Origin: Escherichia phage EJP2
Direction: 5' to 3' (one strand)
DNA: 64,000 nucleotides
Sequence record: OQ411014.1
Part shown: piece by piece, positions 1-64,000 of the stretch
How positions within the stretch are numbered: position 1 is the first letter of the stretch
Layout of the letters: each line of letters opens with the position of its first letter
Notes under the pieces: model-generated
What the model saw: only the letters and a program-made list of their open reading frames with translations
What the model was told of the DNA's origin: nothing
The model's database searches: none
Made by a program: the position numbers and the translations under genes

Positions 1-245
1 GAGTCCGGTAGTTGTGAAGTAAGTAAACGTCCATTATCGTCGAGCATTGCAAAACGGCGATACGCTACAGAACCGTCATCAAAAGTAATTGCCCCTTCAA
101 ATGCTTCCCATCCTTTGTTATATCTAAACATACCAGCACGTTGAGTGTCATTAGTAGCTTTGCTTGGTGCTTTAGGCACTTCAAGGAATGTAGCACTATC
201 AATGACTACACCACCTTCACCTTTAATTCTATATACACTAGCCAT
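1..245 (-). CDS. Tail-fibre-like protein, N-terminal fragment; gene runs past the window start
   Basis: Minus-strand ATG at 245-243 preceded by AAGGA RBS; frame open to position 1 (MASVYRIKGEGG...RAGMFRYNKGWEAFEG...). The G-x-x-RYN...W-x-FEG motif is typical of phage tail-fibre N-termini. Not in the ORF track because it is truncated. Confidence 0.45.
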   Translation of the reverse strand, partial: MASVYRIKGEGGVVIDSATFLEVPKAPSKATNDTQRAGMFRYNKGWEAFEGAITFDDGSVAYRRFAMLDDNGRLLTSQLPD

Positions 246-276
246 TTAATTGTCCTTAGAATAGATTTATATTAAG

Positions 277-284
277 TATTTATT
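277..284 (-). promoter_or_regulatory. Late-promoter-like motif AATAAATA on minus strand (tail-fibre fragment)
   Basis: Plus-strand TATTTATT, ~32 bp upstream of start 245. Confidence 0.3.
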
Positions 285-300
285 TGATGACCCCAAAAGA

Positions 301-327
301 AAAGGCCAACCGAAGTTGACCTTTTTT
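301..327. terminator. Hairpin terminator, C(UUCG)G tetraloop on the minus-strand RNA
   Basis: GGCCAAC-CGAA-GTTGACC stem-loop (one mismatch) flanked by A-run and T-run; lies after the 210-aa gene. Confidence 0.55.
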
Positions 328-338
328 CTAATTTCAAA

Positions 339-971
339 TTATAGGATTACATCTCCCCATTTAGCTGCTAGACGAACTGCTTCATAATCTTGTGCTGCAT
401 CAATTGCAGAACAGATTTCTTGTTCAGTGTCAAACAAGCCGTCACGATACAAGGAAATTTCCAAGTATAGTGCTTTGATTTCAGCAGCAGACATTACTAC
501 ATCATTTCCTGATTTATCACGAATAGAAAGACTTTCAATGCTTGGGTCTACTAGTAATTCAATTAGCAAACCTTGAAGTTCAAGTCTACCTTCACTAGAT
601 AGGTCAAATACATTCAAATCTTTTTCGTATTCAGATGTTGCGAGATAAGAACGATGTGCTTCAACACGTTGTTTCATCTCTGCACGAACGATTGCCAAAT
701 CCATTGGCTTGTAGGTATAGGTATTAATGATTTTACCTTCTACATCATCCATCACAACTTCTTTTTTCTCAAATTCGCAGAACTCACCAGTACCGACATA
801 ATTATCTTCTTGAATCCAAAAACCGTGAGTTAGACGCCCTTCGGCGTCTAACTTGGTAATGTCTCCAATAGTATAACCAGATACTAATGAACGTTGTCCT
901 ACGGTGGAACTTGTATATTTCACGAATTCCCATTGGTCGAGTTCGTTCTTGTTAACTACTACATAAACCAT
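339..971 (-). CDS. Hypothetical protein (210 aa), downstream of the giant fibre gene; possible fibre-associated protein
   Basis: ORF with strong RBS (AAGGAGATAAATCAA-ATG); no recognisable motif. Confidence 0.5.
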   Translation of the reverse strand: MVYVVVNKNELDQWEFVKYTSSTVGQRSLVSGYTIGDITKLDAEGRLTHGFWIQEDNYVGTGEFCEFEKKEVVMDDVEGKIINTYTYKPMDLAIVRAEMKQRVEAHRSYLATSEYEKDLNVFDLSSEGRLELQGLLIELLVDPSIESLSIRDKSGNDVVMSAAEIKALYLEISLYRDGLFDTEQEICSAIDAAQDYEAVRLAAKWGDVIL

Positions 972-995
972 TTGATTTATCTCCTTTAATTGATA

Positions 996-3900
996 TTATA
1001 CGTTACGTTGTGCAATAAACACGTCAATGGTAGAACCTACACCGCTGTATACTAACTGACAGATAGATACAGAGTTTGGAGTGGTGTTAATCGCAGTATC
1101 AGCACCAATCACACTATATGGAGGTGGTAGAGTTAGCGAGTGGTTACCAGTTGCGTCTTGTGTTACATATACGAACCAAGAACCTGCATATCCTGGGGTG
1201 ATTGGTAGGTTACCAACGGTAGTATCACCTGTTAGGGTAATGTTATACACGTTAGAAGTACCATCAGGAGTCCAAGTACCAGTTGCAGAAGCAGCCGGAG
1301 CAGCTTTAACTAGGTATTTGCTAGTACTTACCGATTCAGTTACTAGGTCGCCGATATCAGCAGTTAGTGTACCAGTTACTGTTAGGTTGTTAGCATTAAT
1401 TGTACCAGTACTATCAATATCAACAGCAGTTACTTTACCAGTGAAATCGGAGGTTCCAGATACAGTAAGGCTTGTAGCAGTGATTGCACCTGTGGTTACA
1501 GCAGCTAAGGTAGAAGTACCAGTTACTGTTAGAGTATCAGTTTCTAGACCGCCAGTAATTGCAGCACCATCAGCACTAACAGTTAGTTTACCACCAGTAG
1601 TTAGTGTAGTACCTACGCTCGCCGCAGCAGAGAAAGTAGCAGTACCAGTGCTGGATAGAGTACCAGTTACTGTGGTTGCACCAGTAATTGCAGCACCATC
1701 AGCACTAACAGTTAGTTTACCACCAGTAGTTAGTGTAGTACCAACTGTTGCAGCACCAGTAACTTCAAGAGTTACACCTTTCAAGAAGGAAGTGGAAGTA
1801 ACAGATTGTGCAACTAGATCAGAAGTACTTTGGTCTAGTGTACCAATGATACGACCATTAACAGTAAAGTCACCAGTACAAACTGCGTTACCGTTAAGCT
1901 GTAGGTTGTTGTTTACAGAACCACTTGCACCGATAACAGCAGAGTCAATTGTTGCTTGACCTTTAACTTCGAGTGTAGTACCAACAGATACCGCTTGGGA
2001 AGTTGTTACAGACCGTGGAGAAATATCACGACCAGTTAAGTCGATTTGAGCAGTGATAGTACCATCAACATCCAAGTTACCTGTGATGTGGGTGTTACCA
2101 GAAATCTCAGCAATATATTCTTCTTCGTCCCATACTAGAGTACCTACGTGTAGGTTTGTGGTAGAGGTCTTCTTGAAAGAAGCGGTTGCAGTTGCAGCAC
2201 CGTTCTGTGCGATATTACCAGCAGTTACTGTTAGGTCACCAGTAGTAATTGTTGCACCGTTATCAGAAGTTACAGAACCAAATTTACCTGCACCTGAAGC
2301 AGTGATTGCACCACCTAGGGTTGTTGCACCAGTAGTTACGGTTAGACCGTTATCAGAGGTTACAGAACCAAATTTACCTGCACCAGTACTGGTTAGAGTA
2401 CCACCAACAGTTGTGTTGCCAGTTACACCTAGTGTAGTACCAACAGTTGCACCAGCAGCAGTAGAAACACTATTAACAGATAGGTCAGCACCCGCGAGGT
2501 TTAGACCACCAGCAGGAGTGAATGTACCATTAACGGTCATGTCACCAGTTGCTACCGTGTTACCTGTGATATCTAGTGATGCTAGAGTTGCTTTACCTGA
2601 AGTACTTAGAGTACTAACAGATGTTGCATCAGCAGTTACATCAGCTAGGGTAGATGCACCAGTTACATTTAGTGTAGTACCGATATTTGCACTGTTTAGA
2701 GTTGCTAGACCAGAAGTACTTACAGTACTTAGGGAAGTATTACCAGATACACCTAGGGTTGTAGTAACGCTTGCAGCGTTCGCATTGACAGTTCCTAGAG
2801 TAGATACGCCAGTTACTTCTAGAGTAGTGTTAACTTTAGCACCGTTTAGTGTTGCCAAACCAGTAGTCGTTAGTGCATCAGTAGTTACATCAGCTAGGGT
2901 AGATGCACCAGTTACATTTAGAGAACCACCAACAGTTGTGTCGTTAGTACTGGATAGTGTTAGTGCACTTAGGTTAGTTGCACTTAGGTCGAATTGACCA
3001 TCAACAGTCAAATCACCAGTTACATGAGCGTTACCGAGAGAGTTAAGAGACTTAACAGTTACATCAGTTGTGCTTAGGTCGATTGCTCCAGCAGTTAGTG
3101 TACCAGTTGCATGGAAATCACCAGTTACGTTGGTAGATTTAGCAAGTTGTACAGTAGTTCCAGCAGTTGTAAAGGAAGCAGCAGATACAGCACCAGTTGC
3201 GGATACAGATGAAGCACCAATTGCACCAGCAGTTACACCAGCAAGAGTAGTTTCACCAGTTACTGCTAGAGTACCAGAAGCAGTTACATCAGCCAGGGTT
3301 GAAGCGGCAGATACAGTTACAGCACCTAGAGTTGCTTCGTCGCTTGCTAATTTAGGGAATGTATTTGTTTTAGCAGCATCAGTAGATACAAAACTTAAAG
3401 CAGTTACATCAGCACCAGATAAGTCAACAGTACCAGATACAGCTAGGTTGCCACCGATTGTTGCACCTTCAGTAGTCGTAATAGACTTGGAAGCAATATC
3501 AACAGAAGATAGGTCAAAACCACCAACTGGGGTAAATGTCCCATTAACTGTTAGGTTTTTATCAGCAACAACATCACTTGCTAGAGTTACTGTGCCAGCA
3601 CCAAGTGGAGCAGCTTGAACAGTTGCGGATTCTACCGAAGCACCTTTAACAATACCAGTTGCAGTAATGTTTGTTGCAGAGATATCACCAATGGATTCAA
3701 TACCGCCATTAGGCTTGAAAGAACCAGTTACAGTTAAGTCTTTTGCAGCGACTGCATTACTTGCCAATGTTACTGTACCAGCACCAGCAGCAGCACCTTG
3801 AATAGATGGAACAGTTGCAGTTGCAGCACTTACATCACCAGTTGCAGCGAAAGATACAGCACTGATATCACCAGTTGCATCAATATCACCAGCATTTACA

Positions 3901-6605
3901 GTACCAGCAGTGATGGTAGTACTAGATAGAGTTGGGATGGTGCTTTGTGCAACAGTTGCAGTAATAGATTTAACATTAATATCCGCAGCACTTAGGTCGA
4001 ATGTACCGTCAACAACAAGGTTTCCACCAACGTTTACGTTACCTGTAGTGGTTACAGATGCAGCATCAACAGCAGTAGTACTTAGGTCAATTGAAGCTGG
4101 GGTTAGAACACCAGAAATAGTTACGTCATTTGCAAAAGTGGTATTACCAGTAATGCTTGGAACAACTAATGAATCAGCAGTTACTGAAGCTAATGTTGAA
4201 GCACCAGTTACGCTTAGAGATGCAGCAGATGCAGCACCGATTGCAGAAGCACCAGTTACATTTAGAGAACCACCATTAACTTCACCAGTTGCAGTGACAG
4301 AAGCAGCAGTTACAGCACCAGTTGCCGCGACAGATTCAGCAGAAACGCCAGCAGTTGCTACAACAGAGTTCGGTGCGATATCAAGACCGTCAACGTTTGC
4401 AGCAGCAGTTACACCAGTAGTAGTACCAGTTACAACTAGGTCTTTAACAGTTACAGTTTGACCATTAACAGTTACGTTACCACCAATTGTTGCACCAGCA
4501 GTTGCAGTGATTTCACCTGTTACGCCTAGAGTACCACCAACAGTTGCGTTGCCAGTTACAGCAGCGTTACCACCTACAGATAGATCAGTACCAACAGTAG
4601 TGGTGGTTACAGATTCTAGAGTATTACCATTAAGGGCAGCAGTTGCTACAACAGAGTTAGGTGTTAGGTCTTGACCACTAACATCAACAGTTAGACCAGT
4701 TACAACACCAGTAAATTCAACATCAGCAAGAATTGATTTACCATCAACTTTTAGTTGTGGTTGTGCAGTACCGATAGTACTGTTACCTTGGATGTGAACA
4801 TAATCCATAGTGGATTTGCCTAGTGCAGTTAGACCAGCAGTACCACCAACGTTACCAACAGATGCGTTCTGTAGTAGTGCTTTATCAGCTACAAGGTCAG
4901 AAGTTGCGATTTTGTATGGTTCGATGCTGGATTTGGTGTCGCTTGGGCGAGCCGGATCGTTATATGCAAATTGTAAAATACCGTGGTTACCAGATTCGCC
5001 ATCAATAACGTTTAGAGTACTAAAGTTAGCGATTGAAGTTCTTGCACCAGTTAAGTTACCAGATAGAGTTAGGTTTTGTAGAGTACTTGGACCAGAAACA
5101 TTTAGAGATGTTGCATTAATATCAGTAAATGAAAGACCAGATACTGCACCAGTAATAATCAAATCACCAACTGTGGTTTTTTGTAGTACTGTATCACCAG
5201 TTACTTCTAGTTTTGGTGTTGCTTCACCAATAGTACTGTTACCAGTAATGCTTAGGTAATCAATAGTTGCTTTACCTAGTGCTTTTAGACCAGCAGTACC
5301 TGCTACATCACCAACTTCAGCAGCTTTAAGAACAGCTTTGTCAGCTACTAGATCAGAAGTTGCCATTTTGTATGGTTCGATACTTGATTTTGTGTCATTT
5401 GGACGAAGTGTGTCATTATAAGCGAATTGTACAATGCCGTGGTTTCCAGCAGTACCGTCATCAACAGTAAAAGTACTGAAGCGTGCTACTGAAGAGTTAC
5501 CACCAGTTAGGTTGCCACTCATGTTAACGCCAGCTAGAGTTGATGCACCAGATACGTTTAGAGTTGCTACGTTTAGGTCAGTGAATGAAAGACCAGATAC
5601 TGCACCAGTAATTGTTAGGTTACGAACTGTAGTATCTTGTAGTACTGATTTACCAGTTACTTCTAGGAAGTTATCAGCAGTACCAATAGTACTGTTACCA
5701 GCAATTTTTAGGTAATCGATTTTTGCATTACCGAGAGCGTGTAGACCGTGGTCATCGCCACCACCAACAACACCAACGGTTGCTACGTCAGTTTGGATAT
5801 CGTTGGTATCAATTTCTTGAGTACTAACTTTGTACGGCTCAAGGCTAGTTTTGATATCAGAAGGACGTAGTGGGTCGTTATATGTGAACTGAACACTACC
5901 AGTTTGACCGGAAACACGATATTGGTTTACGGATACAGTACTGTTTGCACCAGTTACGTTACCTTGGATAGTAGTTGCACCTTTAATGTTTACGTTGTTA
6001 AGATCACTTAGTGTTTTAACTTCGATGTTATTGAAAGTACCAGCATCCATAGTGTAAGTGCCACTTAGAGTACCATTGATTTCCACATCACCTAGTGTTG
6101 TTTTGCCAGTTACGTCTAGAGTACTGTCAAGTACTGCTGCACCTTTAGCATGTAGGGCTTCAGTAGTTGTACTACCTAGAGCTACAGTACTAGTTGGTTC
6201 AGTAGAAAGATTGCCATTAACTTTTGCATTACCAGATACGGTTAGGCTATCAGCAGAAGTTTCTTTAAATGAAGCACTACCAGTAGTTTGAGTAATATTT
6301 GAATTAAAAGTTGCTTCGGCATCAACAGCCAAAGTACCTTTAACACTTACTGTATCAGTTAGAGCGTCACCAAGAACGGTATTACCAGATACGTTAAGAT
6401 TTCCGAGATTAGAAGTACCAGTACTTGTAATGTCAGCGAATTGAGCAGAACCCGTCACTGTGATAGCAGTGAATGTGGCATCTGCGAAAGAAACAGTGCC
6501 TTCTACAGAAAGATTTTGCTTGAATACAGCATTACCCTTCAATAGTAGGTCTTTGTCAATCGTTGCTCCACCGAGAACGCCTAGATCAGTTTTAATTGAA
6601 TACAT
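996..6605 (-). CDS. Giant fibrous repeat protein (1869 aa), T/G/A/S/V-rich; putative tail fibre or adhesin
   Basis: Long ORF with GGAGGG RBS; T4-late-like motif upstream; internal ~153-aa tandem repeats (QF-x-YND-x-x-RP-x-D-x-K-S-x-EPYK three times) and many shorter repeats; low-complexity beta-rich composition typical of fibres. Confidence 0.75.
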   Translation of the reverse strand: MYSIKTDLGVLGGATIDKDLLLKGNAVFKQNLSVEGTVSFADATFTAITVTGSAQFADITSTGTSNLGNLNVSGNTVLGDALTDTVSVKGTLAVDAEATFNSNITQTTGSASFKETSADSLTVSGNAKVNGNLSTEPTSTVALGSTTTEALHAKGAAVLDSTLDVTGKTTLGDVEINGTLSGTYTMDAGTFNNIEVKTLSDLNNVNIKGATTIQGNVTGANSTVSVNQYRVSGQTGSVQFTYNDPLRPSDIKTSLEPYKVSTQEIDTNDIQTDVATVGVVGGGDDHGLHALGNAKIDYLKIAGNSTIGTADNFLEVTGKSVLQDTTVRNLTITGAVSGLSFTDLNVATLNVSGASTLAGVNMSGNLTGGNSSVARFSTFTVDDGTAGNHGIVQFAYNDTLRPNDTKSSIEPYKMATSDLVADKAVLKAAEVGDVAGTAGLKALGKATIDYLSITGNSTIGEATPKLEVTGDTVLQKTTVGDLIITGAVSGLSFTDINATSLNVSGPSTLQNLTLSGNLTGARTSIANFSTLNVIDGESGNHGILQFAYNDPARPSDTKSSIEPYKIATSDLVADKALLQNASVGNVGGTAGLTALGKSTMDYVHIQGNSTIGTAQPQLKVDGKSILADVEFTGVVTGLTVDVSGQDLTPNSVVATAALNGNTLESVTTTTVGTDLSVGGNAAVTGNATVGGTLGVTGEITATAGATIGGNVTVNGQTVTVKDLVVTGTTTGVTAAANVDGLDIAPNSVVATAGVSAESVAATGAVTAASVTATGEVNGGSLNVTGASAIGAASAASLSVTGASTLASVTADSLVVPSITGNTTFANDVTISGVLTPASIDLSTTAVDAASVTTTGNVNVGGNLVVDGTFDLSAADINVKSITATVAQSTIPTLSSTTITAGTVNAGDIDATGDISAVSFAATGDVSAATATVPSIQGAAAGAGTVTLASNAVAAKDLTVTGSFKPNGGIESIGDISATNITATGIVKGASVESATVQAAPLGAGTVTLASDVVADKNLTVNGTFTPVGGFDLSSVDIASKSITTTEGATIGGNLAVSGTVDLSGADVTALSFVSTDAAKTNTFPKLASDEATLGAVTVSAASTLADVTASGTLAVTGETTLAGVTAGAIGASSVSATGAVSAASFTTAGTTVQLAKSTNVTGDFHATGTLTAGAIDLSTTDVTVKSLNSLGNAHVTGDLTVDGQFDLSATNLSALTLSSTNDTTVGGSLNVTGASTLADVTTDALTTTGLATLNGAKVNTTLEVTGVSTLGTVNANAASVTTTLGVSGNTSLSTVSTSGLATLNSANIGTTLNVTGASTLADVTADATSVSTLSTSGKATLASLDITGNTVATGDMTVNGTFTPAGGLNLAGADLSVNSVSTAAGATVGTTLGVTGNTTVGGTLTSTGAGKFGSVTSDNGLTVTTGATTLGGAITASGAGKFGSVTSDNGATITTGDLTVTAGNIAQNGAATATASFKKTSTTNLHVGTLVWDEEEYIAEISGNTHITGNLDVDGTITAQIDLTGRDISPRSVTTSQAVSVGTTLEVKGQATIDSAVIGASGSVNNNLQLNGNAVCTGDFTVNGRIIGTLDQSTSDLVAQSVTSTSFLKGVTLEVTGAATVGTTLTTGGKLTVSADGAAITGATTVTGTLSSTGTATFSAAASVGTTLTTGGKLTVSADGAAITGGLETDTLTVTGTSTLAAVTTGAITATSLTVSGTSDFTGKVTAVDIDSTGTINANNLTVTGTLTADIGDLVTESVSTSKYLVKAAPAASATGTWTPDGTSNVYNITLTGDTTVGNLPITPGYAGSWFVYVTQDATGNHSLTLPPPYSVIGADTAINTTPNSVSICQLVYSGVGSTIDVFIAQRNV
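4600..6000 (-). repeat. Three in-frame tandem repeats of ~459 bp (~153 aa) inside the 1869-aa fibre gene
   Basis: Protein repeats (QF-x-YND..RP.D.K.S.EPYK ... GNSTIG ... ITGAVSGLSFTD) three times; DNA landmarks at ~4911, ~5368 and ~5829. Confidence 0.75.
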
Positions 6606-6664
6606 GTAATCCCTCCATTGGATTGTTAATAAGGAACACTTTTCCTGAGCTATGTTATTTCTTA

Positions 6665-6672
6665 TATTTATA
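6665..6672 (-). promoter_or_regulatory. T4-type late promoter motif TATAAATA on minus strand (giant fibre gene)
   Basis: Plus-strand TATTTATA = minus-strand TATAAATA, ~60 bp upstream of start 6605. Confidence 0.5.
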
Positions 6673-6687
6673 CATCTTCATAATAAT

Positions 6688-6730
6688 AAAACCGGATTAG
6701 GTCGATCCTTTCCGGTTTTATTTTTTATTT
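6688..6730. terminator. Hairpin terminator after the 293-aa gene
   Basis: AAACCGGA...TCCGGTTT stem with flanking A/T runs. Confidence 0.6.
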
Positions 6731-6732
6731 TT

Positions 6733-7614
6733 TTATTTCCCACTAATTACAACTTTCCCACTAAATGGTAGATAAGATGAGAACGTTACATTACCAGCTA
6801 CGTCGATAGTACTGTCAACAGTTACAACGTTATATGGGGAACTTGATGTTGCAGAATCAACCTCATTTTCCATAATAGCCAAATACAACGGACCAATTTC
6901 TTGACCATGTGTTGATTGCGGAATTGTTAGTGAATATTTCCCAGCAGAAGAACTCCATTGAGCCTTATTGACTGGTGAACTATATGGTGCTGTCATAGTT
7001 GTTGCTCCTATAAGTTTTACTATTACATATTCTGTCGGTACTGCGTCTGTACTGATTGTCACATTACCTACTGCATCAAGTGTTACGTTCATACCAATTG
7101 TATTCCCGCCTGGATCTTGCACTTGTACAAGCAGATCTGAACCGCGTTTGTGTACGGATTCAGGTAGACTAAACACATATTGTGAACCTTGCAAAACGAA
7201 ATCACCAGGCATCGAGGTGTGTGCAGTAACATAGTCGGAATCTGTTGTTGGGGCGGGTTTCTTAAAAGGTTTCCAGATGTCCTGGTCTTTAAAGAATATT
7301 TGTACAATACTAGTACCGTCAACTTGGAAATAAGTATCTCCATTAATCCCTAATGAAACGTCAGGCTCATCAGTTCCTGATAAAGCACCACCGGAACCGC
7401 CAGCGTTGTGCTCATTAAAGTAATTCAATGTTACTAAGTGTGATGGATTTATCGGTGCACCTGCACTGACGGGAACAAGTTCAGTTCCTTGATAGTTTTG
7501 GACTTGCATTTCTGTTTTGCCAGGAGCATAATCTACTGAACTAAAACGAACTCCACCCTTACCAAGAAAGAACGTCTTCTTCATGGTTCCTTCTAAGTTA
7601 GAAAAAACTGCCAT
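6733..7614 (-). CDS. Hypothetical virion protein (293 aa)
   Basis: ORF with AAGGAG RBS, immediately downstream of the collagen-like gene in the same leftward late operon. Confidence 0.55.
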   Translation of the reverse strand: MAVFSNLEGTMKKTFFLGKGGVRFSSVDYAPGKTEMQVQNYQGTELVPVSAGAPINPSHLVTLNYFNEHNAGGSGGALSGTDEPDVSLGINGDTYFQVDGTSIVQIFFKDQDIWKPFKKPAPTTDSDYVTAHTSMPGDFVLQGSQYVFSLPESVHKRGSDLLVQVQDPGGNTIGMNVTLDAVGNVTISTDAVPTEYVIVKLIGATTMTAPYSSPVNKAQWSSSAGKYSLTIPQSTHGQEIGPLYLAIMENEVDSATSSSPYNVVTVDSTIDVAGNVTFSSYLPFSGKVVISGK

Positions 7615-7629
7615 TGTGAGTTCTCCTTA

Positions 7630-8748
7630 TTATATGTTATTTGAAATTGGCACATCTGGTAGTTGATATGCCATTTGGATAGTGACATTCATTTTACCAG
7701 TTGGACTGTTGTTAACTGATGAATCAAAAACACAAGAAAGAATTTCATCTTTATCACTTGGTTCGTGATTAACTTCGTTTACTATGTATTTACGTGCTTC
7801 TGCAATATCAAAATAATCTTTAGGTGCAATTACAGTACCGTCAATTTTTGATTGTGCTGTACCACCAAAACGAACGAACATACCATCTTCAATCATTGAG
7901 TAACCTTGAGTAACATCAATTTGAATATCAGTTACTACATAACCTTTAGGACATGTTCCAACCACTAGTACTGCGTTAGTGAATGAGTTATCAATTACGT
8001 TATGAACGATGTAAACACTATCACCATTTTTACCTGGGTCGCCTTGAATACCTTTATCACCCTGAATACCCTGCTTACCACGGAAAGGAATTGGATTACT
8101 CCATTCTTTTTGACCCGGAACACTAGCACTTTCTTTTACATAGTATAACATACCATCATCAGTGTCATATACAGTGTAATTGTATGGAAGGTTAGTAATA
8201 TCTGGAAGTTCAGTTGCTTCTAAATCGATTTTAAAAACACCCTGTTCACCTTTAGGGCCAGTCCACTGATAAGGACCACGCCAATCAGTTGTAGGTTCAT
8301 CATACATCCAAATAGAGCCAGTACTGGTATCGAAGAAAGTATACTCATCGAATAAGTTAGTTGTAGGCTTTGTAGTACCACTGGAATCAATTGTGAATGG
8401 GCGGCCTGGGTCACCTTTTTCACCTTTACCGATTTCAGTACTGTTCCATGTTACTGGTGTTACATCTACATCAGAGGTTTTAAAATAGAGGATACTCTTA
8501 TTGTTTGCTAGACTTAGATATGACCAACCCAATGGTTTTTCGGGTCTAAAAGTCATGTCTGGAATTTCAAATCCAACTTCATCTGGGTAGAAGTCTGTAC
8601 CGTTCTTACCATTCATACCAACAACGTGGCCTAAGTTTTCGATGGTGTTATCGGGGTAGGTACAAATCAAATCACCAGAGGCGTTTATCTTGAATTTTAG
8701 TCCAGCGTTATTACAGGAAGATGAAGATCCATTAAATGAAATTGTCAT
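7630..8748 (-). CDS. Collagen-like repeat-containing fibre protein (372 aa)
   Basis: Gly-X-Y triplet run (GKQGIQGDKGIQGDPGKNGDS) and another (GEKGDPGRP); late-type motif 8783-8790 upstream; RBS AAAGGA. Confidence 0.6.
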   Translation of the reverse strand: MTISFNGSSSSCNNAGLKFKINASGDLICTYPDNTIENLGHVVGMNGKNGTDFYPDEVGFEIPDMTFRPEKPLGWSYLSLANNKSILYFKTSDVDVTPVTWNSTEIGKGEKGDPGRPFTIDSSGTTKPTTNLFDEYTFFDTSTGSIWMYDEPTTDWRGPYQWTGPKGEQGVFKIDLEATELPDITNLPYNYTVYDTDDGMLYYVKESASVPGQKEWSNPIPFRGKQGIQGDKGIQGDPGKNGDSVYIVHNVIDNSFTNAVLVVGTCPKGYVVTDIQIDVTQGYSMIEDGMFVRFGGTAQSKIDGTVIAPKDYFDIAEARKYIVNEVNHEPSDKDEILSCVFDSSVNNSPTGKMNVTIQMAYQLPDVPISNNI

Positions 8749-8782
8749 ATTTATTTCCTTTTTTAAATTGCTTTATTATGAA

Positions 8783-8790
8783 TATTTATC
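8783..8790 (-). promoter_or_regulatory. Late-promoter-like motif GATAAATA on minus strand (collagen-like gene)
   Basis: Plus-strand TATTTATC, ~35 bp upstream of start 8748; divergent from the plus-strand motif at 8815. Confidence 0.4.
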
Positions 8791-8814
8791 ACTCTCTGAT
8801 TACATTCGCTGCCG

Positions 8815-8822
8815 TATAAATA
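8815..8822 (+). promoter_or_regulatory. T4-type late promoter motif TATAAATA
   Basis: Exact TATAAATA 33 bp upstream of ATG 8855; a gp55-like sigma factor is encoded in the window. Confidence 0.55.
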
Positions 8823-8854
8823 AGTAAAAGTTCATAAAAGAGGGGCTTATTAAA

Positions 8855-9352
8855 ATGGCTTTAAGATCAAAGAATTTTCTATTCAAAAGAAAGGGTAAAG
8901 ATGGCGAGTGGTATGATTTCCAAGATTCAGACTCGTGGTACGATACCAATAACGATTATCATTGGAATGAAGTTTCGTTACCACTGGCTGCTGGGGGATA
9001 CTATGGCAGTACTACAGGATTACATACAATTGCATTCACACTACGTCAATTCGTTGGTCGTATATATGTTGAAGCAACTCTGTCAAGCAACCCTGAAGAA
9101 GCGGATTGGTTCCCAATTAAGTTTACTGAATCTTGTCGGTACTATATGGAATTCACGGATACCAGAATTTACGATGAAAATCGTGACAATTTTATTGAAG
9201 AATCAGGGGCAACCGGAACATTTGCCGAAACTCTAGTTGGTAACTTCACATACCTTAGAGTCGGTATTGAACGTAATTACATTAGTATTGACCCAACCGA
9301 GTATCAGAAACGCAAAGGTGGGAAATTAGAAGAAGTTCAAATTAATTTCTAA
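8855..9352 (+). CDS. Hypothetical protein (165 aa), probable late gene
   Basis: ORF with RBS AAGAGGGG; exact TATAAATA late-type motif at 8815-8822. Confidence 0.55.
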   Translation: MALRSKNFLFKRKGKDGEWYDFQDSDSWYDTNNDYHWNEVSLPLAAGGYYGSTTGLHTIAFTLRQFVGRIYVEATLSSNPEEADWFPIKFTESCRYYMEFTDTRIYDENRDNFIEESGATGTFAETLVGNFTYLRVGIERNYISIDPTEYQKRKGGKLEEVQINF

Positions 9353-9363
9353 GGAAAAATAAA

Positions 9364-9972
9364 ATGGAAAACAAAATCGAACAACCAAGATTGTTTGTTA
9401 AAGGTCATGTGCTGATTACTGATGTTACTGACCCAGAAAACACAAAAGTAGTTTTGGATAAATCAAACGCAATCCATCCAGAAAACATGAGTCGTGCTAT
9501 TGCAAACGCTCTGGCAGCAAACGTAGATAGTGCTGGAGTAAGTTTAGGGGCTGTTTCTGAAATGCGTTTTGGTAATGGTGGTACTGTAGTGTTGAGTACT
9601 GGGCGTGTTACCTATAAATCCCCACGCGTCACTTCGTATGGTGGTTTGTATTCTGAAACTTATTCTAAAAAGATTAACCCACGTATTAATACTGGTGTTG
9701 ATGAACAATATAATAACATCACGACCGTTCACATTCCCGGACAGGCATATACTGACTTGGTATGCTTATGTACATTAGGTTTAAGTGAGCCGTCAGACCA
9801 AGCTGTTAGTTCCAGTACTTCAATGGATGGAACTTATGTATTTGATGAACTCGGTCTATATACTGACGGTACTAGTGGTTTACCACTATCACATATTATT
9901 TTCCATCCAGTTGAGAAAAGTGCAAACCGTATTCTACAAGTAAAATATACTGTGCGTGTTCAACTTCAATAA
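9364..9972 (+). CDS. Hypothetical protein (202 aa)
   Basis: ORF with AAGGAAAA RBS, tightly packed after the previous gene. Confidence 0.55.
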   Translation: MENKIEQPRLFVKGHVLITDVTDPENTKVVLDKSNAIHPENMSRAIANALAANVDSAGVSLGAVSEMRFGNGGTVVLSTGRVTYKSPRVTSYGGLYSETYSKKINPRINTGVDEQYNNITTVHIPGQAYTDLVCLCTLGLSEPSDQAVSSSTSMDGTYVFDELGLYTDGTSGLPLSHIIFHPVEKSANRILQVKYTVRVQLQ

Positions 9973-9981
9973 GGATAAGAT

Positions 9982-11079
9982 ATGATTAACTATGAAATTA
10001 AACGTGCCAATGGTAAAATATATGCATCAATCCCCAATAACGCAATATTGGGTCCGAACTCACCAAACCAAAACCCAGTACCGATCAACTTGGTCGGTCG
10101 TAATAAGGTAGGTTATGGTCAAGCATACAATGAAAACGCATTGTGGTTAGCAGAAAACTTTGCTGGTCAATATGCACCAAAGGGTAACGTAACAGGCCAA
10201 CTATGGTATAAGTATACATCTGGTACAGGGGAATTACTAGTAGCTCTTAAAGATGATGCTGCTCAACCAGTAGATTCACAAACCGAATTAGAATGGGGTG
10301 CTATCCCTGCTATTACAGTGTTTAATACTGTCCCTGATGGTACTAACTCAATTATGGGGCGTATGGTACTAACAAATAATGGCGACCGTCTGATGGTTCT
10401 CATGAAGGATAAAGAGTGGCGTGAAATTCAAACTACTCGTCCTTCTAACAAACAGTATGAACGTCTACTAGATATTAACTATGACACAGGTGAGAAATTC
10501 ATTTCTTATACACAAACTAACAGTACTAAACCAGTTGCATACTTTAACGTTGGTGGTGCTCCTATTGTTGATTCGAACGGTTATACTACCTTCCAAGATG
10601 GCGATGGTGTATTCAACTTCGGTGCGAACTATTTCTTTGAAATGAATATTATCGCCCGTCAAGTCACTAATACTGGCACTACTGTAGTTCCCCAACCTGC
10701 AAACTATAAGACTTGGCAGATTAAAGGTCAGTTTTATGTTGATAACGCTGGTAATTTCACACCTGGCGTTACTGTGGCTTCGGCTCTACCAGATCCACGT
10801 AAGGTTGCTAACCTAACACAGATTAAAGATGAAATCACTAGTACTCAAGGTACATGGGATGTTAACGTAGTAATCAACGGGGTTGATACATCAGTCCCTG
10901 GTGCAAACGGAAATACTGGGGCTGATTATGAAAACTACGTCCTAGGTTCACTAAACTCTACAAAACACTTAGGTATTCGTATTGACGGTACTGTTTCTGG
11001 TCTTGGTGCTGGTCAATCTACTCTAACACAGTGGAGTGTACTACTAAAAATCACGGGTGTTCCTCCGGTTGGTGTTTAA
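9982..11079 (+). CDS. Hypothetical structural protein (365 aa)
   Basis: ORF with AAGGA RBS; contains a fibre-like GQLWYKYTSGTGEL motif; followed by a hairpin terminator. Confidence 0.55.
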   Translation: MINYEIKRANGKIYASIPNNAILGPNSPNQNPVPINLVGRNKVGYGQAYNENALWLAENFAGQYAPKGNVTGQLWYKYTSGTGELLVALKDDAAQPVDSQTELEWGAIPAITVFNTVPDGTNSIMGRMVLTNNGDRLMVLMKDKEWREIQTTRPSNKQYERLLDINYDTGEKFISYTQTNSTKPVAYFNVGGAPIVDSNGYTTFQDGDGVFNFGANYFFEMNIIARQVTNTGTTVVPQPANYKTWQIKGQFYVDNAGNFTPGVTVASALPDPRKVANLTQIKDEITSTQGTWDVNVVINGVDTSVPGANGNTGADYENYVLGSLNSTKHLGIRIDGTVSGLGAGQSTLTQWSVLLKITGVPPVGV

Positions 11080-11087
11080 TACAAATG

Positions 11088-11112
11088 AAAAAAGGAACCC
11101 GAAGGTTCCTTT
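11088..11112. terminator. Bidirectional hairpin terminator (GGAACC-CGAA-GGTTCC)
   Basis: Perfect 6-bp stem with CGAA/UUCG loop between convergent genes (ends at 11079 and 11111), A-run 5' and T-run 3'. Confidence 0.7.
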
Positions 11113-11587
11113 AGAATATATATGGCAAGCTGTTGAAAAATGGCTTGCCATTTTTTATTGATTGCCATAGTGAGTTAAAGTCTGTTATAATATTGGTATT
11201 ATACAAAGTGCTTTTAGCTCCAGGGTGTAGTGGTTTAGGCCAGTTTCCTATCTTGACCCACGAATATCCTGCACTTTCATGGTTAAGTTCTGGTATAAAT
11301 TCACCCTGTACCACAACTATAAATGAATAATATTTAAACTTTCCATTTTTAGTACAGAATACATCGAAAGGGATTATATCTTCAATGTCCGGTACTGAAT
11401 CACCCAACTCTTCTGAGATTTCTCTATGAAGTGCTTGAATAGGAGTTTCAGTACTTTCAATCTTCCCACCAACGAAACCCCAGTTGTTTGCATATGTAGA
11501 AGTGTCTGAACGCAAGTTCAGCATCATCCTTCCAGTATTCTTCGATAAAAATATTGCTCCTACTGCTTCGTTAGTCATCTTTGTCAT
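11111..11587 (-). CDS. Nudix hydrolase (158 aa)
   Basis: Exact Nudix box GX5EX7REUXEEXGU: G-KIEST-E-TPIQALH-RE-I-S-EE-L-G-D. Confidence 0.8.
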   Translation of the reverse strand: MTKMTNEAVGAIFLSKNTGRMMLNLRSDTSTYANNWGFVGGKIESTETPIQALHREISEELGDSVPDIEDIIPFDVFCTKNGKFKYYSFIVVVQGEFIPELNHESAGYSWVKIGNWPKPLHPGAKSTLYNTNIITDFNSLWQSIKNGKPFFNSLPYIF

Positions 11588-11589
11588 CC

Positions 11590-12930
11590 TTATGTGTTTC
11601 TAAAGCCAATCCTCCAATACCCTTGTCTATATTTGTTCATAATGGCCTTGTGCCAGCCAAACTTTGTGGTATACTTATACATTCCACTATCACTTGAGTT
11701 ATAAACATAATCAGTAATACTTGCTGGAGGGATAAGTTCAATACCTTGAGAAGTTATTCGAACAATATATTCAGGTGGGATACGATTATCCTTGTAGAAA
11801 ATATCACGTTCTGATATATTTACATAATATTGCTCCGGTATAGCTCCATTTAACTCTTGACTTTCAGTGACGAAAGCAACAATTGCCAATTGACGCTTCA
11901 TTAGTGAGTTATCAACTTCAACAATAATCTTATTCGCGGTATCATCAGAACCAATACTCAGTACTGTACCTTTGATTGCGGATGTGTCTTCAATTCCTCG
12001 TTGGAATTTGATGAACATTTCCTTCTTATCGAAGCTCGGTTCCAAATATTTGAGGTATATAGGCCATGAGAAGATTTTGTTATTGGCACTCAGCTTGTTA
12101 AGAGATGAATTCACAAGTGTTAGCTCATATTTTGACGTGGATGCACCTGGCTGTGTGATTTCATCCACCAATATACACATGTTTTTCGGTGTGAAGACAT
12201 CAACAATCGGTTCAGACCAGTTAGTTAGTTCAATATCGAGTTCGTCTTTCGCGTTATGCACGTTAGTAACGATTTGACTAATGAGTTTTGGTTTTTCAAC
12301 TGTTCCTGGAAGAGAAAACCACACAGTACTTTTGAATGATAAGGTCATTATGTCCATATCAGTGTCTGTGCCTTGTGGCATAGCACGAGAACTGAACTGA
12401 CAATCAATCAATTCAACATCAGTTGCTGAAGTCCAGTCTAATGGGTTCTCCGAAAGCTGTAAAGTTATCGATGGACTGAATAAAGTTGTGATTTGTTCGA
12501 ACAATTCCATTTTATTAGTTAATGTAGTTGTCCAAATGTTCAAATCAAACACAAATGTCCACGGAACAGGGTTGTATCTGGTAATCAAGTACTGTTCATC
12601 CAGTTCTTTTGTGTACTCGTTCTGTGCAGGGGACTTATTAGTCCCCATAATCACCTGTTCAGCCACTGGTGAGCGAATAGAATTGCGTTCCATCTTCAAT
12701 GACTGTACACTTATAGTCATCATTGGAGCAGTTGGTACTGTGTTTTCTGAACCTCCACTGATAATATACGCAGCTAAACGTGAAATATCAGCGTATCTGC
12801 AAGGTACACCACGATAAACTGGTAGACCTGCATCGTCAATTGAGTGTAGTACTTTGAAATCACCAAAAACTCTTATTAAGTGTTTCAGTACTCGTCTGAA
12901 TTGACCGTCATAATAATATTCTACTTTCAT
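11590..12930 (-). CDS. Hypothetical protein (446 aa), probably virion-associated by operon context
   Basis: Long ORF in the leftward late operon, immediately upstream of the Nudix gene. Confidence 0.5.
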   Translation of the reverse strand: MKVEYYYDGQFRRVLKHLIRVFGDFKVLHSIDDAGLPVYRGVPCRYADISRLAAYIISGGSENTVPTAPMMTISVQSLKMERNSIRSPVAEQVIMGTNKSPAQNEYTKELDEQYLITRYNPVPWTFVFDLNIWTTTLTNKMELFEQITTLFSPSITLQLSENPLDWTSATDVELIDCQFSSRAMPQGTDTDMDIMTLSFKSTVWFSLPGTVEKPKLISQIVTNVHNAKDELDIELTNWSEPIVDVFTPKNMCILVDEITQPGASTSKYELTLVNSSLNKLSANNKIFSWPIYLKYLEPSFDKKEMFIKFQRGIEDTSAIKGTVLSIGSDDTANKIIVEVDNSLMKRQLAIVAFVTESQELNGAIPEQYYVNISERDIFYKDNRIPPEYIVRITSQGIELIPPASITDYVYNSSDSGMYKYTTKFGWHKAIMNKYRQGYWRIGFRNT

Positions 12931-12938
12931 GTTGTTCC

Positions 12939-14435
12939 TTATTTCTTATGAACACGGTAAACAATGTTCGGTTTAACTGCATCTTCCAACGGTACTCTGT
13001 TTGGACTATTAACAAAATCAGTTTTAGCTTTATCTGCACCAACCCACGGCTGACGACCGCCATAATCAAATATAGCCCATGATTTCTTATCGTCTGAGTA
13101 CTCCCAAAGCGTAACTGGGGTGTAATCAGTACGGTAAAAGTACTCACCATCAACTGGATTGCTTGGGAATTCAGTACCTTCACCTACAGTTCCTCTAGCT
13201 GGTGGAATCTTAGGTCTAGAGTCCGCAGAAAGAGTGATGTCGGCAGCAATACTACCTGAAGTGAATGGTACGTTGCTATGTTCATCAGGTGGAATCACCC
13301 ATGTAACACCATCATCCAGTACTTGATATAATTGTGGTTCAGCGTATAATACATAGAAGTCACCAGCGTCATTAGGTACACTTTCACCGGACTTAACGTA
13401 CGGTAAATCACAGTTCAACCATTTCTTGACATCTTTATCGTACTGATATAAAGTATATCCACTGACATCTGCTTCTTGCTCTTTAAAAAAGAAATCTCCG
13501 TCACTCGGTCTGCGAGGGAATGTGGTTCCGTACTTAACTTGGACTTCATCCCAGCTAGAATTCTCGAACTCCATCAGTACTGGATATGTTTTCTTAATGT
13601 AGAACATATTTGCTGAAGGTTTTTCAGGGAAATCATATCCACTTAAGATAACTCTTGACAGTTCCCATATATCTGATCTATCATTATATATGTGCTCATT
13701 AGTCCAGTGCATGTATGGCACTTCATCATCGGCTTGGATAATGATTTTGTTCATAATATCCATTTCGTTGTTGTAGTTACTGTTTTCACTACCACCATTA
13801 TTACCACTTGAGTTACCATTTCCGTTATTCGGATCATCTGGGTCATCTGGGAAGTTGTTATTGTCTAGGATTCCAGAATATTCAGGACTATCGGTTAGTG
13901 GTTTAACACGAAGTTTGAAAATATGGTGTTGCCATGTGACGGAGTAACCTTCGGATGTTCTAAACGCATCTTGAACGACATAGAAACGGTTCAAACCTGA
14001 ATCTTTTCCTATAACGTCAAAATCGCGTAAGTTAGGAAGTTCGATGACATCGCCTGGAATAATTTTTCTTCCCACGCGTTGCATCATTGTGTTATAATGG
14101 ATTGTAATGTCCATAGTGTTAAAGTTGAAGAAAATCCCTGGCATTTTTAAGTCAGGAGTTGCTTCTTGAATTTGGTACACTGCACTAAGTGTTATAGCTT
14201 CTAAGTTATATTCACGTTGTGCTGATTCACCGAAGATAATGTCACCGATACTAGAAATATCTAGTTGACCATCTCCGGTTTGTAGTGTACCATCATCATT
14301 AGTTGCTAATTGTTTTGGACCAACATAAGCGTACAGCCACATATCAACACCACCGATATTGTACTGTTCGGCAATGTTGCGGTCGATGAAACTATAATCA
14401 TTAGTTCGACCTTTTTTCCACATTTTGTATGCCAT
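12939..14435 (-). CDS. Hypothetical baseplate/virion protein (~499 aa)
   Basis: ORF track gives 12939..14492; the start is placed at the internal ATG (MAYKMWKK) because it has a GGAGA RBS and a late-type motif ~32 bp upstream (14467-14474). Confidence 0.5.
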   Translation of the reverse strand: MAYKMWKKGRTNDYSFIDRNIAEQYNIGGVDMWLYAYVGPKQLATNDDGTLQTGDGQLDISSIGDIIFGESAQREYNLEAITLSAVYQIQEATPDLKMPGIFFNFNTMDITIHYNTMMQRVGRKIIPGDVIELPNLRDFDVIGKDSGLNRFYVVQDAFRTSEGYSVTWQHHIFKLRVKPLTDSPEYSGILDNNNFPDDPDDPNNGNGNSSGNNGGSENSNYNNEMDIMNKIIIQADDEVPYMHWTNEHIYNDRSDIWELSRVILSGYDFPEKPSANMFYIKKTYPVLMEFENSSWDEVQVKYGTTFPRRPSDGDFFFKEQEADVSGYTLYQYDKDVKKWLNCDLPYVKSGESVPNDAGDFYVLYAEPQLYQVLDDGVTWVIPPDEHSNVPFTSGSIAADITLSADSRPKIPPARGTVGEGTEFPSNPVDGEYFYRTDYTPVTLWEYSDDKKSWAIFDYGGRQPWVGADKAKTDFVNSPNRVPLEDAVKPNIVYRVHKK

Positions 14436-14466
14436 TTTGAATCTCCAAAAAGAAATCGTATAAATG

Positions 14467-14474
14467 TATTTATT
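14467..14474 (-). promoter_or_regulatory. Late-promoter-like motif AATAAATA on minus strand (499-aa gene)
   Basis: Plus-strand TATTTATT, ~32 bp upstream of start 14435; back-to-back with the promoter at 14478. Confidence 0.35.
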
Positions 14475-14477
14475 TTT

Positions 14478-14507
14478 TTGAGACAAATGCAAAAGATGTG
14501 ATATAAT
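14478..14507 (+). promoter_or_regulatory. Sigma70-type early/middle promoter (TTGAGA-N18-TGATATAAT) for the ClpA-like gene
   Basis: -35-like TTGAGA 14478-14483, extended -10 TGATATAAT 14499-14507; one of five copies of a conserved cassette. Confidence 0.7.
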
Positions 14508-14554
14508 AGATTATGAAGCACATAAAACTACTTTTTTTTTAGGAGAGAATTATA

Positions 14555-16840
14555 ATGAGTCAAACTTTCATTCAAATCTTCACCGATACTGAAAACTTTG
14601 CACAGAGTCTTGGTCATCGTTATATGTCTATCGACCATCTTTCAGTAACCGTGCTACAAATTCCTAGCATCATTGAAGCGTTGAATGCAATGTCTCTCGA
14701 TGCGGAACAAATCCAAGAACGTGTTCACCAGTACTTGAAAAGTGCTAACATTCCAGAGATTCCACAGAGTACGATGGAAGCTATTGGTGAAGATCGTGCG
14801 GCTATGAGCATTCAAATGTCTCGTATCATGGCTGAACTAAGCAAGAAAGCTGTACTGGAACAATTGAAGACTGATGATTATACTATTGCTCCGTACTTTG
14901 TACTTTTTGAATGTTTGTCCTTCCCTAATACTGCAATTGAAGCAGTACTGGAAGAATTAGGAACAACTCGTACTGAAGTGGCTCGTTCTCTTCAGAAACA
15001 TGTTGAACAAGTTGAACCATCAGTAGAACTAACTAAAACTTTCCAAGAACCGACTAAAGAGGGTAAACGAGTGGCACAACAACCACAGTCCAAGTCTAAG
15101 GGTATTGAAGATTACACCACTAACCTGACAGAAAAAGCTCGTAATGGCAATCTTGACCCGATGATTGGTCGTACCAAGGAACTCCAGAACCTAATCGAGA
15201 TTGTTTCTCGTAAGAATAAAAAGAATGCGTGTCTGACTGGTGAACCTGGTGTTGGTAAAACTCAAATCATTGATGGTTTGGCTCAAGCAATCGCTGATGG
15301 GAATGTTCCAGAGCATTTACAAGGTATTGAGATTCTTTCTCTGAACATGGGTGCGTTTACTGCGGGTACTAAGTATCGTGGTGAGTTCGAAGAACGTGTT
15401 GATGATTTCTTGAAAGAATTGAAAACTCGTGATAACGTAATCGTATTCATTGACGAACTACATACTATCATGGGTGCAGGTTCCAACAGTTCTGGTTCTA
15501 TGGATATGAGTAATCTTATCAAACCAGCACTATCAAGTGGTGAAATCCGTGTTATCGGTGCAACTACTTACGAAGAATATCGTAAACACATTGAGAAAGA
15601 TGGTGCACTAGCACGTCGCTTCATGAAAGTTGATATTGTTGAACCTTCTTTCAGTGAAACTCGTGAAATTGTACTCGGCGTTACCAGTACTTATGAGAAG
15701 TTCCATGAAGTTTCTTTCAGTGAAGCAGCAATTGAAGCAGTACTGAACCTGTCTAACAAGTTCATGAAAAACAAGCGTTTCCCTGACAAAGCACTAGATC
15801 TTCTTGATGCAGCAGCGGCAATGAAACGTACTCGTGGTGAAGACGATAATATCGTTCAAGAATCACACATCCAAGAAGTTGTGGCACGCATTGCTAACCT
15901 GGATATTTCTGTGGTAGCATGTAACGAAAGCGAACGCATGTCTAACCTACCAAATGCACTACGTTCTCGTGTATTCGGTCAAGATGATGCAGTTGAAAAA
16001 CTGGTTGATAACGTAATGGTTGCTCGTGCAGGTCTACGTGATAGTGCGTCAGTACAGGGTGCGTTCATTTTCCAAGGGCCGTCCGGTACTGGTAAAACTG
16101 AAATCGCTAAAGCACTTGCTGATGCAATGGGTTCTGAACTAATTCGTTTCGATATGTCAGAGTTTGCTCAAGAGCATACTGTATCCAAACTAATCGGTTC
16201 CCCTCCAGGTTATGTTGGTCACGAATCCGGCAACGGTCTACTGTTAGACAAAGTAGAACAATTCCCGAACTGTGTCCTGCTTCTGGATGAAATTGAAAAG
16301 GCTCACCCTAACATTCTACTAACCTTTCTACAGGTTCTAGATGAAGGTCGTCTAACTGGCTCTCAAGGTAAAACAGTATTCTTCAATAACGTAACTGTTA
16401 TCATGACTACTAACCTAGGTGCTAAACAAGCAGAAGTTCGTGCAATCGGTGGTTCCGGTGGCGACGATGGTATGGACAAAGCACTAAAAGCGTTCCTCCG
16501 TCCAGAGTTTCTAAACCGTATCGACAGTGTTGTGAAATTCAAAGAACTATCTGCTGAGGCAATTGATTCTGTAATCACCAAGTTCATGGCTTCTCTGGAA
16601 GAAACCGTTGCACCTAAAGGTGTTACCGTGAAACTAACTACCGAAGCACGTGCATGGTTGGCTAAGAATGGTGTTCAGGTTGGTATGGGTGCACGTCCAA
16701 TGAAACGTACCATCGAAAAACACATTCGTGTCCCACTAGCTAAAGAAATGCTTTGTGGTTCTCTACAAAATGGTGGTTCAATTACGTTTGACGTGATTGA
16801 TGGAACTCTAGGTGTAAAATCCAAACGTTCTAAAAAATAA
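14555..16840 (+). CDS. ClpA-like class-I AAA+ unfoldase (761 aa)
   Basis: Clp N-domain; NBD1 Walker A GEPGVGKTQI and Walker B VIVFIDELH; NBD2 Walker A GPSGTGKTEIAKALA, Walker B VLLLDEIEKAHPNI, LIGSPPGYVGH, sensor-2 GARPMKRTIE; no ClpB-type middle domain; own sigma70-type promoter and terminator. Confidence 0.9.
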   Translation: MSQTFIQIFTDTENFAQSLGHRYMSIDHLSVTVLQIPSIIEALNAMSLDAEQIQERVHQYLKSANIPEIPQSTMEAIGEDRAAMSIQMSRIMAELSKKAVLEQLKTDDYTIAPYFVLFECLSFPNTAIEAVLEELGTTRTEVARSLQKHVEQVEPSVELTKTFQEPTKEGKRVAQQPQSKSKGIEDYTTNLTEKARNGNLDPMIGRTKELQNLIEIVSRKNKKNACLTGEPGVGKTQIIDGLAQAIADGNVPEHLQGIEILSLNMGAFTAGTKYRGEFEERVDDFLKELKTRDNVIVFIDELHTIMGAGSNSSGSMDMSNLIKPALSSGEIRVIGATTYEEYRKHIEKDGALARRFMKVDIVEPSFSETREIVLGVTSTYEKFHEVSFSEAAIEAVLNLSNKFMKNKRFPDKALDLLDAAAAMKRTRGEDDNIVQESHIQEVVARIANLDISVVACNESERMSNLPNALRSRVFGQDDAVEKLVDNVMVARAGLRDSASVQGAFIFQGPSGTGKTEIAKALADAMGSELIRFDMSEFAQEHTVSKLIGSPPGYVGHESGNGLLLDKVEQFPNCVLLLDEIEKAHPNILLTFLQVLDEGRLTGSQGKTVFFNNVTVIMTTNLGAKQAEVRAIGGSGGDDGMDKALKAFLRPEFLNRIDSVVKFKELSAEAIDSVITKFMASLEETVAPKGVTVKLTTEARAWLAKNGVQVGMGARPMKRTIEKHIRVPLAKEMLCGSLQNGGSITFDVIDGTLGVKSKRSKK

Positions 16841-16846
16841 GAAAAT

Positions 16847-16875
16847 AAAAAGGAGCCTTTCGGCTCCTTTTTTTT
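16847..16875. terminator. Bidirectional hairpin terminator after the ClpA-like gene
   Basis: AAAAAGGAGCC-TTTC-GGCTCCTTTTTTTT; also terminates the convergent 3337-aa gene. Confidence 0.75.
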
Positions 16876-19800
16876 ATTTGATTAATCCAATAAGAATTAC
16901 AGGTGCAATATCCAAACTATCAGAATAAGTACTCAATGGGATTGGTTCATAACCATCACCGTATACTGCAATTTCATTAGTGTTACCTAAATTCAATCCA
17001 GTACTGGTATACGTTACATCCTTTTCGTAATAATTCTGAACAGTACCGTTATAAGCTCGAACAACGAAGTTGTTTTTGCGAACAAGCATTTGTTCTGCAT
17101 TAGATAGGATAATATCGTCAGGTACAACACCAGGCATTGTAGCGATACCATTTTCATAGGTCATGGTGCTTGCCATCTTCGGCTGACTTACGTGAGTGAA
17201 GCTGTCAAACATTGACTTATAAACAACAGTAACAGTACTGTTAGTGTTAATATACACACCATCAACTAGTGGTTTACTATAGATCCAAGAACCATTGTTA
17301 GCAGTAGGGTTAATTTCAGCTACATCGTATTCAAATACTGAAATTTCCAACGCGTCGGTCATTTTAGTACGAACCAATTCACTTAGTACACCTTTACCGT
17401 ACACTGGTAGGTAATATCCATTATCAACCACAGTTCCATCTTCTAGTGTTTGTGTCTCATTAGTACTGTACCATACATCATAGTCATTGGTAGTTAGTTC
17501 TGGTTCATAATTACCACCAATTAAGGAAGTGTCATAGAACACATCATAATCTAGAGCATCGACTCTGTAAGAACGGTTATTAGTATAACGAGTAATTCCA
17601 CCAGCACTAAACTCTGGGTCATTGAAAGATGTAACTCTAACAATGTTGATACTAGTTGGTTTGTTCTGGTTGTAAAGTGATTCATCAGTACTGTTATAAG
17701 TACTAGTGAAAGTTAATCCACCAATAGTTACAGTATTACCAGATACCGAAGTTACTTTAAACAACTTAGGACGATTAGCATCTTTAATTGTTGCTACACT
17801 CAATACAGTTTTCCAAGAACCATCGTTAATAGCGACTGCGTAATCTGAATTGTCTGGGACAAATACAGCTACCGTTTCGCCAACAACGAAATCATTATCA
17901 CCGTCAAGTTCAACAACACCACTTACTGAAGTTACGTTCTTAATACGATATGAATATTGAATTTCATTCTTTTCCAAAATGCTTCTATTCATGTATTCAA
18001 GAGCAACATCATAACGTGGAATACTTACAAGGGCTTCTGAGCGATTATATGGGTTTTGTACGATATAACCTTCAATATTAAAGTTACCTTGATCACGTAA
18101 TTGTGTCTGTACTGAAGTATCAAATCCATATCCATCAACTGTGAATCTTAGCTGTGCCATATCACGTTTAGATGGGTTAAGTTCTGAAATGTCTACAAAT
18201 ACAGGATCGTTAGTACTGTTAGCGACACCAACAACGGAGTTAATAATAGTTTTAGTTTGTGATTCTAGAGCTAAGTTATCGAATGCGTTTTTATCATCAA
18301 AGAATACTTCTTTATTCAAGCCTGACATGATTTGTAAGAAATCACTATATAGTGGGTTCTTATCATCTTCTGGAACGTCATCAAGTGATGGTTGGCTTAG
18401 GCGAACCATATCCCCATCAGTGATATACACTTCTTCCATATATTCTTCTATGCCAACATTCGAAGGAATGCTATAATCTTTTCCTGGAGTAGTTTCACTC
18501 ATTAGGAAAACATATTTCCTAGGCATCAACACTACTGCATAAGCATCAACATCAAGATTCTCTAATACTTTCTCTGCTGCACTATACGGGTCAGTTTCAT
18601 CAGGATTATAAGTCCCTCTAAGTGCTGATAGAACGTGTACTGCATCAGTATAGAAACGATTAGATTCTGGATTATCATCAGTTTCAGGGATTACATATTT
18701 CCATGTATATAAACCGTATTCATATTCCATGTACTCTAGAATCTCAATGTGAGAGAATCCAGGGTTTGCTTCCTTAACTTGATCATAAATCAAATCATAC
18801 ATTGGTTTGCTGTAAGAGATATAACCATAGTTTTCACCATTGCTTGCACTAAATCCAAACGGCAACCTTGTGCTTGGGTTATCACTCAGTACTAGACCTT
18901 TAAATGGACAACCTACTTCAGAACCAATAGTTTCATCAGATTTGGAAGTTGTTAGCTTCAAACGGTTTGAAAGCGTGTTGTACTGAACATAGTTGCGTAC
19001 TTCACTAACCGATTCAGATTTCTCTTCTGCTTCTGCAATTACACGATTAAGTGTAGCTGTAAATTCATCAGATGCTTCAACATCATTAATTAGTGTTGCA
19101 TACATTTGGTCTAAACCATATTTCAAACCACTACTAATATTCATGTTCGGATAGTACTGCGTAATACCGTTCATGATTAATGTTTCCAACTCAGCATTAT
19201 TAATTTCAGGGAAAGTATATGCATAACGCTGGAGCATGTAGTGGGAGCCTTTTACAAGGAAGTCACCAGTATTAGATTGGTATTTCTTGTTCACGTTTTC
19301 TAGTGTTGTTATATCTGCCATATCGGAAGATGGTTTGCACTGGAAGTTGTCAAAGTCAAGAATAACATCAATCTCTTGGAAACGGCGGTTTGGTAGTACG
19401 AAGTTATTTGGTAGTGAGCCTACGATTTCCCACTTCTGACTTACATCGTTGAATTGAGCATATTCGTAATCCCAAATATCTTTTTGTGTTTTAACCCAAG
19501 CACCATCAACATAGATATAACCGTTAGGATCTAAATCGTTTAATAGACCGTTGATTTCATCTTCATCAGATGTCTTCTGCTCTATTTGTGAACGGATTTT
19601 AGTTCTGTATGGTTTCACTTCTTCAAAGTACTGTACGATTTCATTTATTAAATTACCATCAGTAGTTGATCTTTGTTGTAGTGATTGGTCTAGACCAATA
19701 ATATAAATGTAAGAGGTTTTGAATACCCAGTCCACGACTTTCTGCTCAGTGTGTACGTACTTAACCATGTCAAATACTACAGTACTTTGTACAGAGTTGA

Positions 19801-22800
19801 ATGAACCTTTGAGTAGTGCTAATGCTGCACGAACGTTTTTCTCATTATTCGTTAATGCACCATCGCTGTTGTATTGTGAGTAGTTGTTATAAAGAACATT
19901 GTTCAATTGTACAGTGCTCTTCTCACGACCAACTGCTACCCATTGAACTTGACCACGTGATTCAGTTTTTTCATATAATGTCCAGACACCATCGGCATCG
20001 GTAATACGAATCAAATCACCAATCTGGTAGTTTTTAGTGTTAGCAATTTGAATGCTTGTTTCTTCGGTATATTCTGATTCTTCATCAAAACCAACACTAT
20101 ACCAATCAGCATAATCCCAGTAGGTTGTCATATCTAATGAAGTACCAAGCTGATCAATATAGTCAGTTTGCTTAATCATAGTATGTTGACCTTCACCACG
20201 ACTCTCTAGAGTGATAGTTACCGCAGTACCAGAAGTACTTGGGCTATTCATCAAGTGAATGTAACCGTTGTCGTCGTAATGCACAAAGTACACACTAGTA
20301 CGGTTTAGTGGTGCTGGTAATGTACCATTAGTATTAACCAGTACTGCGTCATTCTCTACAAATTTGTTTTCATTTGTGGTGATAACCAATTCGTTGTTAT
20401 AAGTTAGTACTTTAAATCCAACTTCGTTCGGGTTCACAGCGTCAGTCTTCTTAAAGAAGATATCATCCATTACTACAGTGTCAGTTGTCATGTTAATATG
20501 CTTGTACACATTGTTTGCTGAATCAACAAACGTCCTACGAGCTTCTATAACGTCCATAAACCATGTTTTGTTTGCACCTAGACCCAAGTCAGTACTTGGA
20601 TAAGATAACTCAACCACGTTGCCGTTTAGGAGGGTTTCTTGAGACTCCAAAGAGTTCCATAGAGAATTCCAAATAGCTGGGTTGAAGTTGTATTCTTCAC
20701 CTTCTTTACAAAGTTGATACTGTTCATGTTTAATAACATCATCATTATTTTCTTTGTAAGAAACAGTCAATATACTCTTATCATCGTTAATGTCGTGCTG
20801 CATATTAGATAGAATAAAAGAATTCTCATCTACTGGGGAGAACCAAGGAACTCCGAGTACTGAAGGATCAGCAATAATGCGAGCAATCTCATTACAAGAT
20901 TTGGTACGATGCTTAACATGTGGAGTATAGATTGTATCTTTAACCCAGAAGTAATACATTGGCACATAAGTGTTAGTACTAGCATCATATTCAACAAAAT
21001 AAGAATAGTTTTCAGTAACTGCTGTACCGGATGGTAGGTAAGTGGTCTGGCCTTTATTTTGTTTTTGTTGTTCAGTGCAATACTGATCCCAGTTATATGG
21101 TTCTACTGGCGATTTAACCCATTCGTACACATCAATACTACCATGTGGAAGGATTTTACCCCAATTATAACGCTTATATTCTAGAGTCTTATTTACATCG
21201 ACGTTCCCATTAGCATCAAGGATTGGACGAGTATAATCCATGAAGAATGCAGAAGAAGTATCCCACCAAACTTCACCAACTTTATCAGAACCCCAAGCTA
21301 GTAATGTTTCACCATCACTATTGTAGGTTGCTGGGTCACGAGTAGAGGTATATGAAACGTTTGACATTGCCACACCAGGGATAATACCATTGATTGGGTC
21401 ATATGTGTTAATATACATCTCAACAACGTTAGTCATGGAGTTGTAGGTACTTGGGCGGTCGAACAACGAACTGTTAGGTGCTAAGTACTCATATTTTTTC
21501 TGAACGTATGCATCTTTCGCTGCTTTAGTACTGAAACGTGGAACGTATTTGTACATTACAGGTTCTGCACCACTGAAATCAAAATCTACAGTACTGTCGA
21601 ATGCAACAACTATAGTATTTGCAGTAACACCATAGAATTGTGTTTCTTCACGTAGGAAATCAGGCATATAACCGGACTCATCAACGAAGAAGTAAGTATC
21701 ACCATTACTTAGTGTAGATGAAGAACTTAATTCTAGTGTTACTTTCTGTGCTGCGTATTGGTCATCAGTAATAATTGGAGTAATTTTCTTCAAAGTGATA
21801 TTGGTTTTAACAATATCATAGATATTCCAGTTATCATTAGAATCCTGAAGAACCCATACAGACGATGGTAGTGTATTGTAATCGGAAGTATACTTAGAAC
21901 GGTCTTCATAAGCAGTTTGTAGGTCTAGAGTAGTGAATGACACTTCATCTAGAGTTACAGGGCCGATATTTGGCAACTGAATGTTGTCAGATGCACCTTT
22001 ACGCATTGGGAAAGAGAACAAACCATGTGGACGAGTAATCCAACGTGGGTCTACACCTGTTTTACCAAAATAAACGATGTTATTTGCAGTACTGTCCACA
22101 GTTGCATTCTGGTCGAATGTAACCAATTGTGGTTGTTGAGCAAATTCGTTGTTAATTAGTTGGAACTGTAGGTTCTTTTTGCCATATACGTTGCCATATT
22201 CACCGATTTTGAAAGCCCACTCTTGTAGTGCTTTGTAACCTTCGGTATTATAGGTTTTTGATACACGTAGAACACGTTCGAGTACTTGATTAGTACCTTT
22301 GTCACGGATGAAGCCTTTATAGAAATCAACGCGGGCTGGTTCTGATGTGATCATTTCGTTTAAGTAACTTCTGGACTGGTATCCAATTAAATGATTCGCT
22401 AGGGAACGCAATTGAACATCAGATACTGGATTTTCAGTGTCATAATAGTGTCTAAAGTCATCTACTAGTTTTTCAAAGTCAGGTAGTGTGCCAGTTTCGA
22501 GGATAATAAAGCCAGGTGCTTCCAAACGACCATTCCATGAGCCAGTTACATAACCGTACATACGAATCAATTCTTGAATTGAACCATAAGTTGGAATATA
22601 GATGTTATCACCAAAAATAGTTTTATCATCAAACACGATAGCATGTTCATAAGCGATTAAGCTCAAACGAATAAGAGCAATACGCTTGTTGTATTCTTCT
22701 AAACTACGAACAGTGATGATGTTACCGATACGTGCAGTTTCAATTTCATACGGACGAATACCTGTATTATTATCATCTAGTAGAGTCCATAGACCACCAC

Positions 22801-25800
22801 TATATTGTGCAACTGATTCAACAGAACCAAAAGACGCACCGAATTTAACACTTTTAGTACTTGGAGAACAAGAAATATATTCACCACGAGCTAGAGCAGT
22901 CTGACTCCAGTTCAAATAATCCTTCGCAATTTGATTCCAGTTTAGAGTGTTGCCGTTCTCGTCAGTTTCTTCGAAAATAAACCCAACACGTTCCAAATAT
23001 TCACCATAAGCACACAAGAAAGTGTAAACTTCTTGGAAAGAATTCAGTACTGTACCGTATTCAATACTTTGAACTTTATCAGTGTACTCATTGTAATGAA
23101 CTACTGTACGATTACCTTCACGAATAGTAACACGCTTACCATTACGGTTAGGAGTTAAGTATTTGAAGGATGCACCAACTAGATCATAACCAGTAATCTG
23201 ATATCCAGTGCCGTTCCATGTGATATCAACAGCACTCATTGATTCTTCACGGATGGAAGAGCTACGAACTAGACCGATATGTTGGTTTTCTTGAGAAATT
23301 AGACCGAATGTATCAGAATAAAAACTCAATTGGTCTTCTTTACTGAATCCACCAAGTTTATGACCCACATTAATATGTGAACTACGTAAAACGTCACCGT
23401 ACTTAGTAGTAATATCCATTTGTTTGTACTGTAGGTGATCAGTTATGAACATTTGGTATCCTAGGATACGGCTATTGTTCTCATTGTTCACTAGTGTAGT
23501 ACTGTTTAGGTTCAAACGTTGGTTGGTTTCACCAAATAGGAACTGTTCTTTACCACGATAAACTGTTTTAAGAGTACTACCACGAGTATCATAGAAATAG
23601 TTTGCAAACTGTGCTGGTTTAGCACGATATAGTAGTAGAGCTTCATCATATGGGAACATTGCAGTGTTGCGGTAAGTGAATTCAATATCACCCATGTCAC
23701 CATAAGACCACGGTTCTGCACGATGATCAAGGGAACCAGCCACTAAACCTAGAACTTCTGGAGCAATCAGTTCAAATGTGCGAATTTCTTCACCATCTGC
23801 TGTGAAATTACCAGTACCTTTAATAACGAATGGCTGTTTACCAAAACGTTTGTATTTTGCATAAGTTCCTTTGTTCTTACCATATAGAATTGTACCAGTA
23901 CTAGCGTCACCTTTAATACTACCAACATCCCATAGACCACTTGGTACTAATTGGTTGTTTTCATCAATAACTTCAGCTTCATACACGTATACAACTTCAG
24001 TTGGGTCTTCACCAATACGAATTTTGGTTGGTTCATATTCTTGGTTCCACCAAGATGGGCGTTGAGCAAAACCTAACATTTCCCACGGGTGGGTTGCTGG
24101 GCGATATGTACCGAACATGTCACTATAAATTGCTCTCCATGAGCCACGTGCTGGAATATCGGTAACAACGCCATCAACAACATAAGTTGTTCCTTTGTAG
24201 TTCCAAGTTAACCAGTTATTTGCATCATAATCATGTGTACTGTTATCAATACCGTTAGTTGCGATGAAGTTAGTGTAACCACGTAGTAGAAGTGTTTGCT
24301 TCTCGTCACGAGTATAGTCAGTTTCAGTAAAATAAGGAGTCGGGAATAGATCACTCTGAACAAGTTCAGGTACATAATCAATATCTTTGAAATCATTATC
24401 AATACTGTTGAAAATACGGTTTTCTAGTTCGTAAATCACATCATCCATACGACCTACACCATTCAGTACTTTATACGCCTTGGTAATTGTACCAGTATGG
24501 CTTACGTTATAACAACCTAGGTCACGACCAGCATACATATAAGTCGCTTTCTGTGGAGCGTACGCTTTTAGAATACCAATAAACTGTGGAGTCGGTGGAA
24601 TGAAGGCACGAATGTTAGAACTGGAACTACCCATCGCATCAATGAAGAATGGGAAAGTATTATTCTTACCAACGTTAATATTATTAAGAATTGCGTCAAC
24701 AATATTAGATGCACTGTTGGAAGTGAATGCAGATGGATCTTCATTGTACATATTAACCATTTGAGTATTGAATTTGTTCATGAAACGGAAGTATTCAGAT
24801 TGCATAAATTCAATTGCAGCAAATAGGTCAATATTTTCATTCGCTGTGTTAATCATTAGTGGAAGCATAGATGCTTCGTTCTGGATAATCTTAGTACCGA
24901 CAGAGTTATCAACTAGACCTTTAGCAAGACGTTCTTCGTAGTCGTTAAAATCATTTACTGTACCAGTAGTGATGTTACGTTGAATAATTTCTTGGAAATG
25001 TGGTGTATATAGACTTTGATCAATATAAGTGATAAAATCATTATACGGGTTGTTCTGTAGGTTGATTGGAATTTCATAAGAACCCAAGTTAGTATCTGGT
25101 GTTTGTACAGGACTGTAAGTTCTGATTTCAACAATGCTATCATCGGTTAGTTTGATAGAACTATCTAGAGTTATAGATTCAACAAGACCATTTTTATCCA
25201 ATTTAGTACTGAACTTTGTGGTTTCTTCTGTACCAACACGCACATAAAGTACATCTGTGCTTGATGATAGGTTGACACGTTGAGCTAGTTCAAATGTGTG
25301 GTTAAAAAGTTCAGATGGAACGTAGTCATTACCAGCTTCACGATGCCAGTCCATAAAAGTACTGTTATCTGCTTTGTAATATTTGAATGTTGCATCAATA
25401 TCCATTACATAAGCGTACATATTTTCAATTGGATTTTGGAAATTATTCATCTCTTGTACAGTACTGAATACATTGTACATAGAGGTTTTGGTCATAGCAG
25501 GAACTTGACGAACATACTGTTTGGTAAATTCATCGCTACGATCCCAGTCTGATTTTAGATTTACTGAACCGTCAGAACCAATTACGTTATAGTAATACAA
25601 ACCAGAAATTTCAGTAGTTGCTCCAACTTTATCATAATCATAACGAGTACTCTGAATGAAGTTCTCGAAAACATAATAGTTGTAAGAGTTCAATTCAACG
25701 TTAGTGTTATAGATTTTATTGTAGTTGTAGTCAAAGTTAACTTTAAGGCCAAATAGTGGGGAACCTTTAAAAGAACTACTTGGGTAAATTTGAGGATCGT

Positions 25801-26887
25801 TTAGTTTAGTCCCGTTGCGATCATACAATTGGAACAATGGGGTACTGTTAATACCTGATTTAACTTGTGTACGAATCCATGCTGAACCATTCCAGTACAT
25901 AGAAGTGTTTTCATAAACTTGACCAGATTTAATTAGAACAACGTCACCACGCAAAGGTTCACCCGTTGGGCGTAGCTCAGATTCTTCATCTTCATCAAGA
26001 GCAAGACCATATACACGAGTGCCAGCTTCGGTTTGTTTAATGTAAACTTTATAGATTCTGTTATTTTCACCGCTGTTACCGATACTAGTGAATAGAATAC
26101 GGTCACCAGCTTTAAGAATAAAACCATCAACACGAATTTCATCAGAAACTGATTTCTGTACAATATCTTCTGGTTTGATGGAGTCTGATAGGTACGTGAC
26201 TACACCACGGAAAGTAGTTCCGTAATTCATTAGTTCGATGTTTTTGTTATATTCAATGATTGGTGCTTGAGCATGAGTGAAGCGTTCATCTTGAGTCATG
26301 TCATCAGTTAGTACTGTGCCGTCTGGTAATTCTTGACCTACAGTAAACCAATAGTTTTGTAGTGACCATGTGTTACCGTTATCAGCACCACGTTCCATAA
26401 CGATATAATCCGGTGCAATACCAAATTCGTTATTATTGTCCCAAACATAAGAACTGTAGTTCATCATTTTATTTGGGTTGATTGGTGGAGTCCATGAATA
26501 AAACTTACCATCAAATAGGCGTGACTGGTTATCAGTTAAGGAACCATAATGGGACATATATCCTACTAGGTCTTCATAGAACTGCATAGAGCGAACGCTT
26601 GTGTCGGTATTACGAGACACATAAACTGGTGATAGTTGGTAGTCTTGGCGTTGTTGAGAACTTTCTTTGATGAAAATCTTTCCAGCCGCTGACGGAGTAC
26701 CACGGTCACCTATATACCCGTCAACAATTTCTTGTTCGGCAGGGTTGAACCATTGCTGGATTACATCATCACAAAAAGTTTGGATCTGTTCTAGACCTTG
26801 CATCCACTCAGGCAATCTTTTAATGAATAGCTTTTTTTGTACAGCATCTGCCGCTAGGGTTGGCTGGAACTTAAATTCATTCGACAT
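16874..26887 (-). CDS. Giant virion structural protein (~3337 aa), probable baseplate or tail-fibre component
   Basis: Uninterrupted ~10-kb ORF. Track start is 26908; the third ATG (MSNEF) at 26887 has a GGAGAAT RBS and an exact late motif at 26923-26930. Lies next to the gp6-like gene. Confidence 0.7.
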   Translation of the reverse strand: MSNEFKFQPTLAADAVQKKLFIKRLPEWMQGLEQIQTFCDDVIQQWFNPAEQEIVDGYIGDRGTPSAAGKIFIKESSQQRQDYQLSPVYVSRNTDTSVRSMQFYEDLVGYMSHYGSLTDNQSRLFDGKFYSWTPPINPNKMMNYSSYVWDNNNEFGIAPDYIVMERGADNGNTWSLQNYWFTVGQELPDGTVLTDDMTQDERFTHAQAPIIEYNKNIELMNYGTTFRGVVTYLSDSIKPEDIVQKSVSDEIRVDGFILKAGDRILFTSIGNSGENNRIYKVYIKQTEAGTRVYGLALDEDEESELRPTGEPLRGDVVLIKSGQVYENTSMYWNGSAWIRTQVKSGINSTPLFQLYDRNGTKLNDPQIYPSSSFKGSPLFGLKVNFDYNYNKIYNTNVELNSYNYYVFENFIQSTRYDYDKVGATTEISGLYYYNVIGSDGSVNLKSDWDRSDEFTKQYVRQVPAMTKTSMYNVFSTVQEMNNFQNPIENMYAYVMDIDATFKYYKADNSTFMDWHREAGNDYVPSELFNHTFELAQRVNLSSSTDVLYVRVGTEETTKFSTKLDKNGLVESITLDSSIKLTDDSIVEIRTYSPVQTPDTNLGSYEIPINLQNNPYNDFITYIDQSLYTPHFQEIIQRNITTGTVNDFNDYEERLAKGLVDNSVGTKIIQNEASMLPLMINTANENIDLFAAIEFMQSEYFRFMNKFNTQMVNMYNEDPSAFTSNSASNIVDAILNNINVGKNNTFPFFIDAMGSSSSNIRAFIPPTPQFIGILKAYAPQKATYMYAGRDLGCYNVSHTGTITKAYKVLNGVGRMDDVIYELENRIFNSIDNDFKDIDYVPELVQSDLFPTPYFTETDYTRDEKQTLLLRGYTNFIATNGIDNSTHDYDANNWLTWNYKGTTYVVDGVVTDIPARGSWRAIYSDMFGTYRPATHPWEMLGFAQRPSWWNQEYEPTKIRIGEDPTEVVYVYEAEVIDENNQLVPSGLWDVGSIKGDASTGTILYGKNKGTYAKYKRFGKQPFVIKGTGNFTADGEEIRTFELIAPEVLGLVAGSLDHRAEPWSYGDMGDIEFTYRNTAMFPYDEALLLYRAKPAQFANYFYDTRGSTLKTVYRGKEQFLFGETNQRLNLNSTTLVNNENNSRILGYQMFITDHLQYKQMDITTKYGDVLRSSHINVGHKLGGFSKEDQLSFYSDTFGLISQENQHIGLVRSSSIREESMSAVDITWNGTGYQITGYDLVGASFKYLTPNRNGKRVTIREGNRTVVHYNEYTDKVQSIEYGTVLNSFQEVYTFLCAYGEYLERVGFIFEETDENGNTLNWNQIAKDYLNWSQTALARGEYISCSPSTKSVKFGASFGSVESVAQYSGGLWTLLDDNNTGIRPYEIETARIGNIITVRSLEEYNKRIALIRLSLIAYEHAIVFDDKTIFGDNIYIPTYGSIQELIRMYGYVTGSWNGRLEAPGFIILETGTLPDFEKLVDDFRHYYDTENPVSDVQLRSLANHLIGYQSRSYLNEMITSEPARVDFYKGFIRDKGTNQVLERVLRVSKTYNTEGYKALQEWAFKIGEYGNVYGKKNLQFQLINNEFAQQPQLVTFDQNATVDSTANNIVYFGKTGVDPRWITRPHGLFSFPMRKGASDNIQLPNIGPVTLDEVSFTTLDLQTAYEDRSKYTSDYNTLPSSVWVLQDSNDNWNIYDIVKTNITLKKITPIITDDQYAAQKVTLELSSSSTLSNGDTYFFVDESGYMPDFLREETQFYGVTANTIVVAFDSTVDFDFSGAEPVMYKYVPRFSTKAAKDAYVQKKYEYLAPNSSLFDRPSTYNSMTNVVEMYINTYDPINGIIPGVAMSNVSYTSTRDPATYNSDGETLLAWGSDKVGEVWWDTSSAFFMDYTRPILDANGNVDVNKTLEYKRYNWGKILPHGSIDVYEWVKSPVEPYNWDQYCTEQQKQNKGQTTYLPSGTAVTENYSYFVEYDASTNTYVPMYYFWVKDTIYTPHVKHRTKSCNEIARIIADPSVLGVPWFSPVDENSFILSNMQHDINDDKSILTVSYKENNDDVIKHEQYQLCKEGEEYNFNPAIWNSLWNSLESQETLLNGNVVELSYPSTDLGLGANKTWFMDVIEARRTFVDSANNVYKHINMTTDTVVMDDIFFKKTDAVNPNEVGFKVLTYNNELVITTNENKFVENDAVLVNTNGTLPAPLNRTSVYFVHYDDNGYIHLMNSPSTSGTAVTITLESRGEGQHTMIKQTDYIDQLGTSLDMTTYWDYADWYSVGFDEESEYTEETSIQIANTKNYQIGDLIRITDADGVWTLYEKTESRGQVQWVAVGREKSTVQLNNVLYNNYSQYNSDGALTNNEKNVRAALALLKGSFNSVQSTVVFDMVKYVHTEQKVVDWVFKTSYIYIIGLDQSLQQRSTTDGNLINEIVQYFEEVKPYRTKIRSQIEQKTSDEDEINGLLNDLDPNGYIYVDGAWVKTQKDIWDYEYAQFNDVSQKWEIVGSLPNNFVLPNRRFQEIDVILDFDNFQCKPSSDMADITTLENVNKKYQSNTGDFLVKGSHYMLQRYAYTFPEINNAELETLIMNGITQYYPNMNISSGLKYGLDQMYATLINDVEASDEFTATLNRVIAEAEEKSESVSEVRNYVQYNTLSNRLKLTTSKSDETIGSEVGCPFKGLVLSDNPSTRLPFGFSASNGENYGYISYSKPMYDLIYDQVKEANPGFSHIEILEYMEYEYGLYTWKYVIPETDDNPESNRFYTDAVHVLSALRGTYNPDETDPYSAAEKVLENLDVDAYAVVLMPRKYVFLMSETTPGKDYSIPSNVGIEEYMEEVYITDGDMVRLSQPSLDDVPEDDKNPLYSDFLQIMSGLNKEVFFDDKNAFDNLALESQTKTIINSVVGVANSTNDPVFVDISELNPSKRDMAQLRFTVDGYGFDTSVQTQLRDQGNFNIEGYIVQNPYNRSEALVSIPRYDVALEYMNRSILEKNEIQYSYRIKNVTSVSGVVELDGDNDFVVGETVAVFVPDNSDYAVAINDGSWKTVLSVATIKDANRPKLFKVTSVSGNTVTIGGLTFTSTYNSTDESLYNQNKPTSINIVRVTSFNDPEFSAGGITRYTNNRSYRVDALDYDVFYDTSLIGGNYEPELTTNDYDVWYSTNETQTLEDGTVVDNGYYLPVYGKGVLSELVRTKMTDALEISVFEYDVAEINPTANNGSWIYSKPLVDGVYINTNSTVTVVYKSMFDSFTHVSQPKMASTMTYENGIATMPGVVPDDIILSNAEQMLVRKNNFVVRAYNGTVQNYYEKDVTYTSTGLNLGNTNEIAVYGDGYEPIPLSTYSDSLDIAPVILIGLIK

Positions 26888-26922
26888 TTTATTCTCCATA
26901 AAATTCATTTCTTCATTTGTTT

Positions 26923-26930
26923 TATTTATA
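26923..26930 (-). promoter_or_regulatory. T4-type late promoter motif TATAAATA on minus strand (3337-aa gene)
   Basis: Plus-strand TATTTATA, ~36 bp upstream of start 26887. Confidence 0.5.
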
Positions 26931-26938
26931 AAAGAAAT

Positions 26939-26960
26939 AAAGGCGACCGAAGTCGCCTTT
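26939..26960 (-). terminator. Hairpin with UUCG tetraloop after the gp6-like gene
   Basis: GGCGAC-CGAA-GTCGCC with T-rich tract on the minus strand. Confidence 0.55.
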
Positions 26961-26964
26961 AATG

Positions 26965-29900
26965 TTAGTTACCAATATTAATGTTACTCTTAGCCAAAGA
27001 ACTGACTATCTGAACGTTATCTACCGTTGCAGTACTGATAAACAACTGGTCAGGTCTACAAGGTATTTCAAACAATTCACCGAACTTACTATTGGGGTCT
27101 TGTGGAACGATCACAACTGCTGCCACATCAGTAGCCATACTTACTTGAATGTAAGTACTCAATTCTGTGAAGTAGAATGTCTCACCAAAGTCCCAGTTCT
27201 GAACATCGAAGTAATTACGAGTCAACTCGACAACTTTCTGACGAATTTCATCATTACTCAATGTGGTAGTAGGTAGTTTAACGATTTTTAAATCTGCACG
27301 ATAATCTTCATCTGCACTTGCACCAAATAGTTTTAAGAACTCAGCACTATGCCAAATGGAACTATCACTAATTACCATTTTACCCTCAACTTCAGTAAAC
27401 ATGTCTTGTAATTCAACTGATGTTGGTGGTTTAGGGAATTCACCAACTGCACCATTCTTAATCCAGATATTAACTGAATCATAATAGTTAGTAGTTAGAA
27501 CATACATATCAATTAAGTTTGTACGGCTTGGGTCGATACGGTTATCATCTGGAGCATAATGTTTCCATTGGAAATTTATACCGGTACGTGCACCAGTCCT
27601 GACAGTGTATTCATTACTCACATCAACATAACCATAATAAGACAATTTTAGCTTCTCGTCTTTATCATCTTGACCTTCATTCTGTGTTGCACGATAGAAT
27701 GCGAGTTCAGGACTGATAGTACTAGTGTCAGTTGGTAGCATCAGGTTGGAAATGAAATTATCAAGACGTTCGTTGTTGTTACCAACTGTTTGTTGAATGA
27801 AATGATATTCACCATCGTACTGATATGCAATCAAATACCCTGAACCATGATTATACAAATCACTAAAAGAATTGCTTCTTATTTGAACATTTCGCAAGAA
27901 CTCTTTTCTACGATACGCATTCACTTCTGCGTTTGCTTGTGCAGTGGTGTAAGTCCATGATGTATCAAGAATAGTATATGAATCATCATCTTCCAACATA
28001 TCAATAGTAAAATCATCGTTCTCATGGAATATCAACACACCACCATATTTTTGAAGGTCAGTACCGGACAATGTTGGAACTAAGCTACTGTACAAATCTG
28101 GTTCAAGAGGAATACCGTTGCTATCAGTGTTTTTACTAGTTATGATAACACGAGAACCATCAAGATATCCATTCTCTTGTTGAATAGTATCGTAGATTTG
28201 GAAATCAATATTCTGACTGTAACCCAAGTTACTTGTGTAAGATGCGTTATTGTTTAGGATTGCAATCTTGTCAGACTGAACAGTACCAGTACTGATATCA
28301 CTAATCTTCTTGGATGAAACAAAGTAGAATTTAACTTTAGAACCACCAACAAAAATGTACTCAACACCATTACTAACAAATTCCCATGATTCCGCAGTGT
28401 ATTGAACGTTCACTAGAATTGGATATGTAATACCATTATATAGAATTGTTGAACCACTGTATGTTCCTTCAATTGGAATCCATGTATGGGATGATGTGTC
28501 ATAGATGATAACGAAATCAGTCTTCTTATCAATGGCTGCTGCAATTTGTTGAACTTCAGAAGTATTGAACTTAACACGATATGGTTCAATATAAGAATCA
28601 ATAGTCATTGCTGCATCTACTGGTGTAGACAATACATAATAACCATCATCCAGTACTGATACGATAGAAGTCCAAACGGAGTTACCAGTAGTACCTTCCA
28701 TCTTAATCAACGTACCAACTTCATAGGTTTCAATCGGTACACCACTCTGTAGGAATTGACCATAAGTATTGTTCGTATAAGATGAGTTGTGCTCTGGAGT
28801 CCATATTTGGTTAAACGTAACAACGATTGTGTTGCTGTCCCATTGTTGATAATATTGAATAACAGAGTTCTCCCCAAGCAATGGTTGAATATTATCTATC
28901 ACAATACTTTCATTGCTTTTTGGTGATGGTAGAAGAAGAGTGTTACTCTTATTCACGTTCTCTTTATACATTGCACCATCATCACTAAACACATCAGTGT
29001 TTTGATATTTCCCAGTAGGGTCATTGATATCAATGAATCTGGACATACCGCTATAGATACGGTTTAGTGCTTTTCCTTTAATTACTGCGTTACCTAGCAT
29101 TAGTGGTGCGATATTATAATCTTCACCAGTAACGAAACGGTCTTGGGTGTAATACATTTGTGGAGCACGGTCTTTAATCTGTTCGATGGTTTCAGCACTC
29201 TGTGCTAGTCTGGATTCACGTTGTAGTGTGAATTTGACATCCAATGAACTATTTTCATAATCAGTTTGTGACTTAGTACGGTAAACATACTTAACACTTT
29301 TATTCTGAATTGAACTGGTCTTGATAGTGTATGATTTACCATTACTAACACGATACCATACACGGTATGTACCACGAGGAACAGTACCTGAACGTGCATC
29401 TGGATACTTAATTGTGATTTGGTCACGGTCACGAGTAGTTACAGAATAAATTGTTTTCTTTTGACGATCAACTGAGTTATATGCAATACTTTCCATTGAT
29501 GGAACTTGTGTCCATTTGGTTCTTACTATACCATCTTCGTTGATTTCTTGAACCCATACATCAGTTTGGTTTATATTGTCAACGTTCACATCCTGTAAAC
29601 GGTTTTCAATTCGAGTATCATACTGATAATCACTATAAGACAATGAACCTTGTTTAAAGTAAACAAAGAAGCCTGTATCTGGTGAACTAAAACCATTACC
29701 ATCATTTGAATAGATAATGTACTTCTGGTCTTGTGGTTCTGGCATACGTTCAGAAACACCAACAGTACTGATATCTGGGTTAACAACTTCGAACGTTACT
29801 GTTTCGCCGTTGATGTTTGCACTAAATGGCATATTAGGAGCACTCATAGGTAGAGTGTTCATGCGATACAATTGAGTGTTAATACCATTAATCATAATCT

Positions 29901-30426
29901 TCTTAACTGGATTACCAAATTGGTTAGTACTGATGAATGAACTATTCATAACTAGAATAAAGTTCTCGTACCAGTTAGGATCTGCTGGGTCATTCCATTG
30001 AATCGTACGGCCTTTAAGAGATTGGTTGTAGCTGTTTAGTACGTCTTGGTTTGTTTTAATTTCAGTAATTTTGGCTACTGCACGACCTGGATAAGCACGC
30101 TTAGGTGAATACGAAATCATCTTAGCAAGTTTCAGTACTGAAGCTCTGCGTTCTGCGGTATCTAGGAAGTTTTCACGAGTGTTCATGTCCATACGGAATG
30201 CCAAGTTCTGCCCTAGCATACTAATGGTGTCGAGAATGAAGATGAATTCGTCGTTTTCAATCCAGTCGTTGAACTGATCTGGATAAGTGATTCGTAGATA
30301 CTCTACCATACTTTCACGAATCGTATCAAAGTCAAAAGCGGTAAGGTTGATCTTATAAAAACTCTCATACACCTGCTTCCAGTCCTCGGCAGTGTATAAG
30401 TTGGACTGTCTTTTTTGTTGTGCCAT
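26965..30426 (-). CDS. 6: Baseplate wedge protein, gp6-like (~1153 aa)
   Basis: N-terminal region INLTAFDFDTIRESMVEYLRITYPDQF resembles the T4 gp6 N-terminus (..DYDFEGSRLNVLCDLLAYNTLYIQQF); sits directly after the gp25-like gene as in T4-like baseplate clusters. Start moved to MAQQKRQ (AAGGA RBS). Confidence 0.55.
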   Translation of the reverse strand: MAQQKRQSNLYTAEDWKQVYESFYKINLTAFDFDTIRESMVEYLRITYPDQFNDWIENDEFIFILDTISMLGQNLAFRMDMNTRENFLDTAERRASVLKLAKMISYSPKRAYPGRAVAKITEIKTNQDVLNSYNQSLKGRTIQWNDPADPNWYENFILVMNSSFISTNQFGNPVKKIMINGINTQLYRMNTLPMSAPNMPFSANINGETVTFEVVNPDISTVGVSERMPEPQDQKYIIYSNDGNGFSSPDTGFFVYFKQGSLSYSDYQYDTRIENRLQDVNVDNINQTDVWVQEINEDGIVRTKWTQVPSMESIAYNSVDRQKKTIYSVTTRDRDQITIKYPDARSGTVPRGTYRVWYRVSNGKSYTIKTSSIQNKSVKYVYRTKSQTDYENSSLDVKFTLQRESRLAQSAETIEQIKDRAPQMYYTQDRFVTGEDYNIAPLMLGNAVIKGKALNRIYSGMSRFIDINDPTGKYQNTDVFSDDGAMYKENVNKSNTLLLPSPKSNESIVIDNIQPLLGENSVIQYYQQWDSNTIVVTFNQIWTPEHNSSYTNNTYGQFLQSGVPIETYEVGTLIKMEGTTGNSVWTSIVSVLDDGYYVLSTPVDAAMTIDSYIEPYRVKFNTSEVQQIAAAIDKKTDFVIIYDTSSHTWIPIEGTYSGSTILYNGITYPILVNVQYTAESWEFVSNGVEYIFVGGSKVKFYFVSSKKISDISTGTVQSDKIAILNNNASYTSNLGYSQNIDFQIYDTIQQENGYLDGSRVIITSKNTDSNGIPLEPDLYSSLVPTLSGTDLQKYGGVLIFHENDDFTIDMLEDDDSYTILDTSWTYTTAQANAEVNAYRRKEFLRNVQIRSNSFSDLYNHGSGYLIAYQYDGEYHFIQQTVGNNNERLDNFISNLMLPTDTSTISPELAFYRATQNEGQDDKDEKLKLSYYGYVDVSNEYTVRTGARTGINFQWKHYAPDDNRIDPSRTNLIDMYVLTTNYYDSVNIWIKNGAVGEFPKPPTSVELQDMFTEVEGKMVISDSSIWHSAEFLKLFGASADEDYRADLKIVKLPTTTLSNDEIRQKVVELTRNYFDVQNWDFGETFYFTELSTYIQVSMATDVAAVVIVPQDPNSKFGELFEIPCRPDQLFISTATVDNVQIVSSLAKSNINIGN

Positions 30427-30492
30427 AATTAATCCTTGCGTTCTAATATGAGTTATATATCTTACGTTTTCTATGCACACGTATTATGAATT

Positions 30493-30500
30493 TATTTATC
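30493..30500 (-). promoter_or_regulatory. Late-promoter-like motif GATAAATA on minus strand (gp6-like gene)
   Basis: Plus-strand TATTTATC, ~67 bp upstream of start 30426. Confidence 0.35.
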
Positions 30501-30506
30501 CAAAAA

Positions 30507-30530
30507 GAAAGACACCCGAAGGTGTCTTAG
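30507..30530 (-). terminator. Hairpin with UUCG tetraloop after the gp25-like gene
   Basis: GACACC-CGAA-GGTGTC followed on the minus strand by TCTTTCTTTTT. Confidence 0.6.
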
Positions 30531-30533
30531 AAA

Positions 30534-30926
30534 TTATGCGGCATTTGAAACAATTGCCATCTTTTCGTTCGCTTCTCTGTCGAACTGTATGAATAGAGTT
30601 TCTTCGGTGTCGAGTTCCACATAGTAAAGGAACAAGTTAACACGAAAACCTCTATCAGTACTTAGGACTTCAACATATTGGAGTGAAACTCTAGGGTCAC
30701 CAGCAACAATGCGACGAGCATCCGCTTCTAATAGATTTTTATTACTATAAATGTCCAATTCAAATAATAAATCCCACCCTACAAATCCATATTGTGCATC
30801 CATAGCACGTTCACCTTTTCTGGTGTTGAAGTGGTTTAATAGATCGCGTTTGACTAGCTCCACATCATAAAGAACTTCAGTTCTTCCCACCTGTGGGGAT
30901 GCAAACCCCTTGTATATCACTGCCAT
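30534..30926 (-). CDS. 25: Baseplate wedge protein, gp25-like (130 aa)
   Basis: Size and motif (YDVELVKRDLLNHFNTRKGERAMDAQYG) match the gp25/GPW family. Confidence 0.65.
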   Translation of the reverse strand: MAVIYKGFASPQVGRTEVLYDVELVKRDLLNHFNTRKGERAMDAQYGFVGWDLLFELDIYSNKNLLEADARRIVAGDPRVSLQYVEVLSTDRGFRVNLFLYYVELDTEETLFIQFDREANEKMAIVSNAA

Positions 30927-30941
30927 ATTATTTTATCCTTA

Positions 30942-31430
30942 TTATTGGGATTCTACAATACGAGCTAATTTCTCTGCACGTGAAGTAGTTTGCTTATACC
31001 AAGTACTATCACGCATTTGACGTCCAGCTTCTTTATAATCACCCGCACCCATAGCAGCTAATGCTTTTTTGAAACCTAGAACACGACGTTTACCCATTTG
31101 AAAACACATTTGCCACAATACACGCTGGAGATCAATACCACCTTTCATACCGAATTGCTCATAAATCTCTTTTGCGTCATTAAATGCAACAGTTGCGTCT
31201 TTAATTAGTAGTGCATCGCCTTCTGACTCAGTTAAACCATTAGGAAATGTTTCGCCATTTACTAGCAAGTGACCATAACCAATAGTTGGTAAACCTAGAC
31301 TGTCTTTATATACATGAAACCGCCCGTTTTTAAAATATCCCTTCTTAGTTTGATAAGCGATAGTACCTTCATGCTCACGTACTTCTTTGTGGAAGATACT
31401 ATCGTCATTTTTTAAAACCCAATTGCTCAT
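30942..31430 (-). CDS. T4-lysozyme-like GH24 endolysin (162 aa)
   Basis: EHEG...YKDSLGLPTIGYGHLL and C-terminal MRDSTWYKQT align to T4 lysozyme with the catalytic Glu/Asp/Thr positions conserved; paralog of the C-terminal domain of the adjacent spike gene. Confidence 0.85.
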   Translation of the reverse strand: MSNWVLKNDDSIFHKEVREHEGTIAYQTKKGYFKNGRFHVYKDSLGLPTIGYGHLLVNGETFPNGLTESEGDALLIKDATVAFNDAKEIYEQFGMKGGIDLQRVLWQMCFQMGKRRVLGFKKALAAMGAGDYKEAGRQMRDSTWYKQTTSRAEKLARIVESQ

Positions 31431-31463
31431 AATTTACCCTCTGTTATGTTAGTGGTAAATTAT

Positions 31464-34157
31464 TTATGCACATGCCTCGATTCTGCGTGCTAATTCCTCA
31501 ACACGTCTACGAGTTTGTCTATACCAAGTACTGTCACGCATTTCATGGGCTGCTAATTTGTAATTGCCTGCTGCTAGTGCTTTTAAGAAATTGGTAAACC
31601 CACGAACGCCACCACCACGTGTTTTACTACCAGCACCAAGCTGGAATACCATCTCTGTCAGTACTATCTGTGCCATATAAGGTGTTTGCATCTTATATTC
31701 AGCATAAATTTGACATGCAGAGTTTACGGATGAAACCAAATCTTTTTTAAGAATAGTTTCAGCTTCAGCTTCTGTAATACCATTAGGGAAACCACCATCT
31801 GCTCTAGTTAGGAAGTGACCATAACCAATTGTCAGACCATGAGCATCAACATAAGGCCAGAATCTACCATTACGGAAGGTTCCAACTGATGTTTGGTATC
31901 CAATGTTACCTTCAAACTCTTTAATATCCGAAACAAGCTGGTTATCACTCGGTTGTACCTTCCAACCAATCTTGGATTTGTCAATAGAACTCAAATCAAC
32001 ACGTGAAGCAGGTGGCTCATTGGTTGCATTACTAGTTGAGCGTCGTTTCGCTGTTGTTCTTCGTGGGATACGTTTAGAACCACGTTGTGCATATCCAGTA
32101 CCGATACCACTTACCTTGCGAATGACAACCAAATCAGTACTGTCAACCGAACTTTGACTATCTGTAATTGGTGGAGCGTTCTTATTCGATACTTCACCCT
32201 TAGTTAGTGACTTGCCAGCGGCATCTTCACCTTGTCCAGTGACTGTTGTGTAGAATAATCCAGGGTCAACTGTACCACTAAAGCCAAATAAGTTTGCAGA
32301 ACGGGTTCTGACCTCAAAATTGAGCACTCCATTAACTGTACCAATTACTGCACCCTTTTGTACCATATCTTTATTGTACAAATTAGTACTGATACCGTAG
32401 AATATACTCTTATAACCACTCTTATGTGTAATTACTAAACCATTCTTACCTACAGTTGTGATTAATCCACCATCAGGGGCAACTACATCACCTTTGGCTT
32501 GAATAATCCAACCATTTCTGTTAGTTTGTGTTCCCTTATCAGTAGGTACTTGTTTACCCCAATAACCGAACTCACGAATAACACCACTCACAGGCATTAC
32601 CATCTGTAATCCTTCAAATGTTTGTGGATATGTCATTTCTGATGGAGATTGTGTTAAATCTTGTGTCATTACTTCACCAACTTCTTCAGTAGTGTTTATG
32701 AACTGAACTGCTTCTGTTTCCTGAACTGGAACAGTTTGAACTTCAACATCATTTGCTGGTTCTGGCTGTACTGGGTCAGTTGTTGAGCTTCTACCACCAC
32801 CATTTACTGGAGGATTCATTGCATCACTATGGTTTTCTGCATCAGTGAACTGTGAGTGATAGTGGATGTGGTCATTAAGGCCAACACTAGGAGTTTTGAA
32901 GTTTGGAGCCATAAATTCTGCACTTCCGTGGTTACCAGATGAATCAACTGTTAGTGTTTGTCCACCCCCACTAATATTAACTGTGGTTCCACCAATCAAG
33001 TTAGCAGATGTTTCACCTTTAATGGAAACAGTTGTTCCAGCAGTCATGTCCGTATTAGATCCACTCTGCATACGCAAAGATGCAGCAGTAACTAGACGTA
33101 AATCTGCTCCAACGTTAACAACTACCTGACCAGATACTTTAGTATCTAAAGAACCAAGCAATTCTAACTTAGTAGCTCCTGCTACACGCCAGTTCATATC
33201 TTTACCTACATCAAAGTTAACAGAACCTGTTGCATTGAAGTTAATGTCTTGACCAGAACGAATATTCACGTTCTTGTCACAATATAAATCAATATCACCA
33301 TCAGCAGTAAATTTAATACGAGCAGTACCATCGCGGTTAATCAAAAGAACGTCACCACTTGCTTCACTCAATAGTAATTGAGCACCACTACGAGTTCTTA
33401 GTACAATGCCTTCGTTTTTACGACCACCAACGGTTGTATCATTGACTGGGTTACTAAATTGGGTATCCTGATAACCATCTGGGTCATCAGCCCATGTAGG
33501 AGCATTCAATTCAGCATCTGTGTAGCCATCATCCAGAATAAAACTGTTTCCACGAGGTGAAGACATACCATAAACAGTACTGGTAGTTTGTCTAGTGGAA
33601 CTTCTGTTAGCAACACCTGCTTCTTCATCATATAGTAAGTTTTGTTTCTTCAATCCTTCAATCATTGGGACGTTTGGGTACTTTTCTTCACGATTTGTTT
33701 GAATTGTGTTACGATCATAGTCAGTTACTGGTACTGGCATGTCATGACCACTATTAGGCATCACTTCGGTTGCCATACCAGGAACCATTGTGTTCATACG
33801 CTCATCATATAGACATGCAAACCAATAAGCATCGAAAATACGACCTTGCTTAAAGCATACGGCAACTGTACAACCAACATCCGGTGGTACAGCCCAGAAT
33901 CCGTATCCTTTTGGGTACTGTTGATATGAGTTAGCTCCAGGAACACCCGGAGTTCTTCCTGCGAATGGGGCAAGATATCTTGCCTCAATCCATGAATCTT
34001 TAGAATCTCTGTCACTCTGAGAACCTTCAATCCAAACCTTTAGTTTCCCACTATGAGTTGGGTCACGGTTATCCATTACTGTAGCTAATTGGATAAATCT
34101 GGGGTCAAAACGTGCTAGTTGGTTTTCAGCGAACTGTTTACTGTTATTGGTCGCCAT
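31464..34157 (-). CDS. Baseplate hub spike, gp5-like, with OB-fold, beta-helix (HIHYH), degenerate M23/LytM-like domain and C-terminal T4-lysozyme-like domain
   Basis: N-terminal gp5/VgrG-type OB motif (ATVMDNRDPTHSGKLKVWIEG...WIEARYLAPFAG); beta-helix repeats with HIHYH; M23-like block (32307-32600) with zinc-ligand positions substituted; C-terminal domain (31464-31964) aligns to T4 lysozyme with catalytic residues intact. Start placed at MATNNSK (AAGGA RBS); track start is 34196. Confidence 0.8.
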   Translation of the reverse strand: MATNNSKQFAENQLARFDPRFIQLATVMDNRDPTHSGKLKVWIEGSQSDRDSKDSWIEARYLAPFAGRTPGVPGANSYQQYPKGYGFWAVPPDVGCTVAVCFKQGRIFDAYWFACLYDERMNTMVPGMATEVMPNSGHDMPVPVTDYDRNTIQTNREEKYPNVPMIEGLKKQNLLYDEEAGVANRSSTRQTTSTVYGMSSPRGNSFILDDGYTDAELNAPTWADDPDGYQDTQFSNPVNDTTVGGRKNEGIVLRTRSGAQLLLSEASGDVLLINRDGTARIKFTADGDIDLYCDKNVNIRSGQDINFNATGSVNFDVGKDMNWRVAGATKLELLGSLDTKVSGQVVVNVGADLRLVTAASLRMQSGSNTDMTAGTTVSIKGETSANLIGGTTVNISGGGQTLTVDSSGNHGSAEFMAPNFKTPSVGLNDHIHYHSQFTDAENHSDAMNPPVNGGGRSSTTDPVQPEPANDVEVQTVPVQETEAVQFINTTEEVGEVMTQDLTQSPSEMTYPQTFEGLQMVMPVSGVIREFGYWGKQVPTDKGTQTNRNGWIIQAKGDVVAPDGGLITTVGKNGLVITHKSGYKSIFYGISTNLYNKDMVQKGAVIGTVNGVLNFEVRTRSANLFGFSGTVDPGLFYTTVTGQGEDAAGKSLTKGEVSNKNAPPITDSQSSVDSTDLVVIRKVSGIGTGYAQRGSKRIPRRTTAKRRSTSNATNEPPASRVDLSSIDKSKIGWKVQPSDNQLVSDIKEFEGNIGYQTSVGTFRNGRFWPYVDAHGLTIGYGHFLTRADGGFPNGITEAEAETILKKDLVSSVNSACQIYAEYKMQTPYMAQIVLTEMVFQLGAGSKTRGGGVRGFTNFLKALAAGNYKLAAHEMRDSTWYRQTRRRVEELARRIEACA

Positions 34158-36489
34158 TGCTTGCTGTTCCTTCATCATAATCAGTAGTTTGGTCACGACG
34201 ACGTAGTGAACGGATCACTAATCCACCAGTTAATTGCTGGGTGAACTTACCAGAACCATCAAATTCACTCACAACACTGTTTACACGGTAAATTGTTTGC
34301 GTGAAGATGGTTGGTGTGTCGATTTCCAAAATACCTGTGTTGTTACTAATAGCAACAACGGGTTTAATATTCAATAGTAGATATGCTTCACTGTCAATGT
34401 AGTTTGCGAAGTGAATATCGTCATCACCGACAGCCATTTCTTGGTCATTTACAACTCTATCAAGGTATTGTAGGTAAGAGTAGTCACTCCATCCCAACCA
34501 GTACGGATCACCAATAACCTTCATGTCCAATTTACCTAAGAATGCACGGTTATAGTAGTTGTCACGCATCAAACGACGATCCATTTCGTATTCAGTACTG
34601 TTATCGTTTACAGAACCACTGGTTGCTGTTACGATGTTTGTTGGTTCCAACGGAATTGACTTAACTTGTCCATTATCAGAGCCAATACCTTCAGTACCTG
34701 CATAAGTTAGGTCATATTCATCACGATAGTCTTCAATATATTCATTTACACGAGCGTGAACGTCCAAACGTGTCTCAAGTTGTTCCTTGACACCTTCAAT
34801 TGATAAACCTAGTTTATCAGAAGCGGCTGCGGTTGCATCACGTATGAATTGTTGCTCTTCATCTGATAGTGCACGACCTTCACGCTCATCTTTCTCCAAC
34901 TGAACCTTCTTTGACCACATTGCAGTTACGTTTGTGGTTACTGACGTATCATATCGAACATCATCGAGTACTAATATTTCAGCATTGTGAGTACCTAAAC
35001 GGTTGTCGAAGTCGATTTGTGTTGTTGGGTTACGTGTTACTGCTAAGTTGAATCCTTGGTCGAATTTAATATCCAGATTAAGAATTTCTTGGTTAAGACC
35101 TGTAAACTGATAGTCATAACGTTTAATATTCAATTTAGGAGTATTGTCATTTGGGTCTGCGAATTTATCTGCATTCTCAAAGAAGTATTCAATGTTGAAT
35201 TTGTCTTGCTTTAAGTCATCTTCACTAGTTACATCACCAATTTTATATTTTACAATATAGAAATCGTTTTTATAGACTGATGTATTACGAATATTATCAA
35301 ATCCGACATAACGACGAACTGGAATGATATTCACGAACTGACGTTTGCGGTCAGTACTTTCATGTAGAGGAACACAACAGTCCAGTACATCATCTATTGC
35401 ACGAGAGAATGGCACGTTAGCAGCCCAAGAGAAGTTCTTAGCACCTTGTTGACCATTCTTAGTATTACCAACTTCAGTACTTTGTTTAGCATCATAGTTG
35501 ATAGTCATAGTTGCTAGTTCAGAAGGAACATGAATAGTAAAGAATTCATTGTTTGCAAATTCTGGATATTTAAATGTTAAATAACCATACTGTTCTTCTG
35601 CTTGTTCATTTAGTTTATCCTGAATGCTTTGAAGAAAGTCACCAAAGGTTGCTGATGTGCATGTATATGGTTCTAGCATTGTCCAGTCTTTGTTATCAAC
35701 CAATGCAGTACGGTTTGCCACTAAATTCATGTCGTACTTAACAGTACCACCAGATTCAGTTGCACGACCTTTAATATCGTTAATCCTCACACACCATTTA
35801 CGGTTCAATCCAGTTATAGTTTCTGGTTTACCAGTATTTTGGTCATATCCAACGAAGTTCAATTCTAATACCATTGGCACGTCCATGAATTTTTGATATC
35901 CAAGACGGTTAGACATTACAACTATCTCATCCCATAAACTCATACCTGAGTCTTCTGAAATTTCAATAGTACATTCGTTGAATGAGAAGTTTGAAGTACT
36001 GGCTGGTGTCGCTGGTGCTACACTTTTGATTTTTACGTTAGTAATTGAATATCTTCCAGTTACCCCAGATTGTGCTATAATATATTTTGTAATTTGTTGG
36101 TTCGGTGATGACCAAAACAACGCATATTCTTCGGGTTCCATACTGTACAAAGAAAAGTTCCAAGTTACATTATGATACTTCAAAAGAATATTTTCATATG
36201 GTAGTACTATGTCGTTTAGGTTCCAGTCATTCTTAACTGACAAGTCATCAGTACTTCTAGCGTTAGTATTCTTTGGTCTTTCATCATTCGGTTTAGCACT
36301 AAATGGGTTAGAAATATTTGGCATTGCACCTTTAACCACATTAGTGACTTCTCCTTTGACAGTACTTTTTACTTTATCGATTGAAGGAATCTTACCTTTA
36401 ATTTCGGCAACTTTCTCTTGAGCAACTTCAACTGGTCTGTTGAGTTGGTCAACTGTAGCTGTAACGATTCCTTGTACATTATTTGCCAT
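34144..36489 (-). CDS. Hypothetical baseplate-associated protein (781 aa)
   Basis: Long ORF immediately upstream of, and overlapping, the gp5-like gene; RBS AAAGGA. Confidence 0.5.
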   Translation of the reverse strand: MANNVQGIVTATVDQLNRPVEVAQEKVAEIKGKIPSIDKVKSTVKGEVTNVVKGAMPNISNPFSAKPNDERPKNTNARSTDDLSVKNDWNLNDIVLPYENILLKYHNVTWNFSLYSMEPEEYALFWSSPNQQITKYIIAQSGVTGRYSITNVKIKSVAPATPASTSNFSFNECTIEISEDSGMSLWDEIVVMSNRLGYQKFMDVPMVLELNFVGYDQNTGKPETITGLNRKWCVRINDIKGRATESGGTVKYDMNLVANRTALVDNKDWTMLEPYTCTSATFGDFLQSIQDKLNEQAEEQYGYLTFKYPEFANNEFFTIHVPSELATMTINYDAKQSTEVGNTKNGQQGAKNFSWAANVPFSRAIDDVLDCCVPLHESTDRKRQFVNIIPVRRYVGFDNIRNTSVYKNDFYIVKYKIGDVTSEDDLKQDKFNIEYFFENADKFADPNDNTPKLNIKRYDYQFTGLNQEILNLDIKFDQGFNLAVTRNPTTQIDFDNRLGTHNAEILVLDDVRYDTSVTTNVTAMWSKKVQLEKDEREGRALSDEEQQFIRDATAAASDKLGLSIEGVKEQLETRLDVHARVNEYIEDYRDEYDLTYAGTEGIGSDNGQVKSIPLEPTNIVTATSGSVNDNSTEYEMDRRLMRDNYYNRAFLGKLDMKVIGDPYWLGWSDYSYLQYLDRVVNDQEMAVGDDDIHFANYIDSEAYLLLNIKPVVAISNNTGILEIDTPTIFTQTIYRVNSVVSEFDGSGKFTQQLTGGLVIRSLRRRDQTTDYDEGTASNGDQ

Positions 36490-36503
36490 GTTGATTTATC
36501 CTT

Positions 36504-36815
36504 TTATTTTACGTTACGTGATCCACTCAAGTAGCTTTGGACTCGCTGGACTGTAGGTATACGAATTGTCTTTCCAGCTTGAAAATCATAGATTGGGTCT
36601 TCTAGTGATGGATTTAATAATGAAAAGATGTATAATAGTCTTTCATTACCATATAGTTCAGCAGCAAGTCTCCACGGCTGACAGTCATACTTCGATGGGA
36701 TGACATAATCTACATCAGAGTCTGCTGGTAGCAGACCGCGTGGAAGATTGTAATCCAGATACCACGTTTGTTTAACTTTTGAGTACGGTGAGTACTGGCT
36801 ATATTTAGAGGCCAT
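36504..36815 (-). CDS. Hypothetical protein (103 aa)
   Basis: Small ORF in the operon; its start overlaps the stop of the upstream gene. Confidence 0.45.
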   Translation of the reverse strand: MASKYSQYSPYSKVKQTWYLDYNLPRGLLPADSDVDYVIPSKYDCQPWRLAAELYGNERLLYIFSLLNPSLEDPIYDFQAGKTIRIPTVQRVQSYLSGSRNVK

Positions 36816-37546
36816 TAGATGAACCCTCCTTTGCGTAATAGTTTACCTGTTTTATAGTCATTTAGGTTGAACTTCTTTGTCATAAAATCAGATGTTGGTT
36901 GTTCTTCCATCTGAAGAGTTACAGATACTTTCTGTGGAACCCAGACTTCATTCTCTGCGTTCATGAATCCAGTACTTCTAAGTTGTTGGAAGAAAGCACG
37001 AGTACCTTTATCGGTAAAATCGTACGTATCAGAGCTTGTATTCACTGGCACTTGTATGTATGATACGTCATTAGCTAAGTTAATGGTGTAGCTTTTAAGT
37101 ATCACAGGAATATCATTGTACATGTACCGACCATAACCACTTAGTAATAGGATTGGTGGTGGTGCACCAACGACTGCACGGTTTTCAACTTGGTTAGCTG
37201 CTGCTTTTCGACCGAAGTCCATCAACGAGACGGAACGAATGAAATGTAAGCAACTCAACAAGTACATACCTTCTGCTGCTGTATTGGCATAGAAGTCACC
37301 TTGGATGGTGAAGTTCGTGTTGGAAGTACATTTATAGTTGTTGTATGAACTATTAGAATGAACTGGTTGTTCTGTTTCATAGTTCACTTGTCTACTTTCT
37401 GAGATAATAGGGGTATAGTTCCATACCATACCGTTAGTTGAACGTAGAAACGATAGTATTGTAGGATTCTTTGTGTCACCCAAGTCTCCGTACACGTAAT
37501 CACGTGCGGCATCCTTCGGGCGTAAACGGATTCTGCGGTCAATCAT
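36815..37546 (-). CDS. Hypothetical baseplate/tail protein (~244 aa)
   Basis: Start placed at MIDRRIRL with GGAGA RBS and a late-type motif (37577-37584) ~31 bp upstream; track start is 37570. Confidence 0.5.
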   Translation of the reverse strand: MIDRRIRLRPKDAARDYVYGDLGDTKNPTILSFLRSTNGMVWNYTPIISESRQVNYETEQPVHSNSSYNNYKCTSNTNFTIQGDFYANTAAEGMYLLSCLHFIRSVSLMDFGRKAAANQVENRAVVGAPPPILLLSGYGRYMYNDIPVILKSYTINLANDVSYIQVPVNTSSDTYDFTDKGTRAFFQQLRSTGFMNAENEVWVPQKVSVTLQMEEQPTSDFMTKKFNLNDYKTGKLLRKGGFI

Positions 37547-37576
37547 TTTTATTCTCCAAAAATTTGTCATTTGATG

Positions 37577-37584
37577 TATTTATG
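37577..37584 (-). promoter_or_regulatory. Late-promoter-like motif CATAAATA on minus strand (244-aa gene)
   Basis: Plus-strand TATTTATG, ~31 bp upstream of start 37546; back-to-back with the promoter at 37586. Confidence 0.35.
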
Positions 37585-37585
37585 A

Positions 37586-37615
37586 TTGAGACAACCAGAA
37601 AAAATGTGATATAAT
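37586..37615 (+). promoter_or_regulatory. Sigma70-type early/middle promoter for the gp55/gp47/gp46 operon
   Basis: TTGAGA 37586-37591, TGATATAAT 37607-37615; same architecture as 14478-14507. Confidence 0.7.
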
Positions 37616-37668
37616 AGAGTGGTAGGACACGGATAGTCCTCTGAGATGTAAAACATGGAGACAATATA

Positions 37669-38532
37669 ATGATAAACACTAAGCCGAAGCGTAAGAAGTA
37701 TTTGAATAACGCTGACTTACTAAGAGAGATACACATAAGTAAAATGTCGTATTGCTATCTGCTAGATCGTGCTTATAGTATGTATGACTACATAGTTTTT
37801 GATGAATCCGAAATCACTGAAGAAATCTTAGAAAAGGCTTCAGCGGCTCGAATCAAACGACTAAACAATGAAGCGATTGACAAGATTCGCGTAAAAGATG
37901 GACTATCAGCTAAGAAAGCGAAAGAACAAGCTGAAAGTTTAGGTGTAGTATTGAGTACTGTACCACAAGATGAAGTAGTGATTCGTGTAATCACCGATGA
38001 ACATATCCCTTTCGATGCTTCCAACAAGAAAGGTGAGAAGTTCCGAGTAAACTTTGAACCATTCAAACACTACATCGTTGATGATTGTGGAGAGATAGTT
38101 GAAGTTGGTCGGTCACATTGGCGTGGTGATTTAGAAAACGGTGAGTTCTCAATGGACCACGGTCGAATTACAAATGAACTCGGTAAAATGTTTATCAAAC
38201 TTGCTGAACAGATTTCACACAAGACTAACTATAGACGTTATACGTACTTGGATGAAATGATGGGCGATGCTCGTGTTCAACTAGTCAAGAATGCTCTTCT
38301 CTTCAAAGAAAGTATTCTGTACAAAAAAGTGAAACCTGCTGTGCAGTTGAATCCCTTTTCATATTATACATCGTTTGTTAACAACGCGTTTCGTTCAGTA
38401 CTGAATGCTGAAAAGAATGTACGTAACATCCGTGATGATTTGTTGGAATTGAATGGCTTTAACCCAAGTCATACTCGTCAACTAGAAATCGAAATTCAAA
38501 TGCAAGAAAGGAAAAACAATGGCACTATTTGA
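37669..38532 (+). CDS. 55: Late-transcription sigma factor, gp55-like (287 aa, with a ~100-aa insertion relative to T4 gp55)
   Basis: N-terminal TKPK..Y.NN.DLL motif and C-terminal region (LAEQIS..NYRRYTYLDEMMGDA...NPFSYYTSFVNNAFRSVLNAEKN) align to T4 gp55; sigma70-type promoter at 37586-37615. Confidence 0.75.
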   Translation: MINTKPKRKKYLNNADLLREIHISKMSYCYLLDRAYSMYDYIVFDESEITEEILEKASAARIKRLNNEAIDKIRVKDGLSAKKAKEQAESLGVVLSTVPQDEVVIRVITDEHIPFDASNKKGEKFRVNFEPFKHYIVDDCGEIVEVGRSHWRGDLENGEFSMDHGRITNELGKMFIKLAEQISHKTNYRRYTYLDEMMGDARVQLVKNALLFKESILYKKVKPAVQLNPFSYYTSFVNNAFRSVLNAEKNVRNIRDDLLELNGFNPSHTRQLEIEIQMQERKNNGTI

Positions 38533-39553
38533 TAAAGCAGTTACTTTTACAGATATTCATCTTGGTCTAAAGAACAACAGTAAAGAACACAACGAAGATT
38601 GTTTGAACTTCGTGAAGTTCATGATTGCTGAAGCGAAGAAACAAAATATACGTACTTGCATCTTTATGGGAGATTTCTTCCATAATAGAAGCAACGTAAA
38701 CATAAGTACTTTGAACTATGGTTTGGAAGTTATGAAACTTCTAAACGAGAACTTCGATAAAGTATATTTTCTTGTCGGGAACCACGATATGTACCACAAG
38801 AACAAACGTGACATTACCAGTATCAATATGGCACAGGCGTTCGAGAACATACATTTCGTGAATGAGATGGAAACTATTGATGATTGCACTTTCATTCCTT
38901 TTATGATTGATGACGAATACACAAAGTTACCATCTCTACGAAGCAAATACGTTTTTGGTCACTTAGAATTACCTGGATACCTCTTGAATAAAATGGTCGA
39001 AATGCCTAACCACGGTAAAGAGACTCAAGAGTCATTCAATGGTTGTGAATACGTCTTTAGTGGACACTTCCATAAACGACAATCTAAAATTACACCAAGC
39101 GGTACTAAGGTACTGTACACTGGAAACTGTTTTCCACATGACTTTTCTGATACATGGGATGATGCACGTGGTATTATGATTCTTGAACACGGTAAAGACC
39201 CATATTTTGTTGCTTGGGATAAAGCACCGAAGTATAGAACCTTTACTTTGTCTGAACTTCTGTCTGACCCATCATATTACGTCCAAGATGATGTAATTGC
39301 TAAAGTTCAAATTGATATTCCTGTTACTATGGATGAGATTAGTTACATTCGTGAACTATTCAGTACTATTCATAATATCAGAGAGTTCAACGTAGTAACG
39401 AACAAGAAAGCAGTGATGGATGATGTTGAGAAGATGGTGGATTCATCTGAAGGGACTGAAACAGTCGATGAGATTGTACTACGTCAAATCAGTGAAATTG
39501 ATTCACCAATATTCGACAAGAATCTACTAATGCAAATTTACACATCACTATAA
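38519..39553 (+). CDS. 47: Recombination/repair nuclease subunit, gp47-like (Mre11/SbcD family)
   Basis: Calcineurin-like phosphoesterase motifs (TDIHLG, GDFFHNR, GNHDMY, GHxH) and T4 gp47-like size; followed by the Rad50-like gene as in T4. Confidence 0.8.
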   Translation: MALFDKAVTFTDIHLGLKNNSKEHNEDCLNFVKFMIAEAKKQNIRTCIFMGDFFHNRSNVNISTLNYGLEVMKLLNENFDKVYFLVGNHDMYHKNKRDITSINMAQAFENIHFVNEMETIDDCTFIPFMIDDEYTKLPSLRSKYVFGHLELPGYLLNKMVEMPNHGKETQESFNGCEYVFSGHFHKRQSKITPSGTKVLYTGNCFPHDFSDTWDDARGIMILEHGKDPYFVAWDKAPKYRTFTLSELLSDPSYYVQDDVIAKVQIDIPVTMDEISYIRELFSTIHNIREFNVVTNKKAVMDDVEKMVDSSEGTETVDEIVLRQISEIDSPIFDKNLLMQIYTSL

Positions 39554-39568
39554 TCAAGGAGAGCACGG

Positions 39569-41713
39569 ATGCTTACAATCAAGAATATTACAATGAGAAA
39601 CTTTTTCTCCTTTGGGAATGCACCACAGACTGTAGTACTGGATAGTACTGATATATCCTTAGTTCTGGGTCAGAACAATGATGTACTTCTCGATGGAGCA
39701 GACAATTCCGGTCGTCGTAATGGGGTGGGTAAATCTGCCCTCATTCAAGGCATCGTATATGGTCTGTATGGTAAAAGTATCGGTAATGATATCAAGATTT
39801 CTAACTTGGTGAATAAAATCAACACTAAGAACTGTGAAGTATTCTTAGAGTTCAGTAAAGATGGTGTTGATTATCGAGTTGAGCGTGGGCGTAGCCCAAC
39901 GTATTTCAACTTCATCACCATGAATCAGGATAAAGCTGATGATGAATCTCGTGGTGAGAAGAAAGATACCCAAGAAGATCTAATTGAAGTTCTTGGTATC
40001 TCGCAACAATTGTTTGAACACATTGTAGTACTGAATGCTAACGTTGAGCCGTTCTTGTCATTGCCTGTTATCAAACAGCGTGATATGATTGAAGAACTTC
40101 TTGGTATTACTCAACTAACCGAGAAAGCTGAACTACTAAAGGACATGCATAAAGAATCGAAACGTCAAGCTGAACAAGAAAAGTTCAAGATTGAAACTAT
40201 TACTGCTTCGAACGAGCGTATCCAGCAGAGTATTTCTATTCTCCAGGATCAAGCCGCTGCGTTTGAGAAAGCTAAGTCTGAAAAGATTGATAGTATCCAA
40301 TCTAAGCTGGTGGATTTTGAGGGAGTTGATTTTGCTAACTTATTTGAAGTTGCGACTAAGAATGAGATGGCTAAACAATGTAATGCAGACAGAGCAGTTC
40401 TTGAAGGTCGAGTGAATACACTTGCTCAGAAATATCAAGACTACGATGCACAGTTAGTTGCAAATAAAGAGTTGATTCAACAAAGCATCCAAGAATTGAA
40501 CACTATTGACATTGTTCAGGAATTGAGTAACCACAATGAATTATCTTCGTGGTTAGAATTGGAGAAGATTCTAAAAGAATCATTGAGTACTAAGAAATTC
40601 AAGGAACAACAGATCAGTACTGCTGAACGTAACTTGAATATGCTAAAAAGTACTTTAGCAAAAGAAGAAAGTTCACTCCAAGATGTTCTTGATAACAAAT
40701 GTTCTCTATGTAAGGGTAATCTAGACCATGATGAAAATCATAAAACTCTAAAAGAGAAAGTACTAAGTTCGATTCAATCACTAAAGGAAGAGATTTCAGT
40801 TGTGGAATTGCAGATTAGTGCAACCGTAGCAGAAATTGATGCTTTGGAGATATTTGACTTGCCAGCTAAACCAGTTACAGTGTATCCTACATTGTCTGGT
40901 GCACAACTTCATGAACATAAACTAGCTGAATTAGTAAAACAGTTAGATGAAGTACAGGTCAATATCTATGAAGAAGAGTTACAGAATTCATATGCTAAGT
41001 TAGCAGAGACACCAGTACTGGAAGTACTAGATTGGTATAGTGTTCAAGAAGTTACTGAATTGAATTTCATGTTCGATGGACTAAAGTCTGATTTAGAACG
41101 AGAAATGAAGTCTGAGAATCACTTCGTATCTCAAATTGAGACACTAAAAACTACATCTCTACAAGCTGTATCGTATGATGAGTTCAATGAGTTCGATAAG
41201 TTGGCTAATCACCAAGAATTCTTGGCTAAATTGCTAATCAATAAGGACTCTTATGTTCGTAAACGTATCATTGAACAGAATATCTCGTTCTTGAATACAC
41301 GTTTACAGTACTATATCGATGCTGTTGGTTCATCTCATCAGGTAGTATTCATGAATGACCTAAGTGTTGATATTACATTGAATGACCAGACCTATGACTT
41401 CAAACAATTGTCTCGTGGTGAGCGTACTAGGGTTAACATTGCGTTATCCTTAGCATTCCGTGATACCTATGAGTCTCTATACCAAGCAATTAACCTCATT
41501 TGTATTGATGAGATGATTGATGTTGGTCTTGATAGTTCTGGTGTAATGAAAACGTGGACAATATTCCAAGATCTTGCAGCTATTCGTAACAAGAACGTAT
41601 TTGTCATCTCTCATAGAGAGGAATTACTCAGTAAAACTGACAAGATACTCAAGATTACGAAAGAAGCTGGATTTAGTTCAGTTGCTTATACAACATTGGA
41701 TGATTTTTTCTAA
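39569..41713 (+). CDS. 46: Recombination ATPase subunit, gp46-like (Rad50/SbcC family)
   Basis: N-terminal Walker A (GVGKSALIQGIVYGLYGK), long coiled-coil middle, C-terminal ABC signature/D-loop region (QLSRGERTRVNIALSLAF...ICIDEM). Confidence 0.8.
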   Translation: MLTIKNITMRNFFSFGNAPQTVVLDSTDISLVLGQNNDVLLDGADNSGRRNGVGKSALIQGIVYGLYGKSIGNDIKISNLVNKINTKNCEVFLEFSKDGVDYRVERGRSPTYFNFITMNQDKADDESRGEKKDTQEDLIEVLGISQQLFEHIVVLNANVEPFLSLPVIKQRDMIEELLGITQLTEKAELLKDMHKESKRQAEQEKFKIETITASNERIQQSISILQDQAAAFEKAKSEKIDSIQSKLVDFEGVDFANLFEVATKNEMAKQCNADRAVLEGRVNTLAQKYQDYDAQLVANKELIQQSIQELNTIDIVQELSNHNELSSWLELEKILKESLSTKKFKEQQISTAERNLNMLKSTLAKEESSLQDVLDNKCSLCKGNLDHDENHKTLKEKVLSSIQSLKEEISVVELQISATVAEIDALEIFDLPAKPVTVYPTLSGAQLHEHKLAELVKQLDEVQVNIYEEELQNSYAKLAETPVLEVLDWYSVQEVTELNFMFDGLKSDLEREMKSENHFVSQIETLKTTSLQAVSYDEFNEFDKLANHQEFLAKLLINKDSYVRKRIIEQNISFLNTRLQYYIDAVGSSHQVVFMNDLSVDITLNDQTYDFKQLSRGERTRVNIALSLAFRDTYESLYQAINLICIDEMIDVGLDSSGVMKTWTIFQDLAAIRNKNVFVISHREELLSKTDKILKITKEAGFSSVAYTTLDDFF

Positions 41714-41716
41714 CAG

Positions 41717-41742
41717 AAAGGGAGCTTTATGCTCCCTTTTTT
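41717..41742. terminator. Bidirectional terminator between the gp46-like and endoVII-like genes
   Basis: AAAGGGAGC-TTTAT-GCTCCCTTTTTT. Confidence 0.7.
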
Positions 41743-42218
41743 ATTAATCTCATATCTAACTTACCTTCCTTGATGAGTGTCCTCGCTTGGTTGGCTCTTT
41801 TCTTAACATTAGTCTCTGGTTCAGTACCTAATGAACTCAGTACTTCACATTGCTGCTTTGCTGGTAGTGCTTTAAACTTCTTCACATCCACTGTAAGAGC
41901 CGTATGGTGAATAACTTGCTCTTCTGGTGGTATATTGTTATGATGCTCTAGATAGTCTGCTAGATTGCGTAGAACTTCGTATAATGGCTTATCAGTCAAG
42001 TGCCTTACACACCTATTAAATGAGTTCTGTACGCGTCCCTCCCAGCCGTTAACCTCATTCTGTAGTACTCCCCTACAGTGCTGGTTATCTTGGTGGTAGT
42101 GGTCTAATACGGGCTTTGTGATGGGTATTTGAAGGATAGGATCAATACCACCTTGTGCCTTTAGTAGTTCCTTACGATATTTTGCTGCATCGTCAGGGTT
42201 TTTAAGTCTTCTTTTCAT
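41727..42218 (-). CDS. Endonuclease VII-like His-Me finger nuclease (163 aa)
   Basis: LDHYHQDNQHCRGVLQNEVNGWEG...FNR resembles the T4 endo VII core HLDHDHELNGPKAGKVRGLLCNLCNAAEG..FNR. Confidence 0.5.
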   Translation of the reverse strand: MKRRLKNPDDAAKYRKELLKAQGGIDPILQIPITKPVLDHYHQDNQHCRGVLQNEVNGWEGRVQNSFNRCVRHLTDKPLYEVLRNLADYLEHHNNIPPEEQVIHHTALTVDVKKFKALPAKQQCEVLSSLGTEPETNVKKRANQARTLIKEGKLDMRLIKKGA

Positions 42219-42263
42219 ATCTACACCTTTTGGACAATGATTCTAGTTACTTTATTTAGTTTA

Positions 42264-42464
42264 AGTACTATCATTGTCATCCACCAGCATTCAGTACTTC
42301 TATTATGCATGTTCTGTGTATACAGGAATCACAAAAGTACTAATGACCTTTCTGAAATCCTTGCAGTACTAAGGATGTCCAAAACTCTTGGAGAATGTAC
42401 TTAGTTGCAGTACATAGAGAAGAGTACTATGCTCACGTAATGAAATTATTTTCGAAAAAGTACT
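42264..42464. repeat. Cluster of six AGTACT(A) palindromic hexamers in non-coding DNA
   Basis: AGTACT at 42264, 42293, 42336, 42365, 42423 and 42459; five are AGTACTA; between the endoVII-like start and the promoter at 42471. Confidence 0.6.
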
Positions 42465-42470
42465 AGAAAA

Positions 42471-42500
42471 ATGAGATGCAAACATAAAATGTGATATAAT
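42471..42500 (+). promoter_or_regulatory. Sigma70-type promoter firing rightward into the ORF-free locus
   Basis: ATGAGA 42471-42476, TGATATAAT 42492-42500; no ORF with RBS downstream for ~700 bp. Confidence 0.65.
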
Positions 42501-43040
42501 ATAAGTACAAGTTCATAAGGTCAGTTTTTACTGATACAGATTAAACCCAATTCACTCGAAAATGTAGAGGATGGATGAGTAGACTTATGACTACGTAGTG
42601 CAAAAGAAACCCGTTAGGAGATGGCATAGTTTGTACCACCCACGGCAATGTGGCACTTTAAATGAACGCGATAAGCAGACAGACGTTCACTAGATAGACA
42701 TATAAGGCTACCTTACCACACTTGCTAAGGGAGTTCAGTTCAGAACTTGTTTTGAGCTTGAACAGCATTAAGATTCGATTGTATGGATTTTAATGTATGC
42801 GTACTAAGACTACGACCGTTGCACATGACCGTGATAGAGAGAAACAGAGCAACCCGCTTTCGTTCTGACTTGTTCAGAAATTCACGATACAATAATTCCG
42901 ATGCTATCAGCGTCAAGCAATATTTCAGATCCTTAATTGGGTCTTTTTTATTGTCTTCATTCCCCTGCGGGGGGATGAAATTGCCTCAACAAATCTCGTC
43001 AAGTATTAAAGTATTAATTAGTTCTTAATAATTAAATTAT

Positions 43041-43105
43041 TAAATGAATTGAGATTCATTAGAGTGAAACGAAGTGAACGATAAATGAATTGAAGATTCT
43101 TAGAC
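43041..43105. repeat. AT-rich direct repeats (iteron-like) in the ORF-free locus
   Basis: TAAATGAATTGAGATTCATTAGAG (43041-43064) and TAAATGAATTGAAGATTCTTAGAC (43082-43105), a third AATGAATT near 43164 and tandem AGTATTAA x2 at ~42998-43013, within a very AT-rich stretch 42990-43180. Confidence 0.55.
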
Positions 43106-43179
43106 AATCGAAGATTGGCTAATCAAATACTTTCTCCTAAAGAATGATTCAATAATAATTCTTAATGAATTTTAAATAC

Positions 43180-43205
43180 AAAAAAAACCAGCAACAATGT
43201 GCTGG
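43180..43205 (-). terminator. Minus-strand terminator after the 83-aa gene
   Basis: CCAGCA-ACAATG-TGCTGG hairpin preceded on plus by AAAAAAAA (U-run on the minus-strand RNA). Confidence 0.6.
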
Positions 43206-43457
43206 CTATTGATTCATTTTCTTCATTCTTTTGTTATACGACTTCACCATTAAATCCCTTGTCTGTACTGGCATATTCAGTAATGACTCATAGGAAGTGT
43301 TCTCTATAGCAACAGCAGCATCCATCAATGACACCTGAATGTCATTGACATTAAACTCCATATCACTTAGAATCTCTTTTATTTCTTCCGGTTCACTAAT
43401 GAGAAGTCTAGTCCGAAAAAATGGGATGGGTCGTATTTTAGTCCAGTCAATTCCCAC
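43206..43457 (-). CDS. Small hypothetical protein; start uncertain (83 aa from first ATG, ~51 aa from MEFNV)
   Basis: The longest ORF overlaps the upstream 288-aa gene by 79 nt in a different frame; the internal start at 43361 removes the overlap. Confidence 0.3.
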   Translation of the reverse strand: MGIDWTKIRPIPFFRTRLLISEPEEIKEILSDMEFNVNDIQVSLMDAAVAIENTSYESLLNMPVQTRDLMVKSYNKRMKKMNQ

Positions 43458-44245
43458 TGATGATTACAGTTACTACATTCAACATCCATAGTATGACTGA
43501 TACCTACATCAAATACACTATCAGACTTTTCACTAATGATTTTGAGATCATTCTTGTTCAAAGTACCAAGCCATTCAGAAATAAATTCTGGTTCAGTTAC
43601 TTCTTCATCATTAGGAGTGACTATCTTCGCAATACTACTGCAAATCATATCATAGTTCAGTTGAGTCATTTTCTCAAAAATGTCACTGAAAATTTCCATT
43701 CTTTCTTTCTCTTCCAAATCAGCACTCATATCAATAACACGAGAACGACTTTGTTGAGCAAACATACGCTCACCAAAAGCAGAATGCTCTTCCCATGTAT
43801 GTGGTCTAAAGTATACTGTTAGTCCATTTTCCATTAGTACTACAGGCTCTTCAGTAAATGAAGTAGTAGTATTGAGTAGATAGTTCAAATCACGACTAAA
43901 TCCACCCACATGTTCACACTCTGGACATGTAACATTGATATCATATGATTCATCTTTAGTAGCTAATTTAATAGCAATAAGTAGTTGCTCTACGTCGTTT
44001 ACATAGAGTTTAGAAGCATCAAGTACTGAAGGGACACAGTTCTCAATTACTTTAGCAATGGCATCACCACCAATTAGTGCATCAGCAGTATTAAGTAGAA
44101 TTTCATCACGTGCAGAACGAGCACATACACCACACTTAGTATTACTTACTACACCTTCAGGGTACTTGATTACATCGTTTGAAACTAGTTTAGTGAACAG
44201 TACTTCAATTTTACTGTACTGTGACAAAGGGTTCATCTTGCTCAT
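43379..44245 (-). CDS. Hypothetical Cys-rich protein (288 aa) with three CxxC motifs, possible hub or assembly protein
   Basis: ORF diverging from the tape-measure-like gene; CGVC, CPEC, CSNC motifs. Confidence 0.5.
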   Translation of the reverse strand: MSKMNPLSQYSKIEVLFTKLVSNDVIKYPEGVVSNTKCGVCARSARDEILLNTADALIGGDAIAKVIENCVPSVLDASKLYVNDVEQLLIAIKLATKDESYDINVTCPECEHVGGFSRDLNYLLNTTTSFTEEPVVLMENGLTVYFRPHTWEEHSAFGERMFAQQSRSRVIDMSADLEEKERMEIFSDIFEKMTQLNYDMICSSIAKIVTPNDEEVTEPEFISEWLGTLNKNDLKIISEKSDSVFDVGISHTMDVECSNCNHQWELTGLKYDPSHFFGLDFSLVNRKK

Positions 44246-44258
44246 ATATACTCCATAT

Positions 44259-44266
44259 CATAAATA
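44259..44266 (+). promoter_or_regulatory. Late-promoter-like motif CATAAATA (tape-measure-like gene)
   Basis: 7/8 match, 33 bp upstream of ATG 44299. Confidence 0.35.
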
Positions 44267-44298
44267 GTTTTAATATAATTATTTATTAAGGATAGGAT

Positions 44299-46491
44299 AT
44301 GGCAATTTCACAGAGTGATTACTTATTGCAAGAGATGTTGAATAAATCATCCAGTGCAAATGATAATCTTAGTGCTATGCGTGATTTGCTCATAGAACTG
44401 AATAAAAACGTTAAAAAAGGGTCAAGTAACTCACCTGGGAGTGGTGGTGGCGGTGGTTCTGGTGGTGGCGGCAGCGGCAGTTCTGATAGTAATGGAGCAG
44501 ATCCGAAGAAGTACTCAAACATGTTTAAACAGATGTTCGGTAATATGAGAGGGGCCGGAAACACCATACTTGGAAACAACGGAAATGCTGCTAACGTAAT
44601 GGGTTCACTAGGAACTACAGCAACTGGCCTTGCATCGTCATTAGGTAGGGCAATTCCAGTAGTTGGTGGGGTAACTCAAGCATTTACATTATTAGTAGAC
44701 GCTGGAATGGCAGTTTACAACTATATGAATGCTCAGTTGGAGATGTATAATGAGTTAAACAGTTCAGGTTTGACACTTGCAACTGGTATGAGTACGCTAG
44801 AACGTGCTTCTGCTAAGAGTTTGATGAGTAATGCAGAATTTGGTGAAGCATTGAAACGAAACTCTGACGTTTTAGCAGCTATGGAAGGTCAATATGGTCA
44901 TGGTGTTGAAGGTTTTGGTAATTTATTGAATACAGTTCAGAAATTGCAATCAGTTAACGGTCTATATGGTGTTTCTCAACAACAATTAGCTGATATGGCA
45001 GCAAGAAACTTCAAATATCAGAAATTATATGGCACACAAGAGTCATTACGCTCTGCTGCACAGGCTCAAAGTACTGATCTCTTTGTTCGTCAGATGACTT
45101 CATTGAGTAAGAGTGTTGGTAAGAGTGTTGACCAACTATTAGGTAATTTTGAGAACCTAACTGACAGTTTTGACAGTCAAACAAACGCCCGTTCATTGGA
45201 ACGTTTCTGGGGTCTATCAACAGACCAAGCGGCTGATGTAAACAAGGCAATGAACACTGTTTATGCTAGTTTAGGTGAAGTTGGTGTTAAGTTGCAAGCA
45301 GCAAACACTATGAAAATGTCCCAACAGCCATTGACTGAAGAATTTAATAACTTTTTTACACAAATGTTAACCGATAGAATGCGTGAAATACAACGTGCTG
45401 GTGTAAAAGATCCGAAACAAATACAGAAATATCTATCTGACTATATAAAATCTCATCAAAAGCAATTGCAGCTTGAAATTGATGCACAATATGATGCAAA
45501 AAATATACCAGCAGCAAAATTCCTTGAAGATTTGCGTAATTCAATGCAAATGTTGAACGAAAATACTTCTGATGTTAGTCCAGTAATGGAAGAATTTACA
45601 AATAGATTCAATACATGGCTACAAGACTCAGTAACTGGACCATTTAAAACTATGTGGGCTGATACACGTGATAGTGCATTGCGTTATTTGATGGATACAT
45701 ATGATTCAGTTGACAGTATATTCATGATGCCAGCACAAATGATGAAAGATTTGTTATCATATATAACTGAAGGTATGGGAGGAATGGGAACTCTGTTCTT
45801 AGGACTACCAGGACAACTGATGGATATAATTACAACAAACTTTGGTCCTGTTAAGGAAGCATTTGGTAAATTCATGGGTGATTTGATGGATATCCCAGGT
45901 CGATTGGGTGAATTCCTATGGGGAATGCTCACTGGTGATGGTTTATCTAAGAGTGCTGAGGGTCTTCAGAAGACAATTAATAGTCTATTTGGTCATATTA
46001 CTGAGATGTTTGACGGTATTATGGATTTAGAATTCAATTATGATGACATGAAAGAGAAAGTACTGGGTGTTTTCCAATCAATGAAGGATAAATTATCTGG
46101 AATTTGGGATAGTGCTAAGTCATGGATTATGGGTGACGACAAAAAAACACCAGAACCTAGTAAAAAATCCAAAACTGAAAAACTTTCAGAGAAAAATAAG
46201 ACAGAAACTAAAGCACCAACGCCTCCACCTACTAGTGTTGAGAAGAAACATCAAACAGCACAGGTAACGGAACCTCCACAATATACAAAACCTGAGAAAA
46301 TTGAGAAGGTAGAGAAGGAAGTAGCACCAGTAATGGATGTTGCTAACAATCAAGCGACGCTAGAAGAGAGCATTTTAAAAACACTAAATAATCTCATGAG
46401 TGTTGCAGAACAAACTAACCAAATCAATAATAACGCTGGCATGTATCTACGTCAAATCGCAGAAAACACCGCTGGTGCACAGAATGTATAA
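44299..46491 (+). CDS. Putative tail tape-measure / tail-length determinator (730 aa)
   Basis: Helical, Q/A/M/L-rich with Gly-rich linker (GSGGGGGSGGGGSGSS) and GxxxG-rich segment typical of tape-measure proteins; lies upstream of the portal gene; late-type motif at 44259-44266. Confidence 0.4.
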   Translation: MAISQSDYLLQEMLNKSSSANDNLSAMRDLLIELNKNVKKGSSNSPGSGGGGGSGGGGSGSSDSNGADPKKYSNMFKQMFGNMRGAGNTILGNNGNAANVMGSLGTTATGLASSLGRAIPVVGGVTQAFTLLVDAGMAVYNYMNAQLEMYNELNSSGLTLATGMSTLERASAKSLMSNAEFGEALKRNSDVLAAMEGQYGHGVEGFGNLLNTVQKLQSVNGLYGVSQQQLADMAARNFKYQKLYGTQESLRSAAQAQSTDLFVRQMTSLSKSVGKSVDQLLGNFENLTDSFDSQTNARSLERFWGLSTDQAADVNKAMNTVYASLGEVGVKLQAANTMKMSQQPLTEEFNNFFTQMLTDRMREIQRAGVKDPKQIQKYLSDYIKSHQKQLQLEIDAQYDAKNIPAAKFLEDLRNSMQMLNENTSDVSPVMEEFTNRFNTWLQDSVTGPFKTMWADTRDSALRYLMDTYDSVDSIFMMPAQMMKDLLSYITEGMGGMGTLFLGLPGQLMDIITTNFGPVKEAFGKFMGDLMDIPGRLGEFLWGMLTGDGLSKSAEGLQKTINSLFGHITEMFDGIMDLEFNYDDMKEKVLGVFQSMKDKLSGIWDSAKSWIMGDDKKTPEPSKKSKTEKLSEKNKTETKAPTPPPTSVEKKHQTAQVTEPPQYTKPEKIEKVEKEVAPVMDVANNQATLEESILKTLNNLMSVAEQTNQINNNAGMYLRQIAENTAGAQNV

Positions 46492-46506
46492 TAATGGAGA
46501 TCTCCG

Positions 46507-48261
46507 ATGAGTAGTTGGAAACGACATATGACCACCGCCCGTTCTAAAGTTTCAACAACCAAACAGGAACAGGCAAAAAACAAATCAGGATTGGAAACAT
46601 CAGGTTCTAAATCTAACTTTGCTTCATATCTCCCAGTGGTATACACTGGGTTACCAAACCGTACTGATAGATATCGTCAGTACGATCAAATGGACCAAGA
46701 CCCTGAAATCCGAACCGCATTAAACATCATTGCTGACTTTTGTACTCAAAGTACTGAAGATTTTGGCCTACCATTTAAGATTAAGTATAGAGATAACATT
46801 GGTGATACTGAAGTTACTACTCTTGAAGACCGTCTTGAATCATGGGCTGACCAGAATGATTTTAAAACCAGAATGTATGAAATTGTTCGTGGTCTATTAA
46901 AGTATGGCGACCAATTCTTTATCCGTGACCCAGAAACATTTGACTGGTACTGGGTAAACCCAATGAACGTAGAGCAGGTATTCGTAAACGAAGCTACTGG
47001 TAAGAACCCAGTTGTTTATTATATCCGTGACGTATCATTGAACCTACATGATAAAGTATTTTCTAACTTACAAATTGGTTTTGACCGTATGACATATCCT
47101 GGTGCAGTACCGAACGGTATGAACACTAACAGTAATATGTTTAGTAACAGTTCTGGTGGTGGATATGGTAACAGTGCAAACAGTGCTGACCCATTCAACA
47201 CAAATGGACGTATGGATATTATCCCAGTTGCCGCAGAACACGTTATTCACTTAACATTAAATACTGGACAAGATGGTGTATGGCCTTTCGGTACTAGTAT
47301 CTTAGAAGATGTGTTTAAAGTTTATAAACAAAAAGAACTTCTTGAAGATAGTATCATTATCTATCGTGTACAACGTGCTCCAGAACGTCGTGTATTTAAA
47401 ATTGACGTTGGTGATATGCAAATACCACAAGCAATGGCACACGTAGAGCGTATCAAGAATGAAATCCACCAGCGTCGTATACCTTCCAATAAAGGTGGCA
47501 GTACTTCATTAATGGATGCAGCGTATAACCCACTTAGTATTCTAGAAGACTACTTCTTCCCACAAACATCTGAAGGTCGTGGTTCATCTGTTGAAACTCT
47601 TCCTGGTGGTGATAACCTAGGTCAGATTGATGACTTGCGTTACTTCAATGATAAATTGATTCGTGGCTTACAGATTCCATCTTCTTATCTACCAATGGGG
47701 CCAAGTTCTGATGGTGGCGTTTCCTTATTTGGTGACGGTGCTACTCAAGCTATGGCAAGTGAATTACGCTTTAACAACCAATGTATGCGTTATCAACGTT
47801 TGGTTGCACGTGTATTTGATAAAGAATTCAAACGTTATATGATTTACAATGGTTATACTATTAGTGATTCTTCGTTTGAAGTGATTTTCAATCCACCAAT
47901 CAACCTAGCGTCTTATCGTCGTGCTGAACTTGATGCTCGTCTAATTAACACTTATCTACCACTAAATGACATTCCATACATTGCGAAACAAACCATTCTT
48001 AATAAGATGGGCTTTGACCAAGGTGAAATTGTCAAGAACGAACAGCTATGGATTCAAGAAAATCCAGATGCATTTGACGGTACTGGTGCTAATCCAGATG
48101 GTGAAGAAGAAGCAGGTCTTGCGTCAGTAGGTATTAATGCACCAAACGATGCTGGTACTGATTTAGGTATTGATGATGATGGAAATCTAGAAAGTGCCGA
48201 TGCGAAGTTCCAGGACATGCAAGCGGATTTTAACCCTAATACATTAGGCGATTCTTTCTAA
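46507..48261 (+). CDS. 20: Portal vertex protein, gp20-like (584 aa)
   Basis: Core region IIIYRVQRAPERRVFKIDVGDM...ETLPGGDNLGQIDDLRYF aligns to T4 gp20 ([22 protein letters not shown]...DTLPGADNTGNMEDIRWF). Confidence 0.85.
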   Translation: MSSWKRHMTTARSKVSTTKQEQAKNKSGLETSGSKSNFASYLPVVYTGLPNRTDRYRQYDQMDQDPEIRTALNIIADFCTQSTEDFGLPFKIKYRDNIGDTEVTTLEDRLESWADQNDFKTRMYEIVRGLLKYGDQFFIRDPETFDWYWVNPMNVEQVFVNEATGKNPVVYYIRDVSLNLHDKVFSNLQIGFDRMTYPGAVPNGMNTNSNMFSNSSGGGYGNSANSADPFNTNGRMDIIPVAAEHVIHLTLNTGQDGVWPFGTSILEDVFKVYKQKELLEDSIIIYRVQRAPERRVFKIDVGDMQIPQAMAHVERIKNEIHQRRIPSNKGGSTSLMDAAYNPLSILEDYFFPQTSEGRGSSVETLPGGDNLGQIDDLRYFNDKLIRGLQIPSSYLPMGPSSDGGVSLFGDGATQAMASELRFNNQCMRYQRLVARVFDKEFKRYMIYNGYTISDSSFEVIFNPPINLASYRRAELDARLINTYLPLNDIPYIAKQTILNKMGFDQGEIVKNEQLWIQENPDAFDGTGANPDGEEEAGLASVGINAPNDAGTDLGIDDDGNLESADAKFQDMQADFNPNTLGDSF

Positions 48262-48262
48262 G

Positions 48263-48270
48263 AATAAATA
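48263..48270 (+). promoter_or_regulatory. Late-promoter-like motif AATAAATA (upstream of the 76-aa gene)
   Basis: 7/8 match, ~57 bp upstream of ATG 48327; weakest of the plus-strand set. Confidence 0.25.
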
Positions 48271-48285
48271 ACTATGATTAGATAA

Positions 48286-48307
48286 TTCACCCCTTCAGTG
48301 GGGTGAA
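48286..48307 (+). terminator. Hairpin after the portal gene (weak T-tract)
   Basis: TTCACCCC-TTCAG-TGGGGTGAA; only a short T-run, so possibly an attenuator or RNA-stability element. Confidence 0.4.
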
Positions 48308-48326
48308 TAACATTTAGGAGTGAACA

Positions 48327-48557
48327 ATGTTAGATGAAATCTTTGAATCAAGAGACGATTCTATGTACGACCCTGAAGATGATCAGACTGTTTATAAACT
48401 AACTGATACCAGAAAACCTAAATTGACGCTTCAGATTTTAAATAATCTAAGAAAATATCGTGAATTTAAGAAGAATGAAGAGGCACGTCGTGCTTCTGTT
48501 GTATCTGTTGTGTATGCAACACCATCTGAACCATCCGGTGGAAGTGGAATGATGTAA
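48327..48557 (+). CDS. Small prohead-associated protein (76 aa), gp67-like by position
   Basis: Small ORF between the portal and acidic core genes, as in the T4 20-67-68-21-22-23 order; followed by a strong terminator. Confidence 0.4.
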   Translation: MLDEIFESRDDSMYDPEDDQTVYKLTDTRKPKLTLQILNNLRKYREFKKNEEARRASVVSVVYATPSEPSGGSGMM

Positions 48558-48590
48558 AAGAGCGATTTTAAACCCCTTTTAAAAATCGCT
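48554..48590 (+). terminator. Rho-independent terminator after the 76-aa gene
   Basis: AGCGATTTTAAA-CCCCTTTT-AAAAATCGCT followed by TTTTTTT. Confidence 0.65.
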
Positions 48591-48596
48591 TTTTTT

Positions 48597-48604
48597 AAAA
48601 AGTA
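48597..48604 (+). promoter_or_regulatory. T4-type late promoter motif TATAAATA (acidic core protein)
   Basis: Exact TATAAATA ~52 bp upstream of ATG 48656; extended TATAAATAATCACATACTGAAA resembles the motif upstream of the capsid gene. Confidence 0.55.
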
Positions 48605-48655
48605 TAAATAATCACATACTGAAATATAAAATTTTGTATATCTTTGGAGGATATC

Positions 48656-49525
48656 ATGGCAAACAAAAAATTACTACAAGAAGCTATTCAGGCTTTTGCA
48701 AATGGTGAACACGCTGTTGCTGATAAAAAACTACGTAAATATTTTATCGAAACCGCTCAAGAAATTAACAAGAAACTAGAAGAAGAAATGGAAGCGGAAG
48801 AGTGTGAAGAAATCTCTGAAGCGGAAGAAGTAGAAGACTGTGAAGAAGTCGTTGCTGAAGACATTCATTCTGGTCAATCAGAAGATCTAACTGGTGAAAT
48901 TCAATATGCACTAGGTGAAGCTGAAGACGAAGAAGTTGAAGCTGGCGAAGAAGAAATTGGTATCGACGGTGACGAAGAAGTTGCTGGCGAAGAAGAAGTT
49001 GAAGTTGAGTCTGGTGACCTACCAACTCAAGACCAATGGGCTTCCATTAAAGATGCAATTGATTCTCTAAGCAAGCGTTTCGATGAAATCGAAGGCGAAG
49101 GCGACATTGACCTAGATGTTGAAGGTGATGATGTTGGTGATGAAGAAGAAATTTCCGATTTCGAAATTGACGATGCAGGTGAAGAAGAATTTGGTGATGT
49201 ACAGTTCGGTGATGAGAAATTTGGCGAATCTTACAAAATGAAACCAGTTTCTAAACCAGGTAACGATGCAGCTAAATCTAAATCTCCAGTTGCACCAAAC
49301 GCTAAATCTCCAGTAGACGGCGTTGACCCAGTTAAGATCAAAGATGGTAACGTTGTTACTAACGATGGCGAACTTCTAAAAAATAAAGATGCTGACACTG
49401 CTAAAGTGGAAGACATGAACAACGTTATGGATAATGCTAAAGGTCTAATGAAAGACGTTAAGAAACCAGCTAATAAAGCTGACAAATCTAAGTCTGTAGT
49501 TCCATCAAAAGCACCAAAGTTCTAA
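48656..49525 (+). CDS. Highly acidic prohead core / internal protein (~290 aa)
   Basis: Asp/Glu-rich with EEVE/GEEE repeats; start placed at MANKKLL (GGAGGA RBS); exact TATAAATA at 48597-48604. Confidence 0.55.
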   Translation: MANKKLLQEAIQAFANGEHAVADKKLRKYFIETAQEINKKLEEEMEAEECEEISEAEEVEDCEEVVAEDIHSGQSEDLTGEIQYALGEAEDEEVEAGEEEIGIDGDEEVAGEEEVEVESGDLPTQDQWASIKDAIDSLSKRFDEIEGEGDIDLDVEGDDVGDEEEISDFEIDDAGEEEFGDVQFGDEKFGESYKMKPVSKPGNDAAKSKSPVAPNAKSPVDGVDPVKIKDGNVVTNDGELLKNKDADTAKVEDMNNVMDNAKGLMKDVKKPANKADKSKSVVPSKAPKF

Positions 49526-49526
49526 T

Positions 49527-49534
49527 CATAAATA
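49527..49534 (+). promoter_or_regulatory. Late-promoter-like motif CATAAATA (prohead protease)
   Basis: 7/8 match, 26 bp upstream of ATG 49560. Confidence 0.35.
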
Positions 49535-49559
49535 ATATAAAGAAAGGAGATCATTAATT

Positions 49560-50183
49560 ATGAACATGATAAGAGAGTGGTCTTCATTCAGTGATTCGAA
49601 CATTGTACTTGAATATCAAGAAAACAAATTAGGCGGTAAGGATTGCTACCTTCGTGGTATTGCAATCCAAGCCGATAAACGAAACCTGAACGAACGTATC
49701 TACCCACTAAATGAAATTGCTCATGCTGTTGAAGTTATGCAACAACGTCTGCAACGTGGTGAGAGCATTCTTGTTGAATGTGACCACCCAGAAACACTAA
49801 CTATTAACTTAGACCGAGTTGCAGCCAAAATTACGAAAGTATGGATGGAAGGTCACAATGGTATGGCAGAAATTAAACTTCTACCAACCTCACATGGCAA
49901 AAACATTCGGGCTATGCTCGAAGCAGGTGTAAAATTGGGTGTAAGCTCACGTGGTTCTGGTAACGTTGACCATAACGGTATCGTATCAGATTTCGAAATT
50001 GTTACTATTGATATTGTTGCTCAACCAAGTGCTCCAGATGCTTATCCAGAAGCAGTATTTGAGTCTCTAAACTATAAGTACGGTTCACCTGCTAACGGAA
50101 GAAAATCTATCGTTGAAAACAAGAAAGTTCCTACTTCAGTAGAAAACGAAATTCACGATTTTTTCAAGAAATTAAAAGGTTAA
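49560..50183 (+). CDS. Prohead core protease, gp21-like (207 aa)
   Basis: Size, position before scaffold and capsid genes, and motifs (YLRGIAIQADKRNLNERIYP...GVSSRGSG) consistent with the T4 gp21 protease family; recalled from memory. Confidence 0.6.
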   Translation: MNMIREWSSFSDSNIVLEYQENKLGGKDCYLRGIAIQADKRNLNERIYPLNEIAHAVEVMQQRLQRGESILVECDHPETLTINLDRVAAKITKVWMEGHNGMAEIKLLPTSHGKNIRAMLEAGVKLGVSSRGSGNVDHNGIVSDFEIVTIDIVAQPSAPDAYPEAVFESLNYKYGSPANGRKSIVENKKVPTSVENEIHDFFKKLKG

Positions 50184-50194
50184 AAAAAATTTTT

Positions 50195-50202
50195 TATAAA
50201 TA
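50195..50202 (+). promoter_or_regulatory. T4-type late promoter motif TATAAATA (scaffold gene)
   Basis: Exact TATAAATA ~54 bp upstream of ATG 50256. Confidence 0.55.
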
Positions 50203-50255
50203 TTTGTACATCAAAAGTGCTAATATTTAAAAAGTACTTTAAAGGAGAACAAACA

Positions 50256-51371
50256 ATGTCGAAATTAGATAAGTTTCTAAACGAATCTAGTCTTTCTGAT
50301 GAGGCTAAAGCACTTATCCAGGAAGCATGGAATGAAGAAAAAGCTATTGTAGCTGCCGAAATGCGTGAAGAAATGAAAGGACGTTACCAAGAAGATTTAG
50401 GTCGCTTAACTGAAGGTCTAAATACAATGATGACTGGTGTCATCAACGAAGAAATGAAAACCGTATATGATGAACGTAAACGTCTATCAGAAGATCGTGT
50501 TACTCTTCGTAAAACCCTTGGCAACTTTTCACAATTTGCAAACGGTGTGCTAGCTGAAGAAGTTAAAGGTATGCGTACTGAACGTATCCAAGTTCAAGAA
50601 AGTCTAGACAAGTTCATCGGTTTTAGTAATAAAATCCTAGCTGAAGAACTAAAAGACTTCCATACAGAAAAAACCCAACTAGTTGAAGCACGCGTTAAAC
50701 TAATCGCTGAAGGTCATAAGCAAATTGCTGAAGCCCGTCAGAACTTTGTAAAACGTGCCGCTGAATCCGCTGCTGTTTATATCGCAGAAACCACTCACAA
50801 AAATCTATCGTCTCTTAAAGATGATCTTCGTGAAGCTAAACAAAATATGTTTGGTCGTAAAATTTTCGAAGCGTTTGCGAATGAGTTCCACAATAAACAA
50901 TATAGCGAAAATTCAATTCTACGTCAGTTGACCGAATCTGTGAAACAACATGAAAGCGAAGTGATGGATATGAAGGTCGCTCTTCAAGAATCCAAACAAG
51001 TAGCTGCTGATGCACAACGTAAGATGCGTATCATGGAAGATACTCAAGCTCGTGCAGCAATCATGTCTGAACTGGTTAAGCCTCTTAACCCACAGCAAAA
51101 ACAAATTATGGAATCACTACTTCAAACTTCCCCTACTGCGAAGCTAAAAGACGATTTCAACAAGTATCATAAATCTGTACTGAAAGGTACACTAAATGAG
51201 TCTGCTGCAAAAGGCCGCCCAGCAGTTGATAATAAGGCAAACAAACAAACTCTAGCTGAAGGTAAAGTTATTACCGGAAATCGAGCAGCGATTGTTGAAA
51301 ATGAAATGGACAGTACTGATATGGCGTTCCTCAAAGAAATCGAACACCTTGCAGGAATGACCAAAAAATAA
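50256..51371 (+). CDS. Prohead scaffold protein, gp22-like (coiled-coil, ~371 aa)
   Basis: Charged helical protein immediately upstream of the major capsid gene; exact TATAAATA at 50195-50202; start placed at the ATG with AAGGAGA RBS. Confidence 0.55.
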   Translation: MSKLDKFLNESSLSDEAKALIQEAWNEEKAIVAAEMREEMKGRYQEDLGRLTEGLNTMMTGVINEEMKTVYDERKRLSEDRVTLRKTLGNFSQFANGVLAEEVKGMRTERIQVQESLDKFIGFSNKILAEELKDFHTEKTQLVEARVKLIAEGHKQIAEARQNFVKRAAESAAVYIAETTHKNLSSLKDDLREAKQNMFGRKIFEAFANEFHNKQYSENSILRQLTESVKQHESEVMDMKVALQESKQVAADAQRKMRIMEDTQARAAIMSELVKPLNPQQKQIMESLLQTSPTAKLKDDFNKYHKSVLKGTLNESAAKGRPAVDNKANKQTLAEGKVITGNRAAIVENEMDSTDMAFLKEIEHLAGMTKK

Positions 51372-51399
51372 TTATTTTATAAAGCTAATCTTTTTCAGT

Positions 51400-51407
51400 G
51401 ATAAATA
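51400..51407 (+). promoter_or_regulatory. Late-promoter-like motif GATAAATA (major capsid gene)
   Basis: 7/8 match to TATAAATA, 48 bp upstream of ATG 51455; shares downstream ACATACTGAAA with the 48597 motif. Confidence 0.4.
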
Positions 51408-51454
51408 ATAACATACTGAAAAGCGAAATAAACCATCTTTTAAGGAGATATAAA

Positions 51455-52630
51455 ATGTCACAACTATTAACTGAATCTAAATGGGCACAAGTTAAGAGCA
51501 AACTAACCGAAGGTCTAAAAGACAACCGTAAACTAGTAATGGAATCTGTTCTAGAAAACCATCGTAAAGTAATGCTAAACGAAAACGCTTCTGGCGGTGC
51601 AACTTCTGCTGGTAACATTGCTACCCTAAACAAAGTAATTCTACCAATCATGCGTCGTGTAATGCCAACCGTTATCGCTAACGAAATCATCGGTGTTCAA
51701 CCAATGTCTGGCCCAGTTGGTCAAATCCATACCCTACGTGTTCAATATGCTGATAACGCACCAGGCGTTGTAGCTGGTGAAGAAATGCTATCCCCATACA
51801 AAATCGCTAAGTCCTATACTGGTGATGTGAATGGCGATAACGAAAATCCACGTGCTGCTCCTACTAGTCAACTAGAAGGTACTATGGGTCGTCGCGTTAA
51901 CATCCGTATCCTACGTGAAACCGTTGAAGCGAAATCTCGTCGTCTATCCGCTCGTTGGACTGTTGAATCTGCACAAGATGCACAATCTCAACACGGTATC
52001 GATATCGAAGCTGAACTAATGGCTGCTATCGCTCAAGAAGTTACTACTGAAATCGACCAAGAGCTACTACACAAACTACGTGCTCTACCTGGTGCTGCTG
52101 CTGTAACTTATGACCAATCCAAAGTTACTGGTGTTGCTACTTTCGTTGGTGATGAACATGCTGCTCTAGCTACTCTAATCAACCGTCAAGCGAACGAAGT
52201 TGCTCGTCGTACCAAACGTGGTGCTGCAAACTGGGCTGTTGTTTCCCCAACCGCACTAACCATTCTACAGTCTGCAACTACTTCTAGCTTTGCTCGTACC
52301 ACCGAAGGTACTTTCGAAGCACCAACTAACGTTAAGTTTGTTGGCGTACTAAACAGTACTATGCGTATCTATGTTGATACCTATGCAGATGACAGTACTG
52401 ATGTACTAATCGGTTACAAAGGTAATGCTGAAACTGATGCTGGCGTGTTCTACTGCCCGTACATCCCACTAATGGCTTCCGGTACTGTAATGGACCCTAA
52501 CACTGGGGAACTCGTAACAACATTCTTAACCAGATATGGCTACGTACAGTTGACCGACAGTACCAGTTCTCTTGGTAACGCGGCTGACTACTACAGCAAA
52601 ATTGCTATCCGCAACGTAACCTTCATGTAA
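51455..52630 (+). CDS. 23: Major capsid protein, gp23-like (~391 aa)
   Basis: Three blocks align to T4 gp23: ILPIMRRVMPTVIANEIIGVQPMSGPVGQIHTLRVQY; VNIRILRETVEAKSRRLSARWTVESAQD; MRIYVDTYADDSTDVLIGYKGNAETDAGVFYCPYIPL. Start at ATG 51455 with GGAGAT RBS. Confidence 0.9.
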   Translation: MSQLLTESKWAQVKSKLTEGLKDNRKLVMESVLENHRKVMLNENASGGATSAGNIATLNKVILPIMRRVMPTVIANEIIGVQPMSGPVGQIHTLRVQYADNAPGVVAGEEMLSPYKIAKSYTGDVNGDNENPRAAPTSQLEGTMGRRVNIRILRETVEAKSRRLSARWTVESAQDAQSQHGIDIEAELMAAIAQEVTTEIDQELLHKLRALPGAAAVTYDQSKVTGVATFVGDEHAALATLINRQANEVARRTKRGAANWAVVSPTALTILQSATTSSFARTTEGTFEAPTNVKFVGVLNSTMRIYVDTYADDSTDVLIGYKGNAETDAGVFYCPYIPLMASGTVMDPNTGELVTTFLTRYGYVQLTDSTSSLGNAADYYSKIAIRNVTFM

Positions 52631-52646
52631 TATGTTTTAAAACCTT

Positions 52647-52679
52647 AAAAGGGACTCTTGACGAGTCCCTTTTCTTTTA
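52647..52679 (+). terminator. Rho-independent terminator after the major capsid gene
   Basis: AAAGGGACTC-TTGAC-GAGTCCCTTTT then CTTTTATT. Confidence 0.75.
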
Positions 52680-52686
52680 TTATAAT
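52658..52686 (+). promoter_or_regulatory. Near-consensus sigma70 promoter (TTGACG-N17-TATAAT) for the homing-endonuclease-like gene
   Basis: TTGACG 52658-52663 lies inside the capsid-gene terminator stem; TATAAT 52681-52686. Confidence 0.5.
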
Positions 52687-52728
52687 CACACGTATACAAA
52701 GAAACCCCAACTGAAGAGAATTAAAAAA

Positions 52729-53823
52729 ATGCCTAAATCATCAATGACTCAACAAGAATTCGAAACTAAAATGACCGAGAAGTATGGTAAAGTAGATTTC
52801 AGTACTATGACGTTTAAGTTGAGTAAAACTACAATCAATTGTCCTAAGTGTGGAAACGCAAATACCAAATCTGCAATCCGACACATTGAATGTACTTGTG
52901 CAAACTGTTTTTCCAATATGTCACAACGTTCTAGTAATGAAATTTTCATCGAAAAAGTAGAAAACAAATTCGGAGCAGGTAAGTTCAAATTCGACAAACT
53001 AAATTATCATAACGCCAAAACTCCGGTTGAATTGTTCTGCACTGAACATAATGCATATTTCACCATTGTCCCAAATAAAATGCTCACTGGACATGGTTGT
53101 AATGTATGTAATAAAAATGAAGCACATACTACTGAAAGTTTCATTACAATTGCGAAAAAGAATTATGGCACTACCACGTTTGACTTCACTAATACAGTGT
53201 ATGTTAACCGCCAAACTAAAGTATCAATCCATTGTAACGAAGGTAATCACGAATGGTTAGTTAACCCAGCAACTATAATCGCCGGAATAAACCAATGTGG
53301 TGTCTGTAAACGCAAATCTGGTATGACAACGGAACGTTTTATTAGTGATGCAAACTCTGTACATGATAATGCATACACATATGAGAACACTGTTTATAAA
53401 AGAAGTGAATGTGTCGTAGATATCACATGTCCAAAGCATGGAAACTTTACACAATCACCAAAGTCACACCTTCGTGGTCGTGGATGTCCAAAGTGTGGTA
53501 AGTATGGTTATCAACAAACACAGCCAGGTTACTTCTATATTCAGAAGTTGACGAATGAGAACAAAACTGTGTATAAGTACGGAATCACTGGTGACATGAA
53601 ACGTCGCGTCCAAGAACAATCCCGTGATTCTGTATTTGAACACGAAGTGCTTGTTGAAATGTACTTTGAAGACGGAAAGAAACCAATGGCATTAGAATCA
53701 CTGTTGAAGAACTATATTGAGAGTGGAGTCACCAGTACTGAAGAATTGCCATCAGGATTTTCGGAAACCTTTGATGAGAAGTACTTAGATGAAGTACTAT
53801 CCATAGTAAATAACTTTAGGTAA
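52729..53823 (+). CDS. Homing-endonuclease-like protein: N-terminal zinc-ribbon repeats plus C-terminal T5orf172 (GIY-YIG-related) domain
   Basis: Four repeats of C..C / HG-F...P..H-x-G-x-GCP-x-C type; C-terminal GYFYIQKL...VYKYGITGDMKRRVQE block; own near-consensus sigma70 promoter at 52658-52686. Confidence 0.6.
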   Translation: MPKSSMTQQEFETKMTEKYGKVDFSTMTFKLSKTTINCPKCGNANTKSAIRHIECTCANCFSNMSQRSSNEIFIEKVENKFGAGKFKFDKLNYHNAKTPVELFCTEHNAYFTIVPNKMLTGHGCNVCNKNEAHTTESFITIAKKNYGTTTFDFTNTVYVNRQTKVSIHCNEGNHEWLVNPATIIAGINQCGVCKRKSGMTTERFISDANSVHDNAYTYENTVYKRSECVVDITCPKHGNFTQSPKSHLRGRGCPKCGKYGYQQTQPGYFYIQKLTNENKTVYKYGITGDMKRRVQEQSRDSVFEHEVLVEMYFEDGKKPMALESLLKNYIESGVTSTEELPSGFSETFDEKYLDEVLSIVNNFR

Positions 53824-53843
53824 TAACAGAAGGACAAGAATTC

Positions 53844-54236
53844 ATGGATGAAAACACAATAGTAACGGTATATCGATTCGGAAAGGAAGTTTACCTAAAG
53901 AACAGTACTGGAAACTTTGAATCTCTCATTGAAGGATACCCATTAGTAGCATATAATGCAGATACAGAAGAGCTATACCAGTATCAGGATGCACATAGAT
54001 ACAGTAAAGGTAGTTTTGTGCAGGATATGCTACAGATTGACGGCACTGAGATGAGTTATAAGATGTACTTAGACGTCTACAAGGCTGAAATGAACAAGAA
54101 ACACATCTCTGCACCAGTACTGGCAGAGATTTACGAAAATCAACACCAAAATCCGCACTTAACTGATGATTTGAAGCCAGTTAATGCGTTTGACAAGCTA
54201 AGTAAGCTCGGATTGAACTTCAAAATCAGTAGATAA
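53844..54236 (+). CDS. Hypothetical protein (130 aa)
   Basis: ORF with GGACAAGAA RBS-like sequence between the two endonuclease-like genes. Confidence 0.45.
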   Translation: MDENTIVTVYRFGKEVYLKNSTGNFESLIEGYPLVAYNADTEELYQYQDAHRYSKGSFVQDMLQIDGTEMSYKMYLDVYKAEMNKKHISAPVLAEIYENQHQNPHLTDDLKPVNAFDKLSKLGLNFKISR

Positions 54237-54239
54237 ATA
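54232..54239 (+). promoter_or_regulatory. Late-promoter-like motif GATAAATA (T5orf172 gene)
   Basis: 7/8 match, 38 bp upstream of ATG 54277. Confidence 0.3.
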
Positions 54240-54276
54240 ATCCCAGAGTACAATTCAGTACTATGGGAGAGATTAA

Positions 54277-54582
54277 ATGCAAATATGTTACGTAATCACC
54301 AATAAAGCATGGCCTGAGTGGGTAAAAATTGGATTCACATCTAAATCAGAGATGAAATCCAGACTAAGTACATACCAGACGGGTTCACCATTTAGAGATT
54401 ATGAAGTATATCATGAAGTACTATTTGATGATGCGAAATCCGCTGAAAAAGAAGTACATAAGCGTTTAAAACAAATGAATGCAACTAGATCACCAGGGAC
54501 TGAGTGGTTTAAAATGAGTAAAAAAATAGCAGCCAATATGATTGATTCAGTTCTAGATGATATAGAGAACGACTTGCTATAA
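54277..54582 (+). CDS. Stand-alone T5orf172-domain protein (101 aa), homing-endonuclease-like
   Basis: ICYVITNKAWPEWVKIGFT...RLSTYQTGSPF...EKEVHKRL...GTEWF matches the T5orf172 pattern; GGGAGA RBS. Confidence 0.6.
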   Translation: MQICYVITNKAWPEWVKIGFTSKSEMKSRLSTYQTGSPFRDYEVYHEVLFDDAKSAEKEVHKRLKQMNATRSPGTEWFKMSKKIAANMIDSVLDDIENDLL

Positions 54583-54585
54583 ATA
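54578..54585 (+). promoter_or_regulatory. T4-type late promoter motif TATAAATA (tail fibre gene)
   Basis: Exact TATAAATA 38 bp upstream of ATG 54623. Confidence 0.55.
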
Positions 54586-54593
54586 TCAATATA

Positions 54594-54622
54594 TTGACAT
54601 ACGATAAAAAGGATTTTATAAT
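54594..54622 (+). promoter_or_regulatory. Perfect consensus sigma70 promoter (TTGACA-N17-TATAAT) abutting the tail-fibre start codon
   Basis: TTGACA 54594-54599, TATAAT 54617-54622, ATG at 54623; the predicted start site would fall inside the ORF, so function is uncertain. Confidence 0.35.
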
Positions 54623-56332
54623 ATGAGTATTAGTTTTAACCATCCTTCCAACATTGTAACGAGTACGAGTACTCTTGAGATTACAGCATTGGGTGGAACA
54701 GCTAGTAATCCTAAACCAATACGTTTGAATGCATCATCGTTGATTGTTCCGGTTAAACCTCTTCCAGCAGGTGAAATGGGTGCATTAGTATTCGACAATT
54801 CAACCCATACTATGAAGTATCATGACGGTACTAGTTGGGTAGAACTATTGGCTAAAGATGTAATACTACAACCAATCATTAATGATATTGCAACCATTAA
54901 TACTAAATTAGGAACTAAAGTAGATAGTGTTACTTACTCATCTAGTGCCATCCCAAGTGCATCTGTGAGTGGTACAACATTAAACATTATCTTCCCAACT
55001 GGTAGTACTGGCGGTACTGGCCCAACAGGGTTGTATACTTCCCTTAAACCTGGTACAATAACCCACTATGCATTAACATCAGGTCAAAACGCAGCATCTA
55101 TTCGTGAACAGATGTCTGGTGTTTCCGGTGGTCAATCAGGCCGCAACGGAACTTCAGGATCTCCATACAAAACTTCCGATGGTTGGTGTTTCGCTGATGG
55201 ATTATACTGGACATGGGCTGGTGAAAATGGTACAGTAACAAAACAGGTTCCGAACTTAAACCAAGATGCTTATTTGAAACCAATGACTGTTTCTGGTGTA
55301 ACACAAATCGCATCTGTTATTGCTGGTTCAGCACAAATTGGTCAAACTGCATTATCTATTGCTCAATTGCCACCACACAGCTTCACTGTGAGTGGACAAA
55401 CAAGCACAGCGGGTGAGCACATCCACTCCCAACAACTTAGAGGTAATGACCGTTCAGGACACACTGCAATCACTTCTTCTGCTGATGCAGGTATCCCAAC
55501 AGTAATTACTAACGTTAACGCTGCTGGTAATCACATCCATACATTCTCTGGTTCATCCAATACTATTGGTTCTGGTCAGGGTCATGGACATACAATTTCA
55601 AATATTGATGTTAACCACTTTACTGTTGCTGTTTTATATAACATCGCAGAAGGTTCAGTTGCATTGAGTGAGAAAGTTGCAAGTACTAAGTACGTACTGA
55701 AAGCTGGAGACGTAATGACTGGTTCACTTACTATTGCCAACGCATCAATTCTTCGTGGTGATGACGCTTCTCTAGTCCAGTACTTCAGATATGCAAACAA
55801 CACAGAACGTGCAGCAATTTATCATTCATCTTCTAACAACACATTACGTTTACGTAGTAGTGGTGGCACAGAAGTAACGATTGCCAATAACGGTACTTTG
55901 TTCGCTAGTGCATTAACAGGTTCGTCTGGTAACATCAGCGGTACTTTAACAGCTAGTACTATTAGTGCAACTAACGGTACTTTCAGCGGTACTTTAACTG
56001 TTAACTATACCAATACATCTTCATTGAACGTAACAAGTCAATCTGCTGTAGTTGGTGGTAAGAACATTGTTCGCTCCATTAACGGTACTGGTGCTGATGG
56101 AAACGGTAACGTAACACTAACTCTAGGTGCTATCCAAAATATTAAACTTGGGCCACGCCGCCAAACTCCAAAAATGAAAGATGCTTCTTGGACGCATGTC
56201 GAAGCAGGTGGTTTATTGGATGGTGCTTGGATTTCTGTCAACGGTAGTTCAGGAACACACTTAGAAAGATTGAGTTATAGAATGGTTTCTGTTATGGTTA
56301 ACGGCGTATGGAAAACAATTGACGTTGAATAA
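54623..56332 (+). CDS. Tail fibre protein with His-rich tip (569 aa)
   Basis: N-terminal fibre motif (GALVFDNSTHTMKYHDGTSWVEL); His-rich HxH segment (HIHSQ...GNHIHTF...GQGHGHT) like metal-binding tips of T4-type fibres; exact TATAAATA at 54578-54585; followed by a chaperone-like gene. Confidence 0.7.
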   Translation: MSISFNHPSNIVTSTSTLEITALGGTASNPKPIRLNASSLIVPVKPLPAGEMGALVFDNSTHTMKYHDGTSWVELLAKDVILQPIINDIATINTKLGTKVDSVTYSSSAIPSASVSGTTLNIIFPTGSTGGTGPTGLYTSLKPGTITHYALTSGQNAASIREQMSGVSGGQSGRNGTSGSPYKTSDGWCFADGLYWTWAGENGTVTKQVPNLNQDAYLKPMTVSGVTQIASVIAGSAQIGQTALSIAQLPPHSFTVSGQTSTAGEHIHSQQLRGNDRSGHTAITSSADAGIPTVITNVNAAGNHIHTFSGSSNTIGSGQGHGHTISNIDVNHFTVAVLYNIAEGSVALSEKVASTKYVLKAGDVMTGSLTIANASILRGDDASLVQYFRYANNTERAAIYHSSSNNTLRLRSSGGTEVTIANNGTLFASALTGSSGNISGTLTASTISATNGTFSGTLTVNYTNTSSLNVTSQSAVVGGKNIVRSINGTGADGNGNVTLTLGAIQNIKLGPRRQTPKMKDASWTHVEAGGLLDGAWISVNGSSGTHLERLSYRMVSVMVNGVWKTIDVE

Positions 56333-56347
56333 TAATAGGAATATAGT

Positions 56348-56860
56348 ATGCTTAATCTGAAAAATTTCAAAAAGTACAAACCGGAAGGTATCATTGACGG
56401 TTTTATGTATCTTATATCAGAAGATGGGTTAGATTGGTATGAGGCACGTGAAATGTTCCAAGAAGATACAGTGAAGATTTTGTATGAGAATGACGGCACT
56501 ATTGTATGTGCCGACTACACGGCACTATTCATGCCCCCATTAGATTGTAGTATTGCTGAAATATACTATGACGGAAACTTGAATGATTTGTATGGGATGG
56601 TTTTCGATGGTGAAAAAGTAGTACCATACGATGAACCAAACTCTGAACGGATTGAGCGTTTAAAATCTGAGCAAAAGAATCTTAAAGTATCTGCAATCAA
56701 CGAACTGAATAACTTAAAAATGGCAATCGACCTTGATGTAGCAACCGAAGATGAAAAGAAACTCTTCCCAGTACTGAAGAGTTACATCATGAAACTATCC
56801 ACTTTCACTGATGATGATTTCACTGATAAACTGTTTGAATTTCCAGTTAAACCAGTTTAA
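56348..56860 (+). CDS. Tail fibre assembly chaperone, Tfa-like (170 aa)
   Basis: Immediately downstream of the fibre gene; C-terminal region (AINELNNLKMAIDLDVATEDEKKLFPVLKSYIMKL...FPVKPV) resembles the conserved Tfa C-terminus. Confidence 0.55.
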   Translation: MLNLKNFKKYKPEGIIDGFMYLISEDGLDWYEAREMFQEDTVKILYENDGTIVCADYTALFMPPLDCSIAEIYYDGNLNDLYGMVFDGEKVVPYDEPNSERIERLKSEQKNLKVSAINELNNLKMAIDLDVATEDEKKLFPVLKSYIMKLSTFTDDDFTDKLFEFPVKPV

Positions 56861-56869
56861 CAAAAAAAT

Positions 56870-56899
56870 ATGAGACAAATCGAAAACGTCTGATATAAT
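56870..56899 (+). promoter_or_regulatory. Sigma70-type promoter upstream of the 99-aa gene and DNA polymerase
   Basis: ATGAGA 56870-56875, TGATATAAT 56891-56899; followed by a 7-bp inverted repeat (GTCATCT...AGATGAC) around 56903-56927. Confidence 0.65.
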
Positions 56900-56956
56900 A
56901 GAGTCATCTGACATGGTGTTAGATGACTTTTCTAAAATCCAAATGGAGAAAACATA

Positions 56957-57256
56957 ATGGCTAAGAAACTCGAAAACAAAGTTGAACTACACGATCTAAA
57001 CGATGAACAACGTAAACGTCTAGGTGACGGCTTGACAAATGCTGTAGTTCAGCTAACATACCATAAGAGTGTAAAAGAGTCTTACAAAGAGTTTATCAAC
57101 AGCCTAGCTGATGAACTTGGTATTGATGCTGGAACTATTCGTGCAGCAGCAGCCCGTATGGAAAAAGGTGATTTCTTCGAGAAGGTTCGTAAGCAAGATG
57201 AAATCGAAACTATGCTACAAATCACTGGTAATCTACCAGCAGAAGATGACGAGTAA
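56957..57256 (+). CDS. Hypothetical early protein (99 aa)
   Basis: ORF downstream of sigma70-type promoter 56870-56899; GGAGAAAA RBS; terminator follows. Confidence 0.5.
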   Translation: MAKKLENKVELHDLNDEQRKRLGDGLTNAVVQLTYHKSVKESYKEFINSLADELGIDAGTIRAAAARMEKGDFFEKVRKQDEIETMLQITGNLPAEDDE

Positions 57257-57270
57257 TAACAAGTAACTAT

Positions 57271-57300
57271 AAGCCTCCAAATGATTGGGGGCTTTTATTT
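57271..57300 (+). terminator. Terminator after the 99-aa gene
   Basis: AGCCTCC-AAATGATT-GGGGGCTTTTATTTT (one G-U pair). Confidence 0.55.
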
Positions 57301-57338
57301 TGCATTAAGTTTATCGTTTATTTTATAAGGAGATAAGT

Positions 57339-60300
57339 ATGTACGTAGATGGATATATGGAACGTAAGCGTGGTTCAGAAGTTCTTCACGTAGCTGAACG
57401 TGTCAATGGTAAACGTGTACTACGAGAACTAGATCCAGTGTACGAGTACTATGTTGAGTCACCGTACGGTACACAAAAGACAATTCACGGAACTATGGCT
57501 GAGAAGTTTGAGTTCAGTACATATCGTGATATGAAAGCATCCCTAGAGCGTCACGCCGGATGCAAAATCTTTGAATCTGACTGTAACGTCACCTTCAAAA
57601 CACTAGCTAAACGTTATATGGGTAAAGCATCACCAGACCTGAACGTATTGTTCTTCGATATCGAGACAGACTTTCATGAAAAGTTTGGTTATGCACCAAC
57701 ACATGATCCATTCAACCGTGTAACTGCAATTTCTCTGTATCAAAGTTGGACTGGTTGTGATTATGTTCTAACACTACCACCTGCAAGTATGAGTCTTATC
57801 CAGGCACAAGAAATTGTGAATGAACTCAACGCAGAGACTAATGATGAAAACAGTAAAGTAATTCTTTACACTGACGAAAAAGAGATGTTCATCGAATTCT
57901 TCTCTCTAATGCAGGACGCAGATGTATTGTCCGGCTGGAACAGTGAGTTCTATGATATTCCTTACATGATCAACCGTACTAAGAAGCTATTCAATGAAGC
58001 AATGTTGGCTCATTGGTGTCTTTGGAACAAAAAACCTGTTTCCCGTGAAGCTGATAACTTTGGTAAAGTTGTTGTTACATATGACCTAGTAGGTCGTGTA
58101 CACCTTGACTACTTAGCACTTTACAAGAAACACGCCGGACAAGTTGAACAGTCCTATCGTCTAGATGATATTGCTGAGAAAGTAACTGGCGAAAACAAAG
58201 TTGCATACGATGGTTCTTTGAACAAACTATACAACGAAGATTACAAAATGTTCTTACGATATTCTAAGCAGGATAGTATCCTACTGAAGAAAATTGATGA
58301 GAAGATGGACTTCATCAGTCTACATAACCGACTAGCTCATAAAGAATGTGTACTAATCAGTACTACAATGGGTTCGGTAGCACTAATCGACACATCTATC
58401 ATCAACAAAGCACACAAACGTGGTGAAGTAGTTTTTGATAAGAAGAATCAGGACGAAGTTGAAGTTGATGATCGTTATGATTTTATGGGTGACGATAATG
58501 ATGATGGTGAAGAAGAGAAAGTAGCAGCAAAAGCAGCGGGTGCATGGGTACAAGATCCAGTACTGGGTTTAGTTGACTTCTTAGGATGTACTGACTTTAA
58601 CAGTCTATATCCAACAGTTCTTCGTTCACTAGGTATGAGTACTGAATGTATTATCGGGCAATTGCGTCATGATTATACTGAAGCACACCTTGAGAAACGT
58701 GTTGCAGACCAACGTGCTAAATCTAAATCCAAAGCATTTGAACCGGATTGGACAGCAGCATGGCATGGTTTGTTTGCTAGTATTGAGTTCACAATGGTTC
58801 GTGAGAAATCACAAAGCCTAATCAATGTTGATTTGGAAGATGGTAGTACTTTCCAAGCAACTGGTGAACAACTATATGAACTAATCTTTGCTGAAGATAG
58901 TACTATTGTTCTTTCCGCTAACGGAACACTATTTGATAAAACCAAAAATGGTGTAATCCCAGAGATCCTTACTGAATGGTACTCTGAGCGTAAATGTCAG
59001 CAGAAGATGGTCATCGATTATAAACACATGTACAGTGACGGTTGGGAATTGCCTTCATCTTCTCTTGACAAGATTGAAGCTGCTATGCAAAACTACACAG
59101 CAGGTACAGAATTTTACCGTACTAACTTACATGATGATGACCCAGTATATCTCCTACGTATTGCACTAACTAATGCAAACTATGAAGATGTAGCTAAACT
59201 TGTGGTTGAGAACGGTCTAGTACTGAAAGATGGTCGTCTATTCTGTAAGAAAGAAGATAAAGACTACTTCAAGAAACAAAGTGCGTTCTGGAAACAGAAC
59301 CAGCAGATTCGTAAGATTCTTCTGAACTCCCTCTATGGTGCACTACTAAACAAAGGTTCTCGTTTCTTTGATAAGCGTCTAGGTCAGTCTGTAACCCTAA
59401 CAGGTCGTAGTATGACTAAACACATGGCATCTCGTATCAATGAGATTGTTACTGGTGAATACAACCACGAAGGTGGATGTGTAATCTATGGTGATACCGA
59501 CTCCGTATATTTCAGTGTTGCTCACTATATGAAAGAACAAGGTTTTGAATTCAACCTAAACCGTACTGAAGTAGTTGATTTGTATGTCAAGATTGGTGAT
59601 GAAATGGGTGAAAACTTCTATGAATTCATGAATGATAGCTTCAACACTGGTATTGAGAAAGGTAAATTGGTTGGTGCAGATCTTGAGATGGTTGGTTCAC
59701 GCGGACTATTCCTGAAGAAGAAGCGTTATGCTATTCTGAAGTACTGGGAAGATGGTTTCCGTAAAGATGAAAATGGTGAAGTTGGTGAAATCAAAGCGAT
59801 GGGATTGGAAATCAAACGTTCCGATACACCTAAGTACATCCAGAACTTCCTACAAAGTACTTTGATTGCACTACTTGTTGGTGAATCCGAAGATGAACTT
59901 CGTGCTCGTGTTCGTGAATTCAAATGTACATTCAAGGATAAACCATCACATGAGAAAGGTGCTCCACGTACAGTGAAGAAGTACACTCATCACGAGGAAG
60001 AGTATCAGAAAACTGGTAAATGTTCCGTATCACACGTTCTAGCTGCAATTCAGTGGAACAAACTATGTGGAATTTACGAAGATAAAACTGTACCAGAAGC
60101 AACTGACGGTACTAAAGTAATCGTCTGTGATCTAAAGCCAAACCCTACAGGTATTCTGAAAATTGGTTATCCAATTGACTGTGTTGAATATCTACCTGAA
60201 TGGTTCCTTGACTTACCATTTGATGATGATAAAATGGAACAATCAATTCTAACCAAGAAACTAAACAACATCTTTGGTATTCTTGATATGGATATTGGTA

Positions 60301-60350
60301 TCAATGAGAAGAGTACACTAGCACTTGACAGTGGTTTCTTCGAGTGGTAA
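57339..60350 (+). CDS. 43: Family-B DNA polymerase, gp43-like (1003 aa)
   Basis: Exo I motif FFDIETD; polymerase motif C YGDTDSVYF; motif A-like region; size typical of T4-type polymerase; RBS AAGGAGA. Confidence 0.9.
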   Translation: MYVDGYMERKRGSEVLHVAERVNGKRVLRELDPVYEYYVESPYGTQKTIHGTMAEKFEFSTYRDMKASLERHAGCKIFESDCNVTFKTLAKRYMGKASPDLNVLFFDIETDFHEKFGYAPTHDPFNRVTAISLYQSWTGCDYVLTLPPASMSLIQAQEIVNELNAETNDENSKVILYTDEKEMFIEFFSLMQDADVLSGWNSEFYDIPYMINRTKKLFNEAMLAHWCLWNKKPVSREADNFGKVVVTYDLVGRVHLDYLALYKKHAGQVEQSYRLDDIAEKVTGENKVAYDGSLNKLYNEDYKMFLRYSKQDSILLKKIDEKMDFISLHNRLAHKECVLISTTMGSVALIDTSIINKAHKRGEVVFDKKNQDEVEVDDRYDFMGDDNDDGEEEKVAAKAAGAWVQDPVLGLVDFLGCTDFNSLYPTVLRSLGMSTECIIGQLRHDYTEAHLEKRVADQRAKSKSKAFEPDWTAAWHGLFASIEFTMVREKSQSLINVDLEDGSTFQATGEQLYELIFAEDSTIVLSANGTLFDKTKNGVIPEILTEWYSERKCQQKMVIDYKHMYSDGWELPSSSLDKIEAAMQNYTAGTEFYRTNLHDDDPVYLLRIALTNANYEDVAKLVVENGLVLKDGRLFCKKEDKDYFKKQSAFWKQNQQIRKILLNSLYGALLNKGSRFFDKRLGQSVTLTGRSMTKHMASRINEIVTGEYNHEGGCVIYGDTDSVYFSVAHYMKEQGFEFNLNRTEVVDLYVKIGDEMGENFYEFMNDSFNTGIEKGKLVGADLEMVGSRGLFLKKKRYAILKYWEDGFRKDENGEVGEIKAMGLEIKRSDTPKYIQNFLQSTLIALLVGESEDELRARVREFKCTFKDKPSHEKGAPRTVKKYTHHEEEYQKTGKCSVSHVLAAIQWNKLCGIYEDKTVPEATDGTKVIVCDLKPNPTGILKIGYPIDCVEYLPEWFLDLPFDDDKMEQSILTKKLNNIFGILDMDIGINEKSTLALDSGFFEW

Positions 60351-60361
60351 TATAAATGAAT

Positions 60362-60381
60362 GAACCCCAGAAATGGGGTTC
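60362..60381 (+). terminator. Hairpin after the DNA polymerase gene (no T-run)
   Basis: GAACCCC-AGAAAT-GGGGTTC; lacks a U-tract, so more likely a stability or processing hairpin. Confidence 0.3.
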
Positions 60382-60395
60382 GATAAGGATAAAAT

Positions 60396-60812
60396 ATGAA
60401 AAATATTTATGAACGTATTGGTGAAGCAATTCTACAAGGTACTAACAGCCTGTTCTTGGTATGTGACAGTACTGAAGTAGCGTTAGTCAAACGCAAATAC
60501 AATTCCATTGGTACAACCAATCTAAACGGTATTGTATACACCGTATTTGACTTACAGGACGAAGTATCTAATACAGACTCTGACGATTTATCAGAAATGT
60601 ACCGTATTCTTCCTGTATCGCCTTCTACGCAGCCAAACATTACACCTAGTCACAATCATTGGTATAGTCCAAATAACCCGTGGAACGACCCGTGGAATGA
60701 TTGGAATCGAATGAACCCTCTCACTACACCAGTAACACATCCATTCTGGGACAAATTTGGTACATGGTCTAGTACTACTGACTATGATGTGACTTACAAA
60801 GTAAAGAAATAA
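60396..60812 (+). CDS. Hypothetical protein (138 aa)
   Basis: ORF after the polymerase gene, with RBS-like AAGGATAAAATATG. Confidence 0.45.
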   Translation: MKNIYERIGEAILQGTNSLFLVCDSTEVALVKRKYNSIGTTNLNGIVYTVFDLQDEVSNTDSDDLSEMYRILPVSPSTQPNITPSHNHWYSPNNPWNDPWNDWNRMNPLTTPVTHPFWDKFGTWSSTTDYDVTYKVKK

Positions 60813-60824
60813 AAGTTCAAAAAA

Positions 60825-60854
60825 ATGAGACGTATCTATTTTCTGTGATATAAT
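60825..60854 (+). promoter_or_regulatory. Sigma70-type promoter upstream of the putative clamp gene
   Basis: ATGAGA 60825-60830, TGATATAAT 60846-60854. Confidence 0.65.
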
Positions 60855-60906
60855 AGATACGTAAATTGATGATGTTACCATAAACAAATATTTTGGAGAT
60901 ATAATA

Positions 60907-61638
60907 ATGGATCTACGCAATGTACTACGTGACCTAGTAAACACCACTTCCGGTATCGATTTCACCTGTATCGCAGTTTCTAATGAAGACCGTGGTGAAG
61001 GTCAACGTGTGTATATGGAATCTTATACAGAAGACAAAACCCTAGTAATGCGTGCTTTCACTAAAGAGAACGTACCAGACTTCGAAGGTCGTTTTGGTCT
61101 AACCAACCTCGGAACTCTTCAAGGTCTAATGAACCTCAAAACCTTCAGTACTGAAGGAACTACTATCACAGTAAACCAGAAAGCTGGTAAGGTTCAAAGT
61201 CTAGGTTTTGCTTCTGAAGATGCAAGTACTGTATTCGTTGTACAGTCCGAGAAATTCATTCCAGCACAACCACGCTTCACTGAGAAAGATTATGCAGTAA
61301 CAGTTGTCCCAACTGCTGCTAAAGTTCAAGAACTAAAGAGCTTCTCTGGTGTGTTCAAGGCAATCAGTGCACTAGCTACTCCATACACTGAAGACGGCAA
61401 TATGTTCTTCCACGTTGGTGAAAAGAACAAGAATAACCACACTGGTGCGATTCAGTTCTCTAAAGCTGAAGGTGATTTGAAACTACAATACGGTTATGCA
61501 ATTGACCGCATTCTTCAAACCCTAGGTCGTGTATCCAATGCAGAATCTGCTTCACTGTCTGTAAGTGCAACTGGTATTCTGAAAGTTACAATTGATACTG
61601 GTCTTGTTGTTTATCAGTTCTTTGTACACGGTTGCTAA
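60907..61638 (+). CDS. Putative sliding clamp, gp45-like (243 aa)
   Basis: Size, acidic character, position after the polymerase, and weak N-terminal resemblance to T4 gp45; own sigma70-type promoter 60825-60854. Identity tentative. Confidence 0.35.
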   Translation: MDLRNVLRDLVNTTSGIDFTCIAVSNEDRGEGQRVYMESYTEDKTLVMRAFTKENVPDFEGRFGLTNLGTLQGLMNLKTFSTEGTTITVNQKAGKVQSLGFASEDASTVFVVQSEKFIPAQPRFTEKDYAVTVVPTAAKVQELKSFSGVFKAISALATPYTEDGNMFFHVGEKNKNNHTGAIQFSKAEGDLKLQYGYAIDRILQTLGRVSNAESASLSVSATGILKVTIDTGLVVYQFFVHGC

Positions 61639-61646
61639 TATTTGAT

Positions 61647-61674
61647 GGGAGATGAATAATCTCCCAATTTTTTA
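61647..61674 (+). terminator. Rho-independent terminator after the putative clamp gene
   Basis: GGGAGAT-GAATAA-TCTCCCA then ATTTTTTATT. Confidence 0.65.
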
Positions 61675-61688
61675 TTCAGGAGAATACA

Positions 61689-62309
61689 ATGGCAGTCCCA
61701 CGTTTTATTGCTGACCCACATTTGGGGCATCGTAACATTCATAAGTACAGAACAGTATTTGAAAGTCAAAAACATAACGATTTGTATTTCATTCGTGTTC
61801 TTCAAGAATGTAGTACTAAACGTGATAGTATGTTCTTTCTAGGTGATGTAGTATTTGATGAGTACTATCTTGGTGCAATCAAAGAACTTCCTGGTAAGAA
61901 AATTCTTATTCCAGGAAACCATTGTACTGAATATATCCCAATGAAGAAGCTGGTGGATGTGTATGATGAAGTACATGCTTTATTGAAATATAAAGAGTTC
62001 TGGCTCTCACATGCCCCACTTCATCCTGACGAATTGCGTGGGAAACGAAACATTCATGGTCATGTACATACTGCATCAGTACCTGACACAAAGTACTTAA
62101 ACGTATCAGTTGATAGTACTTTTATGAATTATCTACCACGTACACTAACAGAAGTACGAACTGCTTTTGGAGAGCAACAAAGTACTTCACAGCATTACCG
62201 AGGAATTGATGATGCAGATGCATTATCAGTTATTACCTCAAATCCAATTTCCAAGAGTGCATACTATTGGGCGTTGGAAGAATCACGGAAGATTACAATT
62301 ATTTTATAA
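61689..62309 (+). CDS. Calcineurin-like metallophosphoesterase (206 aa)
   Basis: Motifs DPHLGH, GDVVFD, GNHC, HGHVH in canonical order. Confidence 0.7.
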   Translation: MAVPRFIADPHLGHRNIHKYRTVFESQKHNDLYFIRVLQECSTKRDSMFFLGDVVFDEYYLGAIKELPGKKILIPGNHCTEYIPMKKLVDVYDEVHALLKYKEFWLSHAPLHPDELRGKRNIHGHVHTASVPDTKYLNVSVDSTFMNYLPRTLTEVRTAFGEQQSTSQHYRGIDDADALSVITSNPISKSAYYWALEESRKITIIL

Positions 62310-62319
62310 GGAATAAAAA

Positions 62320-62520
62320 ATGCCACTATATACATTTCGCTGCACAGATGAGAAGTGCAACCACTCTGAAGACAAAATTGTAAAGATTGCAGATCGTGAG
62401 AATCCACGGCCTTGTACTAAATGCAATGGTGAAATGCGTCATGAGGCATTTACTGCAGGGGATAAAGGTGCTAACCTATATTTCCGTGGTAACTGGTTCG
62501 CAACAACAGGGAGATACTAA
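62320..62520 (+). CDS. Small zinc-ribbon protein (66 aa)
   Basis: CTDEKCNH...CTKCNG: two CxxC pairs. Confidence 0.5.
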   Translation: MPLYTFRCTDEKCNHSEDKIVKIADRENPRPCTKCNGEMRHEAFTAGDKGANLYFRGNWFATTGRY

Positions 62521-62521
62521 T

Positions 62522-62818
62522 ATGACTAAACTACGAGCAAACACGGATTACGTTATCGTTGAACTAGTAGGTACTAAGAGCAACGTTACCGAAGCAGGTA
62601 TTATCATGTCCAACGTTGAACAACCAACTCTAGGTCGAGTCATCAGTGTTGGAGCAGGTAAATACTTACCTAATGGTGAACGTCAAGAACATAACATCAT
62701 CGATGGTGATATTGTTATTTTCGGTAAGTCATCACTCAACCAACCAATCCAGATTGATGAAGATAATGTATACTACGTCATGAAGGTTGATGAAGTATTT
62801 GGAACCTATAATGTCTAA
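62522..62818 (+). CDS. GroES-like co-chaperonin (Cpn10, ~98 aa)
   Basis: Aligns along its length to bacterial GroES, including the mobile-loop region (GTKSNVTEAGIIMSNVEQPTLGRVISVGAG) and IDGDIVIFGK. Start at ATG 62522 with GGGAGA RBS; track ORF starts at 62387. Confidence 0.75.
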   Translation: MTKLRANTDYVIVELVGTKSNVTEAGIIMSNVEQPTLGRVISVGAGKYLPNGERQEHNIIDGDIVIFGKSSLNQPIQIDEDNVYYVMKVDEVFGTYNV

Positions 62819-63530
62819 AAAACTACCATTTTGGATAATCCCCGCTCACTGGGGGTTGTCCGGTAAAGCAAAGAAAATTGCTCAAATCAACTATTACAGT
62901 ACTGATCAGTACCAAGCAGATTATGAATGTGCAGAACATATCTATTTGACTGAATATGAAATTGATTCAGCACGTAATGATATTGCGTTGCGTCATAGTA
63001 AGATTCAGAATCTGGAATACAGACTAAACAAACTATCCATTGATGAAAAGCACGGTCGAATCACTGAAAACGAACAAAAGAACAAAGCACTTGACATTCG
63101 TTTGGAAGAGAAAGATATTAGTGAAAAGGATTATGACCGTGAAAAACTTGAACTCCTTCCTGATGGTGAAGAGAAGAGTATTGGAACTATTGAGTACTTG
63201 TTCAAGTACCATGAAATTACTGAACGTGAATATAGCAAAGAACTATATACGTTGCGTAAAGAGCCGTGGATGGATTTCGATTTAGAATTGAATCAAGAAA
63301 CGAATGAGATTGAGTTATCATTTGACTATAATGAATTCTTCTGGAAGAAGTTGAAACATGATGGTCATCCAGGTAATGATGAATATGAAATCATCGAAAA
63401 CTTCATTCGTGATTGGGGACGTAAGATGGCATCAGATGAATACGTAGATGATTACGATTCTAAACTGATGAATGAGAATACTGAACCAGATCTTACTGGA
63501 CTACCGGAAGGTTATCGAGTTTATAAATGA
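62811..63530 (+). CDS. Hypothetical protein (~239 aa)
   Basis: ORF whose ATG overlaps the GroES-like stop codon; no recognisable motif. Confidence 0.45.
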   Translation: MSKKLPFWIIPAHWGLSGKAKKIAQINYYSTDQYQADYECAEHIYLTEYEIDSARNDIALRHSKIQNLEYRLNKLSIDEKHGRITENEQKNKALDIRLEEKDISEKDYDREKLELLPDGEEKSIGTIEYLFKYHEITEREYSKELYTLRKEPWMDFDLELNQETNEIELSFDYNEFFWKKLKHDGHPGNDEYEIIENFIRDWGRKMASDEYVDDYDSKLMNENTEPDLTGLPEGYRVYK

Positions 63531-63534
63531 CAAG

Positions 63535-63567
63535 AAAAAAGGAGAACATTGCGTTCTCCTTTTTTTT
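63535..63567. terminator. Bidirectional terminator between convergent genes
   Basis: AAAAAAGGAGAAC-ATTGC-GTTCTCCTTTTTTTT. Confidence 0.75.
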
Positions 63568-63583
63568 ATACTATACTGAAAAA

Positions 63584-63955
63584 TTAATCAAGAATAGCAG
63601 GAATCTGCTTGTGAATCTTGATTGCGAAGTTACCTGCTTGAGCAGGAGTCGCAGATGATTCCAATTTAACTTCACCACCAGTACTGGTCATGAATGGAAC
63701 ACCTGTTAGGTCATCAATTAGTAGACGGCCTTGGTCGATTGCAGTAGTTGGTACGCCTTGGAAAGTAGTAGCGTCACGGTCAAATACGTCAGCACGTTCG
63801 ATTAGGAAAGTGAGAGCACTTGCACCAGTAACGGAAGCAGCACCAGAGATACCATTTGGAGCGTTTTTCCAACCAACAACATCAGCAGCTTGTGCAATGA
63901 GGGAGGTGGATAGAATTACCGCACGTTGTTGAACAACGTCGATAACACGCTTCAT
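63584..63955 (-). CDS. Hypothetical protein (123 aa)
   Basis: Complete minus-strand ORF (in-frame stop upstream at 63989-63991); ends at a bidirectional terminator. Confidence 0.45.
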   Translation of the reverse strand: MKRVIDVVQQRAVILSTSLIAQAADVVGWKNAPNGISGAASVTGASALTFLIERADVFDRDATTFQGVPTTAIDQGRLLIDDLTGVPFMTSTGGEVKLESSATPAQAGNFAIKIHKQIPAILD

Positions 63956-64000
63956 ATTTGTTTGAGCAGCGAAAGCAGCAGTGTAGTCAACTTCTACGGT

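Follow-up and report, generated by a model that had tools for sequence, protein, structure and literature searches.

Phage genomes normally rid themselves of short palindromes, and AGTACT is the opposite case: why should this hexamer be so abundant in a RaK2-like jumbo phage, and what, if anything, reads it? We explored this in a window of 64,000 bp (positions 1–64,000, the whole stretch analysed) from Escherichia phage EJP2 (OQ411014.1), whose closest relative is phage Hallingskeid. An exact count gave 175 dispersed AGTACT sites without strand assignment (2.73 per kb), which makes it the commonest of all 4096 hexamers in the window; 168 of them lie inside ORFs and 38 take the form of the extended palindrome CAGTACTG, for which 2.7 copies were expected. 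A sequence-only reading had claimed a strong over-representation of the word from manual tallies in sampled stretches. The tallies were all exact (nine sites in the DNA polymerase gene, six at 42264–42464 and four near 13 kb, at 13097, 13139, 13318 and 13576), and the claim was confirmed, composition predicting only 21–25 copies: 21.2 from mononucleotide frequencies (an 8.3-fold excess, compared with 11-fold in Hallingskeid) and 24.3 ± 4.1 (maximum 34) from dinucleotide shuffles of the window.

The enrichment concerns the exact hexamer only. Its 18 one-mismatch neighbours had ratios of 0.55–1.52 with no systematic depletion, and the transition neighbours AATACT (34 vs 33.7 expected, 1.01) and AGTATT (39 vs 35.2, 1.11) were at expectation. 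No other palindromic hexamer in the window exceeded about 1.8 times expectation, 24 of the 64 were missing altogether and GCGC was entirely avoided. Moreover, AGTACT itself was avoided in phages T5 (2 sites vs 11.8 expected) and rV5 (2 vs 9.2), so that the enrichment of a restriction-type palindrome is as odd as the earlier reading had held.

Since codon usage had been named as a possible contributor, we compared the 168 coding sites with codon-aware null models. Within-gene shuffling of synonymous codons gave 41.0 ± 6.0 sites (maximum 61), and models conditioned on the amino acid together with one or two preceding bases gave 47.9 (48 ± 6) and 59.9 (60 ± 6), respectively; both of these models, being trained on the real sequence, are conservative. 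Thus, the preferred codons ACT, GTA and AGT do account for a roughly two-fold rise in expectation (from 21 to 41) but leave a further four-fold excess, and the observed ratio after codon-preserving shuffling is far from 1. Against the codon-aware null AGTACT had the top z-score of all 4096 hexamers (z = 24; about 21–24 across codon-aware nulls), and the next unrelated hexamer, CTGCTG, reached a z of only 8, which answers the concern that many unrelated words might be equally enriched.

The word was enriched in every reading frame, as had been proposed, with 108 sites read as AGT-ACT, 42 as xxA-GTA-CTx and 18 as xAG-TAC-Txx. Among positions that could carry AGTACT through synonymous change, 168 of 303 (55%) did so, evenly across genes and with an occupancy of 38–65% per frame. 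Codon choice depended on context accordingly: 108 of the 165 Ser-Thr dipeptides in the window were encoded AGT-ACT, the serine codon preceding ACT was AGT in 86% of cases compared with 27–30% elsewhere, and the leucine codon following GTA was CTG in 38% compared with 4% elsewhere. The excess therefore acts at the DNA level, overriding synonymous codon preference and dipeptide composition. Site density was nearly independent of gene length, strand and position along genes; sites were uniform along and between genes, their spacing along the window fitted a Poisson process, and a search for regular, cooperative or helically phased spacing outside promoters found only a period of 3.

The preference extends symmetrically beyond the hexamer, cAGTACTg being favoured and G at −1 avoided on both sides. 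NNY codons preceding a site ended in C in 71% of cases (37% elsewhere), and in Val-Leu pairs with CTN codons the leucine was CTG in 41% of sites and 9% of non-sites. G at −1 was the rarest flanking base (6–12%), G at −3 (20%) and T at −2 (31%) were at background level, and GAGTACTC occurred only three times.

We then considered related phages. The bias was common to every enterobacterial RaK2-like member sampled, which bears out the expectation that relatives might share it, and was missing from T4 and from the more distant jumbo relatives CM1, XacN1 and Atu_ph07. Hallingskeid carries 1313 sites, and genomes of the clade hold about 1,000–1,300 intragenic copies, or about one site per 280–370 bp; intragenic sites make up about 90–96% of the total (168/175 in the window, about 90% in Hallingskeid), in either orientation and with no −10 element nearby. 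In a 50-kb sample of E. coli the density was 0.06 per kb, about 45 times lower than in the phage.

Individual sites turn over within this stable density. In 52 kb of aligned coding sequence the window and Hallingskeid had 132 sites each, 53 of them in common, and at conserved Ser-Thr positions the occupancy was about 0.65–0.74 in each of the two genomes and nearly independent between them. The DNA polymerase gene (57339–60350, plus strand) has sites at 57445, 58359, 58559, 58638, 58845, 58899, 59219, 59740 and 59856; all nine are common to Hallingskeid and only three to five to Kae01, A4 or RaK2, the gains and losses being mostly synonymous (e.g., GAG-TAC-T vs GAA-TAC-T or GAG-TAT-T). Continuing selection at the DNA level thus holds AGTACT at a high equilibrium density, which every lineage of the clade retains as single sites come and go. 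When closer relatives were sought in IMG/VR for a polymorphism test, only 121Q and RaK2 were found. The effect reaches the proteins: Ser-Thr was the most over-represented dipeptide of the Hallingskeid proteome (872 vs 532 expected, z = 15; the reverse dipeptide Thr-Ser occurs 487 times), and Val-Leu, Gln-Tyr and Lys-Tyr were also in excess. In a virus of 350 kb AGTACT has become the most frequent hexamer; it is conserved over at least five genera and reshapes both codons and proteins.

Outside genes, the relatives have sites built into early promoters of the sigma-70 type. Intergenic density was 10.5 per kb in the early region compared with 0.4–2.4 in late regions, and in about 30 early promoters of Hallingskeid an AGTACT box occupies −20 to −15 and runs into the −10 element, its final T and the next G forming the extended −10 TG. 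In about 18 of them a second box lies immediately beside the −35 hexamer, at a distance of 20 or 22 bp upstream from the −10-proximal box. One family reads AGTACT-A-TTGACA-N9-AGTACT-Gn-TATAAT, and in a second family the boxes are 20 bp apart. Early promoters of RaK2 and 121Q have the same design, with 90–98% identity across genera; the boxes are inseparable from the promoter by conservation because the whole 55-nt promoter is conserved. A search for the double-box pattern in other viral contigs and in enterobacterial genomes found none, and the CBB segment at 300–335 kb had no double-box promoter, so that the design is unconfirmed for Mimasvirus or Eneladusvirus. The UP, −35 and extended −10 elements of these promoters are already close to consensus, so that the boxes are most likely operators for shut-off. 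Boxes in a fixed, conserved register over core promoter elements were present in Hallingskeid, 121Q and RaK2 but not in the window, which contains only late and replication genes and no double-box early promoter.

The window does have a non-coding array of six sites (42264–42464, no strand; 42264, 42293, 42336, 42365, 42423 and 42459, with start-to-start spacings of 29, 43, 29, 58 and 36 bp), where about 0.55 sites would be expected in 200 bp (a Poisson estimate from the window density), and three near-sites (GTACT or AGTACA) lie close by. It sits between the divergent endonuclease VII gene (41727–42218, minus strand) and a sigma-70-like promoter with an extended −10 directly 3' of the array (42471–42500, plus strand; ATGAGA, 18 bp, TATAAT, preceded by TG), the last box falling at about −48 to −43. 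The same promoter, AAAATGTGATATAAT, also precedes paralogous RNA elements in Hallingskeid; a search of the window for known RNA families had no match that reached the gathering threshold, and the matches at relaxed E-values were at chance level. The array had been taken as a sign that the hexamer itself is favoured. This holds at the DNA level, but the cluster argues for it less strongly than supposed, since its counterparts have no sites in Hallingskeid and Kae01 and two each in A4 and RaK2, and late intergenic DNA is otherwise site-poor.

Taken together, we propose, with a probability of roughly 0.45, that AGTACT (at its best cAGTACTg) is a positively selected double-stranded DNA word for a symmetric, probably dimeric, putative protein of enterobacterial RaK2-like jumbo phages. 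Of the explanations offered from the sequence alone, a site for a DNA-binding protein accords best with the symmetry of the flanks and with the fixed promoter boxes of the relatives, although its function is something that we infer. Such a protein would shut early transcription off by using the boxes as operators, and middle and late intergenic regions would be kept poor in AGTACT so as to escape repression. More speculatively, the intragenic copies might serve to load this protein along the entire phage chromosome, and the word might act as a mark of self-identity that protects or organises phage DNA. Several points weigh against this proposal. The promoter evidence comes from relatives, the window being limited to late and replication genes, and its six-site array is unconserved; RNA polymerase or a phage sigma could recognise the boxes instead of a separate repressor; a repressor role alone leaves about 95% of the sites, those within genes, unexplained; and the sites show neither cooperative spacing nor helical phasing outside promoters. 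Moreover, no reader emerged among the candidates examined. CBB_511 (HTH_37), the one HTH regulator annotated next to the sigma gene of phage CBB, and CBB_476 (PrlF-like) were rejected for having no homologue in Hallingskeid, where the proteins flanking the sigma gene have no Pfam DNA-binding domain, and the T5orf172/GIY-YIG proteins of the window were rejected as not clade-specific (PMC7824862).

A bolder version, which we regard as rather unlikely, is that self-marking by sequence replaced chemical self-marking: a putative protein would read the density of cAGTACTg, tell phage from host DNA, coat and protect the phage chromosome while that of the host is shut down or degraded, and switch early promoters off via the paired boxes. 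Behind it stands a density contrast of about one cAGTACTg per 300 bp in the phage and one per 15 kb in the host, and RaK2-like phages descend from T4-type ancestors but have no modified cytosine; they are without hydroxymethylase and glucosyltransferases (PMC3622015). The likeness to the hydroxymethylcytosine of T4 (with Alc and endonucleases II and IV) is in the proposed self/non-self function only, T4 using a modified base where RaK2-like phages would, on this hypothesis, use word density. If true, selection for the tag would be strong enough to rewrite codons and to make Ser-Thr the top over-represented dipeptide.

Modification of the word, also raised by the sequence-only reading, is improbable and found no support. 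AGTACT might be the target of a phage sequence-specific modification, e.g., by a solitary methyltransferase, serving as a GATC-like mark of self or strand age and as protection of the ScaI/Eco255I type. Enrichment of the exact hexamer only is typical of methyltransferase or restriction-enzyme recognition, and clade members encode 2–3 DNA methyltransferases (PMC3622015, PMC5259590, PMC11780129). Moreover, AGTACT seems dangerous in these hosts because T5 and rV5 avoid it, and with about 1,000 copies the jumbo phages need some way to tolerate it. However, native-versus-amplified nanopore comparison reported modification only at GATC and CCWGG in Hallingskeid and at GATC, CCWGG and TGCAT in Kaldavass, although a word occurring about 1,300 times would have been expected to show up (PMC11780129), and protection alone would render the sites neutral rather than select for them.

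About equally improbable is that AGTACT acts on single-stranded DNA, as a DnaG-type primase start (template 5'-AGTACTG-3' to pppAGUACU) or as a Chi-like signal attenuating a processive helicase-nuclease and loading UvsX, the palindrome serving both strands or both ends. The site frequency, one per 280–370 bp per strand with Poisson spacing, suggests that number rather than position is selected, a trait of Chi and of uptake sequences too; the preference for G at +1 creates the CTG triplet that enterobacterial DnaG uses; and gp46/gp47, endonuclease VII and a T4-type replisome are encoded in the window. Recognition of a single strand, however, gives no reason for a palindrome, a class that comprises only 64 of the 4096 hexamers, and the fixed placement in early promoters and the scarcity in late intergenic DNA would be unexplained; CM1, XacN1 and Atu_ph07 share the replication module without the bias. 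Enrichment of E. coli Chi was rejected as well: its seven copies are high relative to composition but not significant once codon usage is counted (4 and 2 copies in the window, where the codon null predicts 1.5 and 1.3).

We see a slim chance that a non-adaptive molecular drive, namely a repair or gene-conversion bias in the recombinogenic phage DNA pool, turns near-cognate sequences into a functionless AGTACT. Drive is a proposed cause of the build-up of DNA uptake sequences, the rapid turnover and near-independent equilibrium occupancy between lineages are what a constant directional force gives, and the clade has several GIY-YIG and HNH nucleases. However, very-short-patch-type repair was rejected on the undepleted AATACT and AGTATT, no one-mismatch neighbour showing the depletion that accompanies CTAG/CCWGG repair; a fixed promoter register and the sparing of late intergenic DNA would be unexpected; and a nuclease cutting AGTACT would erase the site by conversion, not spread it.

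Slimmer still is the chance that host RNA polymerase, or polymerase carrying the phage sigma-70-family factor, recognises AGTACT as a promoter or polymerase element, the intragenic copies being weak binding or pause sites. The −10-proximal box overlaps the extended −10 TG and the upstream box the proximal UP and −35 region, and CBB and Hallingskeid have a conserved phage sigma in common (41% identity). Against this, the published consensuses of CBB and GAP32 (RpoD-like, TGAAACG/−10, ATAAATA) do not contain AGTACT (PMC5259590), 95% of the sites are intragenic in either orientation without a nearby −10, and a palindrome would be unusual for a sigma-recognised element.

Also very unlikely is a host protein of Enterobacterales, such as the nucleoid-occlusion factor SlmA, that binds AGTACT and is exploited or titrated by the phage. 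The bias is restricted to jumbo phages of Enterobacterales, early promoters must work before any phage protein exists, and AGTACT is the core of the SlmA site GTGAGTACTCAC. That site has GT at −3/−2, AC at +2/+3 and G/C beside the core, the opposite of the phage flanks, where GT is not preferred at −3/−2 and no base is shunned more than G at −1, and an SlmA site was rejected on these grounds. Other enterobacterial phages are neutral to AGTACT or avoid it, and the double-box pattern is missing from enterobacterial genomes. Finally, an origin of the excess in codon, codon-pair or mRNA-level preferences, unconnected with DNA recognition, is scarcely credible: the preferred codons double the expectation and 96% of the window sites are coding, but the four-fold excess of a palindromic word with symmetric flanks survives three nulls, sites occur in all three frames, codon choice is context-dependent and early intergenic DNA is also enriched, so that we rejected a codon or dicodon artefact.

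The preferred reading, a word recognised by a protein, has parallels in known systems. Like the Pasteurellaceae USS and Neisseria DUS, AGTACT is a short exact word at about 1–3 per kb, mostly coding and in several frames, with a codon and peptide shift, an equilibrium with turnover and confinement to one clade; the statistics of an uptake-like self-tag (density, frames, peptide effect, clade limits, turnover) are all present. USS and DUS are self-DNA tags read by a protein, to which AGTACT is likened from sequence statistics alone. They are non-palindromic 9–12-mers read by a competence receptor during import, unlike a 6–8-bp palindrome of a virulent phage that also occurs in promoters and has no uptake process. 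Chi (GCTGGTGG), KOPS and GATC (Dam/SeqA/MutH) are likewise exact oligomers selected genome-wide that act by density and mark own DNA for a DNA-metabolism enzyme, GATC being a palindrome that serves several processes. Chi and KOPS are, however, asymmetric and oriented with replication, whereas AGTACT and its flanks are palindromic and without orientation, and GATC works via methylation, which the nanopore data on relatives did not show for AGTACT. Cluster A mycobacteriophages have stoperators that resemble the proposed role, one regulator's site being repeated genome-wide, including the early promoter, for global silencing. They differ in being asymmetric, 13–14 bp long, about 20–35 per genome, mostly intergenic, oriented with transcription and dedicated to lysogeny; the phage word is present as about 1,300 palindromic hexamers, 90% in genes and without orientation, in phages that show no sign of lysogeny, and its repressor is hypothetical. 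AGTACT is also the Type II palindrome recognised by ScaI/Eco255I; T5 and rV5 avoid it in the same hosts, as phages usually do, and this is reversed here into an 8–11-fold enrichment, and extreme sensitivity to such enzymes is predicted unless a counter-measure exists.

A literature search for AGTACT or CAGTACTG with phage terms returned nothing relevant and no earlier description, and the papers on RaK2, CBB and fEgEco12 and the jumbo-phage reviews that were searched do not mention the hexamer. The findings imply a major unrecognised DNA-reading activity in well-sampled phages considered for therapy, may show how an unmodified T4-type phage recognises its own DNA and shuts off early genes, and offer a direct experimental handle, namely the putative protein binding cAGTACTg. 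AGTACT would also serve as a simple diagnostic of the clade in metagenomes, and recoded or codon-optimised versions of RaK2-like genomes may lose an essential signal.

Within the window, the virion protein gene (16874–26908, minus strand, 3344 aa) carries AGTACT in 33 of 57 attainable positions and the gp46 (SbcC-like) gene (39569–41713, plus strand) in 10 of 13, with local groups at 40586/40616/40649 and 41014/41023. The tail-fibre-like ORF (996–6605, minus strand, 1869 aa) has 25 sites (4.5 per kb), among them two pairs 9 bp apart, at 2601/2610 and 2715/2724.

The DNA polymerase region of the window matched RaK2-like jumbo myoviruses of Enterobacterales, with Erwinia phage Hallingskeid (PQ464590) as the best match (80.7% nucleotide and 87% protein identity) and Asteriusvirus, Alcyoneusvirus and Munch-like phages as further matches (74–77%). 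The sequence (G+C 38.5%, about 96% coding, 46 ORFs by greedy ORF calling) showed a T4-like gene order, running from late sigma gp55 through gp47/gp46, endonuclease VII, baseplate hub, portal and protease to scaffold, major capsid protein, tail fibre, polymerase and clamp. Full counting confirmed the over-representation of AGTACT proposed in a sequence-only reading, whose tallies were all exact: there were 175 sites (2.73 per kb), against 21.2 expected from composition and 24.3 ± 4.1 (maximum 34) in dinucleotide shuffles. AGTACT was the commonest hexamer of the window, the second and third ranks being held by its own overlaps GTACTG and CAGTAC, and none of the other palindromic hexamers exceeded about 1.8 times expectation. 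Twenty-four of the 64 palindromic hexamers were absent; AAGCTT (0 vs 21 expected), GGTACC (0 vs 8–20) and CAGCTG (0 vs 8–17) were missing and CTGCAG occurred once. GCGC was also missing (0 vs 30–88) and GATC was reduced to 0.35 times expectation (84 vs 224–244). The window is thus under strong classical restriction avoidance, to which AGTACT is the one large exception, and the avoidance of other short palindromes suggests that this DNA relies on site avoidance and not on blanket base modification.

Codon usage, which had been named as a possible contributor, accounted for part of the excess and fell well short of the whole. Coding sequence contained 168 sites, compared with 41.0 ± 6.0 (maximum 61) after within-gene shuffling of synonymous codons, 34.6 after codon-order shuffling, and 47.9 or 59.9 under deliberately conservative models, trained on the real sequence, in which codon choice depends on the amino acid together with one or two preceding bases. 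Against the synonymous null AGTACT ranked first among the 4096 hexamers (z = 24), the best unrelated word reaching z = 8. All three frames were used (108 AGT-ACT, 42 xxA-GTA-CTx and 18 xAG-TAC-Txx), and codon choice followed the word: AGT-ACT encoded 108 of the 165 Ser-Thr dipeptides, the serine codon preceding ACT was AGT in 86% of cases (27–30% elsewhere), the threonine codon following AGT was ACT in 90% (vs 54%), and the leucine codon following GTA was CTG in 38% (vs 4%). Overall, 168 of the 303 positions at which the protein sequence permits a site by synonymous change (55%) were occupied, with similar occupancy in structural, replication and unknown genes.

The same preference reached the protein level in Hallingskeid, whose full genome (366,158 bp, assembled from nine pieces) held 1313 AGTACT sites against 118 expected from composition, again the commonest hexamer. 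Between 0.50 and 0.62 of attainable coding positions were occupied in every 50-kb segment. Ser-Thr was the most enriched of the dipeptides tested in its proteome (872 vs 532 expected, z = 15, about 1.7-fold), followed by Gln-Tyr (z = 8.2) in second place, with Val-Leu ranking fifth (972 vs 659, z = 12.7) and Lys-Tyr also raised (z = 6.8); these are exactly the dipeptides able to encode AGTACT. The reversed dipeptides were at or below expectation, Thr-Ser showing no excess (487 vs 534). The dipeptide composition of Hallingskeid is therefore skewed by a DNA word. Attainable positions were denser in early genes (7.7 per kb) than in late genes (4.8 per kb).

The bias is shared across the enterobacterial clade. 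In 40–50-kb samples evaluated with a first-order Markov expectation, AGTACT was the top palindrome (5.5–9 times expectation) in six clade phages, namely Hallingskeid, fENko-Kae01, A4 (Asteriusvirus), RaK2 (Alcyoneusvirus), CBB (Mimasvirus) and Serratia BF (Eneladusvirus). No enrichment was seen in samples of the more distant jumbo relatives Stenotrophomonas CM1 (9 vs 11 expected), Agrobacterium Atu_ph07 (2 vs 5) and Xanthomonas XacN1 (0 vs 7), or in those of T4 (12 vs 9) and a KVP40-like phage (8 vs 7). An E. coli K-12 sample of 50 kb contained three copies (0.06 per kb). In the unrelated coliphages T5 and rV5 (positions 40–80 kb of each) the word was depleted about fivefold (2 vs 11.8 and 2 vs 9.2), consistent with the presence of ScaI-type enzymes in enteric bacteria, such as Eco255I, an E. 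coli isoschizomer of ScaI. This depletion suggests that enterobacterial phages are under genuine selection from restriction of the ScaI/Eco255I type, which renders the enrichment in jumbo phages all the more unexpected.

Individual sites turned over while their density held. Across 52 kb of codon-aligned orthologues (74% identity), the window and Hallingskeid carried 132 sites each, of which 53 were common to both, so that 40% of sites were conserved compared with 22% for an average hexamer. Where Ser-Thr was conserved in both genomes, 32 pairs had the site in both, 13 in the window only, 7 in Hallingskeid only and 9 in neither, with an occupancy of about 0.65–0.74 per genome that was nearly independent between the two. 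AGT codons were conserved in 84% of cases inside sites and 68% outside, and ACT codons in 72% and 56%; many gains and losses in the polymerase gene were synonymous changes at conserved residues. Turnover at steady density indicates an equilibrium upheld in each lineage by a continuing directional force and not an inherited relic. Taken together, these comparisons showed strong positive selection, ongoing and specific to the clade, for a DNA word that is exact and symmetric; this selection overrides codon and dipeptide preferences.

The preferred context of the word was itself symmetric. C was favoured at −1 and G at +1 (43–45%), while G at −1 and C at +1 were avoided, and CAGTACTG occurred 38 times in the window, against 2.7 expected under the codon null, and 412 times in the Hallingskeid genome. 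At synonymous positions, in counts pooled from the window and six clade loci, NNY codons preceding a site ended in C in 71% of cases (37–39% elsewhere), the leucine of Val-Leu pairs with CTN was CTG in 41% of frame-2 sites against 9% of non-sites, and G at −1 was almost absent. Avoidance of G at −1 was common to all clade members, and in CBB and BF the favoured flank has drifted to A instead of C, a change that co-evolution of the reader would be expected to bring about. The symmetry of the flanks favours a reader with two-fold symmetry that recognises duplex DNA, and argues against a signal at the mRNA or translational level. One-mismatch neighbours of AGTACT were neither enriched nor depleted in the window (ratios 0.55–1.5), so recognition is exact. 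Molecular drive, in which the word would spread by a biased process such as very-short-patch-type repair, finds no support in these neighbours, which show no depletion.

Spacing in the window was Poisson-like (variance close to the mean per kb, exponential nearest-neighbour distances), with no 10–11-bp phasing and a sole periodicity of 3 due to coding frames. Site density was nearly uniform whatever the position within a gene, the gene length or the strand, and the target of selection thus appears to be how many sites there are and not where they lie. Two pairs of sites 9 bp apart (2601/2610 and 2715/2724) recurred at a 114-bp interval within ORF 996–6605 (−), which suggests an internal tandem repeat in the encoded 1869-aa tail-fibre-like protein.

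Outside genes, the word formed part of a conserved early-promoter design, into which the intergenic excess of Hallingskeid (10.5 sites per kb in the early region, 0–50 kb; 0.4–2.4 per kb in the replication, structural and late regions) resolved. In family A, (A/T-rich)-AGTACT-A-TTGACA-N9-AGTACT-Gn-(T/C)ATAAT with a 17-bp spacer, the two boxes, 22 bp apart, occupy −43 to −38 (upstream) and −20 to −15 (downstream), and the final T of the downstream box with the next G forms the extended −10 TG. In family B, the −35 hexamer (AGTAC-TTGCAA or TTGACT) overlaps the upstream box by its first T, the distance between boxes is 20 bp, and the sequence continues as AGTACTG(n)TATAAT. Hallingskeid has about 30 promoters of this design at positions 1–21,000 of the sequence L018, nearly all oriented with the early genes, and both families occur in 121Q (L025, L026) and RaK2 (L027). 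The 63-nt family A promoter was 90–98% identical between Hallingskeid and Asteriusvirus genomes, far above protein conservation, with 5–12 copies per genome; in two records among the matches listed it fell within an annotated terminal repeat. The core AGTACTATTGACN10AGTACT was found in 2 of 2.9 million IMG/VR contigs, only 121Q and RaK2, and 596 Gb of bacterial genomes gave two matches, at or below chance level and none enteric. In these relatives, AGTACT is built into early promoters as an integral element in a fixed register, and it is scarce near middle and late promoters. Published analyses of CBB and GAP32 give promoter consensuses of RpoD-like type, with no mention of AGTACT boxes (PMC5259590). 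The window itself, which spans late and replication genes, for that reason contains no early promoter.

The six non-coding sites at 42264–42464, which had been taken as an argument that the hexamer itself is favoured, added little weight. They lie 5′ of an extended −10 promoter (42471–42500, +) predicted to drive a conserved non-coding element, and the corresponding locus has no AGTACT in Hallingskeid and Kae01 and two copies each in A4 and RaK2, so the array is a lineage-specific feature. The element 3′ of it, from 42507 to about 43070 (+), is a structured RNA candidate of about 450–540 nt that has an extended −10 promoter of its own, AAAATGTGATATAAT, as well as a terminator-like hairpin. Orthologues lie at 7247–7783, 5767–6295 and 3787–4339 of comparison sequences L001, L002 and L003, and Hallingskeid paralogues near 52.9, 119.5, 276 and 341.3 kb of the record. 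More conserved than adjacent genes, it retains long identical stretches between genera whose polymerase genes are only about 75% identical at the nucleotide level. Sixty-one phage records from the RaK2-like clade contain it, at about 4–5 partial or complete copies per genome, mostly unannotated or lying under tiny, likely spurious ORFs; the 81-aa ORF 42783–43028 inside it is probably spurious too. RNAalifold on eight sequences predicted 93 pairs, 45 with compensatory changes, and Rfam gave no match. The element appears to represent a family of large, structured RNAs in phages that has not been described before.

The sequence-only reading had offered a binding site for a phage DNA-binding protein as one explanation, and we favour it. 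We infer that a symmetric, sequence-specific DNA-binding protein reads AGTACT, since such a duplex-binding protein explains the palindromy, promoter placement and clade specificity together better than any rival. Clade early promoters are already near-perfect sigma-70 promoters (A/T-rich, UP-like tract, TTGACA, 17 bp, TGnTATAAT), and so the two boxes, on the same helical face and bracketing the −35, would act as operators for shut-off rather than as activation sites. More speculatively, the intragenic copies might recruit the same protein along the entire chromosome as a mark of self-identity, given a phage site density about 45-fold above that of host DNA and the lack of T4-type base modification. 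The candidates considered yielded no reader: the HTH_37 regulator and PrlF-like protein of CBB are both missing from Hallingskeid, and no DNA-binding domain could be recognised in the proteins encoded beside the conserved phage sigma gene.

Among the rivals, recognition by polymerase or sigma would suit boxes that supply the extended −10 TG, and leaves the 168 coding sites of the window to be accounted for. Binding by a host factor would also provide a duplex reader, and is set against the avoidance of the word, or neutrality towards it, in other enterobacterial phages. A single-strand signal for a primase or Chi-like nuclease could be spread genome-wide, and fits less well with a palindrome whose flanks are symmetric. 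A target for a modification protein, another option of the earlier proposal, is also among the rivals. Nanopore comparison of native and amplified DNA found only GATC and CCWGG modified in Hallingskeid, and GATC, CCWGG and TGCAT in Kaldavass (Mimasvirus), with strand breaks reported for neither (PMC11780129), and RaK2 lacks the hydroxymethylcytosine pathway (PMC3622015); these data, all from relatives, speak against AGTACT being modified or nicked.

Uptake sequences, Chi and GATC are known cases of a selected genome-wide word, a phenomenon of the same type. A full-text literature search returned no description of the AGTACT bias, which goes unmentioned in the clade papers and jumbo-phage reviews searched; as far as we found, there is no precedent for a restriction-type palindrome that is enriched to the point of saturating a phage genome and also serves as a promoter box.

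Some neighbouring genes were also recorded. In Hallingskeid, eight tandem paralogues of about 380 aa with RCC1-like repeats, annotated as 'regulator of chromosome condensation', adjoin the early region (23,542–33,003, L018). In the window, a 364-aa ORF directly 3′ of the major capsid gene (52729–53823, +) combines treble-clef zinc-finger-like matches with a weak C-terminal T5orf172/MUG113 (GIY-YIG-like) match. Compared by position, this slot holds a longer ORF in A4, Kae01 and RaK2 and only an ORF of about 130 aa in Hallingskeid, a patchy presence that suggests a mobile homing-endonuclease gene. A conserved 101-aa stand-alone T5orf172/MUG113 (GIY-YIG-like) protein is encoded nearby, at 54277–54582 (+).

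What the first reader, a model, noticed from the sequence alone, without database searches (positions are those of the whole stretch)
996..6605. 1869-aa fibre protein built from in-frame tandem repeats that could vary in copy number
Three ~459-bp repeats (about 4600-6000) and several shorter repeated blocks (for example ~1540-1760 and ~2220-2400) make up much of the gene. Repeats of this length and identity are substrates for recombination that would lengthen or shorten the fibre. The C-terminal ~100 residues are non-repetitive and look like a distinct tip domain.
Basis: seen in the sequence. Interest (0 to 1): 0.45.

Follow-up and report, generated by a model that had tools for sequence, protein, structure and literature searches.

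The report
Modular jumbo-phage long tail fibre
This is the long tail-fibre gene of the jumbo E. coli phage EJP2, built from in-frame duplicated modules whose number differs between related phages; it is a tidy but ordinary example of how phage fibres change length.

Summary
The ORF is real: 996..6605 on the minus strand, 1869 aa, identical to WEM33283.1 of Escherichia phage EJP2, a Rak2-like jumbo myophage. GenBank's name for it, 'flagellar hook-length control protein', is wrong.

The repeats are discrete and in frame. There are three 152-154-aa modules (window 4656-6029) and four two-copy duplications of 61, 50, 30 and 43 aa, together about 44% of the gene. The last ~119 aa form a non-repetitive beta-sandwich, Pfam PF26209 (Phage_phiTE_241_C). 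A DUF4376 fibre chaperone gene lies directly downstream.

The recombination idea is partly right. The 456-bp modules are only 56-69% identical in DNA. All full-length sequences of the >=90% cluster carry three, and the truncated one keeps the two it covers. Homologues carry 1, 2 or 3, however, and the middle module is a chimera of its neighbours, the signature of a one-unit tandem duplication.

The 129-bp repeat holds a 62-nt exact match. One near-identical metagenomic contig lacks exactly one copy (3.7x coverage, possibly an assembly artefact). Another carries an 18-nt in-frame duplication there.

The tip domain is not hypervariable. The finding is a new member of a known kind, of low to moderate interest.

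The parts
996..6605 (-). Long tail fibre gene, 1869 aa plus stop. It is identical to WEM33283.1 of Escherichia phage EJP2.
6030..6605 (-). N-terminal domain, aa 1-192, conserved in the jumbo-phage orthologues and presumed to be the baseplate-attachment end. aa 47-185 give a weak match to the unit profile, so this may be a degenerate 'unit 0'.
   Evidence: 41-64% identity, full coverage in jumbo orthologues; E 1e-3 to 1e-5; marginal Bactofilin hit
5568..6029 (-). 152-aa-type module A (aa 193-346, 154 aa)
5112..5567 (-). Module B (aa 347-498), a chimera. Its first ~2/3 resembles C (up to 0.89 nt identity) and its last ~1/3 resembles A (0.71-0.86). This is the product of a one-unit tandem duplication.
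4656..5111 (-). Module C (aa 499-650), orthologous to the last module of the 2-unit orthologues
1356..4655 (-). Shaft, aa 651-1750. It is made of degenerate short beta-strand repeats with marginal Bactofilin/beta-helix hits and holds the nested tandem duplications listed below.
3435..3800 (-). 61-aa tandem duplication (aa 936-996 and 997-1057). One copy is absent from P0003, P0005, P0006 and P0010.
2568..2867 (-). 50-aa tandem duplication (aa 1247-1296 and 1297-1346). A 39-nt exact repeat (2634-2672 and 2883-2921, offset 249) overlaps this area.
2244..2423 (-). 30-aa tandem duplication (GAGKFGSVTSDNG motif; aa 1395-1454); TRF period 90, 81% matches
1491..1748 (-). 43-aa (129-nt) tandem duplication (aa 1620-1705) with a 62-nt exact repeat at 1552-1613 and 1681-1742. 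This is the site of the -129-nt variant (L003) and the +18-nt variant (L004) in ~99%-identical relatives.
999..1355 (-). C-terminal beta-sandwich tip domain (aa 1751-1869), Pfam PF26209 Phage_phiTE_241_C
6665..6672 (-). T4-type late-promoter motif TATAAATA, 59 nt upstream of the ATG. The RBS GGAGG lies at 6612-6616.
   Evidence: read directly from the sequence; function inferred
339..971 (-). 210-aa DUF4376 protein, 24 nt downstream of the fibre gene. It is a Tfa/Mu-U-type tail-fibre chaperone, probably retained on the virion.
   Evidence: PF14301, 36.9 bits against a cut-off of 25; CBB_225 orthologue at 68.5% MS coverage (PMC5259590); DUF4376 role from PMC7882524, PMC10579305
300..325 (-). 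Hairpin plus T-run after the chaperone gene, the likely terminator of the fibre-chaperone transcription unit
   Evidence: sequence read; inferred

Best explanation
The gene encodes the long tail fibre of the Rak2-like jumbo myophage EJP2.

Architecture. A conserved ~190-aa N-terminal domain comes first and is presumed to anchor the fibre to the baseplate. Three tandem 152-aa modules follow, then a ~1100-aa beta-helical shaft of degenerate short repeats, and finally a ~119-aa beta-sandwich tip (PF26209). By homology with the phiTE long tail fibre, the protein is probably a trimer. A late promoter motif lies upstream. The next gene encodes a DUF4376 chaperone that probably folds, and stays on, the tip.

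Origin of the repeats. They are products of in-frame tandem duplication, by unequal recombination or replication slippage between neighbouring copies. The third 152-aa module arose from a one-unit duplication in a two-module ancestor. The 61-, 50-, 30- and 43-aa duplications lengthened the shaft further.

What is shown and what is inferred. Shown: the anatomy, homology, synteny, copy-number differences among relatives, the chimeric middle unit, and the two length variants among ~99%-identical sequences. Inferred: trimeric state, which end binds the baseplate, receptor binding by the tip, the physical length (roughly 120 nm, about 10 nm per module, scaled from the 512 A predicted for the 793-aa phiTE fibre), and any effect of length on host range.

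Current variability. The old 456-bp modules are now too diverged to vary often. The young 129-bp duplication, with its 62-nt exact match, is the plausible present-day hot spot.
For: Identity and context. The protein is WEM33283.1 of phage EJP2. Flanking DNA is 77-80% identical to the Hallingskeid and Munch jumbo phages. The gene is syntenic with Munch gp252, Hallingskeid CDS0438 and CBB_226. It matches PHROG 4549, tail fibre. Neighbours are a gp15-like sheath stabiliser, baseplate wedge and hub. CBB_226 and CBB_225 are in virions (PMC5259590).

Homology to a solved fibre. 9cuy_g (phiTE) matches at E 3e-32 with the single sequence, 3.9e-49 with the unit profile and 5.4e-41 with the C-terminal profile. 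The phiTE LTF is a baseplate-bound trimer (PMC11972413).

Repeats.

Duplication history. Unit counts of 1, 2 or 3 are seen. The chimeric unit B is shown. Indels against orthologues coincide with the repeats. P0002 and P0003 have 90%-identical flanks but 3 versus 2 units. P0020 units 1 and 2 are 82-87% identical, a separate and younger duplication.

Recent variants. L003 lacks exactly one 129-nt copy, bounded by the 62-nt repeat. L004 (16x coverage, 236-kb contig) has an 18-nt in-frame tandem duplication in the same repeat.

Chaperone. DUF4376 scores above Pfam's cut-off.
Against: - No experiment places this protein on the EJP2 virion or ties it to the LPS receptor reported for EJP2 (PMC10213699).
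- The N-terminal domain is not homologous to the modelled phiTE N-terminus. PF26208 occurs only in the CR3/phiTE-type proteins, so baseplate attachment is by analogy.
- The -129-nt variant comes from a 3.7x-coverage SPAdes contig that also carries a frameshifting 20-nt aberration in the same gene. A 62-nt exact repeat is just what an assembler can collapse.
- Only four sequences exist in the >=90% cluster. Scans of IMG/VR and JGI metagenomes found no more close relatives.
- The tip domain is not more variable than the shaft, which is unusual for a specificity determinant.
Confidence: 0.75

Rival explanations
1. The repeats are fixed structural architecture. They are ancient duplications kept because the fibre needs them, with no meaningful copy-number change today. 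On this view the short variant in L003 is an assembly artefact, and the 2- versus 3-unit difference among relatives reflects whole-segment exchange between phages (mosaicism) rather than local duplication or deletion.
For: - The units share only 56-69% nt identity and at most 29 nt of exact match.
- The three full-length members of the >=90% cluster keep three units, and truncated P0040 keeps B and C.
- L003 has 3.7x coverage and another aberration in the same gene.
- The gene is clearly mosaic: identity between the same two proteins jumps from 90% to 57% between regions.
Against: - The chimeric structure of unit B is the direct footprint of a local one-unit duplication.
- P0020 has an independent, younger duplication at 82-87% identity.
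- L004's 18-nt duplication sits in a 16x, 236-kb contig and cannot be an assembly collapse.
- A 62-nt exact in-frame repeat is well above what codon shuffles give (maximum 17 nt).
Confidence: 0.3
2. The protein is a virion fibre but not the receptor-seeking baseplate long tail fibre. For example, it could form the ~119-nm 'whiskers' seen along the tail of the relative CBB, or a fibre stowed along the sheath with a structural or triggering role. Module number would then track tail geometry rather than host range.
For: - In CBB the baseplate fibres measure only ~29 nm, while the tail 'hairs' measure 119 +/- 10 nm and their genes are unassigned (PMC5259590).
- A 1553-1869-aa fibre scaled from phiTE would be about 100-120 nm.
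- The phiTE homologue contacts the sheath initiator and is proposed to bend back toward the capsid (PMC11972413).
- The tip is conserved across phages with different hosts.
Against: - The phiTE homologue is baseplate-anchored.
- A dedicated tip chaperone of the Tfa type is typical of receptor-binding fibres (PMC7882524).
- GAP32 has the orthologue but is not described as hairy (PMC5259590).
- No direct data exist for EJP2.
Confidence: 0.15
3. The GenBank annotation is right and the protein is a flagellar hook-length control (FliK-like) protein.
For: Only the name attached to WEM33283.1 and to some homologues in CMSTMSU.
Against: - No FliK/Flg_hook hit in Pfam or NCBIfam.
- The gene sits in a phage tail module, is homologous to a cryo-EM-located phage fibre, and has an orthologue in virions.
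- The name is most likely a low-complexity artefact.
Confidence: 0.01

Closest known systems
Pectobacterium phage phiTE long tail fibre (PDB 9CUY/9MJN chain g, 793 aa; Pfam PF26209 Phage_phiTE_241_C) and the CR3/KaOmega-type ~1072-aa fibres
   Same: It shares the 152-aa module placed right after the N-terminal ~180 aa, a beta-helical shaft of similar short repeats, and a homologous C-terminal beta-sandwich.
   Different: phiTE and CR3 have one module and this protein has three. Their N-terminal domain is different (PF26208, present there and absent here). They are 2.4 and 1.7 times shorter respectively. phiTE is flagellotropic and LPS-independent, whereas EJP2 needs LPS (PMC11972413, PMC10213699).
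Orthologues in Rak2-like jumbo phages annotated 'long tail fiber (proximal subunit)': Munch gp252, CBB_226, GAP32, Hallingskeid CDS0438
   Same: They share the same locus, the same N- and C-terminal domains and the same chaperone gene downstream. CBB_226 is proven to be in the virion.
   Different: They carry two modules and lack one copy of the 61-, ~38- and ~30-aa repeats, so they are 1495-1560 aa against 1869 aa. Overall identity is only 35-52%.
T4 long tail fibre proteins gp34 and gp37
   Same: These are also long fibres built from serially repeated modules. Tandem duplication of a small gp37 segment is a classic route to expanded host range (Tetart et al. 1996, as cited in PMC3157838 and PMC6957217).
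   Different: There is no detectable sequence similarity to the gp34 chains in the PDB, and no gp35/36/37-like partners are adjacent. Here one polypeptide appears to span from baseplate end to tip, so the 'proximal subunit' label is not supported.
Mu U / P2 G-type tail fibre assembly proteins (DUF4376) and Alteromonas phage V22 'chaperone caps'
   Same: The gene immediately downstream carries DUF4376 and its orthologue stays in the virion, as with TfaMu and the V22 cap (PMC7882524, PMC10579305, PMC5259590).
   Different: The N-terminal half of the 210-aa protein is specific to this phage group. No binding or folding experiment exists.

Membership tests
phiTE gp241-type tail fibres (PF26209 family) | C-terminal Phage_phiTE_241_C domain at the very end of the protein | tested here: met
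   Precomputed PF26209 is recorded for the 99%-identical cluster members. The C-terminal profile hits 9cuy_g residues 638-793 at E 5.4e-41. The local Pfam copy lacks the model.
phiTE gp241-type tail fibres (PF26209 family) | A ~150-aa conserved module starting near residue 175-200 | tested here: met
   The unit profile hits 9cuy_g residues 182-337 at E 3.9e-49. In 1.84 billion representatives only 48 clusters match, nearly all starting at aa 173-203. This protein has three copies.
phiTE gp241-type tail fibres (PF26209 family) | N-terminal PF26208 domain (the helical bundle that binds wedge and sheath initiator in phiTE) | tested here: not met
   PF26208 is recorded only for the CR3-type hits, not for any jumbo orthologue. 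No alignment of aa 1-200 to 9cuy_g was found.
phiTE gp241-type tail fibres (PF26209 family) | Homotrimer attached to the baseplate | not testable with these tools
   Only monomer AF2 was available. The phiTE LTF is a trimer by cryo-EM (PMC11972413).
T4 gp34 long tail fibre proximal subunit | Sequence homology to gp34 | tested here: not met
T4 gp34 long tail fibre proximal subunit | Followed by hinge and distal half-fibre genes (gp35, gp36, gp37) | tested here: not met
   The next gene is a 210-aa DUF4376 chaperone followed by a terminator-like hairpin.
FliK flagellar hook-length control protein (GenBank name) | Flg_hook / FliK C-terminal domain | tested here: not met
   No hit in Pfam or NCBIfam.
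Copy-number-variable in-frame tandem repeat locus | Unit length a multiple of 3, with long exact matches between neighbouring copies | tested here: met
   All offsets are in frame. There is a 62-nt exact match at the 129-nt repeat. The 456-nt units share only 29, 17 and 14 nt.
Copy-number-variable in-frame tandem repeat locus | Length polymorphism among near-identical genomes | tested here: inconclusive
   The -129-nt variant (L003, 3.7x coverage) could be an artefact. The +18-nt variant (L004, 16x) is robust. Only four sequences are available, and none varies in the 456-nt units.
DUF4376 tail fibre chaperones (neighbour gene) | PF14301 above the gathering score, encoded directly downstream of the fibre gene | tested here: met
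   The protein scores 36.9 bits against a cut-off of 25, over residues 95-199. The intergenic gap is 24 nt.

The most novel reading that the evidence does not exclude
The young 43-aa duplication about 45 residues upstream of the tip domain (window 1491-1748) may be a live recombination and slippage hot spot. It would create heritable fibre-length and tip-geometry polymorphism within natural EJP2-like populations, working as a bet-hedging device for host range in the way the gp37 duplications do in T4. Separately, the number of 152-aa modules (1, 2 or 3) may be tuned to tail length in jumbo phages, because each module docks on the sheath when the fibre is stowed.
Probability: 0.12. Interest if true: 0.5.

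Novelty: new member of a known kind. Interest (0 to 1): 0.27.

Why it matters
The result corrects a misleading database name. It gives a domain map for the main fibre of a phage proposed for biocontrol of resistant E. coli. It identifies the chaperone that would have to be co-expressed for any engineering of the fibre.

The chimeric middle module and the natural -129 and +18 nt variants give a concrete, testable example of how phage fibres change length by in-frame tandem duplication. The principle itself is long established for T-even and other phages, so the finding adds detail rather than a new concept.

Tried and rejected
- Self-BLASTP returned only the identity hit. I replaced it with my own diagonal scan.
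- TRF did not report the 456-bp array because identity is below ~70%. The repeat finder did report it.
- The local Pfam copy has no PF26208 or PF26209 model, so only marginal Bactofilin hits appeared. NCBIfam gave nothing.
- The search for more close relatives failed. IMG/VR by protein found none, and an exact 32-nt probe of the 62-nt repeat found none in JGI metagenomes or IMG/VR.
- A bootstrapped NJ analysis, meant to decide whether the third module of EJP2 and of P0002 is one shared event or two, timed out. Identity comparisons leave that open. Each middle unit is closer to last-type units than to the other middle unit, but the gene is mosaic.
- The phiKp24 and RaK2 fibre papers were checked and describe different (depolymerase) fibres. 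RaK2 gp098 is only a positional analogue.
- The promoter and terminator consensus scan was not above shuffles. The late-promoter motif was read by eye.
Full report
WHAT IS THERE

The interval 996..6605 is one ORF of 1869 codons on the minus strand. The protein is identical to WEM33283.1 of Escherichia phage EJP2, a 349-kb phage. The rest of the window is 77-80% identical in DNA to Rak2-like jumbo myophages such as Erwinia phage Hallingskeid and Salmonella phage Munch.

The gene is not closely matched in DNA by any record of the phage collection. [quoted passage not shown] Identity is 35-52%.

The conserved neighbourhood runs as follows: gp15-like tail sheath stabiliser, NUDIX, three small genes, a 372-aa tail protein, a 293-aa virion protein, the fibre, a 210-aa protein, a 640-aa virion protein, then thymidylate synthase. 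The baseplate wedge, the hub-lysozyme and a 3344-aa virion protein lie further along. The best PHROG match is a tail fibre family (E 3e-204). CBB_226 and its neighbours were detected in purified CBB virions by mass spectrometry (PMC5259590).

GenBank calls the protein a 'flagellar hook-length control protein'. No Pfam or NCBIfam model supports that name.

CHECK OF THE OBSERVATION

A diagonal scan of the protein against itself gives one dominant off-diagonal at +152 residues and a handful of short ones. The three large units are:
- A: aa 193-346, window 5568-6029
- B: aa 347-498, window 5112-5567
- C: aa 499-650, window 4656-5111

The period is 456 bp. Unit A is 6 bp longer. Pairwise BLASTP E-values are 4e-44 (A/B), 3e-63 (B/C) and 7e-33 (A/C).

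The units are well diverged. Identity is 47-63% in protein and 56-69% in DNA, and the longest exact runs are 29, 17 and 14 nt. TRF did not report the array for that reason.

- 43 aa x2 at window 1491-1748, containing a 62-nt perfect repeat. This is the longest exact direct repeat in the gene; codon-shuffled controls reach at most 17 nt.
- 30 aa x2 at window 2244-2423 (TRF period 90, 81% matches).

Two further duplications exist: 61 aa x2 (3435-3800) and 50 aa x2 (2568-2867). Together the discrete repeats cover about 44% of the gene. The remaining shaft is a T/G/V/A/S-rich field of degenerate short motifs, which give marginal Bactofilin (beta-helix) hits.

THE TIP AND ITS CHAPERONE

The last ~119 residues are non-repetitive and conserved in all 37 homologues that have this C-terminal domain (E 1e-13 to 1e-43). 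The precomputed Pfam label is PF26209, Phage_phiTE_241_C. An AF2 model built on 25 sequences is confident (pLDDT 90) and is a six-stranded beta-sandwich.

[quoted passage not shown] Foldseek against BFVD finds 217 matches at E <= 1e-3, and those listed are mostly C-termini of phage fibres. It is therefore a widespread fibre-tip fold.

The domain is not hypervariable. It is 50-63% identical in jumbo orthologues, like the rest of the protein, and stays at 42-56% in the most distant homologues. [quoted passage not shown] It remains an inference.

The gene 24 nt downstream (339..971) encodes a DUF4376 protein that scores above Pfam's cut-off. DUF4376 is the conserved domain of Mu-U/Tfa-type fibre chaperones, which act on the fibre's C-terminus and can remain bound to it (PMC7882524, PMC10579305). 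Its CBB orthologue, CBB_225, is in virions at 68.5% sequence coverage (PMC5259590).

A T4-type late promoter motif (TATAAATA, 6672-6665) and a GGAGG ribosome-binding site precede the fibre gene. A hairpin with a T-run follows the chaperone gene. The pair looks like one late transcription unit.

RELATION TO A SOLVED STRUCTURE

The only PDB relative is chain g of 9CUY/9MJN, the 793-aa 'putative tail fiber protein' of Pectobacterium phage phiTE (E 3e-32). The unit profile matches its residues 182-337 (E 3.9e-49) and the tip profile matches residues 638-793 (E 5.4e-41).

In the phiTE paper the long tail fibre is a trimer bound to wedge 2A and the sheath initiator. Only residues 14-171 are modelled. 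The rest is predicted to be a very extended beta-helix, 512 A long in total (PMC11972413). That chain g is this LTF is my inference, since it is the only modelled fibre with a beta-helical sequence.

The N-terminal ~190 aa of the EJP2 protein are conserved among jumbo orthologues but are not homologous to the phiTE N-terminus. PF26208 occurs only in the CR3/phiTE group. Scaling by residue count suggests about 120 nm for this fibre, about 10 nm per 152-aa module and about 3 nm per 43-aa copy. These figures are rough.

DO THE REPEATS CHANGE IN NUMBER?

(i) Across the family they do. A profile of the unit finds only 48 clusters among 1.84 billion representatives. The unit almost always starts at residue ~175-200. 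The 400-1100-aa fibres have one copy and most jumbo orthologues have two, including Munch, Hallingskeid and CBB. Three copies occur in the EJP2 cluster, in P0002 (67% identical, 1861 aa) and in P0020 (2120 aa).

(ii) The mechanism left a footprint. Unit B resembles C over its first two-thirds (nt identity up to 0.89, shared indels). It resembles A over its last third (0.71-0.86, including the 29-nt exact run encoding ITGAVSGLSF). This is what a one-unit in-register tandem duplication, or unequal crossover, in an A-C ancestor produces.

(iii) There has been more than one event. P0020's first two units are 82-87% identical, a separate and younger duplication. P0002 (3 units) and P0003 (2 units) are about 90% identical in the N-terminal domain and first unit and 84% in the last unit. 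Whether the third unit of EJP2 and of P0002 is one event followed by a loss, or two separate gains, could not be settled. The gene is also mosaic. For example, P0002 and P0003 drop from 90% to 57% identity between adjacent regions, so exchange between phages contributes too.

(iv) The other length differences between EJP2 and the 2-unit orthologues fall on the internal repeats: exactly 61 aa, about 38 aa and 8-26 aa.

(v) Among near-identical sequences the picture is mixed. The >=90% cluster has four members. The three full-length ones (the window, P0001 and P0041) keep three 152-aa units, and the N-terminally truncated P0040 keeps units B and C. L003 (P0040) lacks exactly one 129-nt copy, with the junction inside the 62-nt exact repeat. 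L004 (P0041) has an 18-nt in-frame tandem duplication (TLTTGG to TLTTGGTLTAGG) inside the same repeat. L004 is a 236-kb contig at 16x coverage, and a duplication cannot be an assembly collapse, so that variant is solid. L003 is a 3.7x contig with a frameshifting 20-nt aberration elsewhere in the gene, so its deletion may be an artefact. No further close relatives were found.

INTERPRETATION

It is documented here over evolutionary time. It is overstated for the 456-bp units as present-day recombination substrates, because they are too diverged. A 29-nt exact match does still offer a low-frequency route back to two units.

The realistic current hot spot is the 129-bp duplication near the tip. 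The 'tip domain' is real and belongs to a described Pfam family. Its role in receptor binding and the functional effect of fibre length are untested.

Tandem duplication in fibre genes as a route to altered host range is long known (Tetart et al. 1996, as cited in PMC3157838). The protein, its family and a homologue's position on the virion are also already in the databases. I therefore rate this a new member of a known kind, of low to moderate interest.

Noticed in passing
window 996-6605 (-): The GenBank product name for this protein (WEM33283.1, phage EJP2) is 'flagellar hook-length control protein', and homologues are variously called 'autotransporter', 'colanic acid-degrading protein' and 'YadA domain protein'. 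None of these names is supported by a profile hit. They look like low-complexity artefacts.
   Followed up: yes
window 339-971 (-): The 210-aa DUF4376 protein directly downstream is a likely Tfa-type fibre chaperone. Its CBB orthologue is abundant in virions (68.5% MS coverage), which suggests a chaperone that stays on the fibre tip.
   Followed up: partly
window 6030-6605 (-), aa 47-185: The N-terminal domain gives a weak match (E 1e-3 to 1e-5) to the 152-aa unit profile in several orthologues. It may be a strongly diverged 'unit 0', so the array may originally have been longer.
   Followed up: no
window 996-6605 vs P0002, P0003, P0007: The fibre gene is a recombination mosaic. P0002 and P0003 are 90% identical in the N-terminus but 57% in aa 651-1000. 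P0002 and P0007 are 91% identical in the tip but 61% in the adjacent shaft.
   Followed up: partly
L005 (phage CBB) 3257-7918; PMC5259590: CBB's unexplained tail 'whiskers' measure 119 +/- 10 nm, while its baseplate fibres are only ~29 nm. The 1553-aa orthologue of this fibre would be about 100 nm long if scaled from phiTE, so it is a candidate for the whiskers, perhaps as fibres stowed along the tail.
   Followed up: no
window 16874-26908 (-): A 3344-aa ORF matches PHROG 10938 ('virion structural protein') end to end. It sits between the sheath-stabiliser region and the baseplate wedge gene. Its function is unknown.
   Followed up: no
window 14555-16840 (+): A 761-aa ATP-dependent (Lon-like) protease gene sits on the opposite strand inside the tail/baseplate module.
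   Followed up: no
L003 2530-3000 (ENA ERZ794976 NODE_382): In this 99.5%-identical contig the fibre ORF is broken. A 32-nt stretch replaces 12 nt near gene nt 664, a net +20 nt and a frameshift. This is either a low-coverage assembly error or a natural fibre pseudogene.
   Followed up: no

Follow-up and report, generated by a model that had tools for sequence, protein, structure and literature searches.

A second promoter class of Rak2-like jumbo myoviruses recurs at five sites in a 64-kb phage segment and is most likely read by a phage-encoded sigma factor

The closest described counterpart of the promoters reported here comes from phage CBB, for which three promoter sets have been predicted (PMC5259590). 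The first comprises 18 canonical sites (TTGACA-N17-TATAAT) that carry UP elements and cluster in the presumed early region, and the third comprises 35 ATAAATA late sites (PMC5259590). The second set, termed class ii here, consists of 18 'divergent RpoD-like' sites ('Promoter 1') in which TGAAACG replaces TTGACA, and was also reported in GAP32 (PMC5259590). Its individual sequences, given in Table S6 of that study, read TGAAAC/TGGAAC-N14-TGnTATAAT and lie mostly upstream of DNA-synthesis genes, with one upstream of a gp55-like gene; some are not in the replication region, one of these being in the early region (PMC5259590). The class is a MEME prediction whose bidirectional geometry, RNA gene and link to a phage sigma factor were not discussed by its authors (PMC5259590). 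A literature search found no transcript 5'-end or RNA-seq data for enterobacterial Rak2-like phages, RNA-seq among these jumbo phages being confined to the distant PA5oct, and no promoter analysis in the papers on RaK2, Sharanji and fEgEco12. In phage T4, middle promoters employ MotA and AsiA, which remodel the use of host sigma70, and the MotA box, (a/t)(a/t)(a/t)TGCTT(t/c)A, is centred at -30 and lies 11-13 bp from the -10 element.

The window, by which we mean the whole stretch of 64,000 nucleotides that was analysed, belongs to this group of phages. A 4-kb probe around the first promoter site matched solely jumbo myoviruses of the Rak2/121Q/GAP32/CBB group by BLAST, the nearest relative being Erwinia phage Hallingskeid at 77% identity, and the gene order is that of Hallingskeid throughout the 64 kb, in reverse orientation. 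It comprises tail fibre, sheath, ClpA-like ATPase, a 3344-aa virion protein, baseplate genes and late sigma, followed by an SbcD/SbcC-like nuclease, endonuclease VII, baseplate hub, portal, protease, major head protein, tail fibre and DNA polymerase. The early region of the genome lies outside the window. The 3344-aa ORF had suggested an N4-like phage, which was ruled out by the BLAST matches of this region to Rak2/121Q-like jumbo phages.

Searching the window for TGAGA-N15-TGATATAATAGA with at most two mismatches returned exactly five matches, all on the plus strand, at positions 14479, 37587, 42472, 56871 and 60826, compared with a chance expectation of 0.02 in dinucleotide-preserving shuffles. 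The site at 42472 has ATA where the others have AGA; the short form of the motif is TGAGA-N15-TGATATAAT(A/G)A, and the 12-mer TGATATAATAGA is confined to these five sites in the window. At each of them TGATATAAT places TG at -15/-14 ahead of a TATAAT-like -10, the hallmark of an extended -10 promoter, TGAGAC and TATAAT are separated by 17 bp, and the more general pattern TGRRAY-N14-TGNTATAAT fits without mismatch (5/5). In the five-way alignment the blocks common to all copies are TGAGA, TGATATAAT and the A three bases after TGATATAAT; elsewhere there are scattered single invariant columns, and spacers and flanks differ, giving about 20 shared positions. An A5-7 tract occupies the UP-element position at the three non-divergent sites (P42471, P56870 and P60825, named by first nucleotide). 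The exact window motif occurs in three stretches of IMG/VR, once in each, and no contig there carries several copies. An earlier note on this DNA had described a conserved promoter element in five copies and of sigma70 type. The number of plus-strand matches bears out the former and the TGnTATAAT extended -10 with its upstream hexamer a sigma70-family reading, and conservation extends beyond the -10 hexamer, to TGAGA and the downstream A. The N18 spacing it gave is correct as the distance from (A/T)TGAGA to TATAAT; taken literally as N18 before TGATATAAT, it has zero matches. Like E. coli extended -10 (TGn) sigma70 promoters, the sites combine TG at -15/-14 with a perfect TATAAT; unlike them, they add a further conserved element, at a constant distance of 17 bp, that varies by phage lineage.

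The genes behind the sites include the late sigma, an SbcCD-like nuclease, a family-B polymerase and a ClpA-like ATPase. P14478 (14478..14510, +) reads TTGAGAC, with TGAGAC at 14479-14484, a 17-bp spacer, TG at 14499-14500 and TATAAT at 14502-14507 followed by AGA; its predicted +1 is at about 14514, ahead of a ClpA-like AAA+ gene (14555-16840, 761 aa). P37586 (37586..37618, +) likewise reads TTGAGAC, with TG at 37607-37608, TATAAT at 37610-37615 and a predicted +1 at about 37622. It serves a gp55-like late sigma gene (37669-38532; phrog_12791, E = 5.9e-148) and then SbcD/SbcC-like (gp47/46-like) genes (38519-41713). P42471 (42471..42503, +; ATGAGAT, TG at 42492-42493, TATAAT at 42495-42500, predicted +1 at about 42507) has no downstream ORF and is followed by a structured RNA. 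P56870 (56870..56902, +; ATGAGAC, TG at 56891-56892, TATAAT at 56894-56899, predicted +1 at about 56906) serves a 99-aa gene (56957-57256), the family-B DNA polymerase (57339-60350) and a 138-aa gene. P60825 (60825..60857, +; ATGAGAC, TG at 60846-60847, TATAAT at 60849-60854, predicted +1 at about 60861) serves a 243-aa gene (60907-61638) and then a phosphoesterase (61689-62309). Two local features of these surroundings deserve mention. Between the tail-fibre gene and P56870 lies a 170-aa gene (56348-56860, +) that has no counterpart in Hallingskeid, the sole difference in gene content from that phage seen directly beside any of the sites. Between the endonuclease VII start and P42471, GTAC occurs nine times in 302 nt (42219-42520) compared with 2.4 expected from the window average; this stretch is absent from 7t3-type phages, in which endonuclease VII abuts the promoter.

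These five functional-looking sites are a new instance of the promoter class already predicted for this phage group. They share with the CBB sites an identical 29-nt layout, TGRRAY-N14-TGnTATAAT, and the same targets: in CBB, Porf_244 precedes the gp55-like sigma gene, Porf_235 the ClpA-like gene, and others precede DNA-synthesis genes. CBB also has both back-to-back pairs with ATAAATA late sites (Porf_234/235 and Porf_243/244) and the overlap of promoter and terminator before the polymerase operon (Porf_262/Torf261). The window differs in its hexamer, which has G rather than A at position 4, and in its extended -10, which is TGA where CBB mostly has TGG. Orthologous positions are kept in Hallingskeid at all five sites. 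Scanning its syntenic 67 kb for the pattern recovered sites before the ClpA-like gene (TGGGAT-N14-TGATATAAT), the late sigma, the non-coding block and the 243-aa gene, together with an extra site upstream of an exonuclease gene that we take to lie beyond the right edge of the window; at the site of the 99-aa/polymerase operon CG replaces TG, and the spacer sequences differ from those of the window. Similarly, 17 of 17 IMG/VR loci with gp55 orthologues keep the order of start codon, RBS, GTATTTAT, TGRRAY, N14 and TGnTATAAT. Since the class precedes replication and recombination genes as well as the late sigma gene, and canonical TTGACA sites mark the early region of CBB, 'middle' would be a better description of its timing than 'early'. 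Relative to the CBB prediction, what is new here is this middle assignment, the conserved bidirectional geometry and a probable reader in the phage sigma; an unexpected by-product was the RNA behind P42471, which was previously uncatalogued and has no match in Rfam. For these poorly studied 350-kb phages, the promoters provide a testable transcription map that separates middle from late blocks.

At two of the sites the class-ii promoter stands back to back with a leftward late promoter. One late core, ATAAATA at 14467-14473 (-), has its RBS, GGAGA, at 14442-14446 and serves the gene at 12939-14435 (-); the other, at 37577-37583 (-) with its RBS at 37553-37557, serves the gene at 36815-37546 (-). 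Both leftward genes encode virion structural proteins, and both cores lie 30-31 nt upstream of the ATG with GGAGA in between. The window has 20 copies of ATAAATA, of which 19 are intergenic and stand 14-66 nt upstream of a start on the same strand; these 19 include every full TATAAATA copy, six in all. This placement, together with the gp55 homologue in the window, identifies the element as a T4-type late promoter. T4 late promoters (TATAAATA, gp55/gp33/gp45) resemble the minus-strand partners in having NATAAATA upstream of virion genes; they differ in their first T, which is not conserved here, the two divergent units having A or C instead. The earlier note had recognised a minus-strand late-type motif, which is real, and had it overlapping the region just upstream of the plus-strand -35, where it is in fact adjacent, at 5 bp from TGAGAC in the P14478 unit and 3 bp in the P37586 unit. 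Its back-to-back late and early units likewise stand as divergent pairs with T4-type late promoters, the word 'early' being better read as 'middle'.

The geometry of these pairs is closely kept. At the gp55 and ClpA loci, each of the 19 divergent junctions examined has 3-5 bp separating the late core from TGRRAY, and the predicted opposing starts, from T4-like and sigma70-like start spacing, are 52-54 bp apart; a twentieth junction, between endonuclease VII and the RNA in phage 7t3, has a gap of 6 bp and predicted starts 56 bp apart. Seen from the rightward promoter, the late core consequently spans roughly -47 to -39, the position of an UP element, and the rightward -35 and -10 fall at about -18 to -46 of the leftward late promoter. 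As RNA polymerase usually covers -55 to +20, two complexes with starts this close could not coexist; the footprints would overlap and each divergent unit would have one occupant at a time, an arrangement that supports the mutually exclusive occupancy raised as a possibility in the earlier note. Such compact bidirectional junctions could enforce the switch from middle to late transcription.

Two of the leaders have structures of their own. A terminator-like hairpin (56902..56933, +) starts 2 nt after the -10 of P56870 and consists of 14 bp followed by UUUUCU (-17 kcal/mol). RNA that begins at the predicted +1, inside the 5' arm, keeps only 8-9 pairs, displaced from the U run. Judged by these folds, the hairpin would stop transcripts arriving from upstream late genes, and RNA initiated at the promoter would start within the 5' arm. 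Overlap of promoter and terminator is also seen in Hallingskeid and CBB, with different stem sequences, and in several paralogues of the RNA; in CBB, Torf261 starts 4 nt after Porf_262 (PMC5259590). Placing a promoter inside a terminator would be a compact way of insulating a middle operon from the late operon upstream. The second structure is a hairpin in the leader of the gp55-like mRNA (37624..37640, +; AGGAC-ACGGATA-GTCCT), which begins 2-3 nt after the predicted +1. Its stem of 5-6 bp is paired in 96% of alignment cells compared with 32-56% in slid controls, three pairs show compensatory changes, and 14 distinct sequences share the loop A-[AC]-GGAT-N without exception. This hairpin could be a 5' stabiliser or a translational operator.

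The RNA behind P42471 has a structured core at 42507..43004 (+) and conserved sequence to about 43186, and is at least 500 nt, and probably about 700 nt, in length. The block from 42534 to 43370 has 84% DNA identity to Hallingskeid, compared with 77% for the ClpA gene, and has matches in 61 phage records that span the clade and extend to a Xanthomonas phage, mostly without annotation. An alignment of 23 distinct copies supports 77 pairs in 17 helices, 42 of them with compensatory changes; 96.8% of cells are paired compared with 37-45% in slid controls, and the covariation score is 0.45 compared with 0.07, and none of 500 shuffles attained it. A long-range helix, in which GAUG within the invariant GAUGAG pairs with CGUC within CUCGUC, encloses about 440 nt and thereby makes the terminator-like hairpin at 42927-42952 internal to the RNA. 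Fold energy alone did not discriminate between the two strands (-160 against -151); we assigned the RNA to the strand of the promoter because of invariant G.U pairs and the orientation of the promoter.

Several other identities for this cargo were rejected. Searches for a tRNA, tmRNA or Rfam family were all negative, Rfam 15 having no match in the window, in 42200-43500 at E <= 1, or in the chromosomal copies. A protein-coding function is contradicted by annotated opposite-strand ORFs that are tiny and inconsistent, by copy lengths that vary and by strong covariation; coding sequence is present only at the right end, as a small gene (43206-43376, -) with its own terminator. Homology to PA5oct ncRNA001/002/004 was also discarded (nhmmer E = 0.04 and 1, with alignments that are not credible). 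The small gene, which is unlisted, is a homologue of GAP32_242 and 121Q_595 downstream of the baseplate hub gene, and the bidirectional hairpin at its end (43186-43207) is a good minus-strand terminator. The nearest analogues of the RNA are the ornate GOLLD and ROOL RNAs, likewise 500-800 nt in size, rich in covarying helices, borne by phages or prophages and of no known function. It matches neither Rfam model in sequence or structure, however, and differs in residing in Enterobacterales phages and islands, in several copies per jumbo genome and behind a dedicated promoter type. Large, highly structured bacterial RNAs are rare and most are of unknown role, and this one is experimentally tractable, with a defined promoter, cultivable phages (121Q, CBB and GAP32) and chromosomal homologues.

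The RNA is present in multiple copies, with 4-5 BLAST places per phage record and two exact-motif matches in many whole-genome contigs. In 121Q, a paralogue and its class-ii promoter start 35 nt after the stop codon of the RpoD-like sigma gene (90,267 onward), and another copy lies in the early region of CBB; no copy was found in the Klebsiella RaK2/K64-1 group. Elsewhere in the CBB early region, a 1.2-kb stretch free of annotated genes (329,406-330,630) with three TTGACA-type promoter-like sites is not homologous to the RNA. Profile searches recovered full-length homologues on Citrobacter amalonaticus and Serratia chromosomes, in another Serratia assembly and in an Enterobacteriaceae metagenome-assembled genome; BLAST with the Citrobacter copy found it in 2 of 5426 complete E. 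coli genomes. At four loci, two chromosomal and two metagenomic, the RNA lies between a large serine recombinase and a CI-like repressor; one locus lies beside ParB-like genes, and the E. coli copy is in an island adjoining ffs. Plasmid copies were not found, and the 19-mer AAACCCAATTCACTCGAAA had no match in IMG/VR. Matches of a 21-mer in Litorimonas and Pandoraea were set aside, being unsupported by the profile and in line with the roughly two chance matches that we estimate. Every copy for which upstream sequence was available (21 IMG/VR loci, the window, four phage records and eight chromosomal or metagenomic loci) has a class-ii motif before it, which argues that promoter and RNA travel as one unit; the motif was found nowhere else in 75 kb of the chromosomal and metagenomic RNA loci. 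In the prophage copies a pair of class-ii motifs stands in tandem, some 64 bp apart, immediately behind the large serine recombinase gene.

We consider it likely that these promoters form the middle set of Rak2/121Q/GAP32/CBB-like jumbo myoviruses and that the phage RpoD-like sigma is their most probable reader. The class would be defined by TGRRAY at the -35 position, a 17-bp spacer, the extended -10 TGnTATAAT and a conserved A(G/T)A, and would be used by host core RNA polymerase with a sigma70-family factor. That factor would most likely be the phage's own early-encoded RpoD-like sigma, in which region 2, the part reading the -10, resembles sigma70 but region 4.2, the part reading the -35, does not; host sigma70 would probably give some basal use through the extended -10. 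In the cascade we propose, early promoters would lead to the phage sigma, which would switch on the ClpA-like ATPase, the gp55-like late sigma with the gp47/46-like nuclease, the DNA polymerase operon, the 243-aa/phosphoesterase operon and the large structured RNA from class-ii promoters. gp55 would then act at NATAAATA late promoters, and at two boundaries of gene blocks the class-ii promoter would face away from the late promoter of leftward virion genes.

The identity of the reader is suggested by position 4 of the hexamer. It is G at all five sites of the window and all six of Hallingskeid, and also in 121Q, 7t3 and Kae01; it is A at all 18 CBB sites, and also in GAP32, BF and related contigs. 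Promoters within one whole-genome contig agree at this position, and such a concerted, genome-wide switch points to a changed reader that is encoded by the phage. The RpoD-like sigma (CBB_513) is restricted to this clade. Its homologues were found in 70 phage records; the phages all belong to Enterobacterales or Xanthomonas hosts, and ten of the records are from Klebsiella phages, RaK2 and K64-1 included. They fall into identity groups of 75-100% and 32-45%, and this split coincides with the A and G lineages, whereas the gp55-like protein keeps 67-80% identity to that of the window across all 17 loci. When aligned with E. coli sigma70, the phage sigma conserves region 2.3/2.4 (FSTYAT..IRQ), which fits the invariant TATAAT, and has a region 4.2 helix unrelated to RERIRQIE. 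That helix is SKATLSRRY in the A lineage and SHSTIHRRY, SRTSLHRCY or SRSSIHRKY in the G lineage, with an S/H difference between the two. The CBB sigma gene itself lies in the early region, behind TTGACA-type sites. Hexamer switches that are lineage-wide and track a fast-diverging phage sigma favour that sigma as the reader, and the two lineages would constitute a natural specificity-swap experiment; from the sequences compared, the co-variation appears to reflect essentially one evolutionary split.

A stronger form of the same reading holds that TGRRAY is the cognate promoter of the clade's sigma, in a cascade from host sigma70 to phage sigma to gp55, and that promoter and RNA additionally make up a portable module. 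We advance this tentatively, at somewhat less than even chances. If true, expression of the chromosomal copies might depend on a jumbo phage providing the sigma. Prophages and islands of Citrobacter, Serratia and E. coli, where a jumbo-phage sigma is not evident, nonetheless have the motif ahead of their RNA gene, and this also speaks for another explanation, in which these are plain early promoters and unmodified host sigma70 holoenzyme reads the extended -10 together with (A/T)TGAGA at 18 bp and A-tract, UP-like sequence upstream. The extended -10, TGnTATAAT, is perfect, and promoters of the TGn type need little contact at the -35. TTGAGA/ATGAGA matches TTGACA at 4-5 of 6 positions (3-5 of 6 for xTGRRA, with the one-base shift and an 18-bp spacer, across clade variants), and A5-7 tracts directly precede the three non-divergent sites. 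We nevertheless regard this explanation as rather unlikely. CBB has a separate canonical class with TTGACA and UP elements that is concentrated in its early region; the C of the consensus -35 is found in none of the 18 CBB class-ii sites; and the C/T that follows the shifted hexamer is conserved, though sigma70 would not read that base. Furthermore, position 4 switches in concert across genomes whose hosts have an essentially invariant sigma70, and the genes served are those of the T4 middle set.

The resemblance to T4 middle promoters raises a further explanation, namely that a phage activator binds TGRRAY and an AsiA-like protein remodels region 4 of host sigma70. The place in the cascade is the same, with replication and recombination genes and gene 55 among the targets, and both systems combine a sigma70-type -10 with an upstream element that is not of sigma70 type. 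The element is placed differently, however: TGAGAC, like TGRRAY generally, occupies -35 to -30 with 17 bp to TATAAT, as opposed to the TGCTT of a MotA box centred at -30. In addition, the CBB authors report a sigma factor and an HTH regulator only (PMC5259590). Appropriation of the host sigma is thus improbable, and a complete sigma factor is a likelier reader than an activator acting with a remodelled host sigma.

The earlier note had also described the two divergent units as near-identical, with similar sequence over roughly 75 bp, and had named the repeated cassettes as possible substrates for recombination. The similarity is real, in that 14436-14512 and 37547-37620 align with 57 of 74 positions identical (77%; z = 9 compared with shuffles), but its basis is modular, and the recombination idea finds no support. 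That the sites are a recently duplicated or mobile cassette, chiefly serving recombination and rearrangement, is hardly credible despite five direct copies with their shared positions and the 77% identity of the divergent units, as spacers and flanks differ between copies, every site has its orthologous position and own spacer in Hallingskeid, which makes the copies older than the divergence of these phages, the genes keep one order throughout the 64 kb and at each of the five sites, with no rearrangement found at any of them, and recombination between direct repeats flanking essential genes would remove those genes. Outside the promoter, the left halves of the two units share 29 of 40 positions, and another late leader (44245-44286) shares 30 of 40 with the first unit, as good a match as the second. 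The likeness over 75 bp is one of shared module order (RBS, late core, -35-like element and extended -10) and not of duplication.
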